From contig CAVYBU010000030.1 of assembly GCA_963766735.1 (NCBI GenBank), positions 96,001 to 160,000 of the forward strand: a stretch of DNA of 64,000 nucleotides. Direction: 5' to 3'. This document shows, piece after piece, positions 1 to 64,000 of this stretch (positions within the stretch are counted from its first letter, which is position 1; every line of letters begins with the position of its first letter). The notes beneath the pieces are model-generated. The model was not told the origin of the DNA, did no database searches, and saw nothing but the letters and a program-made list of their open reading frames with translations. The position numbers and the translations under genes were made by a program. This stretch comes from an uncultured Chloroflexia bacterium (GTDB lineage Bacteria > Chloroflexota > Limnocylindria > Limnocylindrales > CSP1-4).

Positions 1-2342
1 AGGTAGGCCTCCATGTTGATGGCCTTGTGACCCACGTCCGTCTTGCTCTTGGCGGGGCAGACGTCAACGCACACGCCGCACCCGGTGCAGTCGTCCGGGG
101 CGACCTGGATGGTGAGGCGGTGGTCCAGGAGCTCGCGGGACTTGAACTCCTTGCTGGCGAACCCGACGGGGGAGGCGGGGAGCGCCGCCTCCGGGTAGAC
201 CTTCATCCGGATTGCCGCGTGCGGGCAGACCATCGCGCACTTGCCGCAATCGATGCAGATCGCCTCGTCCCAGATCGGGATGAGCTGGGCGATCGCACGC
301 TTCTCGTACCTGGTCGTGCCGGTGGGGAACGTGCCGTCCACGGGCAGCGCACTCACCGGCAGCAGGTCGCCCTCGCCGGCCATGAGGCGGGCCGTGACGT
401 CGCGGATGAAGTCAGGCGCCGTGTCGGGGACGAGGGACCGGATCGGCCGGGCCTCTCCGACCGGCCGCAGGGCCACCTTGCCCAGTCGCTCGATCGAGAG
501 GTCGATCGCAGCGTAGTTGCGCTTGACGACGGCATCGCCGCGCTTCGCATAGGTCTTCTTGACGAAGTCCTTGATCCGCTCGACTGCCTCCTCGGCCGGC
601 AGGACGCCGGAGAGGTGGAAGAAGCAGGGCTGCATGATCGTGTTGATGCGGTTGCCCATGCCGGTCTCGGCCGCCACCGCCATCGCGTCGATCACCCACA
701 GGCTGATCTGCTTCTCCACCAGCTGGTGCTGGATCTCGACGGGAAGGTGATCCCAGACCTCGTCGGGGCCGTACGGCGAGTTGAGCAGGAATGTGGCGCC
801 CCGCTTGGCGTGCTCCAGGACCTTGACGGTCTGGAGCAGGCCGAACTGGTGGCAGGCCACGAAGTCCGCGTCGTCCACGAGGTACGTGGAGCGGATGGGC
901 TCCGGCCCGAAGCGCAGGTGCGAGGCGGTGACGCTGCCGGACTTCTTGGAGTCATAGACGAAGTAGCCCTGGGTGTAGAGATCCGTCCCCTCTCCGATGA
1001 TCTTCACCGACGCCTTGTTCGCGCCGACGGTCCCGTCCGAGCCGAGGCCGTAGAACAGGGCCTGCACCTCACCTGCCGGCCGCGGGTGTCCGAACGACGT
1101 CGCGATCGGAAGGCTGAGGTTGGTGACGTCGTCGTAGATGCCGACCGTGAAGTGGCGCTTCGGCTTCGCGGCGAGCATCTCGTCGAAGATCGGCTTGATC
1201 ATCGACGGCGTGAACTCCTTGGAGGAGAGGCCGTAGCGGCCGCCGATGACGCGCGGGATCGTCGCGAACGGCGGGTCGTCGCGGTCCATCGCCTCGGCCA
1301 GGGTGGCAACCACCGCCTGGTACATCGGCTCGCCGACGGCGCCCGGCTCCTTGGTGCGGTCGAGCACGGCGATCGCGCGGACCGTCTTCGGGAGTGCGGC
1401 CACGAGCTGCTCGCTGGGGAACGGCTGGAAGAGCCGGATGGTGATCATCCCGATCTTCTCACCGGCGGCGACCAGGGTGTCCACGGTCTCCTCGACCGCG
1501 CCCGCCCCGGAACCCATCACCACCACGACGCGGTCTGCGTCCGGAGCGCCGTGGTACTCCGCCAGCGAGTAGCGGCGGCCTGTCTGGGCGGCCAGCTCGT
1601 CGAAAACCTCCTGCACGATCCCGGGCACCGCGTCGTGGTACGGGTTGCACGCCTCGCGGGCCTGGAAGAACACGTCGGGGTTCTGCGCGGTACCGCGCAC
1701 GACCGGCGTCTCGGAGGTGAGGCCGCGGCGGCGGAACGCGAGGAGGTCTTCCTCGCGAATCAGCGCGCGGATCTGCTCGTAATCCAGGACCGAGATCTTG
1801 TTGACCTCGTGGCTCGTCCGGAAACCGTCGAAGAAGTGGAGGAACGGCACCCGGGCCCGCAGCGTGGCCGCGTGGGCGACCAGCGCGAAGTCGTGCGCCT
1901 CCTGGACCGAGCCCGCCGCCATCATCGCCCATCCCGTCGCACGGGCATGCATGACGTCGCTGTGGTCGCCGAAGATCGAGAGGGCGTGGGTCGCGAGCGT
2001 CCGCGCCGCCACGTGGATCACCGAAGGCGTGAGCTCGCCGGCGATCTTGAACATGTTCGGGATCATCAGGAGCAGGCCCTGCGACGCGGTGAACGTCGTC
2101 GCGAACGCGCCCTTCTGCAGCGCCCCGTGCATCGCGCCGGCGGCGCCGGCCTCTGACTGCATCTGGGCCACGGCGGGCACGGCGCCCCAGAGGTTCGGAC
2201 GGCCGGCCGCGGACCAGTCATCGCAGTACTCGGCCATCGGCGAGGCCGGGGTGATCGGGTAGATCGAGATGACCTCGCTCACGGCGTAGGCAACGCGGGC
2301 GGCAGCCTCGTTGCCATCGAGGCACTCCCAGTGCTGATCCAT
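1..2342 (-). CDS. nifJ: Pyruvate:ferredoxin (flavodoxin) oxidoreductase, N-terminal part; gene runs off the window start
   Basis: Manual minus-strand translation from ATG at 2342 gives MDQHWECLDGNEAAARVAYAVSEVISIYPITPASPMAEY, the typical PFOR N-terminus. Ferredoxin motifs CIDCGKCAMVCPHA (~215-260) and CTGCGVCVDVC (~58-90) follow. Absent from the ORF track because the stop lies outside the window. Confidence 0.95.
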   Translation of the reverse strand, partial: MDQHWECLDGNEAAARVAYAVSEVISIYPITPASPMAEYCDDWSAAGRPNLWGAVPAVAQMQSEAGAAGAMHGALQKGAFATTFTASQGLLLMIPNMFKIAGELTPSVIHVAARTLATHALSIFGDHSDVMHARATGWAMMAAGSVQEAHDFALVAHAATLRARVPFLHFFDGFRTSHEVNKISVLDYEQIRALIREEDLLAFRRRGLTSETPVVRGTAQNPDVFFQAREACNPYHDAVPGIVQEVFDELAAQTGRRYSLAEYHGAPDADRVVVVMGSGAGAVEETVDTLVAAGEKIGMITIRLFQPFPSEQLVAALPKTVRAIAVLDRTKEPGAVGEPMYQAVVATLAEAMDRDDPPFATIPRVIGGRYGLSSKEFTPSMIKPIFDEMLAAKPKRHFTVGIYDDVTNLSLPIATSFGHPRPAGEVQALFYGLGSDGTVGANKASVKIIGEGTDLYTQGYFVYDSKKSGSVTASHLRFGPEPIRSTYLVDDADFVACHQFGLLQTVKVLEHAKRGATFLLNSPYGPDEVWDHLPVEIQHQLVEKQISLWVIDAMAVAAETGMGNRINTIMQPCFFHLSGVLPAEEAVERIKDFVKKTYAKRGDAVVKRNYAAIDLSIERLGKVALRPVGEARPIRSLVPDTAPDFIRDVTARLMAGEGDLLPVSALPVDGTFPTGTTRYEKRAIAQLIPIWDEAICIDCGKCAMVCPHAAIRMKVYPEAALPASPVGFASKEFKSRELLDHRLTIQVAPDDCTGCGVCVDVCPAKSKTDVGHKAINMEAY

Positions 2343-2622
2343 CAGTCTTCTGCATCCTTTCGGGCGGCGCGAGCCACCCGGGTCCTGGTGGCGGCGGGGA
2401 CGGGAATCGGCAAGGCGCGGAGCCTTCGATGCCAGCACCAAGTTTGCGCCACCCGAGCCGCGCGCGGGCAGGCGATCGGAACTGTCCAGGCGGCCCCCCG
2501 GTCACCGGATTACGTGCGCTCAGGGGGCCGTTTGGCCCTCGAAGCGCCCGGCCGGGCCCGCCGCGGGCCGGTGCCCCCTGCACGGCTCCCGGCGAGCGGC
2601 GATTCAGGGCACCATAGCGTCC

Positions 2623-3459
2623 ATGCCAGCCCGTGATGCCGCCCGCGACGATGCCTGGCGCGCCGTCCGCGCGGCCTCGCCGCCCGGCTCCGCAGGCCCA
2701 AAGCGCGCGAGGCTCACGTTCCTCGGCCACTCCACGGTGCTCATCGAGGTTGACGATCTCCGGATCCTCACCGACCCGGTGCTTCGCCGGGGTCTCGGCC
2801 CGGTCCGCCGTCAGGTGCAAGCGGTCCTGCCCGAGCTGTTCGCGGATCTCGACGCGGTGTTCATCAGCCACGGTCACCACGACCACCTCGATCCGCCGTC
2901 GCTCCGCAGGATCCCCGGCCGGCCCACGGTGATCGTGCCGCGTGGCTTCGGGCGGACCGTGGCCAAGATCGGGCTCGGCCCGGTGGAGGAGGTTGAGCCG
3001 GGCGACCGCCTGACCATCGACCAGGTCCATGTCGAGATCGTCCGTGCCGAGCACTCCGGCCGGCGTGAGCCGCTCGGACCGGAGGGTCCCGCGCTGGGCT
3101 GCGTGGTGGCGGGCTCGCGCACGATCTACTTCCCCGGAGACACCGACGTCTTCCCCGAGATGGCCGCCCTGGCCGGACGCCTGGACGCGGCGTTGCTGCC
3201 GGTCTGGGGCTGGGGCCCGACGATCGGGCCAGGGCACATGAACCCGGAGCGGGCGGCGGAGGCAGCCGCGATCCTGCGCCCCGCGCTCGCGGTCCCGATC
3301 CACTTCGGGACGTTCTACCCAGCGGGCTTGCGGCGATTCGTGCCGGAGCCGTTCGAGACGCCGGGCTCGGCCTTCGTCGAGGCCGCGGCCCGCCTGGCGC
3401 CCGGGATCCCGGTCCGGCTCCTGACGCCCGGCGAGGCCATCGACCTGCCAGCCCGGTAG
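2623..3459 (+). CDS. MBL-fold metallo-hydrolase (UlaG/RomA-like)
   Basis: LTFLGHSTVLIE, ILTDP, SHGHHDHLD (HxHxDH), YFPGDT, GHMNP, PIHFGTF motifs. Confidence 0.9.
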   Translation: MPARDAARDDAWRAVRAASPPGSAGPKRARLTFLGHSTVLIEVDDLRILTDPVLRRGLGPVRRQVQAVLPELFADLDAVFISHGHHDHLDPPSLRRIPGRPTVIVPRGFGRTVAKIGLGPVEEVEPGDRLTIDQVHVEIVRAEHSGRREPLGPEGPALGCVVAGSRTIYFPGDTDVFPEMAALAGRLDAALLPVWGWGPTIGPGHMNPERAAEAAAILRPALAVPIHFGTFYPAGLRRFVPEPFETPGSAFVEAAARLAPGIPVRLLTPGEAIDLPAR

Positions 3460-3557
3460 CCGGGCTGGCAGGGCACGCAGACGTAGACTGACTCGGAACC
3501 CAACGCGACCGGGCGCCCGCCCAGGTCTCGACCCACAAGCCCGCGTGGAGACCGCAC

Positions 3558-4428
3558 ATGCATCGACAACTCCTCGCCAAGCGCGCCACGCTGCGCCTCG
3601 TGGCCCCGCTCGCCGCCGTGGCCGTGGTCCTCGCTGCCTGCTCGACGGGCGGCGGCTCAACCGGAGCTGGCGCGGCATCTCCGACCGCCGTCGCCGAAGT
3701 GCCGTCCGAGGCACCAGGGGGCGCCTCCGCCCTCGAGGGCACGAACTGGCAGCTGACTGGCTACGCGGGGCCGCAGGGAAACGCGGTCCCGGTCCCCGAG
3801 CTGGTGGCTGCTACCGCCGTGTTCGAGGGAGGGACGGTCTCCGGCAACGCCGGCTGCAACTCCTTCACCGGCAGCTACACGCTGGACGGCGATACGCTCA
3901 CGGTCGGCCTCCTGGGGATGACCAAGATGGCCTGCCCCGATGTCCAGATGGCCCTCGAGTCGGCCTTCACGACCGTGCTGGGCAACGTGGTGACGTGGTC
4001 AATCAGGGGTGACGTCCTGGAGCTCCATGACCGAGGACGGCAAGGTCGGTCTCACGTTTGTCGCGGTTGCGAATCCTGCGCTCACCGGTACGCGGTGGGT
4101 CGCGACCGGGATCAACAACGGCAAGGGTGCCGTCACGAGCGTCGTGGGCGGCGTCGAGGTGACCGCTGTCTTTGCCGAGGACGGCAACGTGGCGGGCTCG
4201 GGCGGCTGCAACGGGTACAGCGCCACCTACACCGTCGACGGATCGAGCATCAGGATCGGTCCGACCGCGGGGACGATGATGGCCTGTGAGGACGACGTCA
4301 ACACCCAGGAGACCGCGTACTACGCGGCGCTGGCGGCGGCCACCACATTCGGTTTCCGTGACGGCAACCTTGAGCTGCGGGACGACGGTGGCGCGCTCCA
4401 GGTCTCGTACCGGGCCACGATCCCCTGA
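3558..4428 (+). pseudogene. Lipoprotein with two META (HslJ) domains, interrupted by a +1 frameshift at ~4026-4032 (real or sequencing error)
   Basis: Lipobox VLAAC. First META domain (SGNAGCNSFTGSY...MTKMAC) is in ORF 3558-4289 and the second (GSGGCNGYSATY...TMMAC) in ORF 4009-4428. Removing one C joins them (…LELHDEDGKVGLTF…). Confidence 0.85.
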
Positions 4429-4495
4429 CCTCATCCCGGCCACTCCAGCCCGACTGCCACGCTGCGAGGCGCGGATGTCGGCAGCGACCCCGTGG

Positions 4496-5173
4496 CTACC
4501 CGGGTCGCGCGGAACCGTCGACCGCCACCGGGACTTCAGGCTCGGTTGGCGCCTCCACCTCCGCGGGCGCCTCCGCCTCGACGGGAAGCACCTCCGGATC
4601 GGGGATCCCCGCTGTGGCCGGCTGGATCGGCTCGTCCGGCAGTGTCTCCACGGGGCCACGCCCGGCTGCGACGCCGCGCGCCCGTTCCGACGTGCCCTTG
4701 AGGGCACCGCCGACTCTCTCACCGAGCCCTTGGGTCAGGCTGCTGGTCCTGGCCGCGATCCGTTCGCGCCTCGCCTTGCCTCGCCTGGGATCGAGGAGCA
4801 CGGCGGCCACCAGGCCCACACCGATGCCCGCTGCAAACCCGACAGCGAGGTGGGCGGTCCGGCTCTGGGCCCAACCCCGGGAATAGGCGCGGTCGTAGCG
4901 GTCACGGTCCGTCCCCGGCCAGTCGCGCTCCAGACGTGCGACGAGCGCCTGCAGACGGGGCGTCGAAGCCGCGCCGCGGATGCGCCCGCCGATCTCGTCC
5001 ATGCGGTCGTCGAGGCGCAGGTCGCCGCCGGCCTTCACCAGGTCGCGCCGGACGTTGCGCGCGAGCTCGGTCGCATGATCGAGGCGAGCCTTGGTCGCGC
5101 CGGGTTCGTCGGCGAGCAGGGCGGTGTCGATGCGGACGGGAAACGCTTCTCGCGCGCGGTCGAGGATGGTCAC
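4496..5173 (-). CDS. Hypothetical membrane-anchored protein with a YtxH-like segment
   Basis: Hydrophobic helix followed by LLDPRRGKARRERI (YtxH-like); acidic Pro-rich tail; GGAGGG upstream of GTG. Confidence 0.6.
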   Translation of the reverse strand: MTILDRAREAFPVRIDTALLADEPGATKARLDHATELARNVRRDLVKAGGDLRLDDRMDEIGGRIRGAASTPRLQALVARLERDWPGTDRDRYDRAYSRGWAQSRTAHLAVGFAAGIGVGLVAAVLLDPRRGKARRERIAARTSSLTQGLGERVGGALKGTSERARGVAAGRGPVETLPDEPIQPATAGIPDPEVLPVEAEAPAEVEAPTEPEVPVAVDGSARPG

Positions 5174-5528
5174 GTGGCGGGCCCTCCGTCTGGCTTCTCC
5201 GCATCAACGTGTGAGCGGGATCGTGGTGCACCGGCTGACGGTCCGGGGCGAGCATCACGGATCCACAGGATAGCCCGGGCCGGCGCCGTGCGGCAATCCT
5301 GACCGGTCTTCGTGACGCACATCCCAACGTCCGTCCGCCGTCCCGTCCGTCCGTCCGCCGCCCCCGCCGCTCGTCCATCGACCTGGTGACACATAGCGGA
5401 ACCGCGGGTGCGGGGTGCGACGTGGCGGGACGGGGCCGGTGGCGCGAGAACGGGGTCGGGACGGGAGGAAGCCCCAGCGCTGAGGATGGAGCAGATGCGC
5501 CCCCTTGGTTCACGATCTGAATTGGGAC

Positions 5529-5557
5529 TTGACATAATGGTAAACAGGACTTATAAA
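5529..5557 (+). promoter_or_regulatory. Near-consensus sigma70 promoter of the DUF2089 operon
   Basis: TTGACA (5529-5534), 17-nt spacer, TATAAA (5552-5557), in an AT-rich island 35 nt upstream of the start codon. Confidence 0.85.
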
Positions 5558-5591
5558 ACCGAAAGCAATCTACGCTTTATGGGGTTCGGTC

Positions 5592-6029
5592 GTGCTCTAT
5601 GACATCATCGCCACCTGTCCCGTCTGCACGGGTGAGCTCGCGGTGACGCGGCTGCGCTGCGGCAACTGCGGGACGACCATCGAGGGGGAGTTCGGGGTGG
5701 GGCGGTTCGCCAGCCTCACCCGCGAGCAGACGCAGGTCCTGGAGAGCTTCCTGCGCAGCCGCGGCAACCTCCGCGACATGGAGCGGGAGCTCGGGATCAG
5801 CTACCCGACGGTTCGCGCCCGCGTGGAGGCGCTGATCCGCGCCCTCGGGTTCGGGCCCCGGGACGAGGCGGATCCGGCCCCGAGCGGCGGGGCTCAGCCG
5901 GGCGCCGCCCCCACCGCAGATGAGAGCCAGGCCGCCCGGCGCGACATCCTGGAGCGCCTCGCCGCGCACGAGCTGAGCGCCGAGCAGGCCGCCGAGGCCA
6001 TTCGCGCGCTGGGAGGGAACGCCAAGTGA
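5592..6029 (+). CDS. DUF2089 family protein (Zn-ribbon + HTH + C-terminal SHOCT-like helices), putative regulator
   Basis: CPVC...CGNCGTTIEGEF zinc ribbon; RGNLRDMERELGISYPTVRARV HTH. Confidence 0.9.
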   Translation: MLYDIIATCPVCTGELAVTRLRCGNCGTTIEGEFGVGRFASLTREQTQVLESFLRSRGNLRDMERELGISYPTVRARVEALIRALGFGPRDEADPAPSGGAQPGAAPTADESQAARRDILERLAAHELSAEQAAEAIRALGGNAK

Positions 6030-7120
6030 CAGCGAACGCAGCCATCATCTCCCACGCCCGCGAGCTGCCGCTGGACCCGGGTGGGTCCGTGGAGATCGTC
6101 CTCGCGGCCAGCGACCTGAGGATCCGCGGGATCGACGGTGACCGGGTGGTCGTCAGGGCCCGGGACGGCAAGCCCCTGGACGATCGCGTCCACTTCGAGA
6201 CCGCCCCCGGCGTCGTCCGCATCCGGGACGGCGAGGGCGGCTTCCGGGACGGCGAGGGCGGGTTCAAGCTGGGACCGGTCCAGGTGCGCATTCGTCGTTC
6301 CCCGGACCTCGACATCGAGCTTCCCCGGACCGCCGTGGTCTCGCTCCGCACGACGAGCGGTGACGTGGAAGCCCTCGGGATCGGCGGCGCCAGCCGATGG
6401 GCGTCGGCGTCGGGTGACCTGCGGGTCTCCGTGTCTGCCGGTCCGGTGCACCTGGACACGATGGCGGGCGATGCCGTCCTCGAGTCCTCGGTCGATATCG
6501 CCCTGACGGCTCGGACGGTGTCCGGTGACCTGAAGGTCCGGGCGCCGCGCCTGGAGACCCTCGACGCCAGCACCACCAGCGGGGACATCCGGGTGGAGGG
6601 GGACCTCGCCCAGGGCGCCCGCCACAGCATCAGCTCCGTCTCGGGCGACGTCGACATCATCACGGGCAGCCCGGTCCGCCTGGAGGCCCAGACCATCGCC
6701 GGCGACATCCGGGCGACCGGGCCGCACGCCACGGAGGGTGGCCAGGGACGCCGCACGCTGGTCGTGGGCAAGGGATCCGTTCCGCTGTCCGTGCGCACGA
6801 CCTCGGGCGACGTTCGGCTCCGGATCGTGAGCGGACCCGGGATCCTCGCCCCGCAGCCTCCGGTGGTCGCCGTGGCGCCGGCCCCGCCCGAGCTCACCGC
6901 CCAGCCGCCGGCGCTCGACCCAGCCAGTGAGCCCCGACCTCTCAACGAGGAGGACACCCAGGCCTGGAACGCCCCTGAGCCGGCGATCGACCGGCGCGAG
7001 GCCGATCGCCTGGATGTGCTCCGGGCCCTCGAGCGCGGGGACGTCGACATCGAGACGGCCTCCCGTCACCTCGAGGCGCTGGACGAAGCCGGCCCTCGCT
7101 CCTTCCGGGGGTGGTGCTGA
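6026..7120 (+). CDS. DUF4097 (toast-rack/adhesin-like beta-repeat) protein with C-terminal SHOCT-like motif
   Basis: Repeated T(T/V)SGD(V/L/I) motifs; overlaps the upstream stop (GTGA). Confidence 0.85.
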   Translation: MTANAAIISHARELPLDPGGSVEIVLAASDLRIRGIDGDRVVVRARDGKPLDDRVHFETAPGVVRIRDGEGGFRDGEGGFKLGPVQVRIRRSPDLDIELPRTAVVSLRTTSGDVEALGIGGASRWASASGDLRVSVSAGPVHLDTMAGDAVLESSVDIALTARTVSGDLKVRAPRLETLDASTTSGDIRVEGDLAQGARHSISSVSGDVDIITGSPVRLEAQTIAGDIRATGPHATEGGQGRRTLVVGKGSVPLSVRTTSGDVRLRIVSGPGILAPQPPVVAVAPAPPELTAQPPALDPASEPRPLNEEDTQAWNAPEPAIDRREADRLDVLRALERGDVDIETASRHLEALDEAGPRSFRGWC

Positions 7121-7548
7121 TGGCCACCGATCCGCTGGAGCAGGTCCTCAGACTCGTCGCCGACGGCACTGTCAGCGCCGAGGAAGCCGCTTCGATCCTT
7201 GCCGCGCTCGACGCCCGGTCCGGGCACACCGCGACGGCCGGCACCGGGGACACCCGGAAGGCCCCGCCCCGCGACGTGCCGCCCGCCGGCTCCAGCCACG
7301 GCTCCCAGCCCGACGTCGACGCCGGCGGTCGAGCGGCGGTGTCGCTCCGGCTCGAGGTCAGCGAGGGCGGCCGCCAGATCGTGAACCTCCGCCTGCCGAT
7401 CGCCGTCGGCCGCCTGGCCCTGGACCGCGTGCCCGGGCTTTCCGGGGACCAGGTTGACCGCGTCCGCGAGGCGCTCAACAGCGGCATGCGAGGTCCGGTC
7501 CTGGAGGTCGACGACGGCGACAACGTGGTCCGGATCGTCCTGGAGTGA
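7120..7548 (+). CDS. SHOCT-like domain protein (DUF2089 operon partner)
   Basis: N-terminal PLEQVLRLVADGTVSAEEAASILAAL; C-terminal VNLRLP...GPVLEVDDGDNVVRIVLE; TGATG coupling. Confidence 0.75.
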   Translation: MATDPLEQVLRLVADGTVSAEEAASILAALDARSGHTATAGTGDTRKAPPRDVPPAGSSHGSQPDVDAGGRAAVSLRLEVSEGGRQIVNLRLPIAVGRLALDRVPGLSGDQVDRVREALNSGMRGPVLEVDDGDNVVRIVLE

Positions 7549-8912
7549 ACTCTCTGGCGGGGGCCCGCTCCCTGCCGATGTGGCGGGCGTTCGGGGTCCG
7601 CGACTTCCGCCTCCTGTGGGCGAGCGAGGCCATCTCCGTCCTCGGCGACCAGTTCCACTACATCGCCCTCGCCTGGCTGGTGATCAGCCTCACCAGCTCC
7701 GGCCTCGCGCTCGGCGCTGTGCTGATCGCTGTCGCCGTGCCCCGGGCAGTCCTCATCGTGCCGTTCGGCGTCCTCGCCGACCGCCGTCCGGCCAGAGGGT
7801 TGATGGTCGCCGCCCACGTTGCGCGGGGCGTCATCGTCGGCGTCATTGCCGCCCTGGCGATGAACGGCATGGCCTCCGTTCCTGCCCTGATGGTCCTCGG
7901 CGTCCTGTTCGGTGCCGCGGACGCCCTGTACATGCCCGCCCAGCAGGCGTTCCTGCCGCGAGCAGTGGAGGCGGATCGCCTGCCGTCGGCGAACGCGCTG
8001 CTGCAGGGCACCCTCCAGCTCTCATCGATGGTGGGCCCGCCGCTTGCCGGGATCGTCATCGCGATCGCCGGCACGGGGACAGCGTTCGCCGTTGACGCTG
8101 TCTCCTTCTTCGTCGCGGCCCTCGTCATCCTGCTCATGGGGCCGGCCACGGCTCACCGGATGGCGGACCCAGCAGCCGGTGTGGCGGCGCCCGCTGGGAC
8201 CACGCAAGTTGCGACCGCGCCCGTTGAGACCGCGCCTGTTGGGACCCCGCCCGCGCCAACGGGCCGGTCGTTCAGGGCGGAGCTGGTGGACGGCATTCGC
8301 TACGTCGCGGCCGACCCCGCGGTTCGCACCCTGCTGCTGCTGGCCATGGTGCTGAACTTCGCTCTCAACGGGCCCGCGGGTGTCGGGATTCCGTGGCTGG
8401 CGCAGCGGCGTTTTGACGCGGGTCCCATGGGTCTGGCTGCCATGGAGGCGGGCTGGGCCGCGGGCGCCCTCGTGGGGATCATGCTGGCCGGCAACGTGCG
8501 GCTTGAGCGCCAGGGCCGCGCGGTCGTCGCGGCCGTTGCCGTCGCCGGCGTGATGATGGTCGCCGTCGGATTGCTGGGCTCGCTGCCGGGCGTCGTCGTG
8601 GCACTCGCCGCGGCGGGCGCCACGATCGGCTACGTGAACGTCGTCGCGGTCTCGTGGCTGCAGGGCCGCATCCAGCCCGCGATGGTCGGTCGGGTCATGA
8701 GCATCGTGATGCTCATGGGGTTCGGGATCTCGCCCCTGTCGCTGGGGCTATCGGGCGCCCTGATCGACATCGACGCGACCGCCCTGTTCGTCGGGGCCGG
8801 TGTGCTGACGGTCGCCAGCGCCGTGTTCGCGGTCGCGGTGCGCCTGCCAGCGATGCTCGACGAGAGGCCCGCTCTCGCTCAGGTGGGTGCGGCGGGCGCG
8901 GCCGGATCCTAG
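7545..8912 (+). CDS. MFS transporter (MFS_3/DHA3-like exporter)
   Basis: RDFRLLWASEAISVLGDQ start, GVLADRRPAR motif A, about 12 hydrophobic helices. Confidence 0.9.
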   Translation: MNSLAGARSLPMWRAFGVRDFRLLWASEAISVLGDQFHYIALAWLVISLTSSGLALGAVLIAVAVPRAVLIVPFGVLADRRPARGLMVAAHVARGVIVGVIAALAMNGMASVPALMVLGVLFGAADALYMPAQQAFLPRAVEADRLPSANALLQGTLQLSSMVGPPLAGIVIAIAGTGTAFAVDAVSFFVAALVILLMGPATAHRMADPAAGVAAPAGTTQVATAPVETAPVGTPPAPTGRSFRAELVDGIRYVAADPAVRTLLLLAMVLNFALNGPAGVGIPWLAQRRFDAGPMGLAAMEAGWAAGALVGIMLAGNVRLERQGRAVVAAVAVAGVMMVAVGLLGSLPGVVVALAAAGATIGYVNVVAVSWLQGRIQPAMVGRVMSIVMLMGFGISPLSLGLSGALIDIDATALFVGAGVLTVASAVFAVAVRLPAMLDERPALAQVGAAGAAGS

Positions 8913-8953
8913 CCAGGCTCGCCGCATGACGGCGGACGACCCTCTGGCCGACC

Positions 8954-9778
8954 TCAGCCTGCGTTGGCCGCCGGAGTTTGCCCGGCGACGCCGGGCAGCG
9001 TCACGCTGAACCGGGCGCCGCCGCCGGCCGGGGAGTCGGCGCGGATGGTCCCGCCGTGTGCGTCGACGATCCGGCGCGCGATGGCGAGACCCAGGCCCGT
9101 GCCGCCGGACCCGTGCCGGGTCGTGCCCGACAGGCGGGTGAACGGCTCGAAGATCCGCTCCCGTTCGGCAGGTGGGATGCCAGGCCCTCGATCGTCCACC
9201 TCGATCACGGCATTCCCGTCGACGCCTCGCACTCTCACCGTGACGGTCTCCCCGGGCGGCGAGTGGTCGATCGCGTTGTCGATCAGGATGAGCAGCAGCT
9301 GCACCAGGCGGTAGCGGTCGACGGTCGCCGGGACCGGCATGGGCGCGTCCATCTCGAGGCGCACGCTCCGCTCGGCGGCCAGCGCCGTGGCGCCGCGGAC
9401 GGTGTCGGCGGCGAGCGCGGCCGCATCGAGACGAACTGGCTCGACGGTCAGCCGGGTCTCGTCCCAGGCGGCCAGCTGGAGCAGCTCACCCACGAGGCCG
9501 CCCAACCGGTCCGCCTCGCCGATGATGTCGGTGAGCAGAGCATCCCCGTCGCCGGTGACCAGCGCCTCGCGCTCCAGCACCTCGGCGTTGGCGCGGATCA
9601 GCGCGGCGGGCGTGCGGAGCTCGTGCGAGGCATCCGCGACAAACCGGCGCTGGGCCTCGAAGCTCTTCCTGATCGGGACGAGCGCGCGGCCCGTGACCAC
9701 GTAGGCGATCGCCGCCGCCCCGATCAGTCCCAGCGCGCCCACGATGAGGACGGCGAGCCGGCGGCCCGCCTGCACCAC
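8954..9778 (-). CDS. Orphan sensor histidine kinase (single TM + HisKA + HATPase_c); start uncertain
   Basis: RRFVADASHELRTP H-box; LIDNAIDHS N-box; DDRGPGI G1; GTGLGLAI G2. Confidence 0.85.
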   Translation of the reverse strand: MVQAGRRLAVLIVGALGLIGAAAIAYVVTGRALVPIRKSFEAQRRFVADASHELRTPAALIRANAEVLEREALVTGDGDALLTDIIGEADRLGGLVGELLQLAAWDETRLTVEPVRLDAAALAADTVRGATALAAERSVRLEMDAPMPVPATVDRYRLVQLLLILIDNAIDHSPPGETVTVRVRGVDGNAVIEVDDRGPGIPPAERERIFEPFTRLSGTTRHGSGGTGLGLAIARRIVDAHGGTIRADSPAGGGARFSVTLPGVAGQTPAANAG

Positions 9779-9866
9779 CCCGCCCGATCTCGGTCCGCGA
9801 CGGCGTACGCCTGCGCCGGAACCCCGTGGCCTGAGTGCGAGTGCCGGCCCGGCCTGAGTCCGATCC

Positions 9867-10625
9867 TCAGGCGGCCGGGGCGCGGAGCCACCGGAGACCG
9901 AAGCGGACGAGGTCCAGCGGCGGCGTGCCCGGCTCGGCCTGGAGACGCACGATCGGCAGATCACCCGGGGCGCCCGCCCACAGCGAGAGGGCCTGCCCGC
10001 CGACCGAACCGCGCCACCCGTCTGAGAACGCGAATCCAAGGACGCGCCGATAGGCCTCCGCTGTCGCGACGGGGTCAGGCACCGGCAGCTCCAGCGAGGT
10101 CATCCGGAGGCGCCCTCCGCCCGGATGGCGGAACGCCGCGCGGACAGCCCTCGCCTCGCCACCCCACTCGGCACCTGCATACTCGTGCTCGATCAGGAAC
10201 GGCGGCTCGGACGGGCCCAGCGGCGGGAAGGCCGTGACCCAGCGGACCACGCCACCATCCGGTCGGATCCGCGACCCCGCGACCGGCTCTCCGATCGGCG
10301 AACCGCCGGCCCGCAGGCGCCCCGCATCGCCTGTCACGTCGTCGGTGGCGAGCGCGAACGTCGCCAGCCCCTCACGGCCCTCGTCCAGCAGCGCCATCGA
10401 CGCCCGGCCCACGGCGAACGTCGTCGACGATCGGACGAGCTCCCGGTCAAACACGCCGATCAGCTCGAGGTACGTGTCGCCCAGGAAGGCGAGGCGGTTG
10501 AACGTTCCCATCGCCTCGTGGCATCCGCCGCCCGTGAACGCGAGACCGACGTCGTGCTCCAGATCGGCCGCGGCGGCATCCGGGTCCCGGACGGCGATGA
10601 CGAGGTGGTCGATCCCGAGGAGCAT
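9867..10625 (-). CDS. VOC family (glyoxalase-like) protein
   Basis: MLLGIDHLVIAVRD...GTFNRLAFLGDTYLELIG...PPFLIEH. Confidence 0.85.
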   Translation of the reverse strand: MLLGIDHLVIAVRDPDAAAADLEHDVGLAFTGGGCHEAMGTFNRLAFLGDTYLELIGVFDRELVRSSTTFAVGRASMALLDEGREGLATFALATDDVTGDAGRLRAGGSPIGEPVAGSRIRPDGGVVRWVTAFPPLGPSEPPFLIEHEYAGAEWGGEARAVRAAFRHPGGGRLRMTSLELPVPDPVATAEAYRRVLGFAFSDGWRGSVGGQALSLWAGAPGDLPIVRLQAEPGTPPLDLVRFGLRWLRAPAA

Positions 10626-10642
10626 CCGCGAACGCGCCTCGC

Positions 10643-11905
10643 TCAGCCGGCCCGCTGGTCCAGGACCCGGCGGCCGCCCTTGAGCACCACCGCCGGCCGC
10701 TCCAGCACCGTGATGTCCGCCAGCGGGTCCCCGGCCACCGCCACCAGGTCCGCGTGCCGGCCCGGCGCCAGCGTCCCGACCCGGTCCGCCCAGCCCATGC
10801 ACTCCGCCGCCACGATCGTCGCGGAGCGGATCGCAGCCAACGGAGTCATCCCGAACCGGACGTAGGTCTCGAACTGCCTGGCGACCTCCTCGTGGGGGTA
10901 GACGCCGCTGTCCGTGCTGTACGTGATCCGCACCCCGCGCTCCACCGCCATCCGGAAGGCGGCCACGCCCGTATCCATCGTCTCGGCCAGCTTGCGCATC
11001 GTGTCGGCAGGCCAGTGGTCGGCTTCGCCGTGCTCCAGCGCCCACTCGCCGTCGTACAGGTCGACGCCCAGGAAGGTGCCCGAGTCCGCGATCAGGTCGA
11101 TGGTCTCCGCATCCAGCATCGAGCCGTGCTCCACGGACCGGGCGCCGGCACGGACAGCCCGCCGGGCGCCCCTGGCGCTGTGCGCGTGGACGGCGACGAA
11201 GGTGTCGTAGTGCGCCGCCTCCTTGACCGCAGCGCGCATCTCGCGCTCGGAGAGCTCCGGGGCGCCGGGGACGCCGCCGCGGGTGAGGACCGCGCCTGTT
11301 CCGATGCACTTGATGACGGTGGCGCCGCCGATCAGCAGGCGCCGGACGCGCTCCCGCACCTGCTCGGGGCCACTGACCACACCGAAGCGGAGGTCGTCCG
11401 GGAGAACGATGTCGTGGGCCAGGCCCACCACGTCTCCACCGCCCCAGGGAGCCGTGATGAATGCGCCCGCACACTGCATGCGCGGGCCTTCGATCTCGCC
11501 GGCATCGATGGCATCCCGCACGGCAATGTCGGTGAAGGCACGGAAGGGGCCCAGGTCGCGGACGGTGGTGAAGCCCGCCTGCGCCGTGACGCGCGCATTC
11601 CGAACGCCGAGCATCGCCTCCTGCGCGGCGGAGGTGGTGGTGCCGGGAACGCCGGCCGTCTGCACCTCGCCGACAAGGTGGCCGTGGGTGTCGATGAGCC
11701 CCGGCAGGACGGTGAGGCCGCCCAGGTCGATGACGGGCGTGCCGTCCGGGAGGCCGTCGTCATCCCCGAGGACAGCCTCAATTCGACCGTCGTCGACGAG
11801 CAACGTCCGGTCCGGGGTCGTCCGGCCGGTCTCGACATCCAGCAGCCGGCCGGCGCGGACCGCCAGGCGGCCGCGCGCATCGGCAAAAGGAGCGGCGATC
11901 GTCAT
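10643..11905 (-). CDS. Amidohydrolase family protein (Xaa-Pro dipeptidase-like)
   Basis: LPGLIDTHGHL, GFTTVRDLG, VAVHAHS, SVEHG, STDSG, GTLAPGRHADLVAV. Confidence 0.9.
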   Translation of the reverse strand: MTIAAPFADARGRLAVRAGRLLDVETGRTTPDRTLLVDDGRIEAVLGDDDGLPDGTPVIDLGGLTVLPGLIDTHGHLVGEVQTAGVPGTTTSAAQEAMLGVRNARVTAQAGFTTVRDLGPFRAFTDIAVRDAIDAGEIEGPRMQCAGAFITAPWGGGDVVGLAHDIVLPDDLRFGVVSGPEQVRERVRRLLIGGATVIKCIGTGAVLTRGGVPGAPELSEREMRAAVKEAAHYDTFVAVHAHSARGARRAVRAGARSVEHGSMLDAETIDLIADSGTFLGVDLYDGEWALEHGEADHWPADTMRKLAETMDTGVAAFRMAVERGVRITYSTDSGVYPHEEVARQFETYVRFGMTPLAAIRSATIVAAECMGWADRVGTLAPGRHADLVAVAGDPLADITVLERPAVVLKGGRRVLDQRAG

Positions 11906-12129
11906 GATCGAATCGTAGCCCGGCGCCCGCAACGCCGCCCGTCTGGTCAGTGCCCGACGTGGCTGGGCGCAATTCCTAACGAACAGGTAGATCATGCATG
12001 ACGAATGCCTACGGAACCGTGGCCATTGGTGACTTGCGCCAACGATCCGAATAGGCGACGATGGAGTCGTGCAACTAGCAGCCGGCCGCCCGCGGCTGGC
12101 TTGAACCCTCAATTCCCTGGCAGGTAACC

Positions 12130-12249
12130 ATGATCCTCGAAGGCCTCATCCTCATCGCCGCATCCGCGCTGCTCCTCGCTGGTCTTGCTGCCAGCAGGAG
12201 CCCGTACGACAGGCTCGATCCCAAGCTGTGGCCCCACGTCCACCACTGA
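12130..12249 (+). CDS. Putative 39-aa single-pass membrane peptide
   Basis: MILEGLILIAASALLLAGLAASRSPYDRLDPKLWPHVHH*; AGGT 4 nt upstream; mostly G/C third positions; fills an otherwise empty intergenic region. Confidence 0.55.
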   Translation: MILEGLILIAASALLLAGLAASRSPYDRLDPKLWPHVHH

Positions 12250-12356
12250 TCGATGCTGCCGACGTGTCGGTGATACCGGCGCCGTTGCGCGGCGCCGTCA
12301 GGGCCATGTAGCAGTCGGCCGCGACGACCACGACGAATGGCGCATACGATGCCGCC

Positions 12357-12935
12357 ATGAGCCTTTCTGTTCCGCCTGACCACCTCCCGTTCACCGGCAA
12401 CGATGATGCCGACCGCCTCCTCGCGACCGATCCGCTCGCTCTGCTGATCGGCTTCGCGCTTGACCAGCAGGTCACCGTCCAGAAAGCCTTTGCCGGGCCG
12501 CTCGAGCTGCGGACGAGGATTGGGTCGCTGGACGCGGCGACGATCGCGGCGATGGACCCCGAGGCACTCGATGTCGCCTTCCGCACCCCGCCGGCGCTGC
12601 ACCGCTTCCCGGGCAACATGGCCAGGCGGGTGCGCGACCTGTGCGCCGTCATCGCGGACGGCTACGGCGGCGACGCCTCGCGGGTCTGGTCCGAGGCTGC
12701 CGACGCCCAGGACCTTCACGTGCGTCTCATCGCGCTGCCGGGGATCGGCGAGATGAAGGCCGGGACGATCGTGGCGCTGCTCGCCAAGCGGTACGGCATC
12801 CGACCAGTGGGCTGGGAGGATGCCATTCCCGACTACCCCACCCTGGGAGACGTGGACTCGGCGGAGGCGCTGGCCGCCTACCAGGCCGGCAAGCGAGCAC
12901 GCAAGGCACAGCTGAAGGCCGAGGGCAAGGCCTGA
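12357..12935 (+). CDS. Uncharacterised HhH-GPD family base-excision repair-like protein
   Basis: DPLALLIGFALDQQVTVQKAFAGP, ALHRFPGNMA, ALPGIGEMKA HhH motif. Confidence 0.85.
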   Translation: MSLSVPPDHLPFTGNDDADRLLATDPLALLIGFALDQQVTVQKAFAGPLELRTRIGSLDAATIAAMDPEALDVAFRTPPALHRFPGNMARRVRDLCAVIADGYGGDASRVWSEAADAQDLHVRLIALPGIGEMKAGTIVALLAKRYGIRPVGWEDAIPDYPTLGDVDSAEALAAYQAGKRARKAQLKAEGKA

Positions 12936-13294
12936 TGTCCGATACCCAGATCCTCGCCGTCCTGGCGACCCTGGCCGGCGTGCTGATGGCGATCTCGCCG
13001 ATCCTGCAGATCCGGCGGATGCGGCGCACCCGGTCCAGCAACGACGTCTCGTTGCTGTACCTCTCCCTGCTGTGTGCCGGCTTCGTTGCATGGCTGGCGT
13101 ACGGCTGGTCGCTGGGCAACCCGGCGATGATCATCTCGAACACGGCCGCGCTCGCGTTCATGTTGATCACGATCAGCGTGGCGCTGAGGTTCCGGCGCGG
13201 CGGCGCGAAGCGGGCCGCCGCGGGCGCGGTGGCCCTGAACCCCCCGGTGCCCGACGAGATCGTCCCGGGACCGGCGACGCCGCCGGCCGAGTAG
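12935..13294 (+). CDS. SemiSWEET/PQ-loop family small transporter
   Basis: SPILQIRRMRRTRSSNDVS...WLAYG...AMIISN, three TM helices; TGATG coupling to the upstream gene. Confidence 0.8.
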   Translation: MSDTQILAVLATLAGVLMAISPILQIRRMRRTRSSNDVSLLYLSLLCAGFVAWLAYGWSLGNPAMIISNTAALAFMLITISVALRFRRGGAKRAAAGAVALNPPVPDEIVPGPATPPAE

Positions 13295-13325
13295 GAGGGG
13301 CGGGACGCAGCCGTTGGGCGGAGAC

Positions 13326-14003
13326 ATGGCATCCCCACTGAACGATCCGAAGCTCCAGGCGTTGCTTGATCGCCTGCATGCGCAAAGCGACCTGCAGGTC
13401 GAGGAGACGAACGCGTTCTTCGCCCGACGGGACCAGGAGCACCCGATCGACCAGGAGGGCTACTACACCGAGGAGATGTACCGGTTCCTCTCGGACAAGA
13501 TGGTGGCGCTCGACCGGGAGAAGGCGGAGTTCTGCTACCTGCTCTGCCGCTCGCTGGGTGCAAGGCGCGTGGTCGAAGCGGGTACCTCGTTCGGGGTCTC
13601 GACCCTCTACCTGGCGGCAGCCGTGCGCGACAACCAGGTCGAGAACGGGGTGGTGATCGGAACGGAGTACGAGCCGGCCAAGGTGGAGATCGCGCGCGCG
13701 AACTTCGACGAGGCTGGGCTGAGCGAGTTCATCGACCTCCGCGAAGGTGACCTGCGACAGACGCTGCAGGATGTCGGCGGCCCGGTGGACTTCATGCTTG
13801 TCGACATCTGGGAAGTTGCCCTGCCCGCCCTCGCGCTGGTATCCGCACACCTGCGACCCGGCGCCATCGTGGTGTGCGACAACACCGCGGTGGACATTGC
13901 CGAGTACCGCGACTACTTCGCGTTCGTGAATGATCCGGTGAACCGCTTCCGGACCATGACCGTCCCGTTCAGGGGCGGCTTCGAGCTGACCGTGCGCGTC
14001 TGA
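13326..14003 (+). CDS. Class I SAM-dependent (O-)methyltransferase
   Basis: VVEAGTSFGVST motif I; LREGD; VDFMLVD; LRPGAIVVCDN. Confidence 0.9.
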   Translation: MASPLNDPKLQALLDRLHAQSDLQVEETNAFFARRDQEHPIDQEGYYTEEMYRFLSDKMVALDREKAEFCYLLCRSLGARRVVEAGTSFGVSTLYLAAAVRDNQVENGVVIGTEYEPAKVEIARANFDEAGLSEFIDLREGDLRQTLQDVGGPVDFMLVDIWEVALPALALVSAHLRPGAIVVCDNTAVDIAEYRDYFAFVNDPVNRFRTMTVPFRGGFELTVRV

Positions 14004-14042
14004 GCCACAGCACCAGCCCCGCCGAGGCGCCCCCCGAGTGCC

Positions 14043-14447
14043 TCAGCGGCGGACCAGCGTCCGGAACAGGTGCTCCAGCGTCGCCGCGGGATCGGCGGTC
14101 AGGCCCGTGTGCACGGCAGAGGGCTGGATGATCGTGGACGAGGGCGACACCAGCCAGTGGAACCGCTCGGGCGCGGCGAGCGCGGCGATCGGGCCGGCCC
14201 CCGGGTCGCCCTGCGCGATGGCCGCGATGGACAAGAGGTGCTCGCGGACGATCTCGGGGTCGCAGTCCGGCCACATGACCGCCAGCAGCTCGACGTCCAG
14301 CTCGACGCGGGCGCCCAGGAACCGGCGCGCCCGCGACATCAGCACGATCCCGGCGTTGAACGCCTCGCCCCGCTCCACTCGTGGCACCACTCGCACGATG
14401 GAGTATTCGAACGGGCTGCGCGCGACGGCCTCAGGCGGCTCGACCAC
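14043..14447 (-). CDS. DUF3037 domain protein
   Basis: FEYSIVRVVPRVERGEAFNAGIVL...ERFHWLVSPSSTIIQPSAVHTGL; GAGGAGG upstream of GTG. Confidence 0.9.
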   Translation of the reverse strand: MVEPPEAVARSPFEYSIVRVVPRVERGEAFNAGIVLMSRARRFLGARVELDVELLAVMWPDCDPEIVREHLLSIAAIAQGDPGAGPIAALAAPERFHWLVSPSSTIIQPSAVHTGLTADPAATLEHLFRTLVRR

Positions 14448-15207
14448 GATCGGCCTCCTCCACGAATGCGCGCCGCGCCTCCAGGCGGGTGACGATGTAG
14501 TCCACGTAGGCGCGACGGTGCGCGCCGGGATCCGGCAGACCCGGTTCGGCCGGTAGCCAGTCATCGGGGATCGACGCGGCCATCTCCTCCAGCACCGCCC
14601 GATCCAGCCTCCCCGCCAGGCGTGCGTCCGCGTCCGCGATGGAGCCTGCGAACGGGAGCAGGACGTGGTCCCGGATCTGGACGAACGGCCGCCGGGCGTG
14701 TGCGTCCGGGTCCTGCCAGCTGTGATGGACATAGAGAGCGGAACCGTGGTCGATGAGGTGCAGACGGCGGTGCCAGACGATGAGGTTGGGGTTCCGCGGG
14801 GTGCGGTCCACGTTGGTCGTGAGGGCGTCCAGCCAGACGACGTCCGCGGCCAGTGCCGGATCCGGGCGCGGTCCGACGGCGGGGGCGAAGGGCAGTGCGC
14901 CGGGGAGGAAGTCCAGGCCGAAGTTCGTCCCTGCCGATCGCTCAAGCAGCTCCTGGATCTCCTGGTCGGGCTCCGCCTTCGCGAGCTCGGCGGCCAGCTC
15001 CACCAGCACGAGGTCCGGGACCGGCAGGTCCAGGTGTCGCGCGATCTCGCCGGCCAGCAGCTCCGCCACCAGCGCCTTCCGGCCGTGGCCGGCGCCCAGG
15101 AGCTTGACGACGTACAGGCCGTCGTCGTCCGCCTCCACGAGCGCGGGCACGGAGCCGCCCTCGCGCAGGGGCGTGACGTAGCGGGTGGCGATCACGGTGC
15201 GGAGCAT
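14431..15207 (-). CDS. HipA-like kinase (HipA_2 type)
   Basis: RYVTPLREGGSVP P-loop, YVVKL, NVDRTPRNPNL catalytic loop, LIDHG. Confidence 0.88.
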   Translation of the reverse strand: MLRTVIATRYVTPLREGGSVPALVEADDDGLYVVKLLGAGHGRKALVAELLAGEIARHLDLPVPDLVLVELAAELAKAEPDQEIQELLERSAGTNFGLDFLPGALPFAPAVGPRPDPALAADVVWLDALTTNVDRTPRNPNLIVWHRRLHLIDHGSALYVHHSWQDPDAHARRPFVQIRDHVLLPFAGSIADADARLAGRLDRAVLEEMAASIPDDWLPAEPGLPDPGAHRRAYVDYIVTRLEARRAFVEEADRGRAA

Positions 15208-15322
15208 CACGGGGAGTGTAGGCCCGAGGCTGCGGCAGTTGTCCACGCGCAGCGTTCCGACATATGGTTGCATGTGCAACTAAAATCCGGGACGAGAGCC
15301 CCTCCGGACACTGGAGCGTTTC

Positions 15323-15703
15323 ATGGACGACATCATCCGCGCCGCCTTCGGGCACGACCAGGTGATCGACATCACCACCACGGGCCGCGTCACGGGCGAG
15401 GCACGGCGGATCGAGATCTTCATGCACAACCTGGGCGGGCGCCTGGTGATCAGCGGCATGCCGATGCCGGGCCGGACGCGCGCATGGCTCCGCAACCTGG
15501 AGGCGGATCCCGCGCTGACGATCCACCTGAAGGGTCCTGGCGCAGAGGCAGATATCGCGGCGACGGCACGCGTGATCACGGATCCGGTGGAGCGCCGGGA
15601 GCTGCTGGCCGGCGTCGCGGCGAACTGGAAACGGACGGACCTGGACGTGATGATCGAGCACAGCCCGCTGATCGAGGTCACGGTTCCGGGCTACCCGGCC
15701 TGA
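15323..15703 (+). CDS. Deazaflavin-dependent nitroreductase-like (DUF385/DDN split-barrel) protein
   Basis: IDITTTGRVTGEARRIEI...RAWLRNLEADP. Confidence 0.8.
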   Translation: MDDIIRAAFGHDQVIDITTTGRVTGEARRIEIFMHNLGGRLVISGMPMPGRTRAWLRNLEADPALTIHLKGPGAEADIAATARVITDPVERRELLAGVAANWKRTDLDVMIEHSPLIEVTVPGYPA

Positions 15704-15721
15704 GGTCGTCGGGCGCGGCTT

Positions 15722-15800
15722 GGCCGGGGTAGGTTCGACCCGGGTGGGCTCGGCCGGGGTAGGTTCGACCCGGGTGGGCTCGGCCGGGGGTAGGCTCGGC
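15722..15800. repeat. 30-bp tandem direct repeat (~2.5 copies, built from degenerate 15-mers)
   Basis: GGCCGGGGTAGGTTCGACCCGGGTGGGCTC at 15722 and 15752, with a partial third copy at 15782. Confidence 0.9.
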
Positions 15801-15967
15801 CCATCGATTCCGCTCCGCCTGCGAGCCTGCTTCGTGCACCTGGTCGATCTGCCCGGGATTCGAGGCCCGGCGCCTGCCCCGCGCCAACTCCGCCGCAGGG
15901 CCAGCTCGCACCCCCGCGGCAGGCAGGCGCCCTCCGCCCGCACGCGCTGGATGTGTGCGCGCTCCGA

Positions 15968-16408
15968 TCAGCCGGGCTCTTCGTCCATCAGCGCGCGAAA
16001 CCGTTCCATGGCGCCCGGCAGCTCCGTGGCGATCCGCCGCTCCGCCTCCTTGACGATGAACCCGAGGAATGGCGGCGCCGAGAGGTCCAGCTCCAGGGTG
16101 ATGCGCGTGGTCGCGGCATCGAGCGCAGCGAGCAGCACCCGGACGTTCACCTTGAGTGGCCCGCCGGACCCGGCAATGACCAGGGAGACGGGCTCCCTCA
16201 ATTCCTTGACCGTGCCGGTGATCTCGGCCCCACCGGTGGCGGGCCCCAGCTTGAGCCGCACGCGGCTGCCCGCGTGCAGCCCCGGATCCAGCAGCTCCGC
16301 CTCCACGACCTCCGGCAGCCAGCGGGGGAGATCCGGGATGCGGGTGGCGACGCGGAAGACGTCGCCGACGGGGTAGGGGAGTTCGACGGCCGTGGTGATG
16401 GTGCCCAT
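15968..16408 (-). CDS. SRPBCC (START-like/polyketide cyclase) family protein
   Basis: VFRVATRIPDLPRWLPEV...GSRVRL; C-terminal helix ERFRALMD. Confidence 0.8.
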   Translation of the reverse strand: MGTITTAVELPYPVGDVFRVATRIPDLPRWLPEVVEAELLDPGLHAGSRVRLKLGPATGGAEITGTVKELREPVSLVIAGSGGPLKVNVRVLLAALDAATTRITLELDLSAPPFLGFIVKEAERRIATELPGAMERFRALMDEEPG

Positions 16409-16480
16409 CACCGGATGGTACGGGCGCCTGCGTCTTCCCGCCTCCCGCGCCCGGCCGGGACTCCCGCCTCCGTCCCGCCG

Positions 16481-17203
16481 TCAGGCCGGGTCGGGCTCCG
16501 TCAGCAGGTCCACGAGCACGTCCAGCTCCCGATCCGTGACGTCCTGGCCCCGGAGCAGGCTCCGCGCCCCGCCGTGCTCCGTGTCCAGGTGCTCCAGGGC
16601 GCTGGCGATGAACTCCGGCGGGCTGTCCACGATCAGGCTGCCGTGGCGCCAGTCGTCGAGCTCCATGTGGGCGACCGGCGAGGCGAAGAATGCGGCGGAC
16701 ATCGCGTAGTCCTCCACGATGATGTCTCGCGGCACGCCGCACAGGTCCAGGAGGAGCGCGATGCTCACGCCGGTCCGGTCCTTGCCAGCCGCGCAGCCGA
16801 TCACGGCCGGGAGGCCCTCGTCCGCAAGCATGGCGCGGACAACCTGGGCGAGCTGAGGGGCGCGGGCGTCGAGCACGTGGCGGTACATCCCGGCCAGGCC
16901 TGCGTGCGGCGTGGGATCGTCGGCGAGGAGCGGGATGCTCGTGTAACGCACGATCGGTGAGCCCACGAAGGCATTCGGCGATATGACCAGCTCCTCTGGC
17001 CAGCGGAGATCGATGACCTGGCGGAGGCCGAGGTCCACGAGAGCGTCGTACGTCCGGTCCGGGAGCCGGGTCAGCTCGTCCGACCGCAGGAGCGTGCGCC
17101 AGCGCATCCGCCGGCCGTCGGCGGCCGGGTAGCCACCGACATCGCGGACATTGCGGGTGCCATCGAGGGGGAGGTGTCGGGCGGGATCGGTGAGGTTCGT
17201 CAT
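16481..17203 (-). CDS. Tyrosine-protein phosphatase (Y_phosphatase3/MptpB-like)
   Basis: GTRNVRDVGGY, VIDLR, CAAGKDRTG P-loop, IVEDYAMS. Confidence 0.9.
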   Translation of the reverse strand: MTNLTDPARHLPLDGTRNVRDVGGYPAADGRRMRWRTLLRSDELTRLPDRTYDALVDLGLRQVIDLRWPEELVISPNAFVGSPIVRYTSIPLLADDPTPHAGLAGMYRHVLDARAPQLAQVVRAMLADEGLPAVIGCAAGKDRTGVSIALLLDLCGVPRDIIVEDYAMSAAFFASPVAHMELDDWRHGSLIVDSPPEFIASALEHLDTEHGGARSLLRGQDVTDRELDVLVDLLTEPDPA

Positions 17204-17507
17204 CGGGGCAAGGGTATCCCGGAGAGCCTTCGGGGAGCCGCCTGGCAAGTGAACGTGCCGGTCCGCCGACGCGGACCAACCATACCGACCGGTACGGCCC
17301 AACTCGCCGCCAATGCCGCCCGGGGGGTGGGTACTAGTCCGTTTGGTGGATCGACGACCCGCCCGGCAGAGGCGTACGGTCTGGGCATCGAACGGACCGC
17401 CAACATTCGGACCCATTCGGGCGGCGCGTCTTCCCTCCGGCGGGATGCCGGGCGGCGGCGGAGCCCGAAACCTTGTCCTCCAAGGCGGTCCGTTCTCGAT
17501 TCCCCGT

Positions 17508-17717
17508 TCAGGCTCCGTTCCGGCGGGTCCATGCCCCGTACAGCATTGCGCCGCCCAGGGCGATCACGAGCAGCGGCCAGATCTGGTCCCAGTTGAGGTC
17601 CGGGATGTCCAGGCCGAGCGTCGTCTGGAGCAGGTAGTAGATCCCGACGATCAGCAGGATCACGCCGAAGATCAGGCTGCCGGCATCGCGTCTGCGGTGT
17701 ACGCCACGGCCGTCCAT
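17508..17717 (-). CDS. Small membrane protein, LiaI/LiaF-like TM (DUF5668-like)
   Basis: LIFGVILLIVGIYYLL...WDQIWPLLVIALGG; GGAGG upstream. Confidence 0.75.
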   Translation of the reverse strand: MDGRGVHRRRDAGSLIFGVILLIVGIYYLLQTTLGLDIPDLNWDQIWPLLVIALGGAMLYGAWTRRNGA

Positions 17718-17911
17718 GGACACCTCCCGCCGCGAGCCGGCGATCCCCGCCCCGAACAGCTTCGGTGTGCGCGGGCGCGATCCACCACGACTGATCACGC
17801 CTGGCGTTCTCTCGCCGCTCCGGCAACGCCCGAAGTCTCGGATCGGGCGCGCCTCGCGACCAGAGCCGACCGGTGTCCCGAAGGGGGCCGGATCGCACTG
17901 CTCCGTCCCAG

Positions 17912-18361
17912 CTAGCGCGGGGGATTGCCCTCGAACGCCCGTTTCGCCCCCGCTGCCGAATCCCGCACGGTCCACCACACCGGGATCGCCACCAGCGCCT
18001 CGTGCAACCACCCGAACGGTCCCCAAAACCCGGATCGCAGCTCCGTCGCCTGGTGGACCAGCGTCCCGGATCCACGAGCCTCGAAGCGCAGCACGAGGCG
18101 GACCTCCAGGCCCAGGACGATCGCTTCGTGCACCTGCAGCGATTGCCGCCGGTACTCCACGATCTCCCACTGTTGCGTGGTCGGCAGCCCGGCCAGCCGG
18201 CCCCGTTCCCGGTAGACCGTGCCAACCCGGGACGGCCCGGAGACATAGACGATCTCCCGCACGTGCGGCACCCAGCGGGGCAACCCCGGGATGTCGTCGT
18301 ACAGGTTCCAGACCTCGTCGCGCGAGGCGCCCACGAGCGCCTCGGCCTCCACGTGCCGCAT
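17912..18361 (-). CDS. SRPBCC family protein
   Basis: ASRDEVWNLYDDIPGLPRWVPHV...VGTVYRE. Confidence 0.8.
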   Translation of the reverse strand: MRHVEAEALVGASRDEVWNLYDDIPGLPRWVPHVREIVYVSGPSRVGTVYRERGRLAGLPTTQQWEIVEYRRQSLQVHEAIVLGLEVRLVLRFEARGSGTLVHQATELRSGFWGPFGWLHEALVAIPVWWTVRDSAAGAKRAFEGNPPR

Positions 18362-18833
18362 CGGGACCAGTATCCCGCGCTCGGCGCCGGCTGGGAACCC
18401 CGATCGGATTCAGACTGGCGCTCTGGGGTGAGGACCCGCGCCGGTACTCCACGACGACGCGCCGCTTCATCGGCCGCGACGAGCACGTGACCGGGCTCGA
18501 GATCCCGCACATCACGCAACGTTGTCCTGCGGCATCTGGAGCCGGCCACCGCGGGTCGCCACGCAGCACAAGTCGCCGCGACTCGGCTATGTGTCGCAAA
18601 CGCCGTTGCCAGGCGTGACTCGCGCCCCGAACCCGAGGTTCGGCCGTCGAGCCGAGCGTCAGAACCCCGCTGCTGACACATGCTCGAGTCGCAGGTGCCC
18701 ACAAGCCGGGGCTCGACCGCATCGGACGGTGGCGGATCGGCCGCTTCCGGTGAGCTGCGCAGGACGAGGTTGTCATCGGCCGTCCGGGGCATCCTCGCCG
18801 GGCGGGTTTGCGGATCGGGGCTACCCTCTAGGC

Positions 18834-21164
18834 GTGAACGAAGAGAACCCCGAGCCCGCCGAGGCTCCCGAATCTACCCCCGACCCGACCCCCGCCGACC
18901 CGGCGCCCGAGCCTGAACCCGCACAGGCGCTCGAGCCCGCACAGGCGCTCGAGCCCGCTCTCGATTCCGCGCCCGAGCCCGCTCAGGCGCTCGAGCCCGA
19001 CCCGGCGCCCGAGCCCGAACCCGCACAGGCGCCCGAGCCCGAACCCGCGCAGGACCCCGCCGACCCGGAACCCGAGCCCGACCCCGTCGGTTTCGCCGCC
19101 CTGGACCTGGACGAACGGCTGCTGCGCACCCTCACCGGCCTCGGCTACGAGGAGCCCACGCCCGTGCAGGAGGTGGCGATCCCGCCCTTGCTCGCCGGCC
19201 GCGACCTGCTCGCCGAGGCGCCGACCGGCACCGGCAAGACCGCTGCGTTCGCCCTGCCGATCCTCCAGCACCTCGCCCGCCGCATGGACGAGGCCCGCGC
19301 GGCCGGCCGCCCCGTCGACGGCCGCGGCGTTCCCCGCGACGGCCGCGGCAGCCGCCCGTCATCGCTCGTGCTCGCGCCCACGCGGGAGCTCGCGATGCAG
19401 GTTGCCGAGGCCATCCACCGCTACGGTCGAGACCTCGGCGTGCGCGTGATCCCCATCTATGGGGGCCAGCCGATCACCACGCAGCTCGCCCGCCTCGCCC
19501 GCGGCGTGGACGTCGTCGTGGCCACCCCCGGTCGGGCCGTGGACCACCTCGACCGCGGCACGCTCCGCTTCGACGAGGTCCAGACCGTCGTCCTGGACGA
19601 AGCAGACGAGATGCTCGACATGGGCTTCGCGGACGACCTGGACAAGATCCTGGGCGCCCTGAGGAAGGATCGCCAGACCGCGCTCTTCTCCGCGACGATC
19701 GCGGGGCAGATCGCCCGCCTCGCCGAGAGGCACCTCAACGACCCCGTCCGCGTCCGCGTCCACGAGACGCCCCAGGCAAAGGGCGAGGACGCCCGCGTTC
19801 GCCAGGTGGCGTACGTCGTGCGGCGCGCCGACAAGCTCGCCGCGCTGGGCCGCATCCTGGACCTGGAGGACGGCGCCGCGACCCTCGTGTTCGCCCGGAC
19901 CCGGGGCGAGGTTGACGACCTGGCCGAGGCACTCTCCGGCCGCGGCCGGGACGCGGCGGCGCTCCACGGCGGCCTCTCGCAGGAGCAGCGCGACCGGATC
20001 ATGGGCCGCTTCCGCGATGGCGCGCTGGACGTGCTCGTCGCGACCGACGTTGCCGCACGCGGGCTCGACATCGGCCACATCAGCCACGTCGTCAACTACG
20101 ACGTCCCGTCCTCGACCGACGTCTACGTCCACCGGATCGGCCGGACCGGGCGCGCCGGGCGCGAGGGCGTGGCGATCACCCTGGTCGAGCCGCGCGAGCA
20201 CCGGCTGCTGCGCGACATCGAGCGGGCGATGGGCCAGCCGCTGGAGATCGCCGGCCTGCCGACCATCTCCGACGTGCGCGAGCACCGCATGGATGCCCTC
20301 CGCGCACAGCTGCGCGAGGCCCTCGTCGCCGCTGACTTCGACCGGTACCGCGCAGTCGTCGAACCCCTGTCCGGCGAGTTCGACCTCGTTGATATCGCGC
20401 TCGCGGCCATCAGCCAGGCCGATGCCGAGGGGCGCGGCGCGGAGGACACCGCCGAGCTGGCGCAGGCGACCCTACCCTCGTTCGATCGGCCGGGCGCACG
20501 CGGGCCGGCAAGGCGGCCGTTCAACCAGGACCGGGGATACGGCCAGGATCGCCAGGGTCCCCGCGGGCCGTACAACGCGCCGCCGCGGTACCCGCAGCAG
20601 GGCCAGTACCCCCAGCAGGGGCACCAGCAGCAGCCGAACCGCGATCCGCGCTTCCGCCCGGGTCCTCCCGGCCCCGGCCTCGGCGCCCCGCCCCCATTCG
20701 GGGCTGACCAGGGCCAGTATCCGCAGCAGGGCCAATTCCAGGGCCAGGATCAGCAGGTCCAGCAGCGCCCGGGCCAGGGGCGCCAGTACGAGCCGCGCCC
20801 CGGTCAGGATCGTCCCATGCGTCCCGGCGAGCACGCAGGACCCCGCCGTGGGTTCCGCCTCTCCGGCTGGCACGATCCGGAGGGCCGCCCCGTGATGAGG
20901 GCACCCAACATTGGCTCGGGTGGCGGTGGTATCACCCGGCTGTTCGTGGGTGCGGGTCGAGCGGCGGGCATGCGCCCGGGCGACCTCGTCGGCGCGATCA
21001 CCAACGAAGCCGGCCTGCGCGGCGGTGACATCGGCGCGATCCAGATCGCCGACGGGTTCTCGCTCGTGGAGGTCCCGGAGGACGCCGCGGACCACGTGAT
21101 CCGTGCCTTGCGCGCGGCCACGATCAAGGGCCAGAAGGTGAACGTCCGCCGGGAGCGCTTCTAG
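18834..21164 (+). CDS. deaD: DEAD-box RNA helicase, DeaD/CsdA-like, with DbpA RNA-binding domain and low-complexity extensions
   Basis: Q motif GYEEPTPVQ, APTGTGKT, APTRELA, DEAD, SAT, HRIGRTGRAG; C-terminal RLFVGAGRAAGMRPGDLVGAITNE (DbpA). Confidence 0.93.
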   Translation: MNEENPEPAEAPESTPDPTPADPAPEPEPAQALEPAQALEPALDSAPEPAQALEPDPAPEPEPAQAPEPEPAQDPADPEPEPDPVGFAALDLDERLLRTLTGLGYEEPTPVQEVAIPPLLAGRDLLAEAPTGTGKTAAFALPILQHLARRMDEARAAGRPVDGRGVPRDGRGSRPSSLVLAPTRELAMQVAEAIHRYGRDLGVRVIPIYGGQPITTQLARLARGVDVVVATPGRAVDHLDRGTLRFDEVQTVVLDEADEMLDMGFADDLDKILGALRKDRQTALFSATIAGQIARLAERHLNDPVRVRVHETPQAKGEDARVRQVAYVVRRADKLAALGRILDLEDGAATLVFARTRGEVDDLAEALSGRGRDAAALHGGLSQEQRDRIMGRFRDGALDVLVATDVAARGLDIGHISHVVNYDVPSSTDVYVHRIGRTGRAGREGVAITLVEPREHRLLRDIERAMGQPLEIAGLPTISDVREHRMDALRAQLREALVAADFDRYRAVVEPLSGEFDLVDIALAAISQADAEGRGAEDTAELAQATLPSFDRPGARGPARRPFNQDRGYGQDRQGPRGPYNAPPRYPQQGQYPQQGHQQQPNRDPRFRPGPPGPGLGAPPPFGADQGQYPQQGQFQGQDQQVQQRPGQGRQYEPRPGQDRPMRPGEHAGPRRGFRLSGWHDPEGRPVMRAPNIGSGGGGITRLFVGAGRAAGMRPGDLVGAITNEAGLRGGDIGAIQIADGFSLVEVPEDAADHVIRALRAATIKGQKVNVRRERF

Positions 21165-21182
21165 GCATCCCGCCCGGCCAAC

Positions 21183-22028
21183 CTAGGTCGCGCCGCCGCT
21201 CTGGTCGCGCAGGAACCGCTCGATCTCGGTGATCAGATCGTCGCCCTCCGGCTGGCGTGACTCGTCCACCATCGCCTCGAGGCGGACCACGTAGGCCTGT
21301 GTCGTCTCGTCGGCGGCCGTGGCCGAGTCCAGCCGCACAAGCAGGGCACGCGCCTCCTCCGACAGGTCGCCACGCGGTAGCTCCAGGTCCAGGTGCCGCT
21401 CGACCGCTCGCAACAGCGCCACCGCGGCCGTGGCGTAGGGCCCGCTGACGTAGTGGGGGATCTGCGCGAAGTACCCGACCGCCGGAATGCCGCCCGCCGC
21501 CGCGGCCATCTCGAGCATCGAGAGCGCCGCCGCAGGCACCTTGAGCAGCCCGGTGGGACCCGCCTCCACCCCGCCGCGCAGCAGGCCGGGGCTCGACTCG
21601 GTTCCGAGGATCGGAACCGATCGCGTGTGGGGGACCGCGGCCGGGATGGCGCCCAGGCTGATCCAGCCACTGACGTCGAGGCGGCCGAGCAGCTCCACGA
21701 TCGCGTCGGCCAGCGCGTGCCAGCGGTCGTCGGGTTCGGAGCCGGTGAGCGTGAGCAGATCGCGTTCGCCGAACCGGGCGTAGCGGAGGACCAGCTCCGG
21801 CCAGGCGAGGGACGCGGGCCGGCCGTCACGGATCTCCAGCGTGGGCCGGCGGGAGCGGTAGTCGAACAGCTGGTCGGGGTCGAAGGTGGCGATGGTCGTC
21901 GCCCGGTGCACCAGCGTGGCGACCGCGCTGGTCGCGGCGGATCCCGCGTCCACCCACCCGTCCATGGCGACGACGACGACGGGATCGTCCAGGGGCGGCA
22001 GCGGGCCTTCGAGTCGATAGAGGGACAT
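21183..22028 (-). CDS. PAC2 (proteasome assembly chaperone) family protein
   Basis: AMDGWVDAGSAA, FDYRSRRP, GSEPDDRW, AVPHTR, AQIPHYV. Confidence 0.9.
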   Translation of the reverse strand: MSLYRLEGPLPPLDDPVVVVAMDGWVDAGSAATSAVATLVHRATTIATFDPDQLFDYRSRRPTLEIRDGRPASLAWPELVLRYARFGERDLLTLTGSEPDDRWHALADAIVELLGRLDVSGWISLGAIPAAVPHTRSVPILGTESSPGLLRGGVEAGPTGLLKVPAAALSMLEMAAAAGGIPAVGYFAQIPHYVSGPYATAAVALLRAVERHLDLELPRGDLSEEARALLVRLDSATAADETTQAYVVRLEAMVDESRQPEGDDLITEIERFLRDQSGGAT

Positions 22029-22149
22029 GTGCACAGGATACGGTCCCTGCGTCGCGAGGTCTGGACCGCCTGTCTGCGCCTGTCGGCCGATCCGGGCTAC
22101 TCCCGCGCCATCGCGGTTGGGCGGCGTCGGCCGGGAAGGCTCGTGGCCC

Positions 22150-22809
22150 TCAGGCCCGGCCCCGTTCCCTCCGTTCCGCCCGCACCGAGAGGTAGTGGTG
22201 CCACAGGATCCGGGCGGCGACGGCGCGCCACGGCCGCCATTCCTCGGCCAGCGCCAGCATCTCGCCCGCGGCGGGCCGCCGGTCAAGCCCGCGCACCTCC
22301 GCGATGGCCTGGGCGAGGGCGATATCGTGGATCGGCCACGCGTCCGGTCGCAGCAGCACCATGAGCCTGTAGATGGTCGCGGTCCACGGCCCGATCCCCG
22401 GGACGGCCGTGAGGGCGGCGTCGACCGCGTCGTCATCCATCGCCGGCAACGCGTCCACATCCAGCGATCCATCGAGCATCGCCGCCGCGAGCGCCCGCGA
22501 ATACCTGGCCTTCTGGCGGCTGAACCCGATCGCGAGCAGCTGGGCGTCGTCCAGGTGCAGGAGGCCGGAGGGGGTCAGCGGATGGACGACCGCCTGCAAC
22601 CGCTGGAAGGCGGCCAGCGCCGAGGCGAGTGAGACCTGCTGTTCGAGGACCAGGTGCACGAGCGTCGGGAAGCCCGGCTCGCGGGCCCACATGGGCGGCA
22701 CCCCATAGCGGGCGACGATCCCACCCAGGTCCGGGTCGCGCGTGCTCAGCTCCTCGACCGCGGCCGCGAGCGTGGAGTCCGTGAGACCGGTCGGTGCCCG
22801 GACGCGCAT
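22150..22809 (-). CDS. DNA-3-methyladenine glycosylase II (AlkA-like)
   Basis: LEQQVSLASA, LTAVPGIGPWTA HhH, RPDAWP, WRPWRAVAARILW. Confidence 0.9.
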   Translation of the reverse strand: MRVRAPTGLTDSTLAAAVEELSTRDPDLGGIVARYGVPPMWAREPGFPTLVHLVLEQQVSLASALAAFQRLQAVVHPLTPSGLLHLDDAQLLAIGFSRQKARYSRALAAAMLDGSLDVDALPAMDDDAVDAALTAVPGIGPWTATIYRLMVLLRPDAWPIHDIALAQAIAEVRGLDRRPAAGEMLALAEEWRPWRAVAARILWHHYLSVRAERRERGRA

Positions 22810-22845
22810 CCCCAGATCATCGCCGACCCGACGTCCGCGCGGACC

Positions 22846-23928
22846 TCAGGAAGCCCTGCCCGCCCCCGACTCCCGTCCGGCCGCGAGGAAGGCGGCGACG
22901 TTGGCCCACGGGATGTCGGGCTCATCGATGTCGTACGCGGGGCAGAGGACGAGACCGGCAGGTCCCAGCGTCTCGATCCGCTCGCGCACCTCGCGCCGGA
23001 TCTCAGCCGGTGACGCGAACGAGAACGTGGTCTGGCGACCGACCGTCCCCCACAGGGCGAGCTGCGGGCCGTAGCGGCGCCGGATCCGGATCGCATCCAT
23101 GTGCTCGGCCTGCAGCGGGTTGATCCCGTTGACGCCGATCTCGACGAGGTCGTCCAGGATCGGCTCGAAATAGCCGTCGCTGTGGTAGATGACGCGCAGT
23201 GCGGGCGCGGTCTCCCGAGCGGCCTCGATGATCTCCGCCAGGCGCGGCCGGAAGAACTCGCGCCAGGTCGCCGGGCCGATCATCATCGTGCCTGGCATGC
23301 CCACGTCGTCGTCGAGGGCAAGGACGTCGATGCCGGCGCCCGCGAGCGCGACGGCGTTGCGCCGTGCGAGCTCGGCGAGGCGGTCCAGCAGGAAGTGCGC
23401 CATCTCCTTCCGTTCGACGAGATCGAGCAGGAACTGCTCAAGCCCCCGCAGGCGCCACGCCGCCTCAAATAGCTCGCCGCCGAGATGGGGCGTGTTGCCA
23501 CCGGCGGCGAGGCCGAGCGCGTGGAGGTCCGCGACCTGGGCGGCGAGCCCGTCCGCGACGTAGGGTCCGTCCACGGCCGGGAACGGGAAGCGTTCGAGAT
23601 CGTCCAGGGAACGCGCAGCCTCCAGCGGGTTGCCGCCCGGCGCCTGCTCCGGGTGGTATCCCCAGCTGGCGTAGCGCGCCGCCTGGGAGACGCTGCCGAT
23701 GCGCGTGTTGCCATCGAAGGGCATCGCCAGGCGCCTCAGCTCCGCTTCCTCCGGCGAAACGGGGAACGCGACGAAGGCAACGTCCACCAGGTCGTCCTGC
23801 CACGCGCCGGGCGGCGCCAGGGCCCGGCCGTCGACCTCGTAGAAGCTGAGGGCGAGCGGGATCCGGTCCGGGATCCGGCCGTCGAGCGCGGCGAGGACCC
23901 GCGCCCTCCCGTCCTCCACGGCCGTCAC
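22846..23928 (-). CDS. Uroporphyrinogen decarboxylase-fold (UroD/MtaA-CmuA-like) protein
   Basis: FEAAWRLRGLEQFLLDL, DDVG, YHSDG, NPLQ, WGTVGRQ. Confidence 0.85.
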   Translation of the reverse strand: MTAVEDGRARVLAALDGRIPDRIPLALSFYEVDGRALAPPGAWQDDLVDVAFVAFPVSPEEAELRRLAMPFDGNTRIGSVSQAARYASWGYHPEQAPGGNPLEAARSLDDLERFPFPAVDGPYVADGLAAQVADLHALGLAAGGNTPHLGGELFEAAWRLRGLEQFLLDLVERKEMAHFLLDRLAELARRNAVALAGAGIDVLALDDDVGMPGTMMIGPATWREFFRPRLAEIIEAARETAPALRVIYHSDGYFEPILDDLVEIGVNGINPLQAEHMDAIRIRRRYGPQLALWGTVGRQTTFSFASPAEIRREVRERIETLGPAGLVLCPAYDIDEPDIPWANVAAFLAAGRESGAGRAS

Positions 23929-23937
23929 CGACTCGTC

Positions 23938-25377
23938 CTACAGGACCGAGGAGGGACCGTCGATGACGGCGTCCGTGACCATCCGCCTCAGCACTCGCGC
24001 CGTGGCCGAGCGCCGGTATGCGGCCGTCGAGCGAAGGCCATCACGTGGGTGAATGTCCAGGAGGATGGCCTCGGCAGCACGGGCGGCCACGTCGGTGCCC
24101 GGGACCGCACCCTCCAGGACAGCCTCGGCGCTGGGCGCCCGGATCGGCACTTCGGTGATCGTGCCGACCGCGACGCGGACGTCATGCCAGGCCAACGACC
24201 CGGGATCCTGCCGCCACGCCACCGCGAGCGCGACCTTGGCGAGCGCGAGGGCCCGACGGGTGCCGATCTTGCGGTAGCGCAGCTGCCGACCGGCCCCCAG
24301 CGGGAACTCCATCCGGAGCAGCAGCTCGCCCGGCCGGAGCGCCGTCCGCCGGTAGCCGATGAAGAACGACGCCGCCGGGATCTCCCGCTCGCCGTCCGGT
24401 CCGCCGGCGACCAGGACGGCTTCCGCGGCCAGCACCAGCGGCAGGCTGTCGCCCGCCGGCGAGGCGTTCACCACGTTGCCACCCAGGGTCGCCATGTTCT
24501 GGAGCTGTGTTGCCCCGAACGCGGACGCCATCTGCGCCAGCGCCGGGAGGTGGGCCCGGACAAGCTCCGACCCGCGCAGGTCGGCATAGGTTGCCGTCGC
24601 GCCGACCACGAGCCGGTCGCCCTCGATCCTGATCCCGCGGAGCTCCTCGATCCCGGTCAGGTCGAGCAGCGCCTTGTCGGCCGCCGAGGCGTCGCCCGCG
24701 AGCTCGACCATGACGTCGGTTCCGCCGGCGATCGGTCGCCAGGGGCCCGTTGCGAGGAGCGCATACGCGTCGGTGAGCGTCGTCGGGCGCACGAAGACGG
24801 GCCCGGCCCGCACATCCGCCCCGGCTTCCACGTTGGCGCGGACCGCGGCGCCGCCGAGCTCGCCCGACACCTGCGGCAGCCCGCCCGGCACCTCGCGCGG
24901 CGCCATCGTGGCTGCGTTCGCGATCGCGTCGATGATCTTCATGTACCCGGTGCATCGGCAGAGGTTGCCGGCGATCACCTCGCGGATTGCGGCGTCCGTC
25001 GGTTCGGCGCCGGAGTCGAGGAATGCCCGCGCCGACATCAGGATGCCGGGGGTGCAGATGCCGCACTGCACGCCGCCGGAGTCCACGAAGGCAGCCTGGA
25101 TCGGGTCCAGCCGCCCGTCGCTGGCCAGCCCCTCGACCGTGCGGACTTCGCGGCCCTCCACCTGGCCCATCGGGACCAGGCAGCTGACCACCGGGGTCCC
25201 GTCCACCAGGACCGTGCAGGCGCCGCACTCGCCCTCCCCGCAGCCCTCCTTGGTGCCGGTGAGACCGAGCTCGATGCGCAGGGCATCCAGCAGGCGCAGC
25301 CCGCCGGGTCCGGCGACCTCGACCGGGTTGCCATTGACCGTGAAGCGGGTTGTCCGGGCAGGCGCGGCGGTCGTCAT
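23938..25377 (-). CDS. Molybdenum hydroxylase fused [2Fe-2S] + FAD subunit (CoxS-CoxM/XdhC-XdhB-like)
   Basis: GTKEGCGEGECGACTV, QCGICTPG, GNLCRCTGY, then IAGGTD and NMATLGGNVVNASPAGD FAD motifs. Confidence 0.93.
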   Translation of the reverse strand: MTTAAPARTTRFTVNGNPVEVAGPGGLRLLDALRIELGLTGTKEGCGEGECGACTVLVDGTPVVSCLVPMGQVEGREVRTVEGLASDGRLDPIQAAFVDSGGVQCGICTPGILMSARAFLDSGAEPTDAAIREVIAGNLCRCTGYMKIIDAIANAATMAPREVPGGLPQVSGELGGAAVRANVEAGADVRAGPVFVRPTTLTDAYALLATGPWRPIAGGTDVMVELAGDASAADKALLDLTGIEELRGIRIEGDRLVVGATATYADLRGSELVRAHLPALAQMASAFGATQLQNMATLGGNVVNASPAGDSLPLVLAAEAVLVAGGPDGEREIPAASFFIGYRRTALRPGELLLRMEFPLGAGRQLRYRKIGTRRALALAKVALAVAWRQDPGSLAWHDVRVAVGTITEVPIRAPSAEAVLEGAVPGTDVAARAAEAILLDIHPRDGLRSTAAYRRSATARVLRRMVTDAVIDGPSSVL

Positions 25378-27688
25378 GACCGGACCTCCTCTGCGTCGCG
25401 GTCGGCCGCGTCGAGCGCCGCGAGGATCCGCTCCGGCGTGGCGGGCAGCTCGTGGATCCAGACGCCGGTCGCGTCGTGGATGGCGGCGACGACCGCCGGC
25501 GCCACGACGTCCATCGGCAGCTCGCCGAGCCCCTTGGCGCCGTGTGGCGCGTCCGAGAAGGGGTTCTCCACCAGGACGGCCGTGATCTTCGGCGCGTCGA
25601 GCGAGGTGGGGATCAGGTACTTCGATAGCCGGTCGTTGAGGAACCGGCCGTCCTTGAGCTTCATCTCCTCGATCGTGGCATAGCCGACCGCCTGGAGCGA
25701 ACCGCCCTCCACCTGGCCGGCGGCCATCAGCGGGTTGATGACCGTGCCGCAATCGTCCGCGGAGACGACGTGCCTCACGGCCACCTCGCCGGTGTCGAGG
25801 TCCACCTCGACCTCGACCGTGGCAGCCGCCCAGGAGAACGCCGGGTAGGCGTCACCGACGTAGGTCGCGTCGTCCCAGGTGATGTCCGGGTAGCCGGTGA
25901 ACTGCTCGTCGAAGCGGAGGGCGCCATGGGTCCGGGCGACGTCGCCGTAGACCGCCGAGAACGGCCCGCGGCGCGTTCCTCGACGGCAGCCCGGAGCCGA
26001 TCGGATGCAAGGGCGAGGAGGCCGCCGACGACCATCGTGCTGCGCGAGGCGACGGTCGGGCCGCTGTTGGGGACGACGGAGGTGTCCTGGCGAACGATGC
26101 CCACGTCCTCGAACGGGATGCCGAGCCGGTCCGCCACGATCTGGGCGAAGACGGTCCGCACTCCCTGACCCATCTCGGTCTGGTTGGAGACGGCGAGGAC
26201 GCGCCCGTCCGCCGTCAGCTCCACCGCGGCGATGCTGGCGAGGTACTTCTCGCCACCGCCCGTGAAGCCGGCTCCATGCCAGCCCATCGCGACCCCGATC
26301 CCGGGCGCGCTGCGCGCCCTGCCGGCCGCGCGGTCGACGGTGCGAGCGGCGGCGAAGGTGCTCCGGCGGGTCTCGAAGTCGCTCGCCTCGAGCGCAGCCG
26401 CCAGGGTCTCCCGGGCCGACACGCTGTCCTTCAGCACCTGCTGGGTCGGGGTCAGGTCCCCGAGCTGGTAGGCCCAGCGCGCCCGCAGCTCCGCCGGCGA
26501 GACGCCGAGCGCATCGGCGATCCGGTTGACCTGCATCTCGGCGGCGAACTCCGTCTGGGGTGCGCCGAAGCCGCGGAAGGCGCCCGTGGGCGGCGTGTGG
26601 GTCTGCACTGCTCGCGCGTGGATGCGCACGTTCGGGCAGGCGTACGGGCCGGCCGAGTGGAGGGTCCCGCGGGAGAGCACCACCGACGAGAGGGTCGCGT
26701 AGGCGCCGCCGTCGAAGGTGATGTCGATGTCCTGGGCGATCAGCCGGCCGTCGCGCGTGACGCCGGTGCGATGGGTGATCACCGCCGGATGGCGCTTCGT
26801 GGTGACCGAGATGTCCTCGTGACGATCGTAGATCAGGCGGACCGGGCGACCGACCGCGAGGGCGAGCATGGCGGCATGGATGGCCAGCCCGGACGGGAAC
26901 TCCTCCTTGCCGCCGAAGGCACCGCCGGTGTCCTCCTGGACGACCACGCACCGCTCGCCGTCGAGGCCGAGGGCCCGCTTCATGGCCGCGTGGACGTAGT
27001 ACGGGCACTGCAGCGAGCCGTGGACCGTGACGCCGCCGTCCGGCCGCGGCACGGCGATCATGCCCTGGGTCTCGATGTAGAGCTGCTCCTGGTGGCCGAC
27101 GCGGTAGGTCCCCTCGATGACCAGGTCCGCCTCGGCGAACCCCGCCTCGAGGTCGCCGCGGGCGATGTTGTACTCGGTGAAGACGTGGTCGGACGCGAGC
27201 ATGTCGGTGACGGCCGGGAGCGGCTCCGTACGAAGCCGGATGTGGTCGCGCGCGGCGTGCGCCAGCGCAAGCGTGGGGGCCGCGACGAGGGCGACCGCCT
27301 CGCCGATGTGGCAGATCTCGTCCACCGCGAGGACCGGCTGGTCGTCCTTCATCAGGTGGATGACGTTCTCGCCCGGCACGTCGGCTGCCGTGAGCACCAC
27401 CACCCGGCTCCAGTCGAAGGCGGGGTCGCGCTCGATCCCGAGCAGGCGGGCATGCGGCTCGGTGGCCCGGACCGTGGCGCCGTGCCATGCCCCGGGTACG
27501 ACGAAGTCGTCGGTGTACCGCGTGGCGCCGAGCAGCTTGGCAACGGCATCCACCCGGGGCACGGACCGCGGGTCGGCTGCGGGATCGCGGATCCAGGTGG
27601 CCGGCGACGCCTCTGGTGGGACCGCCACGGGAGGCGCGGTCAGGACAGGCGTCGCGTGGGGGGTGCGGATCGGCGCCTGCGTCGTCAT
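25374..27688 (-). pseudogene. Xanthine dehydrogenase-family molybdopterin subunit with a 1-bp frameshift at ~25962-25975 (possibly a sequencing error)
   Basis: N-terminal part in ORF 25775-27805 (GGAFGGKEE, AFRGFGAPQ, EMGQG, TVASR). C-terminal part in ORF 25374-27488 (EVEVDLDTGEV, GQVEGG, AKGLGELP). Adding one base joins them (…VEERAGGPFSAVY…). Confidence 0.88.
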
Positions 27689-27693
27689 GGCTG

Positions 27694-28644
27694 CTACTCG
27701 TCCTTCACGATGTGGGTCCCGGCCTTGCCGCGGACCGCGCCCAGGAGGTTCTCCGGGTCCGTGATGATGGCTTCGCGGCCACCCCGCTCCAGGAACCAGA
27801 TGCATGCCTCGATCTTGGGCGCCATGCTGCCCTTTGCGAAGTGCCTGCCCTCGGCAAGATACGTCCTGGCCTCGGACAGCGTCATCCTGTCGATGAACCG
27901 CTGCTCAGGCGTGCCGAAGTCAAGGGCGACCCGGTCCACGGCGGTGGCGATCACCAGGAGGTCGGCCCCGAGATCGCTGGCCAGCAGGGAGCTGGCGAAG
28001 TCCTTGTCGATGACCGCGGGAGTGCCGTGCAGGTTTCCGCCCGCGTCCGCCACGACCGGGATCCCGCCGCCACCAACCGTGATGACGATGAAGCCGGCGC
28101 CAACCAGGGTCCTGACGGCGTTGAGCTCGACGATCCGCATCGGCCTCGGCGAGGCGACCACGCATCGCTTGCCTCGACCGGCATCCTCGACGACCGTCCA
28201 GCCGTCGGCCTGCCGCTTCGCCGCAGTCTCGTCATCGAGGAACGAGCCGATCGGCTTGGTCGGGTTGGCGAACGCCGGGTCGTTCCGGTCCACCTCCACC
28301 TGGGTCACGACGGTGACCGCTTCCTTGTCCAGCCCGAGGCGGGCGAAGTCGTGGCCCAGCGCCTGCTGAAGCTCGTACCCGATTGCGCCCTGCGAGTCGG
28401 CGCCACAGACGTCGAGCGGCACCTCGTGCAGCTCGTGGGCGGCGAGCTCCGAGCGGCGCAGGATGAAGCCGACCTGGGGCCCGTTGCCGTGCCCGATCGC
28501 CATCCGCCAGCCATCCGCGATGAGGGCCGCCAGGTGGTGGCTGGTCTGCTCGAGCGCCGCGATCTGGTCCGGCACCGACTGGTGCTGCTTGTCCTTGATC
28601 AGCGCATTGCCGCCGATCGCGACAACCATGAGGGGACTCGTCAT
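27694..28644 (-). CDS. arcC: Carbamate kinase (YqeA/ArcC)
   Basis: VVAIGGNAL, GHGNGPQVG, PTKPIG, VVASPRP, GGGGIPV, VIDKD, GSMAPK. Confidence 0.95.
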   Translation of the reverse strand: MTSPLMVVAIGGNALIKDKQHQSVPDQIAALEQTSHHLAALIADGWRMAIGHGNGPQVGFILRRSELAAHELHEVPLDVCGADSQGAIGYELQQALGHDFARLGLDKEAVTVVTQVEVDRNDPAFANPTKPIGSFLDDETAAKRQADGWTVVEDAGRGKRCVVASPRPMRIVELNAVRTLVGAGFIVITVGGGGIPVVADAGGNLHGTPAVIDKDFASSLLASDLGADLLVIATAVDRVALDFGTPEQRFIDRMTLSEARTYLAEGRHFAKGSMAPKIEACIWFLERGGREAIITDPENLLGAVRGKAGTHIVKDE

Positions 28645-28747
28645 CCCATTCCTCCCCGACCCGTGGGCCGGTTGCAGATACGGTCGATTCCGGGGTTCGG
28701 CCGCGACCCGGACGGGCCACGGCCGAGAGTCAGACGCAGCGTGACTC

Positions 28748-29725
28748 TCAGCGCATCGTGAGCGCCATCACCGCCTTCTGGGCGTGCAGCCGGTTCTCGG
28801 CCTCGTCGTACACGACCGAGTGCGGGCCGTCGATGACGGCGTCCGCGACCTCGATGTTCCGGTCGGCCGGGAGTGGGTGCATATAGATCGCGTCGTCGGC
28901 GGCGAGGGCCATGCGGCGCTCGTCGGTGATCCAGTCCGTGTACTTCCTGCCGATCTCGGCACCCTCCTCGTCGCTCTTCGCGACGAGGAGCGGGCCCCAG
29001 CTCTTGGCGTAGATCACGTCGGAGCCCTTGAAGCCGGCGTCGAAGTCGTCCATCAGCTCGAGGCTGCCGCCCGACGCACGGGCGTTCTCGGCTGCCTGGT
29101 CAACGTACTCCTGGGGCAGCCTGTACTCGGGTGGATGCACCAGGCGCACGTTCATCCCGAAGCGGGTGGTGGCCAGGGTCAGGTCGAGCGGCACGGAGAG
29201 CGGCTTCTGGTAGCTGGCCGCGTACGCCCAGCTGACCGTGATCGTCTTCCCGCGCAGGTCGCTCTTCTTCTCCTTCATCGTCAACAGGTCGGCGAGGATC
29301 TGGTGCGGATGGAAGAGATCGCACTGCATGTTCAACACGGGAACGCGGCTCGCCTGGGCCACGGCGCGCTGGTAGGCGTTGCCCTCGCCCCAGGTGACGT
29401 GGCGGATGGCGATCCCATCGTTGTAGCGGCCCAGGATCTCGCCGATCTCCTTGGGGGTGTCCCCGTGGGCGATCTGCGTCGTCCGGCTCTCGATGAACTG
29501 GGCGTGGCCGCCCAGCTGGGCCATCCCCGCCTCGAACGACGCGCGGGTGCGCGTGCTCGAGAAGAAGAAGAGCATGGCCAGCACCTTGTTATCGAGCAGG
29601 GGGTGCTGGATGCCGAGGGCGCGCTCCATCTTGAGACGGGCGGCGACCTCGAGGATGGAATCGACCTCCTCCCTCGTCCATTCCTGGAGCGAGATGAGGT
29701 CGCGGCCGCGAAGGCCGGTCTGCAT
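28748..29725 (-). CDS. YgeW-like (knotted-type) carbamoyltransferase
   Basis: STRTRASF, NMQCDLFHPHQ, SWAYAASYQKPLSVP (YgeW-type loop), YAKSW, MHPLPADR, EAENRLH. Confidence 0.85.
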   Translation of the reverse strand: MQTGLRGRDLISLQEWTREEVDSILEVAARLKMERALGIQHPLLDNKVLAMLFFFSSTRTRASFEAGMAQLGGHAQFIESRTTQIAHGDTPKEIGEILGRYNDGIAIRHVTWGEGNAYQRAVAQASRVPVLNMQCDLFHPHQILADLLTMKEKKSDLRGKTITVSWAYAASYQKPLSVPLDLTLATTRFGMNVRLVHPPEYRLPQEYVDQAAENARASGGSLELMDDFDAGFKGSDVIYAKSWGPLLVAKSDEEGAEIGRKYTDWITDERRMALAADDAIYMHPLPADRNIEVADAVIDGPHSVVYDEAENRLHAQKAVMALTMR

Positions 29726-29752
29726 GATGCGGACTCCTTCCGGGTGCTCGGG

Positions 29753-30706
29753 CTACTCGGCCGCGCCGAGGATGAGCGTGAGGAGCGACATCTTCAGGGC
29801 GACGCCGTTGAAGGCCTCGGCCCAGTAGCGCTGGTGGCGGGTGGCGTCCACGTCGGGCAGCAGCTCGTCCATGCGCGGCAGGGAGTGCAGGATCATCGAG
29901 CTGCGCTTCGCCTTCTCCTTGAGAAGCTGGCGGGTGATGCAGTACTCCGGCGGCGTGAGGCCCACCTGGTCACCGCGCTCCACCCGCGACGAGGTGTAGT
30001 CGGCCTGGACCACCGGCTCCATGTAGATGACGTCGGCCTCGCCGATCACGTCACGAACGTCGCCCGCTTCGACATAGTCGACGTTCAGTTCGTCGATCTC
30101 GGCCTTGAACTCGGGCAGGAGCGACATGTCGGGCGGGCCGACCACGATCGCCTTGGCGTCGAACTGGCTGAGCGCGTAGAGGATCGAATGCATGGTCCGC
30201 ATGCGCATGTCGCCGACCAGGAGCCAGGTCAGCCCGTCGAGGGTGCCCTTCTCGAGCAGCGTGGTGTAGAGGTCGGTCAGAACCTGGGTCGGGTGCTCAC
30301 CCCAGCCGTCGCCGCAGTTGATGATCGGCACGGAAGACCACTTCGCGGCCTCTGCCGGCGCGCCCTGCTGGAAGTGGCGGATCGCGATCACGTCCGCGTA
30401 GTACTCCAGCATGTGGAAGGTGTCCTTGATCGACTCCTGGTAGAAGTCGCCGGCGCGGGTCATCTTCGAGTCCGCGAAGCCCAGGACGTGCCCGCCAAGG
30501 CGATGCATGGCGGCTTCATGGGACAGGCGCGTCCGGGTGCTGGGCTGGTAGAACGCCGTCAGCAGCGTCTTGTGCTTCAGGAGATCCGTGTTGCGCCGGT
30601 CGCGGGCGAAGGGACGCAGGTCGTCGGCGACCTGGAACACGCGGAAGTACTCATCGCGACTGAAGTCCTTCAGGGACAGGATGTCGCGGCCGGCGAAGCT
30701 CCTCAT
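29753..30706 (-). CDS. ATCase-like carbamoyltransferase with an altered amino-acid pocket
   Basis: YQPSTRTRLSHEAAMHRLGG, INCGDG..EHPTQ, RTMHS, HSLPR. YMEPVVQ replaces the canonical YMTRVQ. Confidence 0.85.
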   Translation of the reverse strand: MRSFAGRDILSLKDFSRDEYFRVFQVADDLRPFARDRRNTDLLKHKTLLTAFYQPSTRTRLSHEAAMHRLGGHVLGFADSKMTRAGDFYQESIKDTFHMLEYYADVIAIRHFQQGAPAEAAKWSSVPIINCGDGWGEHPTQVLTDLYTTLLEKGTLDGLTWLLVGDMRMRTMHSILYALSQFDAKAIVVGPPDMSLLPEFKAEIDELNVDYVEAGDVRDVIGEADVIYMEPVVQADYTSSRVERGDQVGLTPPEYCITRQLLKEKAKRSSMILHSLPRMDELLPDVDATRHQRYWAEAFNGVALKMSLLTLILGAAE

Positions 30707-32138
30707 GACCTGGTGTCCTCCTTGGGACTATGACGACGACCATCCGGGTCCGGGGACACCTGGCCGTCCGGTTCTCGCTGGACGCCGCTGAAGACAACGG
30801 CGACCGTTTCGTCTGGATCGAGCGCGCCTGCGCGCGCCAGGTGGAGCAGCCCGGCGAAGCCGGAGGAGCCCGTATGGTCGACAAGGATCCCGGTTGCCGC
30901 GCGGGCGAGGCTGTTGGCCTCTTCCAGCGTCGGCTCGTCGACCACGATAGGCGTTCCTCCCGTCAGGAGCATGCCCCGCACGACGGCCTGCCAATCGTAG
31001 GTCTCGTCGTCCAGTATGCCGTGGGCGATGCTGTGAGGAGCCTCTTCCCACGGCCACATGAATTCGGCGCGGTGGCGTGCCGCATAGGCAAGCGCCGCGT
31101 CCACGCTCTCACCCGCGACCACGCGCGCGGCCACGCGCTCGTGGGCCCGTGCGAGCGGGAAGGCACCCTGGGTCTGCACGGTATCGAAGCGCGGCAGCGG
31201 GATGTCCATCCCGGCAGCGGGGGCGTTCTCGAACCCGGCCATGATCGACGATGCGAAGGCGCCGCCGCCCACCTGGATCACCACGCGGTCGATTCGCTCC
31301 GGCCCGTTCGTCTGGCCCACAGCCGCCGCCATCTCGAGCCCCAGGGTCTCGCCGCCTTCCACCGCGAACGCGTTGAGGTTGCCCTGACAGGTGAACGGTG
31401 CCGCCCCGGCCGCGATCGCGTCCAGGAGGCGCAGGTACGTCGGGTCGCCGGCCACGCCCGGTTGCCGTTCGCAGATCTCCAGCTCGGCGCCCAGGGTGCG
31501 CAGCCGGGTGACGACCGCCTCGTCTGCATCGGGCGGGATGAAGACGAGGAGCCGTCGCTCCGCGGCCCGCGCCACGACCGCAGCCGCGAGTGCCGCGTTG
31601 CCGCAGCTGGCGATCGCCAGCGGTGTGTCGCCCGTCACGGTGCCCGCAACCTCGAGCTCGACCAGCGAACCGAAGAGATGACGGGCCTTGTGCGAACCCG
31701 ACACGTTGCCGGTTTCGTCCTTGACCCACACCCCGCCACGTGCAGAGAAGCCGAGGCGCTCCGACAGCACCGCACTGCGCGCGAATGGCGTCACCCGGAA
31801 GCCGTGGTCGGCCACGCGGGCGACCGCGGCGTCCAGGCGCTCCACCAGGGCGACATATCGCTCGTCCGTCCAGCCCGCGGCCAGGGCCGCATGCCAGGCG
31901 TGGAACAGGCGTCGGTAGGCGACGAACGGATTCTCAGAGGGTGCCGGCGTCATCGGCGAAGCCGCCGGGTCCAGCAGTCGCACCAGGATGTGATCGATGC
32001 CGTCAGCCGGCCTGGCGGCCGGGCAGATGAGCGGTACCGGGGTGCCGATGGTCGGACGGAAGCCGCAACCCGCGCACGCAAACCAGGTCGCGGGCATCTC
32101 GCCTGGTTCGCGGAGGCCGGGCGCCTCCAACCGCGCCG

Positions 32139-32142
<4 letters not shown>
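30703..32142 (-). CDS. PLP-dependent fold-type II enzyme (threonine synthase-like, N-terminal CxxC)
   Basis: [32 protein letters not shown]. Confidence 0.85.
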
Positions 32143-33638
<1,496 letters not shown>

Positions 33639-33741
33639 CCTGCACTCCCTGCGACGCCCCTGGCGCTCGCGGCATGCGGCCGGGACGGACCCCATCCCGG
33701 GTCGCTGTCGACCGTGTTGGGTGGCAAATCGCCTGCCCGAA

Positions 33742-33806
33742 GAGGTTACCATATAGGAGCGGTTTCATTACATTGGTTACACTCACCTCAGCGGATATGT
33801 AACCTC
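33742..33806. promoter_or_regulatory. AT-rich divergent promoter region with GGTTAC/GTAACC operator-like repeats
   Basis: GAGGTTAC 33742-33749, GGTTACA 33775-33781, TGTAACCTC 33798-33806 (GGTTACA-N16-TGTAACC inverted repeat). Confidence 0.6.
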
Positions 33807-33899
33807 ACCTAAGCAACGCGAGATGGCAATGAGACCGGAATCGGGCGGCAGAATTGGCCCGGGATCCGTCCTCGAGGCAGCCCAGATGGCAGGAGACCG

Positions 33900-36560
33900 A
33901 TGGACATCGCGTTTTCGCTGAACGGTCAGCCGGTCACCGTCCAGGTTCGCGAGGGTGAGCGCCTGCTGGAGGTCCTTCGCGAGCGCCTTGGCCTGCGGTC
34001 CATGAAGGACGGCTGTGCCCCGGAGGGCTCCTGTGGGGCCTGCACGGTGATGGTCAACGGGCGGGCAGCCGTCTCCTGCGCCCAGGATGCCAGGCGCGTT
34101 GATGGCGCGGACGTGGTGACGCTGGAGGGCCTTCCCGAGGAGCACCGTTCGCTCTGGGCGGACGCGTTCGTGGCGACCGGCGGGGCGCAGTGCGGCTACT
34201 GCACGCCTGGCATCGTCATGAAGGCCGAGGCAACGCTCGCTCGCGACCCGTCGCCCACCCGGGACGCCCTGGCGCGCTCGCTCGCTGGCAACCTCTGCCG
34301 CTGCACGGGCTACGTCAAGGTGCTCGACGCAATCGAACAGGTGGCGGCGGTGCGGCGCGGCGAAGCGGCACCTCCGGACATGGATCTCGGCACCGGTGTC
34401 GGTACCCGCGCGCAGCGCTACGACGGCCGGGCGCTCGTCCTGGGTGAGGCGCCGTTCGTGCGCGACATGGCGCTGCCGGGAATGCTCCACGGAGCGGTCA
34501 CGCTCTCCGCCCACCCGCGGGCACTCGTGCGCAGGATCGACACCTCGAAGGCAGAGGCCGTCCCGGGCGTCGTGCGCGTCGCGACGTGGCGCACCATCCC
34601 CGGCGTTCGCCACCAGGGCCTGATCTTCCCGGACTGGCCGCTCATGGTCGCCGAGGGCGAGGAGACCCGCTACGTCGGCGACGTGCTGGCGGCCGTCGCA
34701 GCCGAGACGCGCCACGCCGCCCGTGAGGCGGCGGCGCTCGTCGAGGTCGAGTACGAGGTCCTCGAACCGGTCCTCGACATGATGGCAGCCCTCGACGCCG
34801 GGGCGACCCGCGTGCACGACAAGGGCAACCTCCTCGCCACCTGCGAGGTCAAGCGCGGCGACACCGACGCGGCCATCGCGGGCGCGGCGCACGTCGTCCA
34901 CGAGACGTTCCGCACCCAGGCCGTCGACCACGCGTTCCTCGAGCCGGAGGCCTGCTTCGTCGTCCCGGCAGCCGGGGGCGCCCGCGATGACGGCGGCGGC
35001 GGCGTCAAGCTCCACGTCTACTCCCAGGGCCAGGGCGTCTGGGAGGATCGCCACCAGATCGCGTCCATCCTCGACCTGGACGAGCAGGAGGTCCGGGTCA
35101 CGCAGGTGCAGACCGGCGGCGGCTTCGGCGGCAAGGAGGACCTCAGCATCCAGGGACACGCCGCCCTGCTTGCACACCTGACCGGGCGACCCGTGCATCT
35201 CGCCCTCTCGCGCGCGGAGAGCCTCCGGCTCCATCCGAAGCGCCACGCCCTGCTGATGGACTACACCGTCGGCTGCGACGCCGATGGGCACCTCGTCGGG
35301 GTCCGGGCGCGGATCGTCGGCGACACGGGCGCCTACGCGAGCGTCGGCGACAAGGTCCTGGAGCGCGCCGCCGGCCACGCCTGCGCCGCCTACAAGGTTC
35401 CCAACGTGGACGTGGAGGCACGGACGGTCTACACGAACAACCCGCCCTGCGGCGCGTTCCGCGGCTTCGGGGCTGTCCAGGTCAACTTCGCCATCGAAGG
35501 CTGCCTCGACCGGCTCGCCGAGAAGGTCGGGATCGACGGCTGGGAGATGCGCTGGCGAAATGCCCTCGAGACCGGCGATCGCTATGGGACCGGCCAGAAG
35601 CTGGGCCCGGGCGTCGGGGTGAAGAAGACGCTGCTGGCCGTCAAGGATGCCTACGACGCGGCGCCGTTCGCCGGCATCGCCTGCGCCGCCAAGAACGTCG
35701 GGGTCGGCAATGGCTTCCCCGAGCGCGGGCGCGCCATCCTGCGGCCGGAACCGGACGGCTCGGTCACGCTGTACCACTCGTGGACGGAGATGGGCCAGGG
35801 CGTCCACACCGTCATGCGCCAGATCGTCTGTGAGGAGCTGGGTCTCGAGCCTGGCATGGTCCGCGTCGTGGTCGACACGGAACGCGAGCTCAACACGGGC
35901 GAAACCACCGCGTCACGGGCGACGACCCTCGGCGGCCAGGCGGTCATCGATGCCTGCCGCAAGGTCAGGGAAGCCGCCGGCGACAGGCCGCTCAGCCGGC
36001 TCGAGGGCCGCGAGTTCTACGGCGAGTACCTGGTCGACTGGACAACGAAGAACGACGTCCCCGAGCCGGTCACGCACCTCTGCTACGGCTGGGCGACCCA
36101 GGTCGTCGTGCTCAACGAGGACGGCACGCTCCAGAAGGTCATCGCGGCCCAGGACGTGGGCAGGGTGATGAACATCTCCGGGATGGAGGGACAGGTGGAG
36201 GGCGGCGTCCACATGGGCCTCGGCATGGCGCTCACGGAGGACCTGGGCCTCAGGGGCGGCATGCCGGCCACCGCGCTCAAGGACCTGGGCATCATCCCGG
36301 CCGCGGGCATGCCGCCGGTGGAGTGCATCCTGGTCGAGGAGCCGCAGCCGGAGGGTCCCTACGGCGCCAAGGGTGCCGGCGAAGCGGTCCTGGTCCCGAC
36401 GCCCGGCGCGGTGGCCGGCGCGCTGCACGCCTTCGACGGCAGCTATCGAACCACCCTGCCGATGCGTGACACGATCGCGGCCCGGACGGCTGCCCCGCGC
36501 GTCGCGCGCATGACGGGCGGGGCTTCGACCGGCGGCCCGGCGGAAGGCCCGCCGGCATGA
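33900..36560 (+). CDS. Molybdenum hydroxylase with fused 2x[2Fe-2S] + Mo domains (selenium-dependent xanthine dehydrogenase/XdhAC-like)
   Basis: SMKDGCAPEGSCGACTV, QCGYCTPG, NLCRCTGY, GGGFGGKED, GAFRGFG, EMGQG, TTASR, AKGAGE; no FAD domain. Confidence 0.92.
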   Translation: MDIAFSLNGQPVTVQVREGERLLEVLRERLGLRSMKDGCAPEGSCGACTVMVNGRAAVSCAQDARRVDGADVVTLEGLPEEHRSLWADAFVATGGAQCGYCTPGIVMKAEATLARDPSPTRDALARSLAGNLCRCTGYVKVLDAIEQVAAVRRGEAAPPDMDLGTGVGTRAQRYDGRALVLGEAPFVRDMALPGMLHGAVTLSAHPRALVRRIDTSKAEAVPGVVRVATWRTIPGVRHQGLIFPDWPLMVAEGEETRYVGDVLAAVAAETRHAAREAAALVEVEYEVLEPVLDMMAALDAGATRVHDKGNLLATCEVKRGDTDAAIAGAAHVVHETFRTQAVDHAFLEPEACFVVPAAGGARDDGGGGVKLHVYSQGQGVWEDRHQIASILDLDEQEVRVTQVQTGGGFGGKEDLSIQGHAALLAHLTGRPVHLALSRAESLRLHPKRHALLMDYTVGCDADGHLVGVRARIVGDTGAYASVGDKVLERAAGHACAAYKVPNVDVEARTVYTNNPPCGAFRGFGAVQVNFAIEGCLDRLAEKVGIDGWEMRWRNALETGDRYGTGQKLGPGVGVKKTLLAVKDAYDAAPFAGIACAAKNVGVGNGFPERGRAILRPEPDGSVTLYHSWTEMGQGVHTVMRQIVCEELGLEPGMVRVVVDTERELNTGETTASRATTLGGQAVIDACRKVREAAGDRPLSRLEGREFYGEYLVDWTTKNDVPEPVTHLCYGWATQVVVLNEDGTLQKVIAAQDVGRVMNISGMEGQVEGGVHMGLGMALTEDLGLRGGMPATALKDLGIIPAAGMPPVECILVEEPQPEGPYGAKGAGEAVLVPTPGAVAGALHAFDGSYRTTLPMRDTIAARTAAPRVARMTGGASTGGPAEGPPA

Positions 36561-36626
36561 CGGCCTGCGCCATCGCGGGCAGACCGCTCGCATCGTCCCG
36601 GCCAGCGCGAGGGGAGTAGTCGAACC

Positions 36627-37649
36627 ATGTCGGCGGTCACACCGGGTCTCGTCTGCGCCCACCATCACCTCTACTCGGCACTGGCGCGGGGGATGCCGGC
36701 GCCGCCGAAGGTGGCGACCAACTTCGGTGAGATCCTCGAGCAGGTCTGGTGGCGCCTGGACACCGCGCTCGATCTCGAGATGATCCGCTGGTCGGCGATG
36801 CTCGGCGCGCTGGAGGCTCTCGAGAACGGCACCACGGCGATCATCGACCACCACGAATCGCCCAACGCCATCGAAGGCAGCCTGGACGTGATCGCAGAGG
36901 CCTGCGCACAGGTCGGCGTCCGCTCCCTGCTCGCCTACGGCATCACCGACCGCCACGGGCCCGATGGCGCGCGGCGCGGCCTGGCCGAGAACGAGCGCTT
37001 CATCCGGGCAGGCGGTCGGGGCCTGGTGGGCATCCACGCCGCCTTCACGTGTTCCGACGAATCGCTGGCGGCGGCGGCCGGCCTGGCCGAGGACCTTGGG
37101 GTGGGCGTGCATATCCACGTCTGCGAGGGGATAGGCGACATCGACGCGCCGGGACGCCTGGCCGGCCTGACCCGCGACGACTGGCTGCTCAGCCACTGCG
37201 TCCACCTGCCCACGGATCACGACCTGCGCGGGACCATCCTCCACAACCCGATGTCCAACCTGAACAACGCCGTCGGGTACGCGAACCCCGCCCGCTTCTC
37301 CAATCCGGTCGCGCTGGGTACCGACGGGATCGGCGGCAACGTCCTGGAGGCGTTCCGACTGGCCTACGTCATGCAGCGTTCGGTGGACGTGACCTGTGGG
37401 CCCGACACGGCCTGGTCGTGGCTCGAGGCCGGCTGGGATCTCGTGCCGGAGGCCCGCGAGGACGCGGTGACCTGGTCGTATGACCCGATGGACCCCTGGC
37501 ACATCGCCTTCACCCCGGGAATCATGCCGCGCCAGGTCACGATCGGCGGCGAGGTCGTGTTCACCGACGGCAGGCCGACCCGCGTCGACGCCGGCGAGAT
37601 CCGCGCCAAGGCCCGCGAGCAGGCCGCCCGTCTGCACGCCCGCCTCTGA
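36627..37649 (+). CDS. ssnA: SsnA-like amidohydrolase (short form)
   Basis: PGLVCAHHHLYSALARGM, LEQVWWRLD, GTTAIIDHHESPNAIEGSL, GIHAAFT, HNPMSNLNNAVG, LGTDG. Confidence 0.85.
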   Translation: MSAVTPGLVCAHHHLYSALARGMPAPPKVATNFGEILEQVWWRLDTALDLEMIRWSAMLGALEALENGTTAIIDHHESPNAIEGSLDVIAEACAQVGVRSLLAYGITDRHGPDGARRGLAENERFIRAGGRGLVGIHAAFTCSDESLAAAAGLAEDLGVGVHIHVCEGIGDIDAPGRLAGLTRDDWLLSHCVHLPTDHDLRGTILHNPMSNLNNAVGYANPARFSNPVALGTDGIGGNVLEAFRLAYVMQRSVDVTCGPDTAWSWLEAGWDLVPEAREDAVTWSYDPMDPWHIAFTPGIMPRQVTIGGEVVFTDGRPTRVDAGEIRAKAREQAARLHARL

Positions 37650-37678
37650 GCCCCGACGCACCCCTGAGCCCCGACGCA
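37646..37678. repeat. 15-bp direct repeat x2 (18-bp period) between ssnA and ygfK
   Basis: CTGAGCCCCGACGCA at 37646 and 37664. Confidence 0.8.
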
Positions 37679-37701
37679 ACCGCCTCGACGAGGGAGCCCT
37701 G

Positions 37702-41127
<3,426 letters not shown>

Positions 41128-41221
41128 ACCCAGCCGGCCTCCACGAGCTCCCGCGGCACGCGGCTGCGGAGCACCGCGGCGTTGCTGACCAGGAGGGTCG
41201 CCGCCGGCTGAGCTGCTGGCA

Positions 41222-42127
41222 TCACGGTTTGCCGTATGTCGACCCGAATGCCGCCAACTCCGCCAGCAGCGCACCAACCGCAGGGTGGCCTCGTCGCTCG
41301 GAGCGGACGGCGGCCAGAACTCGTCGTTCCAGCGGCGGTCGGAGCGGGACGATACGTGCCCGGACCGTGCGGTCGTGGAGGGCCAGCCCTGGAATGACGC
41401 CGACGCCGAGGCCGGCCGCGACGAGGGCGAGGGTCACCGAGTGGTCCTTGCAGTGAGACAGCACGTTCGGGTCGAAGCCGGCCCGCCGACAGGCGCGCAC
41501 GGTGACCTCGAAGATGCTGCTCGTGTCCGTGTCCATGAACCAGGTGTGATCACGGAGATCGGCGAGCGCGATGCCACCGGCAGGCGTCTGCTCGTCGGGC
41601 GGAAGCGCGACATAGAGCGGGTCGCGGAAGATCTCGACGGTATCGATGCCCGGCGACCAGGCCTCACTCCCCTCGTCGTACTCGTCGACGACTGCGAGAT
41701 CGATCTCGTCCACCTGCAGGGCGATGAGGCTCTCGCTCGACTCCAGGTCGCGCAGCATCAGGCGCAGCTTCGGATGATTGCGACGGAGCGCCTCGAGGAC
41801 CTGCGGCATCACCGCCCGGGCCGCAGTGGGGAAGGCCGCAACCCTGAACGATCCGACGATCTCGTCCCGGGCGGCGGCCAGCTCGGCTTCCGCGGCGGCG
41901 ACCGCCGCGGCGATCACATCCGCGTGACGGACAAGCATCAGCCCGGCGTCGGTCAGGCGCACCAGGCGGCCATGGGGCTCCAGCAGGGGCGCGCCCGCCT
42001 CCTGCTCCAGGATCTTGAGCTGCTGCGAGACAGCGGACGGCGTGATCGACATCGCCTGTGCGGCAGCCTTGAGGGTGCCGCGGCGTGCGACCTCGCGCAG
42101 GAGCTGGAGGCGCCACATCCCGAGCAT
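41222..42127 (-). CDS. LysR-family transcriptional regulator
   Basis: GTLKAAAQAMSITPSAVSQQLKILEQEAG HTH, LTDAG, LVAAGLGVGVIP. Confidence 0.93.
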   Translation of the reverse strand: MLGMWRLQLLREVARRGTLKAAAQAMSITPSAVSQQLKILEQEAGAPLLEPHGRLVRLTDAGLMLVRHADVIAAAVAAAEAELAAARDEIVGSFRVAAFPTAARAVMPQVLEALRRNHPKLRLMLRDLESSESLIALQVDEIDLAVVDEYDEGSEAWSPGIDTVEIFRDPLYVALPPDEQTPAGGIALADLRDHTWFMDTDTSSIFEVTVRACRRAGFDPNVLSHCKDHSVTLALVAAGLGVGVIPGLALHDRTVRARIVPLRPPLERRVLAAVRSERRGHPAVGALLAELAAFGSTYGKP

Positions 42128-42289
42128 CGCCCACTGAGGCTACAGCATTCCGAAGGGCCCCGCGACGGGCCCAGCGGAGCCGTACAATCCACAGCGAAGC
42201 TCGGTACGCGGCACCGGACAGGAGAGTTGGACCGGGGCCCGTGTCGAGGAGCGCGTCCCTCCATATCACGGCACGGAGGAGTCTGACCC

Positions 42290-43531
42290 ATGAGCGGACG
42301 AAGACCGCTGATCGCACTCCTGTTGACACTCGCGCTCGCCACGGGCGCGTGCTCCGAGGGAGCGACCAGCACGCCATTGGCGGGTGCGACGGACGCCGCC
42401 ACGGCGGATCCCGGCGGCGCCGGTCTCCAGATCCCGGACGTGGTGGACGGCAAGTTCAACGTCGCGATGGTCCTGATCGGGCCCCATGACGACGGCGGCT
42501 GGAGCCAGGCCCACTACGAGGGCCTCGACTACGTCGGCAAGAACATGGCCGATTCCCACGTGGCCTACATCGAGAACGTGCCCGAAGGCGCGGACTCCGA
42601 GCAGGTCTTCCGGAGCCTTTCGCGCAAGGGCTTCGACTTCATCATCGGCACCTCCTTCGGGTACATGGACCCGATGGCGACCGTCGCCGAGGAGTTCCCG
42701 GACATCACGTACCTCCACCTGACGGGGTACAAGTCGAACTTCACGAACTTCGGCAACTTCTTCGGCGCGGTCGAGGACATGAAGTACCTCGCCGGCATGC
42801 TCGCCGGGTCGCGCGCCAAGCTGGACGGCAACCCCAAGGTCGGCTACATGGCCACCTTCCCCATCCCGGAGGAGATCCGGCTGGGCAACGCCATCATGCT
42901 GGGCGTCAAGAAGACCTGCCCCGAGTGCACGATGGACATCCGCTGGATCAACACCTGGCACGATCCGGTCAAGGAGAAGGATGCGGCTGCCTCGCTGTTC
43001 GACGCGGGCGCCCAGGTCGTGTTCACCGGTGCCGACACCCCGGCCGTCGCGGACGTCGCGCAGGAGAAGGGGAAGTGGGGCGTCACGTACGACCACCCGT
43101 CCTCCTGCAAGGTCGACGCCTGCCTGACGGCCCCCTACTGGATCTGGGGGCCGGAGTACCTGCGCATCGCCGAGCAGGTCAAGGCCGGTACCTACGAGGC
43201 CGGCTACGAGTACTTCGATGCCGACAGCCAGGCCATGGGCCTGTTCGGGTTCATGGACGGCGAGACGCCCCAGCCGGGGATCAGCGACCTCCCGGCCGCC
43301 GATGTCCAGGCGGTCAAGGACACCCTGGCCAAGATGCTCACGGGTGAGTTCAACCGCTTCGACGTCTTCGCCGGTCCGATCACGGACAACACCGGCAAGG
43401 CGGTCCTCGCGGCCGGCGCCAAGCTGGAACAGGCCGACCTCGACCAGTTCCCGCCGGGAGCCGAGGGCAACCCCTGCACGGTCTGCATGCAGTGGCTTGC
43501 CGACGGCATCACCGGGACGATCCCCGAGTAG
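42290..43531 (+). CDS. BMP-family ABC transporter substrate-binding lipoprotein (purine/nucleoside)
   Basis: Lipobox LATGAC; GPHDDGGWSQAHYEG, IIGTSFGYMD, YLAGMLAG, WINTWHDPVKE. Confidence 0.92.
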   Translation: MSGRRPLIALLLTLALATGACSEGATSTPLAGATDAATADPGGAGLQIPDVVDGKFNVAMVLIGPHDDGGWSQAHYEGLDYVGKNMADSHVAYIENVPEGADSEQVFRSLSRKGFDFIIGTSFGYMDPMATVAEEFPDITYLHLTGYKSNFTNFGNFFGAVEDMKYLAGMLAGSRAKLDGNPKVGYMATFPIPEEIRLGNAIMLGVKKTCPECTMDIRWINTWHDPVKEKDAAASLFDAGAQVVFTGADTPAVADVAQEKGKWGVTYDHPSSCKVDACLTAPYWIWGPEYLRIAEQVKAGTYEAGYEYFDADSQAMGLFGFMDGETPQPGISDLPAADVQAVKDTLAKMLTGEFNRFDVFAGPITDNTGKAVLAAGAKLEQADLDQFPPGAEGNPCTVCMQWLADGITGTIPE

Positions 43532-43536
43532 CAGCC

Positions 43537-43574
43537 TCGTCCGGCCCGCGGCGCAACCGCCGCGGGCCGGACGA
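43537..43574 (+). terminator. Intercistronic 17-bp stem-loop after the substrate-binding gene (mRNA stabiliser or partial terminator)
   Basis: TCGTCCGGCCCGCGGCG-caac-CGCCGCGGGCCGGACGA; no U-tract. Confidence 0.75.
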
Positions 43575-43605
43575 TTCCGAGGAGCGGTCCCTGATCTCGC
43601 CTGAC

Positions 43606-45165
43606 GTGTCGACCGATCCCCAGGCCACGCCGCTCGCCGTCGAGCTACGGGGCATCGTCAAGCAGTTCCCCGGCGTCCTCGCGAACGACCAGGTCGACTT
43701 CGAGCTCCGGCCGGGCGAAGTTCACGCGCTGCTCGGGGAGAACGGCGCCGGCAAGAGCACGCTCATGAACATCCTGGCGGGTCTCTACAGGCCCGACGCC
43801 GGGGTGATCCGCGTGGGTGGCGCGATCCAGGACTTCCACTCGCCCCGCGACGCCATCGCGGCGGGCCTCGGCATGGTCCACCAGCACTTCACGCTGGTCG
43901 ACTCGCAGACCGTGACCGAGAACGTACTCCTGGGCCTGGACGAGCCGCGCTTCCGCATGCGCCTTGGCCGGTACGAGGACCGGATCGCCGACCTGTCGGA
44001 GTCGTTCGGGCTGCGGGTCGACCCGCGGGCCAAGGTCTGGCAGCTCTCCGTGGGCGAGCAGCAGCGGGTCGAGATCCTGAAGATGCTCTACCGCGGCGTC
44101 CACATCCTGATCATGGACGAGCCAACGGCGGTCCTGGCACCGCAGGAGACCGAGGAGCTCTTCAGGACGTTGCGCTCCATGATCGCGAGCGGCCACTCCA
44201 TCGTCTTCATCAGCCACAAGCTGACCGAGGTCGCCTCGATCGCCGACCGGATCACGGTCATGCGCCGGGGACGGGTCACCGCGGCCGGGATCGCCACGGC
44301 CACGACCACGCGCACCAGCCTCGCCGAGCTGATGGTCGGGCGACCCGTGATCGAGGTGCTCGAGCGAACGCCGTTCAACCCGGGCGATGTCATCCTGTCG
44401 GTGCGGGACGTCGAGGCAATGAACGACCGCGGCCTGCCGGCCCTGCGGGGGGTCTCCTTCGACGTGCGCGCGGGAGAGATCCTGGGGATCGCCGGCGTTG
44501 CCGGCAACGGCCAGTCCGAGCTCGCGCAGGTGATCACCGGACTCCGTCCCTGCCATGGCCACATCGAGGTCGCGGGTGCCGAGACGGCCAACCATCCGAC
44601 CGGCGAGACGATCCGGCGCGGGGTCGCCCACGTTCCAGAGGACCGGACCGGCGTCGGCAGTGCGCCCAACCTGTCCGTCATGGACAACCTGATCATGAAG
44701 AGCTACAGGCGCCCGCCGATCGCCCGTGGCTGGGTCGTGGACCAGGCCGCCGCCCGCCGGATCTCGGAGGGCCTCCGCGAGGGGTACCAGATCCTGACCC
44801 CATCGGTCGACACGGCAGCCCGGCTGCTCTCCGGTGGCAACCTCCAGCGCCTGATCCTGGCCCGGGAGATCGATCAGGACCCGCGGCTGCTCGTGGCCGT
44901 CCAGCCGACGCGCGGACTCGATGTCGGGGCCATCGAGGGCGTACATCGCCTGCTCCTCGCCCGCCGGGAATCGGGCTCCGCGACGATCATGATCTCGGAG
45001 GACCTCGACGAGGTGCTCGCCCTCTCGGACCGGATCGCCGTCATGTACGAGGGGCACCTCCACGGCCCGTTCAGCGCGGCCGAGGTTGACGCCCGGGGCC
45101 TGGGCATGCTCATGACCGGCGGCGACTGGCAGCCCGCCTCCTCTACGACCGGAGCCGCGTCATGA
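43606..45165 (+). CDS. Nucleoside/sugar ABC transporter ATP-binding protein (tandem ABC domains); start may be CTG at 43591
   Basis: LGENGAGKST, MVHQHF, LSVGEQQRVE, MDEPT, LSGGNLQR, QPTRGLDVG. Confidence 0.93.
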   Translation: MSTDPQATPLAVELRGIVKQFPGVLANDQVDFELRPGEVHALLGENGAGKSTLMNILAGLYRPDAGVIRVGGAIQDFHSPRDAIAAGLGMVHQHFTLVDSQTVTENVLLGLDEPRFRMRLGRYEDRIADLSESFGLRVDPRAKVWQLSVGEQQRVEILKMLYRGVHILIMDEPTAVLAPQETEELFRTLRSMIASGHSIVFISHKLTEVASIADRITVMRRGRVTAAGIATATTTRTSLAELMVGRPVIEVLERTPFNPGDVILSVRDVEAMNDRGLPALRGVSFDVRAGEILGIAGVAGNGQSELAQVITGLRPCHGHIEVAGAETANHPTGETIRRGVAHVPEDRTGVGSAPNLSVMDNLIMKSYRRPPIARGWVVDQAAARRISEGLREGYQILTPSVDTAARLLSGGNLQRLILAREIDQDPRLLVAVQPTRGLDVGAIEGVHRLLLARRESGSATIMISEDLDEVLALSDRIAVMYEGHLHGPFSAAEVDARGLGMLMTGGDWQPASSTTGAAS

Positions 45166-46286
45166 GCGCCTCGCAGGTCCCGCTCGCCCCGCCTCCCAGG
45201 GCGCGGCGGATGCCCTACACGGTCTCGCTCGAACGACGCCTCGACGAGCCCCGCTGGTCCGGGCTCATCACCCTCGTCGCAGTGCTGGTCGCGCTCGTCA
45301 TCAGCGGCCTGATGATCGCGCTCGTGGGCGGCGATCCCATCCGGTCGTACGTGCACATCATCGGGGCGGCGTTCGGCAGCCCGGGGGTCATCTCGGACAC
45401 GCTGGTGAAGGCGACGCCGCTCATCCTTGCCGGCCTCGCCTGCGCCCTCGCCTTCCGGATGCGCCTCTGGAACATCGGCGTCGAAGGCCAGTACCTGATG
45501 GGCGCCTGGGGAGCCACCGCCGTGGTGATGATCCCGCTGGTGCCGGCCGACGCGCCAGCCCCGGTCATGCTGATCGCGATGGCCGTCGCAGGGTTCCTCA
45601 GCGGTGCCATCTGGGGATCGATCCCGGGCCTTCTGAAGGCGTACCTCAAGGTGAACGAGATCATCGTCACCCTGATGCTCAACTACGTCGCCCTGCTGTT
45701 CATCCAGTACTGGGTCTTCGGTCCGTGGAGCGAGGGCGGCTTCCAGATGACAAAGCAGTTCCCGAGGACCGCGTGGCTGCCGCGACTCTCCGACTTCGCG
45801 GACAGCGTTCCCGCCTTCGGCGGCCTGACCGTCCACGCCGGGTTCCTGATCGCCCTGCTGGCTGCGACGATCGTCTGGCTCGTCGTCCGGCGGAGTCGCT
45901 GGGGGTTCGTCATCCAGCTGGTGGGCGACAGCCCCAACGCAGCCCGGTATGCGGGCGTCAACATCAAGCGCGACATCGTGCTGGTGTTCATGGTCTCGGG
46001 CGGGCTCGCCGGCCTCGCCGGCATGAGCGAGGTCGCCGGCGCCGTTCATCGCCTCCAGGACAGCTCGCCCGGCTACGGTTTCACGGCGATCATCGTGGCC
46101 TACCTGGCGCGGTTCAACCCCCTTGGGGTCATCGTCGCCGCGATCCTGTTCGCGGCGCTGATCCTCGCCGGCCGTGAGATCCAGCCGTCCGGCATCCCGG
46201 CGATGGTCCAGGGGATCGTCCTGTTCTGCGTGATCGCCAGCGACGTCCTGCGCCGCTACAGCGTTCGCGTGCAGAGGGCTGCCTGA
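45162..46286 (+). CDS. Nucleoside ABC transporter permease
   Basis: ATPLILAGL, WNIGVEGQ, VNEIIVTLMLNY, GYGFTAIIVA. Confidence 0.92.
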   Translation: MSASQVPLAPPPRARRMPYTVSLERRLDEPRWSGLITLVAVLVALVISGLMIALVGGDPIRSYVHIIGAAFGSPGVISDTLVKATPLILAGLACALAFRMRLWNIGVEGQYLMGAWGATAVVMIPLVPADAPAPVMLIAMAVAGFLSGAIWGSIPGLLKAYLKVNEIIVTLMLNYVALLFIQYWVFGPWSEGGFQMTKQFPRTAWLPRLSDFADSVPAFGGLTVHAGFLIALLAATIVWLVVRRSRWGFVIQLVGDSPNAARYAGVNIKRDIVLVFMVSGGLAGLAGMSEVAGAVHRLQDSSPGYGFTAIIVAYLARFNPLGVIVAAILFAALILAGREIQPSGIPAMVQGIVLFCVIASDVLRRYSVRVQRAA

Positions 46287-46288
46287 CC

Positions 46289-47257
46289 ATGGACCCGATC
46301 ATCATCCTCGCGGCAGGGGTGACCACCGGCACGGTCCTGCTGTTCGCGGCACTCGGCGAGGTCTTCGCGGAGCGATCCGGCATCATCAACCTCGGCGTCG
46401 AGGGGATGATGCTGATGGGCGCGGTCGCGGGCTTCTCCACGGTTGTCGCAACCGGGAACCCCTGGCTCGGTGTCCTGGTTGCCATGCTGGCCGGTGTCGC
46501 ACTGTCGCTCCTCCACGCGATCGTCACGATCACCTTCCAGGCGGACCAGATCGTCTCCGGCCTCTCGCTGACGCTCCTTGGAACGGGGATCGCGCGGGTC
46601 CTGGGCGAGGGGCTCTCCAAGGCCGGCTCCACGTCGCTCCTGCCGCGGCTCACCATCCCGGGGCTCAGTGAGATCCCGGTCATCGGACCGATCTTCTTCA
46701 CCGGGCAGAGCGTGCTGGTCTACGTCGGGTTCCTCGCGGTCCCGATCGCCTGGTACTGGATCAATCGGACCCGGCCCGGGCTCCACCTCCGCGCCGTCGG
46801 CGAGAACCCCACGGCCGCCGATTCGCTGGGCGTGAACGTCTACCGGGTGCGGTACATGTACGTCATGCTGGGCGGCCTGCTGGCCGGGCTTGCGGGAGCC
46901 ACCATCACCCTGGCCATCCAGCCGGGCTGGTTCGGTGACCTGACGGTCGGCGGGCGCGGCTGGATCGCGATCGGCCTCGTGATCTTCGCCCAGTGGTCAC
47001 CGCTGCGGGTGGCCATCGGCGCGTACCTGTTCGGCGCGATCGGGCGACTGATCCTGGACATCCAGGGTCCCGCGGAGCTGTTCGGGTTCTCCAACCCGTT
47101 CCACGACGTCCACGCGCTGACCTTCTTCCTCGGCATGACACCCTACGTCCTGGTCATCGTGATCCTGGTGTTCGGCTCGCGGGAGGCCGTGCGCAAGCGC
47201 CTGGGCTCGCCGGCTGCGCTGGGCATGCCGTACGTGCGGGGCGAACGGGGACACTGA
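46289..47257 (+). CDS. Nucleoside ABC transporter permease
   Basis: ERSGIINLGVEGMML, LRAVGENP, GRGWIAIGLVIFAQWSP, PAALGMPY. Confidence 0.92.
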   Translation: MDPIIILAAGVTTGTVLLFAALGEVFAERSGIINLGVEGMMLMGAVAGFSTVVATGNPWLGVLVAMLAGVALSLLHAIVTITFQADQIVSGLSLTLLGTGIARVLGEGLSKAGSTSLLPRLTIPGLSEIPVIGPIFFTGQSVLVYVGFLAVPIAWYWINRTRPGLHLRAVGENPTAADSLGVNVYRVRYMYVMLGGLLAGLAGATITLAIQPGWFGDLTVGGRGWIAIGLVIFAQWSPLRVAIGAYLFGAIGRLILDIQGPAELFGFSNPFHDVHALTFFLGMTPYVLVIVILVFGSREAVRKRLGSPAALGMPYVRGERGH

Positions 47258-47274
47258 TCCCGGTCCCGGCGCGA

Positions 47275-47793
47275 TCACCGACGGTCGAGAACCAGCTCCT
47301 CGAGCGACCTGCGGACCTTCGGCGGCCGGGCGTCGGCGGGGTGGCCGAGCGGCGTGAACGCCCAGGGTTCCACGCCATCGGGCAGGGCCAGGACCTCCCG
47401 GGCCGCGGTCGGGTCGAAGGAGGCGACCCAGCAGGTCCCCAGGCCCTCCTGGGCGGCCGCCAGGAGAAGGTGGGTCATCGCGATCGCCGGGTCGACGCCC
47501 GCTGCGGACCAGCCATCGACGGCGCGCACCCAGCTCTCGCCCGGGACGGCGCAGACGGCCAGGACCAACGGAGCCTGGACGAACCACTCGCGATCGTAGA
47601 TCCGCCGCAGATCGTGCTCCTGCCCAGCCGTCCGGATCACGACCACGCGGAAGGCCTGGCGGTTGGCCGCCGTCGGCGCCAGCTGGACGGCCTCGAGGAT
47701 CCGCGTCAACGCTCCCTCGTCAACGGGCGACGCGTCGTACGCCCGGACGCTGTACCTCGCCCTGACCAGGTCCCCGAAGCTCATCGATGTCAT
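47275..47793 (-). CDS. FMN-dependent nitroreductase family protein
   Basis: RYSVRAY, APTAANRQAF, GLGTCWV, LGHP. Confidence 0.92.
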   Translation of the reverse strand: MTSMSFGDLVRARYSVRAYDASPVDEGALTRILEAVQLAPTAANRQAFRVVVIRTAGQEHDLRRIYDREWFVQAPLVLAVCAVPGESWVRAVDGWSAAGVDPAIAMTHLLLAAAQEGLGTCWVASFDPTAAREVLALPDGVEPWAFTPLGHPADARPPKVRRSLEELVLDRR

Positions 47794-48376
47794 CGCGTTC
47801 TCCCGTGGTTCTTCGTGACGGCCGGATCTGTCGGCGGGTTCGATGGCTCAGCCGGACCCGCCGGGCACCGCGTGCAGGATGAGCCGGCGGGGGATCCGCC
47901 CGGCGATCGCGTGTTGCCGAGAGCATCCGCTCGCTGCCGAGGATTGCCCCCGGCGCGCCCGTCCGCAACGGCCGGATGGCCCGGGCATGACGGTCGAGAC
48001 GCACGTCCGCCCGGCGGAACCCGGCGCCGGTCGGGTGTGCCTGACGCCATCGCCCCCATCCCTGTCGTGCGGATGATGCACGGCGAAACCGTTCAGCCGC
48101 CTCGTGTCTCAAGGAGGTGGGCGGCTGGCGTCGGGCGAGGCCACCGCGTCGTCATGGGATCGAAAGGTCCCGCCCGCGACACTCGTCCCGTCAAACGTTC
48201 ACGCGGCGACAGGACCGACCTCCTCCCGGTCCTGTCGCCGCCATTCCCGACGGGAGCTCCCAAGATGATTGACCAGGGGCCGACCCGCCTCGGACGCGCT
48301 CGCATCGCGAGCCCATCCCCGTGGCACCATGGCGGCGGGCAGCCCGCGCCGGGTTGCGGGCACGGGAGGCTGAACG

Positions 48377-49045
48377 GTGCGGGTTCTGGTGGCCGAGGAC
48401 GACGAGGGCCTGCGCGAAGTCCTGGTCCTCGGCCTGTCCGACGCCGGCTACCACGTCGATGCCGTGGACCGCGGCGACGACGCCATCGACCACCTGCGCT
48501 GGTACGAGTACGACGTCGCCGTCATCGACTGGCGAATGCCGGGTGCCGAGGGGATCGACGTCATCGCCTGGGCCCGCCGGCACGACCGCCCGACGGCCCT
48601 CCTCATGCTCACCGCCCGCGACACGCCCGCTGACCGGATCCGCGGCCTGGACACCGGCGCGGACGACTACCTGGTCAAGCCCTTCGACTTCGGGGAGCTG
48701 CTCGCCCGCGTCCGCGCCCTGCAGCGCCGGCCGCGCGGCGTCGACGCTCCCGTCCTGCGCGCCGGCCGCCTGGAGCTGGACCCCGTGACACGGGTGGTCA
48801 CCGCCGCAGGCCGGGAGATCTCCCTCACCGGCACCGAGTACCGGATCCTGGAGGTCCTGCTCCGTCGCTCTCCCGCGGTGGTGGACCGCAAGGCCATCGC
48901 GGAGCACGCCTGGGCGGACGAGACGGATCCCCTTGGCTCCAACGCCATCGACGTCCAGTTGAGCCGCCTCCGGGCGAAGCTCCCGGACGCCGGCATCCGC
49001 ATCGTCACCGTCCGTGGCGAGGGCTACCGGCTGGAGTCGGCGTGA
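48377..49045 (+). CDS. OmpR/PhoB-family response regulator
   Basis: VLVAEDD, IDWRMPG, LTAR, GADDYLVKPF, TVRGEGY. Confidence 0.95.
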   Translation: MRVLVAEDDEGLREVLVLGLSDAGYHVDAVDRGDDAIDHLRWYEYDVAVIDWRMPGAEGIDVIAWARRHDRPTALLMLTARDTPADRIRGLDTGADDYLVKPFDFGELLARVRALQRRPRGVDAPVLRAGRLELDPVTRVVTAAGREISLTGTEYRILEVLLRRSPAVVDRKAIAEHAWADETDPLGSNAIDVQLSRLRAKLPDAGIRIVTVRGEGYRLESA

Positions 49046-50280
49046 ACGTGGCGCATGCGCCTGGCGTCCGCCGCCAGTCGATCCGCGTCGCGCTCGCCGC
49101 GACCGGCGTCGTCGCGATCGTCTACTTCGTGGTGGCGGCTGGGGTCGTGGCCTTCGCCACGCGTGATCTCACCGCGCAGGTCGACGTTCGCCTCACCCAG
49201 TCCCTCGGCCGCCTCCCGCCGGATGACGGACCCCAGGATCCGCCGCCCGACCCGGGTCGGGATCCGGGGCGCCCGTACGGGGCACCCTTCCTGTTGTGGT
49301 TCGTCGCCGCCGACGGCACGTCCGTCGGCAGCAGCTCCACCCCCGACCTCCCCGCCGGCCTGGAGACGGTCACCGATCCGGTCACTGCCACCATCGACGG
49401 CACGACGATGCGGGTCGCCGGCACGGACGCGGGCGCACGGCGCGTGGTCGTCGCCCAGTCGATGGAGCTGGTCGCCGACGCCCAGCGGACCATCGTCCTG
49501 GGCGTGCTGCTCATCGCGCCGTTCCTGCTGGGATTCGTGTTCGTCGGGGCCGTCATCGTGGGCCGCCGGGTGGCGGCGCCCATCGAGGCCGCGCGTCGTC
49601 GCCAGCTGGAGTTCACCGCGGACGCCTCGCACGAGCTCAGGACGCCGCTCTCCGTGATCGAGGCGCATACCTCGCTGGCCCTCGCCCAGGAGCGGGATGC
49701 TGGGTGGTACCGCTCGGCATTCACCAGCGTGGACCGGGAGGCGAAGCGGATGCGCCGGCTGCTCGAGGACATGCTCTGGCTGGCCCGCTTCGATGCCGCC
49801 CAGGCGCCCGCGCCGTCCGGGCCCGTGGACCTGGGCACGCTCGCGCGCCAGGCCGCGGACCGGTTCTCGGTCATCGCCGAGACACGCCACCTCCGCCTGG
49901 ACGTCCATGTCCCCGGGGACGACGTCGTCATCGCAGCCCCCGCGGACCTGGTGGACCGGCTGATCGTCGTGCTGCTGGACAACGCCTGCAAGTACGCCCC
50001 CGAGGGTGGTTCCGTGGACGTCACCGTCGCGGCGGAGGGCGCCCGGGCGAGCGTCACGGTCGACGACTCGGGCCCCGGGATCGACGACGAGGAGCGTCAG
50101 CGGATCTTCGCACGCTTCCACCGCTCGCTGGCAACGTCGGATGAGGCCGGCGGCGCCGGGCTGGGCCTGGCCATCGGCGATGCGATCGTCCGGGCGACTG
50201 GCGGCCGCTGGGCGGTCGGGCGCGCCCCGGCCGGCGGTGCCCGGTTCTCGGTGAGCTGGAGCCGAGCCTCGCTCGACTAG
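49042..50280 (+). CDS. Sensor histidine kinase
   Basis: Two TM helices; DASHELRTPL, LLDNACKY, DSGPGI, GAGLGLAI. Confidence 0.93.
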   Translation: MNVAHAPGVRRQSIRVALAATGVVAIVYFVVAAGVVAFATRDLTAQVDVRLTQSLGRLPPDDGPQDPPPDPGRDPGRPYGAPFLLWFVAADGTSVGSSSTPDLPAGLETVTDPVTATIDGTTMRVAGTDAGARRVVVAQSMELVADAQRTIVLGVLLIAPFLLGFVFVGAVIVGRRVAAPIEAARRRQLEFTADASHELRTPLSVIEAHTSLALAQERDAGWYRSAFTSVDREAKRMRRLLEDMLWLARFDAAQAPAPSGPVDLGTLARQAADRFSVIAETRHLRLDVHVPGDDVVIAAPADLVDRLIVVLLDNACKYAPEGGSVDVTVAAEGARASVTVDDSGPGIDDEERQRIFARFHRSLATSDEAGGAGLGLAIGDAIVRATGGRWAVGRAPAGGARFSVSWSRASLD

Positions 50281-50374
50281 CCGTGCAGACCTCGCCGGTC
50301 GCGGCGGCGACGGCTTGGCCGGCCGGGCGGATCGCGTAACCGGATCGAAAGGGTGCCCACGCGAGACTGCGGGC

Positions 50375-50872
50375 ATGATCACGAACCGCTCCCGATCCTC
50401 CACGGTCGCGCGCTCGTTCGCGAGCCCCGGCATCGGCCGCGAGGTCCTCACGTTCGGCGCCATCGGCATCGTCAGCACGGCGGCCTACGCAGTCCTGTAC
50501 CTGGTGCTTCGGACGGCCGCCGAACCGGTGGCTGCCAACGCTCTCGCGCTCGTGCTCACGGCCGTCGGCAACACCGCCGCCAATCGGCGGCTCACATTCG
50601 GCGTGCGCGACGGCGGTTCGATGCTCCGTGACCAGCTCGGTGGCCTCCTGGCGCTCGGGATCGCCCTCGCGATCACCACTGCCTCGGTCGCCGTCCTGGC
50701 CACCCTCGCCCCGGACGCCGGCCGGCCGGTGGAGCTGGCGGTGCTGGTCGTCGCCAACGGCCTCGCCACGGTCGCCCGCTTCGTCCTCCTTCGCGCATGG
50801 ATCACCGGGAACCGGGGTCCTGCGCCGAGCCCCGCCCCGCCCAGCGCCCCTCTTCCAGGAGTCGCCCCATGA
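50375..50872 (+). CDS. GtrA-family protein (lipid-linked sugar translocase-like)
   Basis: LTFGAIGIVST...ANALAL...NTAANRRLTF; four TM helices. Confidence 0.88.
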   Translation: MITNRSRSSTVARSFASPGIGREVLTFGAIGIVSTAAYAVLYLVLRTAAEPVAANALALVLTAVGNTAANRRLTFGVRDGGSMLRDQLGGLLALGIALAITTASVAVLATLAPDAGRPVELAVLVVANGLATVARFVLLRAWITGNRGPAPSPAPPSAPLPGVAP

Positions 50873-52923
50873 CCACGCTTGCCCCGCCCACCGCCGAACC
50901 CCGCCTCGGGCCCGTGCCCGCCACCGCTGGGGCTCGCCTGCGGACGCTCGTCCGAACGAGGGCCGCCGAGAAGACCTGGGTCCTGCCGGCCACCGCGGCC
51001 GTCCTGGTCCTGGCCACGATCCTCTACGTCGTCAACCTGACGGTCAGCGGCTATGCCAACGTCTACTACTCGGGCGCCGCGTGGGCCGCGTCCCAGAGCT
51101 GGTCTGCCTGGTTCTTCGGATCCGTCGACCCTGCGAACTTCATCACCGTGGACAAGCCCCCGCTGGCCACGATGGTGATGGGCCTGTCGGTCCGCCTGTT
51201 CGGCCTCAGCTCCGCGTCGATCCTCCTGCCCCAGGCGCTGATGGGCGTCGGCACGGTGGCCCTGACCATGGCGGTCGTGCGGCGCACGTTCGGCGGCCCG
51301 GCCTCGATCATCGCCGGCCTCATCACGGCGCTGACCCCGGCCGCGGTCCTGATGTTCCGCTACAACAACCCGGACGCCCTGCTCACGCTGCTCCTCGTCG
51401 GGTCCGCCTATGCGTTCGTCCGCGCGCTCGAGCACGGTGGCTTCCGCTGGCTCGTTGTCGCCGGTGTCCTCGTCGGCCTCGGCTTCGAGACCAAGCTGTT
51501 GCAGGCGTACCTCGTCCTGCCGGTGTTCGCGCTCGTCTACGCGATCGCTGCGCCGGGCACGATCCGCCGTCGCATCGCGGGCCTCGTCGTCGCCGCGGTC
51601 TCGGTCATCGTCGCCTCGGCCTGGTGGGTGGCCGCCATGGAGGTGATCCCCGCGGCCTCGCGCGCCTATGTCGGTGGCAGCACGAACAACTCCGCGCTGG
51701 ACCTCGTCTTCGGCTACGACGGCCTCGGTCGCATCTTCGGGGGTTCCGGTGGCGGGGCCGGCGGTGGCGGGGCACCGGGCGGCGGAGGGCTGGGCGGGGG
51801 CGGGTTCTCGGGTACGCCCGGGATCCTGCGCCTGTTCAACAGCCAGCTCGGCAGCCAGATCGCCTGGTTCCTGCCGCTGTCGGTGGCCGGCCTGGCGGCC
51901 GGTCTGATCGCCCGCTTCCGCGCGCCGCGCACCGACCTCGTCCGTGCCGCGTTCCTGATGTGGGGCGGCTGGCTTGCCGTCCACGCGATCGTGTTCAGCT
52001 TGATGTCCGGCGTCATCCACAGCTACTACGTGGTCGCCATGGGACCCGCGGTCGGCGCCCTCGTCGGCGGCGGCGCGGTGGTGATGTGGCGGGCGCGCGA
52101 ACGGCATCCGTGGGTCGGGGCCGTGCTCGGCCTGGCGCTCGTGGGCTCGGCCGGCGTGGCGCTCATGCTCCTCGACCGGACCCCGTCCTTCGTGCCGGGT
52201 CTCGGGCTGGTGGTCCTTGCGGTGACCGCGGTGACCGTGCCGCTGGTCGCCCTGCGGCCCACGATCTCGCGCGGTCGCGTCCAGGTGGCCGCGGCCGCGC
52301 TCGGGCTCGCGATGCTGCTCGCCGGGCCGGCCGCGTACGCGGTGGACACGATGCAGACCGCCTATGCCGGTGGCGATCCGTCCGCCGGACCGCAGGCGAC
52401 CTCGACCGACGGCGGACTCGGCGCCGACGGAGGGTCACGCGGCGGCCTGGCTGCCGCCGGCATGACCGGGGCTCCCGGTGGCCTGGCGCCCGCCGGCATG
52501 ACCGGGGCTCCCGGCGGCGGTGGGCCAGGCGGGGGCGCGGGTGCCCCGCTCGACACCGCAACACTGGACTACCTCGTCGCGAACCAGGGCGACGCGACAT
52601 GGCTGGTGGCCGTGAGCGACGCCACCAGCGCAGGCCAGATCGAGATCTCCACCGGTCGGGCCGTAATGGCCATGGGCGGCTTCTCGGGCAGCGACAACGC
52701 CCTGACGCTCCAGCAGCTCCAGGCCCTCGTCGCCTCGGGCGAGCTCCGGTTCGTCTCGGCGGGCGGCGGCGGGGATGGTCGCGGCGGGCCAAACGGAGCA
52801 AGTCCAAACGGCCAGGGCGGCACGTCCGGCGTCAGCAGTTGGGTGACCTCCTCCTGCACGGCGGTGAGTGTCGGCAGCTCGGCCGCCTCCGTCTACGACT
52901 GCGCCGGAGCCGTCTCCGGGTAG
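50869..52923 (+). CDS. GT-C glycosyltransferase (ArnT/PMT-like, GT39/83) with Gly-rich loops
   Basis: ANVYYS, FITVDKPPL, MFRYNNPDALL, GFETKLLQA, HSYY, MAMGGFSGSD. Confidence 0.9.
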   Translation: MTTLAPPTAEPRLGPVPATAGARLRTLVRTRAAEKTWVLPATAAVLVLATILYVVNLTVSGYANVYYSGAAWAASQSWSAWFFGSVDPANFITVDKPPLATMVMGLSVRLFGLSSASILLPQALMGVGTVALTMAVVRRTFGGPASIIAGLITALTPAAVLMFRYNNPDALLTLLLVGSAYAFVRALEHGGFRWLVVAGVLVGLGFETKLLQAYLVLPVFALVYAIAAPGTIRRRIAGLVVAAVSVIVASAWWVAAMEVIPAASRAYVGGSTNNSALDLVFGYDGLGRIFGGSGGGAGGGGAPGGGGLGGGGFSGTPGILRLFNSQLGSQIAWFLPLSVAGLAAGLIARFRAPRTDLVRAAFLMWGGWLAVHAIVFSLMSGVIHSYYVVAMGPAVGALVGGGAVVMWRARERHPWVGAVLGLALVGSAGVALMLLDRTPSFVPGLGLVVLAVTAVTVPLVALRPTISRGRVQVAAAALGLAMLLAGPAAYAVDTMQTAYAGGDPSAGPQATSTDGGLGADGGSRGGLAAAGMTGAPGGLAPAGMTGAPGGGGPGGGAGAPLDTATLDYLVANQGDATWLVAVSDATSAGQIEISTGRAVMAMGGFSGSDNALTLQQLQALVASGELRFVSAGGGGDGRGGPNGASPNGQGGTSGVSSWVTSSCTAVSVGSSAASVYDCAGAVSG

Positions 52924-52970
52924 TCGCCTGACGCTACCTTTCGTGTACGACCCCGTCCCGAAACGCAAAC

Positions 52971-52997
52971 CCGCCGCGTCGGCGTGCGACGCGGCGG
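52971..52997 (-). terminator. Intrinsic terminator hairpin for the sigma factor gene (possibly bidirectional)
   Basis: CCGCCGCGTCG-gcgtg-CGACGCGGCGG; followed on the minus strand by GTTTGCGTTT. Confidence 0.7.
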
Positions 52998-53068
52998 ATT
53001 CGGGGTGACGCCTGATGGATCCGGGCCCGAGCCCGGAGCGGGGCAGGAACCGCGGCAGGAGGGCCCGC

Positions 53069-54643
53069 CTAGGCGGCGAACTCCCGCAGCTTGCGGCTCC
53101 GCGACGGGTGGCGCAGCTTGCGCAGCGCCTGGACCTCGATCTGGCGGATCCGCTCCCGGGTGAGGCCGAACTCGCGGCCAACTTCCTCGAGCGTCCGGGC
53201 ATGCCCGTCGTCGAGGCCGAAGCGGAGGCGCAGGACGCGCTGCTCGCGGCCGTCGAGGCTCGCCAGCACGTGTTCGATCTGCTCGCGCCGCATACGGTCC
53301 GCGACCACGTCGAGCGGTGAGACTGCATCCTCGTCCGGGATCAGCTCGCCGAGCTCCGCGTCGCCCTCGTCGCCGACCGGCGACTGCAGGGAGACGGGCT
53401 CCCGGCCGAGCTTGCGGATCTCCTCGACGCGCTGGGGCGTCATCGCCGGCGTCTCGTCGGGTAGGGCCGCCGCGATCTCGGTGTTCGTGGGCTCACGGCC
53501 GAGCTGGGTGGACAGCTCGCGCACGACGCGCGCCACGCGACCCATCGTCTCGACCATGTGAACCGGGATCCGGATCGTCCGGCTCTGGTCCGCGAGGCCG
53601 CGCTGGATCGCCTGGCGGATCCACCAGGTGGCGTAGGTGCTGAACTTGAAGCCGCGCTCGTACTCGAACTTGTCGACGGCGCGGATCAGGCCGGCGTTGC
53701 CCTCCTGGACGAGGTCCAGCAGGCCCATCCCCGCCTGGTTGATGTACTTGCGCGCGATCGAGACGACCAGCCGCAGGTTGGCCGACGTCAGGTGGTCCCG
53801 CGACTGCTTGGCGAGGTCCTTGAGCACCGGGTGCAGCTCGGCGACGGTCTCGGCCTCGTGACCGGCCTCCAGGAACCGCTGGATCGCCGGGTAGGCGATC
53901 TCGGTGCGGGCCCAGGTGCGCAGGTCGCGGAGAGCCTCGTTGCCGCGGATCTCGGCGTTCGGCTTGCCGAGCTCGCCCTCGATCCAGTCGAGCAGGTCCG
54001 AGAAGGTGTCGGCGTCCAGGCGCTCGTTGTACACGGACCGCAGGTCCTGGGCGCGGACCAGGCGCTCCTTGAGCGCGTCCGTCTCGGCCACCTTGAGCGC
54101 ATCTGCCAGCCCGAGGGCGGGTGCGGTCACCAGCAGGTCCATGCTGTCGTCCGAGCGGATGGCCGCCGAGACGATCCGGTGGGCCTCGGTCTCGAACGGC
54201 ACCTCGTACTTGCGGCTCTTCGCCCGGCCGGTGGCCTCGGTGTGGTGAAGCGTCCACTCGTGGATGCTGAGGAGCGCCTTCCACGGCTCGGCCTCGGCCT
54301 GCGCGCCCAGCTCCATGCCCTTGGCGAGGATGACCTCTTCCTCGGCCGTCAGGAGCGGGACCCGCCCGATCTCCCGCAGGTACAGCCGCACGGAGTCGTC
54401 CGTGTCCAGGACCTCGGCCACCACTGGCTCCGGCTCATGCTCCTCGGCGGCCTTGGGGTCTGCGGCCTTGGGGTCTGCGGCCTTGGGGTCTGCGGCCTTG
54501 GGGTTGGGGCGCTCGGCCACCGGCGCCTCGGCGATGAGTGCCGCGGCCTCACGCTCGGCAGCCTTGGGGTCGAGTTCAATCGAAACGGTTGCGAGCGCCA
54601 CTTCGGCGTCCGTTGCAGGCGAGATGGGATCGGAAGAGATCAC
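53069..54643 (-). CDS. RpoD/SigA-like sigma-70 factor (no clear region 1.1, so possibly group 2)
   Basis: [18 protein letters not shown] (1.2), [57 protein letters not shown] (4.2); GGAG before GTG 54643. Confidence 0.93.
54448..54503 (-). repeat. 15-bp in-frame tandem repeat encoding (PKAAD)n in the sigma factor N-terminus
   Basis: GCCTTGGGGTCTGCG x3 plus a partial copy; protein [21 protein letters not shown]. Confidence 0.9.
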
Positions 54644-54755
54644 GGTGCTCCAGTTGACGGTGCCACGCCCAGCCGCGGGGCCCCGTGGAATTTCGAACAG
54701 CACCCGGGGGGACGCCCGGACGCGCGGCCGGGTCCACGCCACCCGACACACGTAG

Positions 54756-54833
54756 TGGCGTGTCAAATGACACGCCATTGGCCCAGTAGTCTAGGCCATT
54801 GGGCAGCGGTTTGACAACCCCCCAAATTTGGGG
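54756..54833 (-). promoter_or_regulatory. Putative sigma-gene promoter (TTGTCA-N18-TAGACT) flanked by two palindromes
   Basis: Minus-strand -35 at 54817-54812 and -10 at 54793-54788; TGGCGTGTCA-AA-TGACACGCCA at 54756-54777; CCCCAAATTTGGGG at 54820-54833. Confidence 0.6.
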
Positions 54834-55172
54834 AGTGACGTAGCGTCTCTTGAGGGGATTCGGAATCGAGCGGGCGTACAACTCGTGTGTTGCAGCACAC
54901 CAAGGAGTACGCCGGATGACAACAGTACGCGCCCTGACCCGTCGCCTCACCGCCCTGCCGTGTTCGTGGTCTGCATCGGCCGGTCGAGGGCACAGGGAAT
55001 GGGATGCTTCAACCCGGTGCGCGTATTCGGGTGCGGCCCCGAGCGGGTCCTGCCGGTATCGAGCGGGTCGCACCGGACCCGAGCGGGTCCCGCCGGCCCG
55101 GGCCGGATGGCCGCCTCGACCCTGATCGATCCGTCCGCGACGTCCGACGTCCGTCTGCGCCAGACTGTGCGC

Positions 55173-55853
55173 ATGGTCCGCGTCCTGGTTGTCGATGACG
55201 AAGCCCCCATTGTCGAGCTCCTCGAGGGCTACCTCGCCCGCGAGGGCTACGAGGTGCTCGCCGTGGGCAGCGGCCCCGAGGCGGTGGACCTTGTCCGCTC
55301 GGAGCGTCCAGACGTGGTCATCCTCGACGTCATGCTCCCCGGCCTGGACGGCATCGAGGTCTGCCGCCGGATCCGGACCTTCTCCGACGCATACGTGCTG
55401 ATGTTGACCGCGCGGGGCGAGGAGATCGACCGGATCATGGGGCTCACGGTTGGCGCGGACGACTACCTCGTGAAGCCGTTCTCGCCGCGCGAGGTCGTCG
55501 CCCGCGTGAAGGCGCTGCTGCGACGGCCGCGCCCGGGAACCGGGACGACCGCCGCACCGCCACCCGGCCTGGAGGTGGACGAGGCGCGCCACCAGGTGCG
55601 CGTGGACGGGAGTCCCGTGGACCTCACCGCGCTGGAGTTCAGCCTGCTGGCGGCGCTGGGTCGGAACCCGGGCGTCGTCATCGGCCGGCAGGCGTTGCTC
55701 GACCAGGTCTGGGGTTCGGAGTACGTGGCGGACGACCACCTGGTGGACGTGCATATCGCCAACCTCCGGCGGAAGCTTGGCGACGAGCCGTCCCGACCCC
55801 GGTTCATCGAGACCGTGCGTGGCGTCGGGTACCGGCTCCGTGAGGCCCCGTGA
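55173..55853 (+). CDS. OmpR/PhoB-family response regulator
   Basis: VLVVDDE, LDVMLPG, LTAR, GADDYLVKPF, VDVHIANLRRKL, TVRGVGY. Confidence 0.95.
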   Translation: MVRVLVVDDEAPIVELLEGYLAREGYEVLAVGSGPEAVDLVRSERPDVVILDVMLPGLDGIEVCRRIRTFSDAYVLMLTARGEEIDRIMGLTVGADDYLVKPFSPREVVARVKALLRRPRPGTGTTAAPPPGLEVDEARHQVRVDGSPVDLTALEFSLLAALGRNPGVVIGRQALLDQVWGSEYVADDHLVDVHIANLRRKLGDEPSRPRFIETVRGVGYRLREAP

Positions 55854-56941
55854 CGGTGCCCAGCTCCCTCCGCACCCGCCTGCTGGCCGCCTTTCTCGTG
55901 GTGGCCGCGGCCGCGCTGGGGACGGTGGGGACCGCCGTGCTCCTCATCGGGCCCGGCTACTTCGCGGAGGCGATGGGCCACCTGCCCGGCGACCCGATGG
56001 GGAACGCGATGGCCGAGTCGACGCAGGCGGCGTTCACCGACGCGATGCGCCAGGCGCTGCTTGCGGCGACCGTCATCGCCATCGCCACGGCCTCGGTGGT
56101 CAGCATCGTCGTCGCCGGCCGGATCGCCCGGCCCATCAGCCGCCTCGCCGCCGCGTCCCGGCGCGTGGCCCGCGGGCACTACGCCGAACGCGTCCCGGCG
56201 AACGAGCCCGGCGAGCTGGGCGACCTGGCGGCCACGTTCAACGACATGGCAGGATCCCTCGAGGCGACCGAGCGACGGCGGTTGCAGCTGGTCGGCGACG
56301 TCGCCCACGAGCTGCGAACGCCGCTCACCACCATCGACGGCTACCTCGAGGGACTCGAGGACGGCGTCATCGCCCCCGGCCCGGAGACGTGGCACCTGCT
56401 CCGCTCCGAGGCGGCCAGGCTCACGCGGCTCGTCACCGATCTCTCCGAGCTGTGGCGGGCGGAGGCCGGGCAGCTTCCCCTGCGGACGGACGTGCTTGAC
56501 CTTGCCGAGGTTGCCGCGGAGATCGTTCAGCGATTCGGGCCGCAGGCCGCGGGGCGGGAGATCCGCCTCGAGGTTCTGCCCGGGCACGCCGTGGCGCTCG
56601 GGGATCGGGACCGCGTGGCCCAGATCGTCTCGAACTTCCTATCGAATGCGATCCGGCATGCGCCGGACGGCAGCGCCATCCATATCGAGGCCACCACCGG
56701 GCCGGCTGGCGCCCGGGTGACGGTGTCGGACGAGGGTCCGGGGTTGGCGGAAGACCAGTTGGAGGCCGTGTTCGAGCGGTTCTACCGAGTGGACCCTGCC
56801 CGCAGCAGGGCCGAGGGCGGCGCCGGGATCGGCCTCGCCATCGTGCGGGCGCTGGCGGAGGCGATGGACGGACGTGCGTGGGCCGAGAGCGAAGGCCCCG
56901 GCCGCGGCGCGACGTTCGCGCTGGAGCTGCCGCTCGATTGA
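55850..56941 (+). CDS. BaeS-like HAMP sensor histidine kinase with a short Met/His-containing external loop
   Basis: Two TMs around AMGHLPGDPMGNAM; HAMP; DVAHELRTPL, LSNAIRH, DEGPG, GAGIGLAI. Confidence 0.93.
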   Translation: MTVPSSLRTRLLAAFLVVAAAALGTVGTAVLLIGPGYFAEAMGHLPGDPMGNAMAESTQAAFTDAMRQALLAATVIAIATASVVSIVVAGRIARPISRLAAASRRVARGHYAERVPANEPGELGDLAATFNDMAGSLEATERRRLQLVGDVAHELRTPLTTIDGYLEGLEDGVIAPGPETWHLLRSEAARLTRLVTDLSELWRAEAGQLPLRTDVLDLAEVAAEIVQRFGPQAAGREIRLEVLPGHAVALGDRDRVAQIVSNFLSNAIRHAPDGSAIHIEATTGPAGARVTVSDEGPGLAEDQLEAVFERFYRVDPARSRAEGGAGIGLAIVRALAEAMDGRAWAESEGPGRGATFALELPLD

Positions 56942-57036
56942 TCCGGCGATGCGTGCGCGGACCCTGCACCGAGGCTGCCACCGCGCATCGCGCCTGCCGA
57001 TGCACCTGCGCTCCTCTCATCCGGACGTGCCCCCGG

Positions 57037-57071
57037 CGCAGAGACGCCCGACCACGCAGAGACGCCCGACC
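57037..57071. repeat. 17-bp direct repeat x2 (18-bp period) in a convergent intergenic region
   Basis: CGCAGAGACGCCCGACC at 57037 and 57055. Confidence 0.8.
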
Positions 57072-57132
57072 TGGGGGGAAGGTCGGGCGTCTCGGGTCTC
57101 GGGTGAGACGGGTTCAGCGTAGAGGGTTGGGT

Positions 57133-57828
57133 CTACCCAGATTTGCCCACAAGCCTGTCGCCGTCCGGACCCGTGCGCCACTGTTCGCGCCAGATCTCGG
57201 CGAGCCAGGCGACCTCCTCCGCCGGGACCTCGGGCACCGGGCCGAACGCACGCGCGCGGAGGTAGACCTCGGCGGCGCCTTCGGTCACCGACGCCGCGTT
57301 ATACGCGTGGTGGAGGGTTGCACCGATCGCGAGCAGCCCGTGGTGGCGCAGGAAGCACGCGCCGCGATCGGTCAGCGCATCCGACACGACGTCCGCGAGG
57401 GCCACGGTACCGGGCCGGGCATAGGGCGCGGTCTGGACCGCGCCGCCGGCCGCGGCCACGAACCCGGTCAGGATCGGCGGCAGCGTCCAGTCGAGGGCGG
57501 CCATCGTCATTGCCCCGGCGCTGTGCGTGTGGACGATTGCCCCCACCTCGGGCCTGCGCCGGTACGTCAGGGTGTGGAGCGGGAGCTCCGTGGTCGGTGT
57601 CAGACGACCGGCCACGACCTCGCCGTCGAGCGTCACCAGGCAGATGTCGGCAGACTCGAGCGCGTCATACGGCCCACCGGAGGGTGTCACGGCCACCAGG
57701 CCGGGCTCACCGTCGACACGCATGCTGATGTTGCCCGCCGTGAAGTCGACCAGGTGCTCGGCCAGCATGCGGCGGCAGTAGAGGACGACCTCGGCGCGCG
57801 CGCGCTCACGACCCGTGTTCAGCCTCAT
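57133..57828 (-). CDS. Class II aldolase/adducin family protein (FucA-like)
   Basis: TAGNISMR, VTPSG, PTTELPLH, IVHTHS, LRHHGLLAIG. Confidence 0.9.
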   Translation of the reverse strand: MRLNTGRERARAEVVLYCRRMLAEHLVDFTAGNISMRVDGEPGLVAVTPSGGPYDALESADICLVTLDGEVVAGRLTPTTELPLHTLTYRRRPEVGAIVHTHSAGAMTMAALDWTLPPILTGFVAAAGGAVQTAPYARPGTVALADVVSDALTDRGACFLRHHGLLAIGATLHHAYNAASVTEGAAEVYLRARAFGPVPEVPAEEVAWLAEIWREQWRTGPDGDRLVGKSG

Positions 57829-57872
57829 CGTGCCTCGCCTCGATCCAACGGCTTCGACAGCGTCACCTGCGC

Positions 57873-58946
57873 CTAGCTGCCCGACTTCTCGTCGACCCGG
57901 GCCAGCAACGACATCCAGGACGTGACGAAGGCCGCCGCGCCCTTCTGCTGCAGTTCGCTGCCCAGCTCGTCGACGTCGATGCCGGCGGCGGCGAAGCGGG
58001 CCAGCACGGCATCGGCCGCGTTCGCATCAGTCGGGATCGGCTGCACGGACGCCAGGTCCTCGGCGCCCGCCGCGAGCAGCGTCTCCTCCGGGATCGTGTT
58101 CACGGTGTCCGGCGCCGCGAGGCCCGTGACGTAGAGCGTCGGCGGCGCCGTCTTGTCCTTGGTGCCGGTGCTGGCGAACAGCAGGCGCTGCGGCCGGGCA
58201 CCCGCGGCGATCAGGGCGGCCCAGCGGTCGGTGGCGAAGAAGGCCACCGCATCGGCATACGAGCGTCGCCCCACGGCCAGGCCCAGCTGCAGCTCCAGGT
58301 CCGCCGGGACCTTGCCCTTGACCGCGCCATCCCATCGGCTGATGAACAGCGACGCGACGGACGGCACGTACGCCGGCATGCCAGCCGCGATGCGCCGCTC
58401 GACTCCGCGCGTGTACGCCTCCGCGCAGGCCAGGTACTGACCGGGCGAGAAGAGGAGCGTCACGTTGACCGGGATGCCCGCGAAGATCGCGTCCTCGATG
58501 GCGGCCAGGCCCTCGAGGGTGCCGGGGATCTTGATCAGCAGGTTGGCGCGACCGCCCCTCGTCCACAGGCGCTTCGCCTCGGCCAGGGTGATCGAGGCGT
58601 CGTACGCGAGCTCCGGCGAGACCTCGAGGCTCACGAAGCCGTCGATGCCGTCCGTCGCGTCGTACACGGGGCGGAACAGGTCTGCGGCGCGAGTCAGGTC
58701 GTCCAGCGCGAGGCCGAAGAAGATCTCCTCGGCGTCCGCACCCGCGGCGGCCGCGGCTGCGATCTGGGCGTCGTAGTCCCTGCTACCGCCGATCGCGCGG
58801 TCGTAGATGGTGGGGTTGGACGTGAGGCCGGTCACCCCAAGCTCGTCGATGTAGCGGGCGAGCGTGCCGCTGTCGATCAGGGCGCGGGTGATGTTGTCGA
58901 GCCACAGGCTCTGGCCGAGCAGGCGAAGCGCGCTGGTAGTCGTCAT
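57873..58946 (-). CDS. tal: Transaldolase
   Basis: GQSLWLDNI, GLTSNPTI, VSLEVSP, LIKIPGT, VNVTLLFS, SVASLFISR, LFASTGTK. Confidence 0.95.
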   Translation of the reverse strand: MTTTSALRLLGQSLWLDNITRALIDSGTLARYIDELGVTGLTSNPTIYDRAIGGSRDYDAQIAAAAAAGADAEEIFFGLALDDLTRAADLFRPVYDATDGIDGFVSLEVSPELAYDASITLAEAKRLWTRGGRANLLIKIPGTLEGLAAIEDAIFAGIPVNVTLLFSPGQYLACAEAYTRGVERRIAAGMPAYVPSVASLFISRWDGAVKGKVPADLELQLGLAVGRRSYADAVAFFATDRWAALIAAGARPQRLLFASTGTKDKTAPPTLYVTGLAAPDTVNTIPEETLLAAGAEDLASVQPIPTDANAADAVLARFAAAGIDVDELGSELQQKGAAAFVTSWMSLLARVDEKSGS

Positions 58947-59089
58947 GGGTCCTCCAAGGGTCTCCCCGAGTCTATCTCGGCCGGTGCGTTGACCACCCTC
59001 TCCAGCGCGCTCCCGTCGGCGATGGGCACGTCCGTGCGCGACTCGTGGCGGCACCGGCTCGTGCCCCGGGCGGCAGCTAGACTCGCTCC

Positions 59090-59536
59090 ATGTCAGGCAT
59101 CGGTCACGCATTCTGGCCCCGCGTGTACGGGCTCCTGGCCAGGCTGGACCCGGCCATCGAGCGCGTCTGGCGCCGAGGGGGCCTCCGCAATACCGTCCAG
59201 CTGGTGACGATCGGCCGCCGGACCGGGCTGGAGCGCAGGTCGTTCCTGGGGCTGCTCCGGATCGGGGACCGGCGGTACCTGGGTCACCCGGACCTGCCCT
59301 GTCCCTGGACCCTCAACCTGGAGGCGGCGGCCGGCGGCCGGATGCGATACCGCGACGGCCGCACGGTCGAGTTTCGCGCGGTCCTGCTCGAGCCTGGGCC
59401 GGAGCGCGACGCCGTCATCCGTCGGACCTTCCGGCAGCACGGGTACCCGGGTGGAGTCGTGTACTGGATCTTCCGGCGTCACATCTTCGCCGTCGGCCGT
59501 TTCTACCGGCTGGAGGACGTACGGCCCATCGCATAG
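59090..59536 (+). CDS. Deazaflavin-dependent nitroreductase-like (DDN/DUF385) protein
   Basis: LVTIGRRTGLERR...PWTLNLEA. Confidence 0.7.
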   Translation: MSGIGHAFWPRVYGLLARLDPAIERVWRRGGLRNTVQLVTIGRRTGLERRSFLGLLRIGDRRYLGHPDLPCPWTLNLEAAAGGRMRYRDGRTVEFRAVLLEPGPERDAVIRRTFRQHGYPGGVVYWIFRRHIFAVGRFYRLEDVRPIA

Positions 59537-59564
59537 GCGGCCCGACTCCGCTACCTTGCGGGCC

Positions 59565-60137
59565 ATGACCGCCGACCACGATCCTGACCGCGATTCCCTC
59601 GAGGCTGCCCTCGCCGGTCGCGGCGAGCACGAGCTCTTCCCCTGTGACCCCGCCCTCGCTGACACGGCCGCGTTCTGCGCCGCGTACGGCTTCGATCCCG
59701 CGGAGTCCGCCAATACGATCGTCGTCGTGGGCAAGGGCACGCCGCCCGTCTATGCCGCCTGCGTTGTCCTCGCGACGCACCGCCTGGACGTGAACCGGGC
59801 CATCAAGGCGCGCTTCGGGCGCAAGTCGTCCTTTGCCTCGCCGGAGGAGACGCGGGCCCTCACCGGACACGAGATCGGCGGGGTAACGGTGTTCGGCCTG
59901 CCGGACGGCCTGCCGGTCTGGGTCGACGCCGCAGTCATGGCGCGCGAGCGGATCGTGCTCGGCGGCGGCAGCCGAAGCTGGAAGGTGATCGCCCCGTCGT
60001 CGATCCTGCTCACGCTCGAGAACGTGACCGTCGTGGAGGGGCTGGCCAACCCGTACGCGCCGCTACCCGCCGCCCCTCCCACGCCGGCATCCGCACCTGT
60101 TGCTGCCCCCACCACCGATGAGGAGCGATCCGCATGA
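59565..60137 (+). CDS. YbaK/EbsC (aminoacyl-tRNA editing) family protein
   Basis: ADTAAFCAAYG, SANTIVV, SFASPEET, LTGHEIGGVTVFG, LGGGSRSWK. Confidence 0.88.
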   Translation: MTADHDPDRDSLEAALAGRGEHELFPCDPALADTAAFCAAYGFDPAESANTIVVVGKGTPPVYAACVVLATHRLDVNRAIKARFGRKSSFASPEETRALTGHEIGGVTVFGLPDGLPVWVDAAVMARERIVLGGGSRSWKVIAPSSILLTLENVTVVEGLANPYAPLPAAPPTPASAPVAAPTTDEERSA

Positions 60138-61015
60138 CCCAGCAGCAGCGGTTCCTCGCCACCGCCATCTTCGTGGTCGCCGTGATCGGCGGCGCGATCC
60201 TGGTGTTCGCCGTCGTCGGCGGTGGGGGATCGCCGGACCCGTCCTCCGCCGCTGGTTCGTCGGCCACGCCCACGACCGCCCCGGAGACACCGTCGCCCGC
60301 GCCGACCGACGAACCCACGCCCACGCCGGAGCCGTCGCCGACTGCCGAGCCGCCGGCCACGCCCACGCCGACCATCGCCCCGGGTCCAGCCGCTACCGTC
60401 GTCCTGACCCAGCTCAAGCTGGATGCGGCGGACGACCCGGAAGGCCAGGATCGCGCCGTCACCTTCACCACGGGCGGCACCGGCACGATCACGATCGTGC
60501 TCACGGCGCTGTCGCCGATGGGGAGCGCCCGCCTCTGCCTGTCCGCGGACGGCACGGACCTGGGCTGCGAGACCACGGCGGGCGGGAAGCTGGCGGCCGA
60601 GACGGCCAAGGAGGCGTCGACGTTCGTGCTCACGCTCCGCGGCGACGGCATCGAGGCGCCCGTGGTGGAGATCGAGCTGACGTTCCCGGCCACCAGCCCG
60701 TCGGTCACCGTGGCCAACGCCCGGTTCGACGGCACGGGCTACCCGGAGACGAACGGGATCCAGGCGCTCGTCACGCCCCGGGCCGACGGTGGCGTGCATG
60801 TCACTGCGGACTGGGGCGGGCACCCGTTCCTGTGGGAGCTGGACCTCCTCGAGCAGGGCGGCTCCGGGAGCGAATCGCTGGCCGACCAGGGGCCGGCCAC
60901 GCGGATGGACGAGACCCTGCCGGTGACGGCTCCCAACCCGTGGAAGGTCGTTCTCCAGAACGTCGAGCTGGGATTCGGCCCCACGCCGATGACGGTGTCG
61001 ATCGCCTGGCCGTAG
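60134..61015 (+). CDS. Hypothetical membrane-anchored exported protein with Pro/Thr linker and beta-rich domains
   Basis: N-terminal TM helix, PTPTPEPSPT linker, ATGA coupling. Confidence 0.7.
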   Translation: MTQQQRFLATAIFVVAVIGGAILVFAVVGGGGSPDPSSAAGSSATPTTAPETPSPAPTDEPTPTPEPSPTAEPPATPTPTIAPGPAATVVLTQLKLDAADDPEGQDRAVTFTTGGTGTITIVLTALSPMGSARLCLSADGTDLGCETTAGGKLAAETAKEASTFVLTLRGDGIEAPVVEIELTFPATSPSVTVANARFDGTGYPETNGIQALVTPRADGGVHVTADWGGHPFLWELDLLEQGGSGSESLADQGPATRMDETLPVTAPNPWKVVLQNVELGFGPTPMTVSIAWP

Positions 61016-61139
61016 ACCCCGGTGCCAGCCGCCGGGGGCTACCGACGGCCGCCGGCAACCGCGACCGTCCACCGCGTATTGCCCGGCACGTCCGTCTCAG
61101 GCGCCACGCCCCGTCCGGTCGGCCGGTAGGGTGGCCTTC

Positions 61140-61733
61140 ATGAACCCGGACCTTGGCCCGCGCCTCTGGAGATGGTCCCCGTGGTCGTGCGCCGTCCTGG
61201 GGATCGGTCTGCTCCTTCTGATCGTGGGCTGTGGCTCCCCCGGCGGGAGCCCGACCACGGACACCGCCCCGAACCCGCCGCCCGTCACTGACCTCGCCCC
61301 GGTTGGCGCCACCGAGACGGCCCGTGTCGTCCGGGTCGTGGATGGCGACACGATCGTCATCGACCGCGGCCTCGGTAACGAGCGCGTCCGGTACATCGGC
61401 ATCGACACGCCCGAGTCAGTGAAGCCGAACACCCCCGTGGAGTTCATGGCGAAGGAGGCGCTCGCGGCGAACGAGGCGCTCGTCGCCGGCCGGGAGGTTG
61501 TCCTGGAGCGGGACGTATCGAACACGGATCGCTACGACCGCCTGCTGCGCTACATATGGCTGCGCGAGGGCGACGGCTGGGTGCTCGTCAACCTGGAGCT
61601 GGTTCGCCGCGGTTTCGCACATGTCGCCACCTATCCGCCGGACGTCCGCTGGACAGACAGGTTCCTTGTCGGCCAGCAGGAGGCACGGGAGGCCGGCAGG
61701 GGGCTCTGGGGACCGGGGACGCCTGCACCCTGA
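61140..61733 (+). CDS. Thermonuclease (SNase) family lipoprotein
   Basis: LIVGC lipobox; VVRVVDGDTI, VRYIGIDTPE, DRYDRLLRY, VNLELVRRG, GRGLWG. Confidence 0.92.
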   Translation: MNPDLGPRLWRWSPWSCAVLGIGLLLLIVGCGSPGGSPTTDTAPNPPPVTDLAPVGATETARVVRVVDGDTIVIDRGLGNERVRYIGIDTPESVKPNTPVEFMAKEALAANEALVAGREVVLERDVSNTDRYDRLLRYIWLREGDGWVLVNLELVRRGFAHVATYPPDVRWTDRFLVGQQEAREAGRGLWGPGTPAP

Positions 61734-61873
61734 CCTCTCGAGCGGGCGGAGGGCAGCGTCGTCAACGTGCCGATCGGCCCCTCCCATGGCGCGCGCGGAC
61801 CACAGACGCTGGGGATGACACCCGAACCCTCAGCCCGAGCGCCGCAGGAAGGCGGCGCCCATCAGGCGAACCC

Positions 61874-62737
61874 TCAGGCCGAGCGCCGCAGGAAGGCGGC
61901 GCCCATCAGGTCCGGCCCCAGGTGCGGGCCCGTGGATGCGCCGATCAGCCCGGTCGTGATCCGCTCCGGCGCCACGCCGCCCGGGATGGCGGCCACCAGC
62001 GCGTCACGGAAGGCCGCGACCTCCTCGGGCGTGCTCGTGGGCGTGTGCAGGACCGAGAGGCGCTCGATCGGCTTCGCGGCGATCCGCCCGATGACCAGCG
62101 CGCGTGCCTTGGCGCGCGTCCGCTGGCGATCCGCACTGACGACCAGGCCATCGACGACCGTGATGATCGGCTTGAACGACAGCATCGATCCGATGACGGC
62201 CTCCGCCGCCGACAGTCGCCCGCCCTTGCGCAAGTAGTCGAGGGTGTCCACGGCGACGAACAGGTCGATGTCCGGCAGGCGGCTGCGGATGTAGGCGGCG
62301 ATGTCGGCCCCGGACGCGCCCGTTGCCGCCATCTCGGACGCGATCAGGGCGGGGATCCCCGTGGACATCGACGTGGATCCCGTGTCGATGACGTGGATCT
62401 CGCGGTCCGGCAACGCCTGGGCAGCCAGCGTCGCGCTGCTGAACGTCCCAGAGAGCTTGGTGCCGATGACGGGACAGACGATCGAGTCTGCGCCGGCGGC
62501 GAAGCAGGCCTCGAACGTCTCCTTGAACGTGCCCGGAGACGGCGCGGCGGTCTTGGGGAAGGGGGCGCCGGGCGCCAGCAGACGGGTCCAGAACTGTTCC
62601 GTGGTGAGGTTCACCCCGGCCTGGAACTCCTCGCTGCCGAACTGCACGTACAGCGGCACGACGCGGATACCCGCCGAGGCGGCCATCTCGGCTGCGAGGT
62701 CGGCGGTGGAATCGGTGACGACGGCGACGGGTGACAT
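61874..62737 (-). CDS. DegV family fatty-acid-binding protein (FakB-like)
   Basis: VVTDSTADL, PKTAAPSP, LSGTFSSA, TLDYLRKGGRL, KPII, GPHLGP. Confidence 0.93.
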   Translation of the reverse strand: MSPVAVVTDSTADLAAEMAASAGIRVVPLYVQFGSEEFQAGVNLTTEQFWTRLLAPGAPFPKTAAPSPGTFKETFEACFAAGADSIVCPVIGTKLSGTFSSATLAAQALPDREIHVIDTGSTSMSTGIPALIASEMAATGASGADIAAYIRSRLPDIDLFVAVDTLDYLRKGGRLSAAEAVIGSMLSFKPIITVVDGLVVSADRQRTRAKARALVIGRIAAKPIERLSVLHTPTSTPEEVAAFRDALVAAIPGGVAPERITTGLIGASTGPHLGPDLMGAAFLRRSA

Positions 62738-62813
62738 GGATCCTCCTGGCGGCCCTCGGGATCGCCCGATGATAAGGCCGGAGGACCGGCCCGATCCGGC
62801 CCGATGACACCAT

Positions 62814-63008
62814 TCAGCCCGTGGATGGCTGATCCGTCTCCTCCTTGGCCCTCTTCGGGTCCGCGAGGCGGCCGGCGTCCTGCAGCGCGCGCCGGAGCAG
62901 GAACTCCACCTGGCCGTTGACCGAGCGGAGGTCGTCCGCGGCCCAGCGCTGCAGGGCCGCGAACGTATCAGGATCCACGCGGAGGAGGAACGGCTTCCGC
63001 TCAGCCAT
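62814..63008 (-). CDS. Small ribbon-helix-helix (Arc-like) DNA-binding protein
   Basis: MAERKPFLLRVDP...QRWAADDLRSVNGQVEFLLRRAL; GGAG upstream. Confidence 0.85.
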   Translation of the reverse strand: MAERKPFLLRVDPDTFAALQRWAADDLRSVNGQVEFLLRRALQDAGRLADPKRAKEETDQPSTG

Positions 63009-63058
63009 CGTGGGACTCCTGCCCCGGCAGGGACGCCTGGGCCACCGGTCCGCTCCCG

Positions 63059-63961
63059 CTACGCGTAGAGGGTTCCGGCGTTCACGACCGGCTGCGTCTC
63101 GTGCTCCGAGCACAGGACGACGAGCAGGTTGCTGACCATCTGCGCCTTGCGCTCCTCGTCCAGCTCCACGACGTTCTTGGCCGACAGCTGCGTCAGGGCC
63201 ATCTCCACCATGCCCACAGCGCCTTCGACGATCAGCGTGCGGGCCGCGATGACCGCCTTCGCCTGCTGGCGCCGGAGCATCGCGTTGGCGATCTCCGGGG
63301 CGTACGCGAGGTGGCTGATCCGGGCCTCGATCACGTTGAGGCCGGCCTTCTCCAGGCGGTCCTGGATGTGGGTGCGCAGCTGGTCTGCGATCTCGGCCTG
63401 GTTTGCGCGCAGCGCGATCTCGTCCTCGCGGTGGGTGTCGTACGGGTGCGAGGTCGCCAGGTTCCGGAGGGCCGACTCGGCCTGGACGTGCACGAAGTTC
63501 TCGAAGTCGTCGACCTCGAACAGCGCCTCCGCCGTGTCGGTGACCTTCCAGACGACGACGGCCGCGATCTCGATCGGGTTGCCATCGTGGTCGTTGACCT
63601 TGAGCTTGGAGGTCTCGAAGTTGCGGACGCGGACCGAGATCTTGCGTCGCTCGGAGAACGGGTTGACCCAGTGGAGGCCCTGGGCGTGGATGGTGCCGCG
63701 ATAGTGGCCGAACAGGACGAGCGCGCGTGCCTCGTTCGGGTTGACCGGGGTCAGGCCACCGAATGCGATGCAGGTCGCGACGAACGCGAGGACCAGCACG
63801 ATCAGGGGCGCCAGCTCGACCAGGCCGATCGCCTCACCGGCGGGCTCGAGGACGGCGGCGACATACCAGATGAACCCCAGGACGAGTACCACTGCCAGGA
63901 CGATGAGGCCGAGCAGCATGGGGATCCCGGGCAGGGTACGGGCGAGGCGTTCCTTGTTCAT
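63059..63961 (-). CDS. SPFH/Band-7 domain membrane protein
   Basis: Two N-terminal TMs; [48 protein letters not shown]. Confidence 0.93.
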
Positions 63962-64000
63962 GGCGTGGCTCTTCTCTCCTGGTCGCGCAGCATCTGGCGC

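Follow-up and report, generated by a model that had tools for sequence, protein, structure and literature searches.

A conserved variant of the reductive urate degradation cluster with a predicted second catabolic carbamoyltransferase in environmental Chloroflexota and Actinomycetota

How might a reductive urate (2,8-dioxopurine) cluster work in which an aspartate carbamoyltransferase-like (ATCase-like) protein and two PALP enzymes are found where gut bacteria have HyuA, YgeY and YgeX? Here, we describe such an island (22846-47257) within a 64 kb stretch of DNA, the whole of which is called the window. The island consists of two divergent operons, one per strand (Table 1), for which gene frames were chosen by third-position GC (0.82-0.94 in accepted frames) and genes were named from Pfam and NCBIfam profile matches. 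Gene order and families agree with an earlier note on this DNA, as do ATGA-type stop/start overlaps at three junctions (PALP-A/PALP-B, PALP-B/ATCase-like and Mo/FeS-FAD), whereas its labels need amending for an SsnA that is a short form, a YgeW-like protein that lies under the profile cutoffs and a Mo subunit that is frameshifted. The region between the operons has no Rfam match and contains a perfect inverted repeat (33775-33804) that occurs once and was matched in 0 of 100 shuffles.

Table 1. Features of the island, in window coordinates
Feature	Position	Strand	Profile match or remark
UroD/MtaA-fold protein	22846-23928	minus	PF01208
[2Fe-2S]+FAD subunit of second XDH	23938-25377	minus	Fer2, Fer2_2, FAD_binding_5, CO_deh_flav_C
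XDH Mo subunit, PucD/XdhB-type	25374-27691	minus	pucD profile, two frames
Carbamate kinase	27694-28644	minus	TIGR00746
Short YgeW-like carbamoyltransferase	28748-29725	minus	below AOTCase, OTCase and YgeW cutoffs
Pseudo-ATCase (ATCase-like)	29753-30706	minus	TIGR00670
PALP-B	30703-32142	minus	PF00291; second in operon
PALP-A	32139-33641	minus	PF00291; first in operon
Divergent intergenic (promoter) region	33642-33899		separates both operons
XdhAC / Se-dependent XDH type	33900-36560	plus	TIGR03311
Short SsnA-like	36627-37649	plus	SsnA profile, partial
YgfK	37702-41127	plus	TIGR03315
LysR-family regulator	41222-42127	minus	HTH_1 and LysR_substrate domains
BMP/PnrA-type ABC importer	42290-47257	plus	Bmp, ABC_tran, BPD_transp_2 domains
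Importer binding protein	42290-43531	plus	
Importer ATPase	about 43492-45165, start uncertain	plus	ABC_tran
Importer permeases	45162-46286, 46289-47257	plus	

The plus-strand operon encodes the purine-side enzymes. The XdhAC-type enzyme, a fused [2Fe-2S] and Mo hydroxylase, scores 952.9 bits against the Se-dependent XDH profile (cutoff 830.45) and is the presumed reductase of urate to 2,8-dioxopurine. YgfK (873.8 bits, cutoff 835.3; 35% identity to E. coli YgfK residues 1-999) is an Fe-S flavoprotein and the predicted dearomatising reductase. The SsnA-like protein (340 aa) covers positions 56-340 of the 444 in the SsnA profile (258.6 bits, cutoff 444) and aligns with residues 54-438 of E. coli SsnA at 32% identity; about 53 N-terminal residues are absent, the start lies immediately 5' of the HxH metal motif, and an identical short start is found in 14 of 46 SsnA-bearing related loci. 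On the minus strand, the second XDH comprises a [2Fe-2S]+FAD subunit (TIGR02963, 312 bits, cutoff 467) and a Mo subunit that a 1-nt frameshift (near 25955-25969) splits between frame A (pucD profile positions 6-550) and frame B (588-755). Its ortholog in locus L015 (12190-14376) is a single open frame, and the DNA alignment with it has a single-base gap.

To search for further cluster members, 18 E. coli K-12 cluster proteins were compared with the 64 kb window by tblastn in six frames. YgeY, YgeX and HyuA have no homologue in the window at E<=1e-3 (best E-values at E<=10 of 1.9, 0.038 and 0.17, respectively), nor do YqeB, YqeC, MocA, YgfM and YgfS have a match at that threshold, with neither selenium-cofactor gene, yqeB or yqeC, seen there. 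The missing YgeY and canonical YgeX had been noticed earlier; the absence of HyuA had been overlooked.

Relatives of the ATCase-like protein were collected from species genomes of Chloroflexota and Actinomycetota, and the loci around the best 80 of 585 (74-98% identical) were compared; because similarity to the ATCase-like protein was the basis of selection, the counts describe such loci only and say nothing of how common this protein is among ssnA clusters. All come from environmental metagenome-assembled genomes, which bears out the environmental lineage proposed before. Among the best 80 of 585, the ATCase-like gene has as neighbours a YgeW-like gene (68 loci), PALP-B (66), PALP-A (65), an XdhAC-type gene (63, mostly adjoining SsnA), SsnA (52), carbamate kinase (49), a guanine-deaminase-like gene (21) and adenosine deaminase (7). 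Interchangeable reductases occur in 52 (F420 luciferase-like in 31, DHO_dh/UacX-like in 11, YgfK in 10), the same three alternatives given for the urate pathway by Li et al. (2025). PALP-B lies directly 5' of the ATCase-like gene in 58 of these 80 loci, and the gene directly 3' is YgeW-like in 55 and carbamate kinase in four; YgeY is found in two and YgeX is never seen. Restricted to the 42 loci whose flanks are complete, the counts are YgeW-like 41, PALP-A 40, PALP-B 37, XdhAC-type 37, SsnA 34, carbamate kinase 32 and any reductase 32. Gene content of the window, these neighbours and the scarcity of YgeY and YgeX indicate a genuine, widely conserved variant of the reductive urate cluster, characteristic of Chloroflexota and Actinomycetota from soil and freshwater, and the island, identified as such a variant in the earlier note, belongs to it by family scores (XdhAC-type, YgfK, carbamate kinase) and conserved synteny. 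That these genes serve reductive purine or urate degradation is very probable.

The database name of the ATCase-like relatives is "aspartate carbamoyltransferase", and the window protein scores 242.2 bits, slightly over the TIGR00670 cutoff of 236.95, with P. abyssi ATCase as the closest solved structure (229.9 bits), as would suit an ordinary PyrB of pyrimidine synthesis located here by chance. All carbamoyl-phosphate binders are retained, and STRTR, R105, HPTQ, R167 and L267 are present, with S52, T53, R54, T55, R105, H134, Q137, R167 and L267 invariant in the 80 sequences, but the aspartate-binding K84, R229 and Q231, listed among the ligand-binding residues of ATCase (Table 1 of Shi et al., 2015), are gone across all 80; the substitutions S80->R, K84->Y and P266->S occur without exception, and R229 and Q231 are not kept in either of two alignments. 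Among 86 full-length top matches in a 50%-identity library, 45 are canonical (K84/R229/Q231) and form a single clade (support 0.745); the window protein falls outside it, among 37 sequences having R80 and lacking the triad. Neither pyrI nor pyrC adjoins the gene, synteny with purine-catabolic and carbamate kinase genes spans two phyla, and Barba et al. (2013) distinguished paralogues of this kind from an organism's own true ATCase. An ordinary PyrB thus has next to no chance of being correct, and the database name appears to be a mislabel. Lacking K84, R229 and Q231, the protein is a pseudo-ATCase in the sense of Barba et al. (2013), and we predict with good confidence that it works in catabolism as a carbamoyltransferase for a substrate other than aspartate, coupled to carbamate kinase, in line with the earlier reading of this gene beside YgeW.

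The sole assayed pseudo-ATCase, Rxyl_2847, was shown biochemically to phosphorolyse allantoate to ureidoglycine and carbamoyl phosphate, and its gene is followed by one for carbamate kinase (Barba et al., 2013). The window protein shares an H(S/T)LP motif with it and could likewise be a ureidoglycine carbamoyltransferase (UGTCase) acting on allantoate, as in Rubrobacter, which would make the left arm oxidative (allantoin) instead of reductive. We consider this highly improbable: UGTCase S102 and K106 are equivalent to S80 and K84, where the window family has R and Y, the genomic linkage is to SsnA, XdhAC-type and reductase genes, and profile searches of the window found no uricase, HIU hydrolase or allantoinase. 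In the related loci, hydantoinase-like genes match the profile for dihydropyrimidinase (467 bits, cutoff 393) and not that for allantoinase (249 bits, cutoff 358). The arrangement of the two transferase genes was already described in 2013 for Nocardioides sp. JS614, in which a pseudo-ATCase adjoins a ygeW homologue, as in the window, together with xdhABC and hyuA.

The second carbamoyltransferase (325 aa) lies under every curated cutoff, with 253.6 bits for AOTCase (cutoff 288), 251 for OTCase (cutoff 306) and only 187.5 for YgeW (cutoff 453). It shares 35% identity with E. coli YgeW (E 2e-55), has the same proline-rich loop SWAYxxSYxKPLSVP and retains the substrate residues Q98, Q160, S200, K203, K270 and L331 proposed for YgeW (Shi et al., 2015), but is without D124, three YgeW insertions and the C-tail. 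These features point to a knotted-type carbamoyltransferase that is YgeW-like by motifs. Carbamate kinase scores 361.5 bits (cutoff 358.25) and is 50% identical to E. coli YqeA, which with YgeW produces ATP from 2,3-diureidopropanoate.

Our best explanation, as a whole about an even call, is a variant urate pathway with two phosphorolyses and a PALP pair for YgeX. From homology and synteny, the PucD-type XDH (Mo and FeS/FAD subunits) would produce urate, and the XdhAC-type enzyme, YgfK and short SsnA would take urate through the three known initial steps, via 2,8-dioxopurine and its dihydro form, to ureidomethyl-hydantoin or 5-ureido-dihydrouracil. Once a hydantoinase encoded outside the cluster had opened the second ring, both ureido groups of 2,3-diureidopropionate would be removed by the two carbamoyltransferases, running in reverse with phosphate. 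The role of E. coli YgeW would fall to the short YgeW-like enzyme; the pseudo-ATCase would act on the ureido group of the alpha-carbon (an N-carbamoyl-alpha-amino acid, cf. carbamoyl-aspartate) and so replace the hydrolase YgeY, and carbamate kinase would convert each carbamoyl phosphate to ATP. Phosphorolysis of both groups with a yield of two ATP is plausible by analogy with the assayed pseudo-ATCase, if somewhat short of an even chance, and could provide extra ATP compared to the gut-bacterial route. Counting against the explanation are the frameshifted Mo subunit and the failure to see yqeB and yqeC in the window. The rarity of ygeY in the related loci fits the avoidance proposed in the earlier note, but L040 and L056, the two loci that carry it, have a YgeY-like M20 gene (55% and 40% identical to E. 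coli YgeY, respectively) beside both carbamoyltransferases, which is not expected under a simple replacement of YgeY by pseudo-ATCase.

Four loci in which the pseudo-ATCase adjoins carbamate kinase without a YgeW-like gene (three of which stop at a contig end) suggest that the two transferases may be alternatives, not a pair, differing in regio- or stereospecificity (D vs L forms, or the 2- vs 3-ureido group). One ATP per urate would then be made, and the other ureido group lost as urea from albizziin via PALP-A or through an unlinked hydrolase. Two primary papers conflict on which ureido group YgeW takes off, the modeled PALP-A fold is that of enzymes expelling a beta-substituent from alanine derivatives, and a single phosphorolysis would provide a role for the second PALP enzyme. 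A pair better fits the full-flank loci, with both transferases in 41 of 42 and carbamate kinase as well in 31, and neither urease nor urea carboxylase was seen among the labelled genes of related loci; we regard a single phosphorolysis as unlikely.

In the place of YgeX stand two PALP enzymes, not one, both retaining the PLP lysine, phosphate loop and carboxylate loop. [quoted passage not shown] PALP-B (479 aa; PF00291 115.5 bits; weakly threonine-synthase- or dehydratase-like) has invariant C24, C27, C41, H52, K153, S180-C-G-N183 and G293-G-G-A296 in 42 sequences. It is a fold-type-II PLP enzyme of the threonine-synthase/racemase/dehydratase branch with an N-terminal Cys/His motif; the folds nearest its AF2 model (pLDDT 87) are threonine synthase, Asp/Ser racemase and TdcB, with DAP ammonia-lyase at rank 44. 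By modeled fold, PALP-A is thus kin to beta-replacement enzymes and PALP-B to dehydratases and racemases. The pair would convert 2,3-diaminopropionate to pyruvate and ammonia, perhaps in two steps (PALP-A beta-replacement to serine, then dehydration by PALP-B), or as a racemase and a lyase.

One PALP enzyme would suffice for the YgeX step, and the two-ATP reading explains neither the second nor the missing hydantoinase. HyuA is absent from 68 of the best 80 of 585 loci, any second amidohydrolase lies within 10 kb in 29 of 80, and the cluster, with HyuA also missing from the window, leaves the step forming the proposed substrate unaccounted for. A route that avoids HyuA and 2,3-diureidopropionate would have the pseudo-ATCase remove the exocyclic ureido group from the cyclic SsnA product (e.g. 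5-ureido-dihydrouracil), a PALP enzyme break the ring of the cyclic alpha-amino compound through PLP-dependent beta-elimination, and the YgeW-like enzyme then cleave an acyl-urea. PALP-A, PALP-B and pseudo-ATCase do numerically replace HyuA, YgeY and YgeX, and SsnA is present in a distinct, short form. This trio is, however, nearly complete in the 12 loci with an in-cluster dihydropyrimidinase/hydantoinase (pseudo-ATCase 12/12, PALP-B 12/12, PALP-A 11/12), which argues that it is not a stand-in for HyuA; an extra amidase, absent from the cluster, would also be required. The invariant R167, a second-substrate binder in ATCase (Shi et al., 2015), fits an open-chain acid, and we know of no precedent for PLP ring-opening chemistry of this kind. 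We judge such a bypass quite unlikely.

The UroD/MtaA-like gene is on the same strand, 9 nt downstream of the [2Fe-2S]+FAD gene, and its product scores 74.5 bits against PF01208 and weakly matches 4AY7, a structure of MtaA. In L004, L008 and L013, too, a gene of this type lies 3' of the carbamoyltransferase module, and L008 and L013 share the window's HhH-GPD neighbour as well, so the linkage may be backbone synteny, and membership of the pathway is uncertain. BMP/PnrA-like transporters are also found in several of the related loci.

Reading frames in the window (G+C of 67-74%) were picked by third-position GC and named with Pfam and NCBIfam models, which bore out the gene order proposed in the earlier note (see table). 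Two divergent operons are separated by a 258 bp spacer, ATGA stop/start overlaps occur at three junctions of the island, and the SsnA-like gene and YgfK come immediately after the XdhAC-type gene. The gene for the Mo subunit of the minus-strand XDH is split over two frames, with one base missing near 25955-25969 in the DNA alignment; its ortholog in a related locus (L015:12190-14376) is a single open frame, and breaks of the same kind are found in several related long-read MAG loci. The frameshift reflects either a sequencing error or a pseudogene.

Features of the island and its surroundings
Feature	Position	Strand	Remarks
Pyruvate:ferredoxin oxidoreductase (PFOR) fragment	3-2441	minus	at window edge
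Amidohydrolase	10643-12112		Xaa-Pro-dipeptidase-like, 426.7 bits
F420H2-dependent quinone-reductase-like gene	15323-15703		
HhH-GPD glycosylase gene	22150-22809		
UroD/MtaA-fold gene	22846-23928	minus	
XDH, [2Fe-2S]/FAD subunit	23938-25377	minus	same XDH as next row
XDH, molybdopterin (Mo) subunit	25374-27691	minus	
Carbamate kinase	27694-28644	minus	
Second carbamoyltransferase (short YgeW-like)	28748-29725	minus	
ATCase-like carbamoyltransferase (pseudo-ATCase)	29753-30706	minus	
PALP-B	30703-32142	minus	
PALP-A	32139-33641	minus	
Spacer between operons	33642-33899		
Perfect inverted repeat	33775-33804		GGTTACA-N16-TGTAACC
Fused FeS/Mo hydroxylase, "selenium-dependent XDH" type (XdhAC/XdhD-type)	33900-36560	plus	TIGR03311, 952.9 bits, cutoff 830.45
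SsnA-like amidohydrolase	36627-37649	plus	
YgfK, dearomatising reductase	37702-41127	plus	TIGR03315, 873.8 bits, cutoff 835.3
LysR gene, then BMP-type ABC importer	importer end 47257		downstream of YgfK

The 18 proteins of the E. coli K-12 cluster were searched against all six frames of the window. Partners were found for XdhA, XdhB, XdhC and XdhD, and for YgeW (35% identity, E 2e-55), YqeA (50% identity), YgfK (35%) and SsnA (32%). YgeY, YgeX, HyuA, YqeB, YqeC, MocA, YgfM and YgfS gave no match at E<=1e-3 in the six frames of the window; a threshold relaxed to E<=10 still gave nothing better than 1.9 for YgeY, 0.038 for YgeX and 0.17 for HyuA. The claim that YgeY and a canonical YgeX are missing is thus true for the 64 kb, and the hydantoinase HyuA, which the earlier note did not stress, is missing from the window as well. 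The sole other amidohydrolase in the window was considered as a hidden HyuA and ruled out by its Xaa-Pro-dipeptidase-like match. Common to the window and the reductive urate cluster of E. coli and Clostridium sporogenes (Li et al., 2025, PMC12507026; Liu et al., 2025, bioRxiv 10.1101/2025.04.24.650524) are an XdhAC/XdhD-type Mo enzyme, YgfK, an SsnA-like protein, a YgeW-type carbamoyltransferase, carbamate kinase, a purine importer, a second XDH and divergent operons, and the identity of the cluster is solid. Unlike that cluster, the window is without HyuA, YgeY and YgeX, has an additional ATCase-like carbamoyltransferase, carries two fold-type-II PLP enzymes (PF00291; PALP-A and PALP-B) with no family-level kinship to YgeX, and encodes SsnA and YgeW-like proteins that are short forms under the family cutoffs. 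The hosts also differ, the variant belonging to high-GC environmental Chloroflexota and Actinomycetota and the known cluster to gut Bacillota or Pseudomonadota.

The ATCase-like protein passes TIGR00670 marginally, by ~5 bits (242.2 against a cutoff of 236.95), and its relatives are called "aspartate carbamoyltransferase" wherever sources give names; we read TIGR00670 as a model that admits pseudo-ATCases. When the window protein and 79 orthologues were aligned with E. coli PyrB, the carbamoyl-phosphate ligands S52, T53, R54, T55, R105, H134, Q137 and L267, along with R167, were kept in the 80 sequences (one has Ile at S52). In each of these 80 sequences Arg stands in place of S80, Tyr in place of K84 and Ser in place of P266, and the window protein has HSLP where PyrB has HPLP. 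R229 and Q231 are not kept, reading S or P and R or V respectively according to the alignment used; when more distant sequences were included in a second alignment, the 240s loop was placed in another way, with the same verdict on both residues. Table 1 of Shi et al. (2015) assigns S80 and K84, from the adjacent subunit, to the carbamoyl-phosphate site and R167, R229 and Q231 to the second-substrate site. Compared with these site lists, the residue pattern indicates an intact phosphate-donor half and a rebuilt aspartate half. Reassignment of the protein as a pseudo-ATCase, and not an aspartate enzyme, is well supported.

In a library of 1.84 billion representatives at 50% identity, only two full-length clusters are at least 74% identical to the window protein, the next full-length matches reaching at most 50%. 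After removal of 3 chimeric or fragmentary sequences from the 87 matches of 295-360 aa and addition of PyrB and the window protein, 86 full-length sequences were classified: the canonical K84/R229/Q231 triad is present in 45, which form one clade (support 0.745), R80 without the triad in 37, including the window protein, and 4 belong to neither class. These 37, noted among proteins P0129-P0258 of this search, make up a large, diverse ATCase-like set with an xRAGDxY-type 80s loop, no K84/R229/Q231 and a variable HxLP motif (HSLP, HTLP, HPLP or HPGP), which suggests that many unrecognised carbamoyltransferase specificities are filed as PyrB.

The defining pattern given for pseudo-ATCases by Barba et al. 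(2013, PMC4016543), retention of STRT and HPTQ, with H[ST]LP or HPLA instead of HPLP and loss of RxQ, fits the window protein (STRT, HPTQ and HSLP present, RxQ absent). The place of RxQ is taken by P-V-V in one alignment and S-S-R in the other, with no match to the AIA-type, GX[SC] or VXP subgroup motifs; the window protein may represent a further pseudo-ATCase subgroup, an assignment that depends on the alignment. In the same source, the ureidoglycine carbamoyltransferase (UGTCase) Rxyl_2847 of Rubrobacter xylanophilus, whose gene adjoins one for carbamate kinase, phosphorolyses allantoate to ureidoglycine and carbamoyl phosphate. ATCase annotation, a purine-catabolic cluster and carbamate kinase are common to the window protein and the pseudo-ATCases described there. 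Residues 80/84 differ, being R/Y in the window protein where UGTCase is listed with S/K, and so does the likely substrate, a C3 diureido acid for the window protein as against allantoate for Rxyl_2847. Placement of a pseudo-ATCase beside YgeW is already known from that 2013 account, in which the Nocardioides sp. JS614 gene adjoins a ygeW homologue, xdhABC and hyuA; the meaning of this adjacency was not visible at the time because the reductive pathway was then undiscovered. Also related is L-2,3-diaminopropionate transcarbamylase (DPTCase) of zwittermicin and viomycin biosynthesis, described by Shi et al. (2015) as interconverting diaminopropionate plus carbamoyl phosphate and beta-ureidoalanine (albizziin), a reaction whose reverse is proposed for one of the two window transferases. 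DPTCase is marked by HDLP in that description, whereas the window enzymes have HSLP and HPLP, and it is biosynthetic without carbamate kinase linkage, unlike the window enzymes.

The name YgeW-like, given earlier to the second carbamoyltransferase, is upheld by its proline-rich loop and substrate residues; the protein nevertheless scores below every curated cutoff (AOTCase 253.6 against 288, OTCase 251 against 306, YgeW 187.5 against 453 and a further YgeW model 175.3 against 500). Q98, Q160, S200, K203, K270 and L331, proposed substrate residues of YgeW according to Shi et al. (2015), are invariant with the proline-rich loop in 50 close relatives, and D334 and E344 of YgeW are also kept in the window enzyme. 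The loop marks knotted transcarbamylases and is common to the window enzyme and YgeW/YTCase of E. coli and E. faecalis (PDB 3Q98, 2YFK); a carbamate kinase neighbour is likewise common to both. At 325 aa against 396 aa for YgeW (35-37% identity), the window enzyme is without the 120s-loop insertion including D124, the two-helix 240s insertion, the third insertion and the C-terminal helix, and it has HPLP where YgeW has HCLP; D124, an extended two-helix 240s loop and extra N- and C-terminal helices distinguish YgeW.

One genome per species was scanned, yielding at least 585 stretches with a relative of the ATCase-like protein, of which the 80 best were retained together with flanks of at most 10 kb. 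Judged by record titles, these best 80 of at least 585 comprise 37 Chloroflexota-type, 34 Actinomycetota-type and 9 other or unspecified loci, almost entirely environmental Chloroflexota and Actinomycetota MAGs, in agreement with the environmental lineage suggested before. Every segment of these loci took the label of its highest-scoring tblastn query, the queries being proteins of the window, of E. coli and five further ones (see table). The neighbour counts are lower bounds, many loci ending at contig ends, and apply to loci picked by ATCase-like likeness, not to ssnA clusters lacking that gene. De novo ORF clustering, which merged neighbours and gave antisense artefacts, served only to find unlabelled families, which were then named by Pfam.

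Neighbours of the ATCase-like gene in related loci (lower bounds)
Neighbour	Loci (of 80)	Full-flank loci (of 42)
YgeW-like	68	41
PALP-B	66	37
PALP-A	65	40
XdhAC-type	63	37
SsnA	52	34
Carbamate kinase	49	32
F420 luciferase-like reductase	31	16
Guanine-deaminase-like	21	11
HyuA-like	12	9
DHO_dh/UacX-like reductase	11	6
YgfK	10	10
YgeY	2	1
YgeX, as best label	0	0

PALP-B directly precedes the ATCase-like gene in 58 loci, and the gene directly following is YgeW-like in 55, XdhAC-type in 19 and carbamate kinase in 4. Frequent co-occurrence of the ATCase-like gene with ygeY, which the earlier note named as evidence against its proposal, is not seen in these loci picked by the ATCase-like protein. 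Among the best 80 of at least 585, the only YgeY-like M20 genes are L040:6320-7480 and L056:4434-5573. Across the loci L002-L081, from two phyla, the pseudo-ATCase is far more conserved (median identity 77.6%, minimum 73.8%) than PALP-B (median 56.5%), the XdhAC-type enzyme (64.5%) and carbamate kinase (67.4%), a contrast that arises in part from the choice of loci by that very gene. L002 is 98% identical to the window in the pseudo-ATCase and 57-77% in the PALP, XdhAC-type and SsnA genes.

Around SsnA, YgfK, UacX-like and F420 reductases are described as alternatives, the F420 type being assigned to Chloroflexota (Li et al., 2025, PMC12507026); the occurrence of the same three reductase types in the related loci ties the conserved module to that pathway. 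The SsnA-like protein scores 258.6 bits against a cutoff of 444 and aligns to E. coli SsnA residues 54-438 (32% identity), starting just before the HxH motif with ~53 N-terminal residues missing. No upstream frame codes for the "missing" N-terminus, and this explanation was ruled out; of the 46 related loci with SsnA, 14 have this short start as well and 32 are full-length, so that the protein is a natural short form. The short form is without the N-terminal beta-sandwich strands. YgfK is found in 8 of the 14 short-SsnA loci and in 1 of the 32 long-SsnA loci. Glu606 of E. coli XdhD has been proposed to orient urate (Li et al., 2025, PMC12507026); the aligned residue is Pro in the window enzyme and in 24 of 26 XdhAC-type sequences (the window and 25 loci), in an alignment that at ~26% identity is too weak to support a conclusion.

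Both PALP proteins keep the PLP lysine and the phosphate and carboxylate loops, and their predicted folds are confident (pLDDT 91 for PALP-A, 87 for PALP-B). The PALP-A core is O-acetylserine-sulfhydrylase/CBS-like (TM to target ~0.8) with extra helices at both ends. PALP-B, in which a Cys/His motif near the N-terminus is invariant, is similar in fold to threonine synthase, Asp/Ser racemases and threonine deaminase, with diaminopropionate ammonia-lyase no higher than rank 44. Neither protein reaches a curated family cutoff, and their ESM Atlas clusters carry only generic "pyridoxal-phosphate dependent enzyme" names. The pair probably does the job of YgeX, whether as two subunits of one enzyme, as a racemase plus a lyase, or through beta-replacement to serine followed by dehydration.

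Homology and synteny indicate that purines are taken up and oxidised to urate by the PucD-type XDH, that the XdhAC-type enzyme and YgfK carry out the reduction, that the short SsnA opens the first ring, and that carbamoyl phosphate yields ATP through carbamate kinase. E. coli YgeW and YqeA make ATP from 2,3-diureidopropanoate (Liu et al., 2025, bioRxiv 10.1101/2025.04.24.650524), and the remaining ureido group is hydrolysed by YgeY (Li et al., 2025, PMC12507026); the two primary papers disagree on which ureido group YgeW takes (Percudani, 2025). Here the YgeW step would fall to the short YgeW-like enzyme, while the pseudo-ATCase, whose ancestor presumably handled an N-carbamoyl-alpha-amino acid, would stand in for YgeY and remove the alpha-ureido group by phosphorolysis, and the PALP pair would finish the route to pyruvate. 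The active site, the synteny and the Rubrobacter precedent make more concrete the earlier proposal that both ureido groups are phosphorolysed, and the two-ATP mechanism is a good hypothesis.

Several observations stand against this proposal. A hydantoinase to make diureidopropionate is absent nearby, and a second amidohydrolase occurs in only 29 of 80 loci. Replacement of HyuA by PALP-A, PALP-B and the pseudo-ATCase is an alternative role for this trio; the 12 loci with a true dihydropyrimidinase (467 bits, cutoff 393) mostly keep it (pseudo-ATCase 12/12, PALP-B 12/12, PALP-A 11/12), which argues that the trio is not its substitute, and the hydantoinase is probably encoded elsewhere. The two YgeY-like genes lie beside both transferases and carbamate kinase (55% identity to E. 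coli YgeY in L040, 40% in L056), and L056 also has HyuA and both PALP genes, all sharing the strand of its M20 gene. In four loci the pseudo-ATCase adjoins carbamate kinase and the sequence available shows no YgeW-like gene, although three of the four reach a contig end, and one PALP enzyme is surplus to the explanation. We put forward tentatively, with more doubt than conviction, a joint reading in which soil Chloroflexota and Actinomycetota would phosphorolyse both ureido groups, using the short YgeW and a pseudo-ATCase whose specificity has moved from aspartate to a diaminopropionate skeleton, to gain two ATP per urate via one carbamate kinase, with a new PLP module (OASS-like plus dehydratase/racemase-like) in place of diaminopropionate ammonia-lyase.

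Full-text literature searches found no description of a two-transferase, YgeY- and YgeX-free variant or of its spread in soil phyla, beyond the 2013 Nocardioides note. The reductive urate pathway was elucidated only in 2025 and described as enriched in host-associated microbiomes and Bacillota (Liu et al., 2025, bioRxiv 10.1101/2025.04.24.650524), and the marker gene of the variant occurs in at least 585 stretches of species-representative genomes. Colouring of neighbourhoods by Pfam family, with PF00185 for YgeW and PF00291 for YgeX (Li et al., 2025, PMC12507026), would hide the variant because the pseudo-ATCase would count as "YgeW" and the PALP pair as "YgeX", and surveys requiring YgeY, YgeX or HyuA would overlook these organisms. 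If the proposal is true, a second ureido phosphorolysis doubles the energy yield of purine fermentation at that step, and the reductive urate route would be a common energy and nitrogen route in soil, masked by "aspartate carbamoyltransferase" annotation, and not mainly a trait of gut microbes. The analysis also offers a concrete candidate substrate for a large, highly conserved PyrB-annotated family and for two uncharacterised PLP enzyme families, and a natural experiment that bears on the choice of ureido group by YgeW-type enzymes.

Rfam searches of the whole window at gathering thresholds, and of 33500-34000 at E<=1, detected no riboswitch or other family. The spacer, a divergent promoter region richer in AT, contains a perfect inverted repeat with flanking CTCACCT direct repeats; the window has a single copy of the inverted repeat, and 0 of 100 shuffles matched. 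A conserved operator was ruled out by its absence from 82 loci and 26 equivalent intergenic regions, and the repeat may be a lineage-specific operator. The 7-mer TGGCCCT, often inside CTGGCCCTAG, is present in 21 of the 27 equivalent XdhAC-type/PALP-A intergenic regions (e.g. L002, L007, L013), near where the XdhAC-type gene starts, the window having a degenerate version alone, and may be a shared regulatory site. The UroD/MtaA-fold and HhH-GPD glycosylase genes come after the minus-strand operon; in L008 and L013 this pair likewise comes after the YgeW-like gene, as the UroD-like gene alone does in L004. Both genes may belong to a conserved genomic backbone and not to the pathway. Elsewhere in the window, the PFOR fragment and the F420H2-dependent quinone-reductase-like gene hint at low-oxygen metabolism and F420 use in the host.

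Follow-up and report, generated by a model that had tools for sequence, protein, structure and literature searches.

An ATCase-like carbamoyltransferase of the pseudo-ATCase clade, altered in its aspartate pocket, in a putative reductive uric-acid gene cluster of Chloroflexota

Two described systems stand closest to the gene analyzed here. The first is a set of paralogs named "pseudo-ATCases" in 2013, which, in the available sections of that work (Barba 2013, PMC4016543), are annotated as aspartate carbamoyltransferase (ATCase), occur beside a genuine ATCase, and retain STRT and HPTQ but have lost RXQ and carry an altered HPLP, with HSLP given as a pseudo-ATCase signature in Table 1. RXQ corresponds to the motif RxQxxER that serves as the ATCase discriminator in the accessible text of Shi 2015, where OTC-branch enzymes are also described as carbamoylating the beta-amine of diaminopropionate. 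The second is the reductive route of uric-acid breakdown through 2,8-dioxopurine, described in 2025, in which YgeW and carbamate kinase obtain ATP from 2,3-diureidopropionate, according to the accessible part of the Liu 2025 preprint; allantoate, the one-carbon-shorter diureido acid, is phosphorolysed by a pseudo-ATCase in the sections of Barba 2013 (PMC4016543) at hand. The order of ureido cleavage in this pathway and the choice between albizziin and 3-amino-2-ureidopropionate as intermediate are listed as unsettled in a commentary (PMC12990295). By its motifs, the gene described here falls in the pseudo-ATCase clade of Barba 2013 (PMC4016543), and the pathway at its locus would be a variant of the reductive one.

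The gene lies at positions 29753..30706 on the minus strand of the window (the whole 64-kb stretch of DNA analyzed), where the open reading frame and its translation give an ATG start and 317 residues. A Shine-Dalgarno sequence (AAGGAGG) stands 10 nt 5' of the gene, whose start overlaps the stop codon of the upstream PLP enzyme 1 in an ATGA. The protein consists of OTCace_N and OTCace domains (Pfam), and its AlphaFold2 model (pLDDT 94.4) best matches the fold of the P. abyssi ATCase-PALA complex (1ml4; TM 0.89/0.92); the nearest solved structures are ATCases from P. abyssi, plants, and E. coli, and identity to the ATCase chains among the fold matches listed is 33–40%. Profile TIGR00670 (asp_carb_tr) accepts the protein by 5 bits (242.2 against a cut-off of 236.95), NF002032 scores it below cut-off (209.6 against 263), and the YgeW models match its N-terminal domain only (TIGR03316, 37.2 of 500 bits required; NF005538, 36.4 of 453), scores that rule out a YgeW orthologue. 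A preliminary description of this DNA had anticipated that automated pipelines would call the gene pyrB; one curated equivalog model does admit it, and relatives bear that name publicly, every name that the sources supply among the 120 homologues listed being aspartate carbamoyltransferase.

In E. coli PyrB, R167 is the ligand of the alpha-carboxylate, and R229 and Q231 are the ligands of the aspartate beta-carboxylate. All motifs quoted in the preliminary description are present in the translation. The carbamoyl-phosphate motif STRTR (residues 56–60; 30527..30541, minus strand) and HPTQ (residues 138–141) are kept, as is RTMHS (residues 170–174; 30185..30199, minus strand), which holds the R167 equivalent and is preceded directly by a deletion of G166. 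Aligned by HMMER with 1d09_A, the ATCase of E. coli, the protein retains S52–R56, R105 (=R110), H134/Q137, and R167 (=R170), with changes from S80 to R84, K83 to D87, K84 to F88 (Y89 being inserted), T228 to E230, R229 to P231, and Q231 to V233. The first three of these fall in the 80s loop, KMTRAGDFYQES (residues 81–92; 30431..30466, minus strand), and the last three in YMEPVVQADY (residues 228–237, YMEPVVQ being 228–234; 29996..30025, minus strand), which replaces YMTRVQKERL. MAFFT alignments agree on R229 and Q231 and add changes from E50 to Q54, R234 to D236, and P266 to S275, with the counterpart of E. coli K84 depending on the aligner: F88 by HMMER, Y89 by MAFFT. The FxExSTR motif that contains Glu50 in ATCases thus reads FYQPSTR (Q54), and HP[LG]P reads HSLP (S275), in a segment where HSLPR (residues 274–278; 29873..29887, minus strand) replaces HPLPR. 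The counterparts of Y165/G166 are also altered, and the 240s loop is 5–7 residues longer than in PyrB.

Three basic residues have therefore been exchanged for Phe/Tyr, Pro, and Asp, and Thr228 for Glu. The discriminator RxQxxER (R229, Q231, and R234) is absent from the protein, which has P231, V233, and D236 at these positions in the HMMER and MAFFT alignments. R234 occurs in all 44 canonical rows of the alignment, a count independent of how those rows were picked, namely by the R and Q of RxQ. The loss of the Arg at 229 claimed in the preliminary description is borne out, but the change proves far wider than one Glu and takes in E50, S80, K84, Y165/G166, R234, and P266, and the Glu that it thought suited to a beta-amino or beta-ureido group, although present as Glu230, aligns with T228 rather than R229. 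The alignments support a protein equipped for carbamoyltransferase catalysis without the ligands of the aspartate beta-carboxylate. A kept R167 with R229 and Q231 lost fits an acceptor nitrogen on the carboxylate-bearing carbon, and the loss of K84 and R234 as well, with R170 in place, would suit an N-carbamoyl-alpha-amino acid with a side chain other than a carboxylate. The non-carboxylate side chain proposed earlier is consistent with these losses, but the family-specific insertion in the 240s loop (pLDDT about 72–75) carries R241 in 121 and R244 in 119 of 122 homologues, and these arginines could reach the substrate and replace R229 as anion ligand, in which case a charged side chain might be bound.

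Transcarbamylation of aspartate, in a genuine second or catabolic ATCase as annotated, would accord with the fold, the public names, and the narrow passing of TIGR00670. Yet RxQxxER, K84, E50, and HPLP are all altered, NF002032 stays under its cut-off, and the genome has a canonical pyrB elsewhere, for which the preliminary description had advised looking (G000:C17:37400-38317; 305.9 bits). That gene carries SKGES, LRIQKER, and HPGP and adjoins a dihydroorotase-like gene, whereas the surroundings of the ATCase-like gene are catabolic purine genes, with no pyr genes near it. The two proteins share 30.6% identity, ruling out a recent duplicate of the resident pyrB. The conclusion that 29753..30706 is not the pyrB of this cell is supported, and we regard a genuine ATCase as very improbable.

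The pocket replacements are fixed throughout the family. Among 122 homologues (at least 74% identity), K81–Y89, E91–S92, W135, GDMRMRTMH with R170 (122/122), YMEPVVQ, D236, Y237, and HSLPRMDE are invariant, Q90 occurs in 121 and A235 in 117, and 123 of the 317 columns are invariant overall; S56 and R58 are invariant even across 102 aligned ATCase-like proteins. Invariance of this kind speaks against both chance and decay, and a decaying pseudogene is ruled out by it. Close relatives are encoded by at least 585 stretches of a collection with one genome per species, and identity across phyla is 74–98%, higher than for the neighboring genes. Such conservation, together with the published name "pseudo-ATCase," could also suit a non-catalytic pseudoenzyme, for example a regulator or scaffold of the neighboring carbamoyltransferase, but all carbamoyl-phosphate ligands and R167 are kept without variation and enzyme activity is on record for one protein of the wider clade, so that this reading is scarcely credible. 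Catalytic parts kept, aspartate ligands lost, and new residues invariant point instead to a functional enzyme whose second substrate is not aspartate.

In a quick maximum-likelihood tree of 86 rows, the non-canonical rows formed one group of 37–40 within E. coli/P. abyssi-type sequences (SH-aLRT 83–93, unstarred), and the family of the window itself had a support of 99. The protein shows the traits that define pseudo-ATCases and groups with ATC II-type ATCases. Of the new carbamoyltransferase specificity put forward in the preliminary description, the loss of the aspartate ligands is supported, but pseudo-ATCases were already described in 2013, one of them assayed as cleaving allantoate, so that an ATCase paralog of altered specificity is not novel in kind.

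The gene order is PLP enzyme 2, PLP enzyme 1, the ATCase-like gene, an OTC/AOTC-like carbamoyltransferase, and carbamate kinase, with XdhD-SsnA-YgfK alongside. Separated from the ATCase-like gene by a 27-nt spacer, and like it preceded by a Shine-Dalgarno box, the OTC/AOTC/YgeW-like neighbor (28748..29725, minus strand; Pfam) encodes 325 residues with SSTRTR, HPHQ, and HPLP. It scores below all curated NCBIfam cut-offs (AOTCase 253.6 of 288 bits, OTC 251 of 306, YgeW 187.5 of 453), and in the PDB its best match is AOTCase 3l04 (211 bits), with YgeW 3q98 at 170 bits. Carbamate kinase (27694..28644, minus strand) passes NF009007 (393.7 against 266) and TIGR00746 (361.5 against 358.25). PLP enzyme 1 (30703..32226, minus strand) is of fold type II and distantly threonine-synthase-like (PF00291, 115.3 bits; best PDB match threonine synthase, 41 bits; lysine motif SGSHK), and its true start is probably internal to that reading frame. 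PLP enzyme 2 (32139..33752, minus strand) is distantly cysteine-synthase-like (PF00291, 37.7 bits; cysK 74.6 against 351; PDB CysK 70). Neither is a YgeX orthologue, and the last steps proposed for the pathway are accordingly putative.

On the plus strand lie an XdhD-type molybdenum enzyme for the step from urate to 2,8-dioxopurine (33900..36560; TIGR03311, 952.9 against 830), an SsnA amidohydrolase (36627..37649; NF005540, 258.4 bits), and the flavoprotein reductase YgfK (37480..41127; TIGR03315, 873.3 against 835, the profile matching from residue 76 of the reading frame). XdhD and YgfK pass their curated cut-offs and SsnA does not. The SsnA is a short form (profile positions 57–340 of 444) that is shared by 13 of 16 related genomes. 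A second xanthine-dehydrogenase-type enzyme with Fe-S/FAD and Mo subunits (23938..27805, minus strand) follows downstream in the same direction as the ATCase-like gene, and the cluster is flanked (41222..47257) by genes that profile matches identify as a LysR regulator, on the minus strand, and an ABC transporter of the BMP family, on the plus strand. Contigs from RNA libraries (four runs, three studies) cover 28–29 of 30 bins of the operon, the ATCase-like gene included; most are 90–95% like the operon and thus come from relatives, the libraries may contain DNA, and contigs cannot show transcription, which makes this a weak hint only.

This arrangement recurs. Of 80 related loci, 54 have the OTC-like gene immediately downstream of the homologue and 56 have PLP enzyme 1 immediately upstream. 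Of the 42 full loci, those flanked by 8 kb or more on both sides, 41 contain the OTC-like gene, 40 PLP enzyme 2, 38 XdhD, 37 PLP enzyme 1, and 34 SsnA; carbamate kinase occurs in 32 and was not found within 10 kb in the other 10. The OTC-like gene is some 12 kb away in the sole full locus without it, and it was found elsewhere in all five genomes checked whose loci did not include it. The ATCase-like gene (at least 79% identity) is present in 16 of 151 genomes from the class, and exactly these 16 have an SsnA match of at least 212 bits, all other matches reaching at most 183 bits; both genes share a contig in 14 of the 16, 6.6–21 kb apart. Membership of the ATCase-like gene in the neighboring urate pathway is thus supported, and the link made in the preliminary description holds, with the C3 intermediates 2,3-diureidopropionate, albizziin or 3-amino-2-ureidopropionate, and diaminopropionate as the obvious substrates.

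Two further pathway components were sought in these genomes. YgeY (TIGR03526) exceeds its cut-off in none of the 151, none of the 16 carriers reaches E 1e-30, and the best match in the genome of the window scores 95.9 bits against a cut-off of 321.5. All 16 carriers have a D-hydantoinase over cut-off; one carrier has it within the cluster, and another has it past SsnA at a distance of about 4 kb. It lies outside most clusters and, being over cut-off in 126 of the 151 genomes and so near-universal in the class, adds no specificity. The amidohydrolases of loci L056 and L060, considered as the missing hydantoinase, match 8-oxoguanine deaminase above cut-off and were rejected.

We propose that the ATCase-like protein is a catabolic enzyme that removes the 2-ureido group by phosphorolysis, from either 2,3-diureidopropionate or 3-amino-2-ureidopropionate, standing in for YgeY and passing a second carbamoyl phosphate to carbamate kinase, a reading that we give about an even chance of being correct. 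Urate would be converted to 2,3-diureidopropionate via XdhD, YgfK, SsnA, and D-hydantoinase, and the OTC/AOTC-like neighbor would phosphorolyse the side-chain (3-) ureido group. The ATCase-like enzyme would then act on the 2-ureido group, on the carboxylate-bearing carbon, freeing the alpha-amino group needed by the two PLP enzymes and taking over the role that the hydrolase YgeY has in E. coli and Clostridium. The first-choice substrate would be 3-amino-2-ureidopropionate, with 2,3-diureidopropionate itself as the alternative, and both carbamoyl phosphates would go to the adjacent carbamate kinase, for up to two ATP per urate. Carbamoylation, the direction assumed in the preliminary description, gives way here to phosphorolysis as the most likely physiological one. 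The substrate, regiochemistry, reaction direction, and ATP yield are inferred. To our knowledge, no transcarbamylase acts on a D-configured N-carbamoyl amino acid. The published pathway intermediate is (R)-configured in the part of the Liu 2025 preprint available, which together with a D-hydantoinase implies a D-configured N-carbamoyl acid and counts against the proposal, ATCases using L-aspartate.

The same pathway could also run through the other nitrogen, with the 3-ureido group of albizziin (2-amino-3-ureidopropionate) phosphorolysed to diaminopropionate by the ATCase-like enzyme and the 2-ureido group taken by the OTC/AOTC-like neighbor. In the scheme of Li 2025, YgeW takes the 2-ureido group and YgeY the 3-ureido group, so that if the neighbor is the YgeW equivalent and removes the former, the latter would be left to the ATCase-like enzyme as the replacement of YgeY; the free alpha-ammonium of albizziin could be bound by an acidic side chain, that of Glu230 or Asp236. 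However, the carbon of albizziin that holds the reacting nitrogen bears no carboxylate, although the protein retains its R167 equivalent, and the carboxylate of albizziin would fall at the former site of R229 and Q231, both lost. In the accessible text of Shi 2015, moreover, the side-chain amines of short diamino acids are substrates of the OTC branch and not of the ATC branch. We consider this regiochemistry decidedly unlikely.

Alternatively, the substrate may be a ureido compound of another origin than 2,3-diureidopropionate, such as allantoate or ureidoglycine (UGTCase), carbamoyl-beta-alanine, or an unidentified metabolite. The sole assayed pseudo-ATCase in the available sections of Barba 2013 (PMC4016543) cleaves allantoate and stands beside carbamate kinase, and there are many related subfamilies whose pocket residues differ (the alignment has 37 further non-canonical rows). 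Against this, uricase, HIU hydrolase, and allantoinase are absent from the 64-kb window, and the 94%-complete genome has no match to uricase PF01014 and no allantoinase over cut-off, the best match (250.9 bits against 357.85) being the D-hydantoinase. The ATCase-like gene strictly co-occurs and is linked with SsnA/XdhD, it is patchy where the dihydropyrimidinase-type hydantoinase is near-universal in the class, and its motifs appear to differ from the UGTCase ones listed in the accessible portions of Barba 2013 and Shi 2015. A substrate of this kind seems unlikely.

Should phosphorolysis of the 2-ureido group be correct, the second phosphorolytic step would double the ATP gain per urate. The uncharacterized activity would be that of an N-alpha-carbamoyl-2,3-diaminopropionate (or 2,3-diureidopropionate):phosphate carbamoyltransferase, possibly on a D-substrate, of which the ATCase-like protein would be the first member seen, yielding two ATP instead of one with no need for YgeY, in a variant widespread in sediment and soil Chloroflexota and Actinomycetota and annotated as pyrB throughout; we put this forward tentatively, at somewhat below even chances. 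Clusters that pair an ATC-type with an OTC-type carbamoyltransferase offer a natural system for the question of regiochemistry. How to balance urate flux against energy conservation is a question that Li 2025 raised for the design of uricolytic probiotics, for which a phosphorolytic replacement of YgeY would be a candidate part. The co-varying specificity residues (E50, S80, K84, R229, Q231, R234, and P266) also make a clean set on how the ATCase pocket is retuned.

Compared with known enzymes, the ATCase-like protein resembles PyrB (E. coli 1d09, P. abyssi 1ml4) in fold, length, carbamoyl-phosphate site, and R167, and differs from it in the replacement of K84, R229, Q231, R234, E50, Y165/G166, and P266. 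With the pseudo-ATCases, including the ureidoglycine carbamoyltransferase Rxyl_2847 of Rubrobacter xylanophilus, it shares a purine-catabolic context and an adjacent carbamate kinase, as far as the available sources describe them, but unlike the assayed member it sits in a reductive SsnA/YgfK context, in a genome where no uricase or allantoinase was found. Its pocket (E-P-V-V-Q-x-D-Y with R84, D87, F88, and Y89) contrasts with the HPLA and AIA/AIS/SIA given for subgroup 1 in the accessible sections of Barba 2013 (PMC4016543). By the printed motifs alone, in those same sections, HSLP fits subgroups 2 and 3, to neither of which a function has been assigned, and the subgroup 3 motif VxP can be matched only with a shift of two residues downstream, as V233-Q234-P235 in homologues P0123 and P0125, the window protein having Ala. 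Subgroup 2 (Nocardioides sp. JS614) adjoins a ygeW homologue, xdhABC, and hyuA in the sections of Barba 2013 at hand (PMC4016543), which resembles the context here. The residues given for UGTCase Rxyl_2847 in the accessible text of Shi 2015 (S102, K106, S258, K261, and HTLP) stand against R84, F88/Y89, P231, V233, and HSLP, if the positions are equivalent as we suppose.

YgeW and YqeA of the urate clusters of E. coli and C. sporogenes act in the same pathway and couple ureido phosphorolysis to ATP, as proposed here; YgeW is knotted and belongs to another branch of the superfamily, and the ATCase-like gene is additional to the YgeW/AOTC-like enzyme, not its substitute. YgeY, an amidase of the M20 peptidase family, is the presumed functional counterpart, removing the second ureido group to give diaminopropionate, but it has an unrelated fold and is hydrolytic, with no carbamoyl phosphate or ATP. 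DPTCase (L-2,3-diaminopropionate carbamoyltransferase) of zwittermicin and viomycin biosynthesis is, like the proposed enzyme, a carbamoyltransferase linking diaminopropionate and a ureido-propionate (albizziin); in the accessible text of Shi 2015 it is an OTC-branch, biosynthetic enzyme with HDLP that acts on the beta-amine, whereas the protein described here is of the ATC branch with HSLP. DPTCase is more likely a model for the OTC-like neighbor than for the ATCase-like gene.

The ATCase-like carbamoyltransferase gene (29753-30706, minus strand) is a single ORF of 317 aa with an ATG start, a GC3 of 0.94 in a window of 71% GC, and an AAGGAGG box 10 nt 5' of the start codon, which overlaps the preceding gene's stop codon (ATGA). 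Its product contains both Pfam carbamoyltransferase domains (OTCace_N, 149.6 bits; OTCace, 70.2 bits), and the closest solved proteins by sequence are the ATCases of P. abyssi (1ml4, 229.9 bits) and E. coli (1d09, 193.2 bits). An AlphaFold2 model built from 102 aligned sequences (mean pLDDT 94.4) had 1ml4 as its top structural match (TM 0.89/0.92); no non-canonical ATCase paralog with a solved structure was among the structural matches listed for the model.

Although annotated as pyrB, this gene is not the pyrB of the cell. The window protein scores above the TIGR00670 cut-off (242.2 versus 236.95 bits) and below that of NF002032 (209.6 versus 263 bits), and, as the preliminary description had anticipated of automated pipelines, wherever a source names one of the 120 listed homologues, the name is aspartate carbamoyltransferase. 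A canonical pyrB is present elsewhere in the 94% complete genome as a stronger TIGR00670 match (C17:37400-38317, 305.9 bits), which encodes SKGES, LRIQKER and HPGP and adjoins a dihydroorotase-like gene. The latter (G000:C17:38422-39759, in the same genome but outside the window) gave a two-piece profile match with one TGA inside the second piece, which may reflect a frameshift or an error of assembly, or no more than an alignment split in two. Since the window protein and the resident PyrB share only 30.6% identity, a recent duplication of the resident gene was ruled out.

The residue pattern first described is confirmed: in HMMER alignment to E. coli ATCase, the carbamoyl-phosphate motifs and RTMHS are intact (STRTR 56-60 = S52-R56, R110 = R105, HPTQ = H134/Q137, R170 = R167), while the aspartate-pocket motifs, namely the 80s loop (S80 to R84, K83 to D87, K84 to F88, with Y89 inserted) and the YMTRVQ stretch (T228 to E230, R229 to P231, Q231 to V233), are replaced. 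No Arg aligns with R229. Setting 21 family rows against 44 canonical ATCase rows, the latter being those with R in the R229 column and Q in that of Q231, revealed further changes (E50 to Q54, Y165/G166 to M169 plus a deletion, R234 to D236, P266 to S275) and the loss of R, Q and the final R of RxQxxER, a motif described as an ATCase discriminator (Shi 2015); extending the HMMER alignment to E. coli ATCase placed A235 at E233 of this motif. These substitutions are fixed in the family: an alignment of 122 homologues (identity 74% or higher) has 123 invariant columns out of 317, among them K81-Y89, E91-S92, W135, GDMRMRTMH, YMEPVVQ, D236, Y237, E243, T251 and HSLPRMDE, and Q90 is kept in 121. R241 (121/122) and R244 (119/122) are also conserved and lie where this family has its own insertion in the mobile 240s loop, a position from which either may reach the substrate and act as a ligand.

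Among 1.84 billion cluster representatives searched, 10,672 proteins matched at E <= 0.001, and 862 of these also at E <= 1e-30. Full-length family representatives (P0123, 78%; P0125, 74% identity) are followed immediately by relatives at 50% identity or less. Many of the 88 aligned full-length representatives share a T-R-A-G-D-type 80s loop, a one-residue deletion before R167 and the lack of TRxQ, with the 229-234 region varying among these non-canonical sequences. A quick maximum-likelihood tree was made from 86 rows (garbled P0127, P0138 and P0170 left out, resident PyrB added as outgroup); in it, the non-canonical rows formed one group of 37-40 rows inside the E. coli/P. abyssi-type ATCases, with SH-aLRT values of 83-93, below the 95 mark, and the family of the window protein was a clade with support of 99. 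Barba et al. 2013 (PMC4016543) named this group "pseudo-ATCases" and described its members as ATCase-annotated paralogs beside a genuine pyrB that keep STRT and HPTQ, lose RXQ and have an altered HPLP.

The genomic context points to purine breakdown. The minus-strand operon comprises, in order, two PLP enzymes, PLP2 (32139-33752) and PLP1 (30703-32226), the ATCase-like gene, a second, OTC/AOTC/YgeW-like carbamoyltransferase (28748-29725; SSTRTR, HPHQ, HPLP) and a carbamate kinase above two curated cut-offs (27694-28644). Carbamate kinase is followed by a second xanthine-dehydrogenase-type enzyme (Fe-S/FAD and Mo subunits) in the same direction, where a URO-D/MtaA-like methyltransferase-fold gene, present in just 3 of 80 related loci, also lies (22846-27805, minus). 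Divergent from the operon are XdhD (TIGR03311, 952.9 bits), SsnA (36627-37649, plus) and YgfK (TIGR03315, 873.3 bits), with a LysR regulator and a BMP-type ABC transporter beyond. Contigs from four metatranscriptomic runs in three studies (sediment, ice) covered 28-29 of 30 bins of 27694-33752 at 90-99% likeness, with DNA carry-over possible.

XdhD, YgfK and SsnA mark the reductive uric-acid pathway that was described in 2025 (Li 2025, PMC12507026; Liu 2025 preprint; Percudani 2025, PMC12990295). As described in these sources, urate is converted via 2,8-dioxopurine, its dihydro form and ureidomethylhydantoin to 2,3-diureidopropionate, which loses one ureido group to the carbamoyltransferase YgeW (with carbamate kinase yielding ATP) and the other to the hydrolase YgeY, before YgeX converts diaminopropionate to pyruvate. 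Li 2025 and the Liu 2025 preprint disagree on which ureido group YgeW takes, and the accompanying commentary treats this as an open question (PMC12990295). Since the SsnA network in Li 2025 colors PF00185 as "YgeW", the ATCase-like gene would be counted as YgeW there.

The neighbors themselves are divergent. The OTC-like protein falls below every curated cut-off (AOTCase, 253.6 versus 288 bits; OTC, 251 versus 306; YgeW, 187.5 versus 453), has HPHQ, has HPLP in place of HCLP and lacks a DxxxSMG loop; it is an uncharacterized subfamily in its own right. Actinomycetota versions share only 47-53% identity with it, and their YgeW model scores are higher (252 bits). The best PDB matches of the PLP enzymes are remote (PLP1, threonine synthase, 41 bits; PLP2, CysK, 70 bits). 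Both are very divergent fold-type-II proteins conserved upstream of the ATCase-like gene, PLP1 having a Cys-rich N-terminal stretch and an SGSHK lysine motif, and they may constitute a new diaminopropionate or albizziin lyase pair. The window SsnA is a short form (profile positions about 55-340 of 441, both terminal segments absent) whose ORF extends into the beginning of that of YgfK; because 13 of 16 carrier genomes share this form, with full-length SsnA (408-425 bits) in the other three, it is a lineage trait rather than a broken gene. The open frame around SsnA spans 900-1100 aa in some relatives, so fusions are possible.

When one genome per species was scanned with a pattern, 596 stretches matched and 585 of them encoded a relative; the titles of the MAGs behind the best 80 (74-98% identity) name Chloroflexota or Limnocylindrales, Gaiellales, Acidimicrobiales, Thermoleophilia and a few others. 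In this sample, biased by selection for similarity to the window protein, tblastn with the proteins of the window as queries found, in the 42 loci flanked by 8 kb or more on both sides, the OTC-like gene in 41, PLP2 in 40, XdhD in 38, PLP1 in 37, SsnA in 34, carbamate kinase in 32 and YgfK in 11. PLP1 lies immediately upstream of the ATCase-like gene in 56 of 80 loci and the OTC-like gene immediately downstream in 54. Where YgfK is missing, both of two annotated loci have an F420-type luciferase-like oxidoreductase, a replacement reported for Chloroflexota by Li 2025 (PMC12507026); related loci L056 (15790-16785, 17928-19724) and L060 (8404-9699, 16737-17741) encode this oxidoreductase and an 8-oxoguanine deaminase above its curated cut-off. 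In four loci carbamate kinase directly follows the ATCase-like gene and the OTC-like gene is absent from the locus. A same-type OTC-like gene was found elsewhere in all five genomes searched among those whose loci were without one (three from these four loci), in two of them on the contig of the locus itself, at distances of about 12 kb and 14 kb. Across loci L005-L084, the ATCase-like protein is far better conserved between phyla (74-98% identity) than PLP1 (48-67%), PLP2 (61-74%) or carbamate kinase (41-83%), a contrast partly built in by the choice of loci; even so, it suggests that constraint is unusually tight or that horizontal spread was recent.

Among 151 genomes drawn evenly from the class, related ones included and hence not independent, the gene is present, with 79% identity or higher, in 16; one further match (37%) was a different carbamoyltransferase. 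SsnA reaches at least 212.9 bits in exactly these 16 carriers (at most 183.1 bits elsewhere) and shares a contig with the ATCase-like gene in 14, at 6.6-21 kb. YgeY (TIGR03526) was above cut-off in none of the 151, seven of which are flagged unpublished and are not carriers (G067, G087, G091, G096, G106, G112, G123); no carrier reached E 1e-30, and the best match in the window's own genome was 95.9 bits against a cut-off of 321.5. YgeX (TIGR01747), diaminopropionate ammonia-lyase, had no real match in that genome (32 versus 274 bits). D-hydantoinase was above cut-off in 126 genomes including all 16 carriers (in G146 within the cluster, in G023 roughly 4 kb past SsnA), so the ring-opening step is available but not diagnostic.

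What remains of urate in the pathway is a C3 acid bearing two ureido groups, and the cluster combines two carbamoyltransferases and a carbamate kinase, with no YgeY found. The window protein appears to keep the ligand (R167) of the carboxylate on the nitrogen-bearing carbon and to lose all second-carboxylate ligands, where E230 and D236 appear instead, a pattern that would fit a 2-ureido acid with a neutral (ureido) or cationic (ammonium) side chain. Because of this pattern, and because DPTCase shows that the OTC branch can act on side-chain amines in short diamino acids (Shi 2015) and allantoate cleavage by the pseudo-ATCase Rxyl_2847 is a one-carbon-shorter precedent (Barba 2013, PMC4016543), we assign the 2-ureido group to the ATCase-like enzyme and the 3-ureido group to its neighbor, with confidence about evenly balanced for the former. 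In the preferred order the neighbor would act first, as YgeW does according to the Liu 2025 preprint; the ATCase-like enzyme would then act on the 2-ureido group of 3-amino-2-ureidopropionate, and both carbamoyl phosphates would pass to carbamate kinase. An oxidative route to allantoate was not found in this genome by searches confined to PF01014-type uricase (no match) and allantoinase (none above cut-off). Several points count against the proposal: the regiochemistry of Li 2025 would swap the roles of the two carbamoyltransferases; the (R)-configuration published for the pathway (Liu 2025 preprint), together with D-hydantoinase, implies a D-substrate, unusual for the superfamily; PLP1 and PLP2 are only remote kin of known enzymes; and R241/R244 may serve as ligands, while Glu230 aligns with T228.

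Full-text searches, with the supplements of Li 2025 and the Liu preprint (which may bear on the point) outside their scope, found no paper giving a function to an ATCase paralog in SsnA clusters or describing a pathway variant with two carbamoyltransferases. Among pseudo-ATCases, Rxyl_2847 (subgroup 1) was shown to convert allantoate by phosphorolysis to ureidoglycine and carbamoyl phosphate; subgroup 2 (Nocardioides sp. JS614) adjoins a ygeW homologue, xdhABC and hyuA and was assigned no function; and subgroup 3 is marine and has HSLP (PMC4016543). The window protein also has HSLP, a form that fits subgroups 2 and 3. The kind of enzyme, a pseudo-ATCase with a wrong annotation that serves purine breakdown as a catabolic carbamoyltransferase, is already known; what is new is the subfamily of the window protein, its pathway and its predicted substrate.
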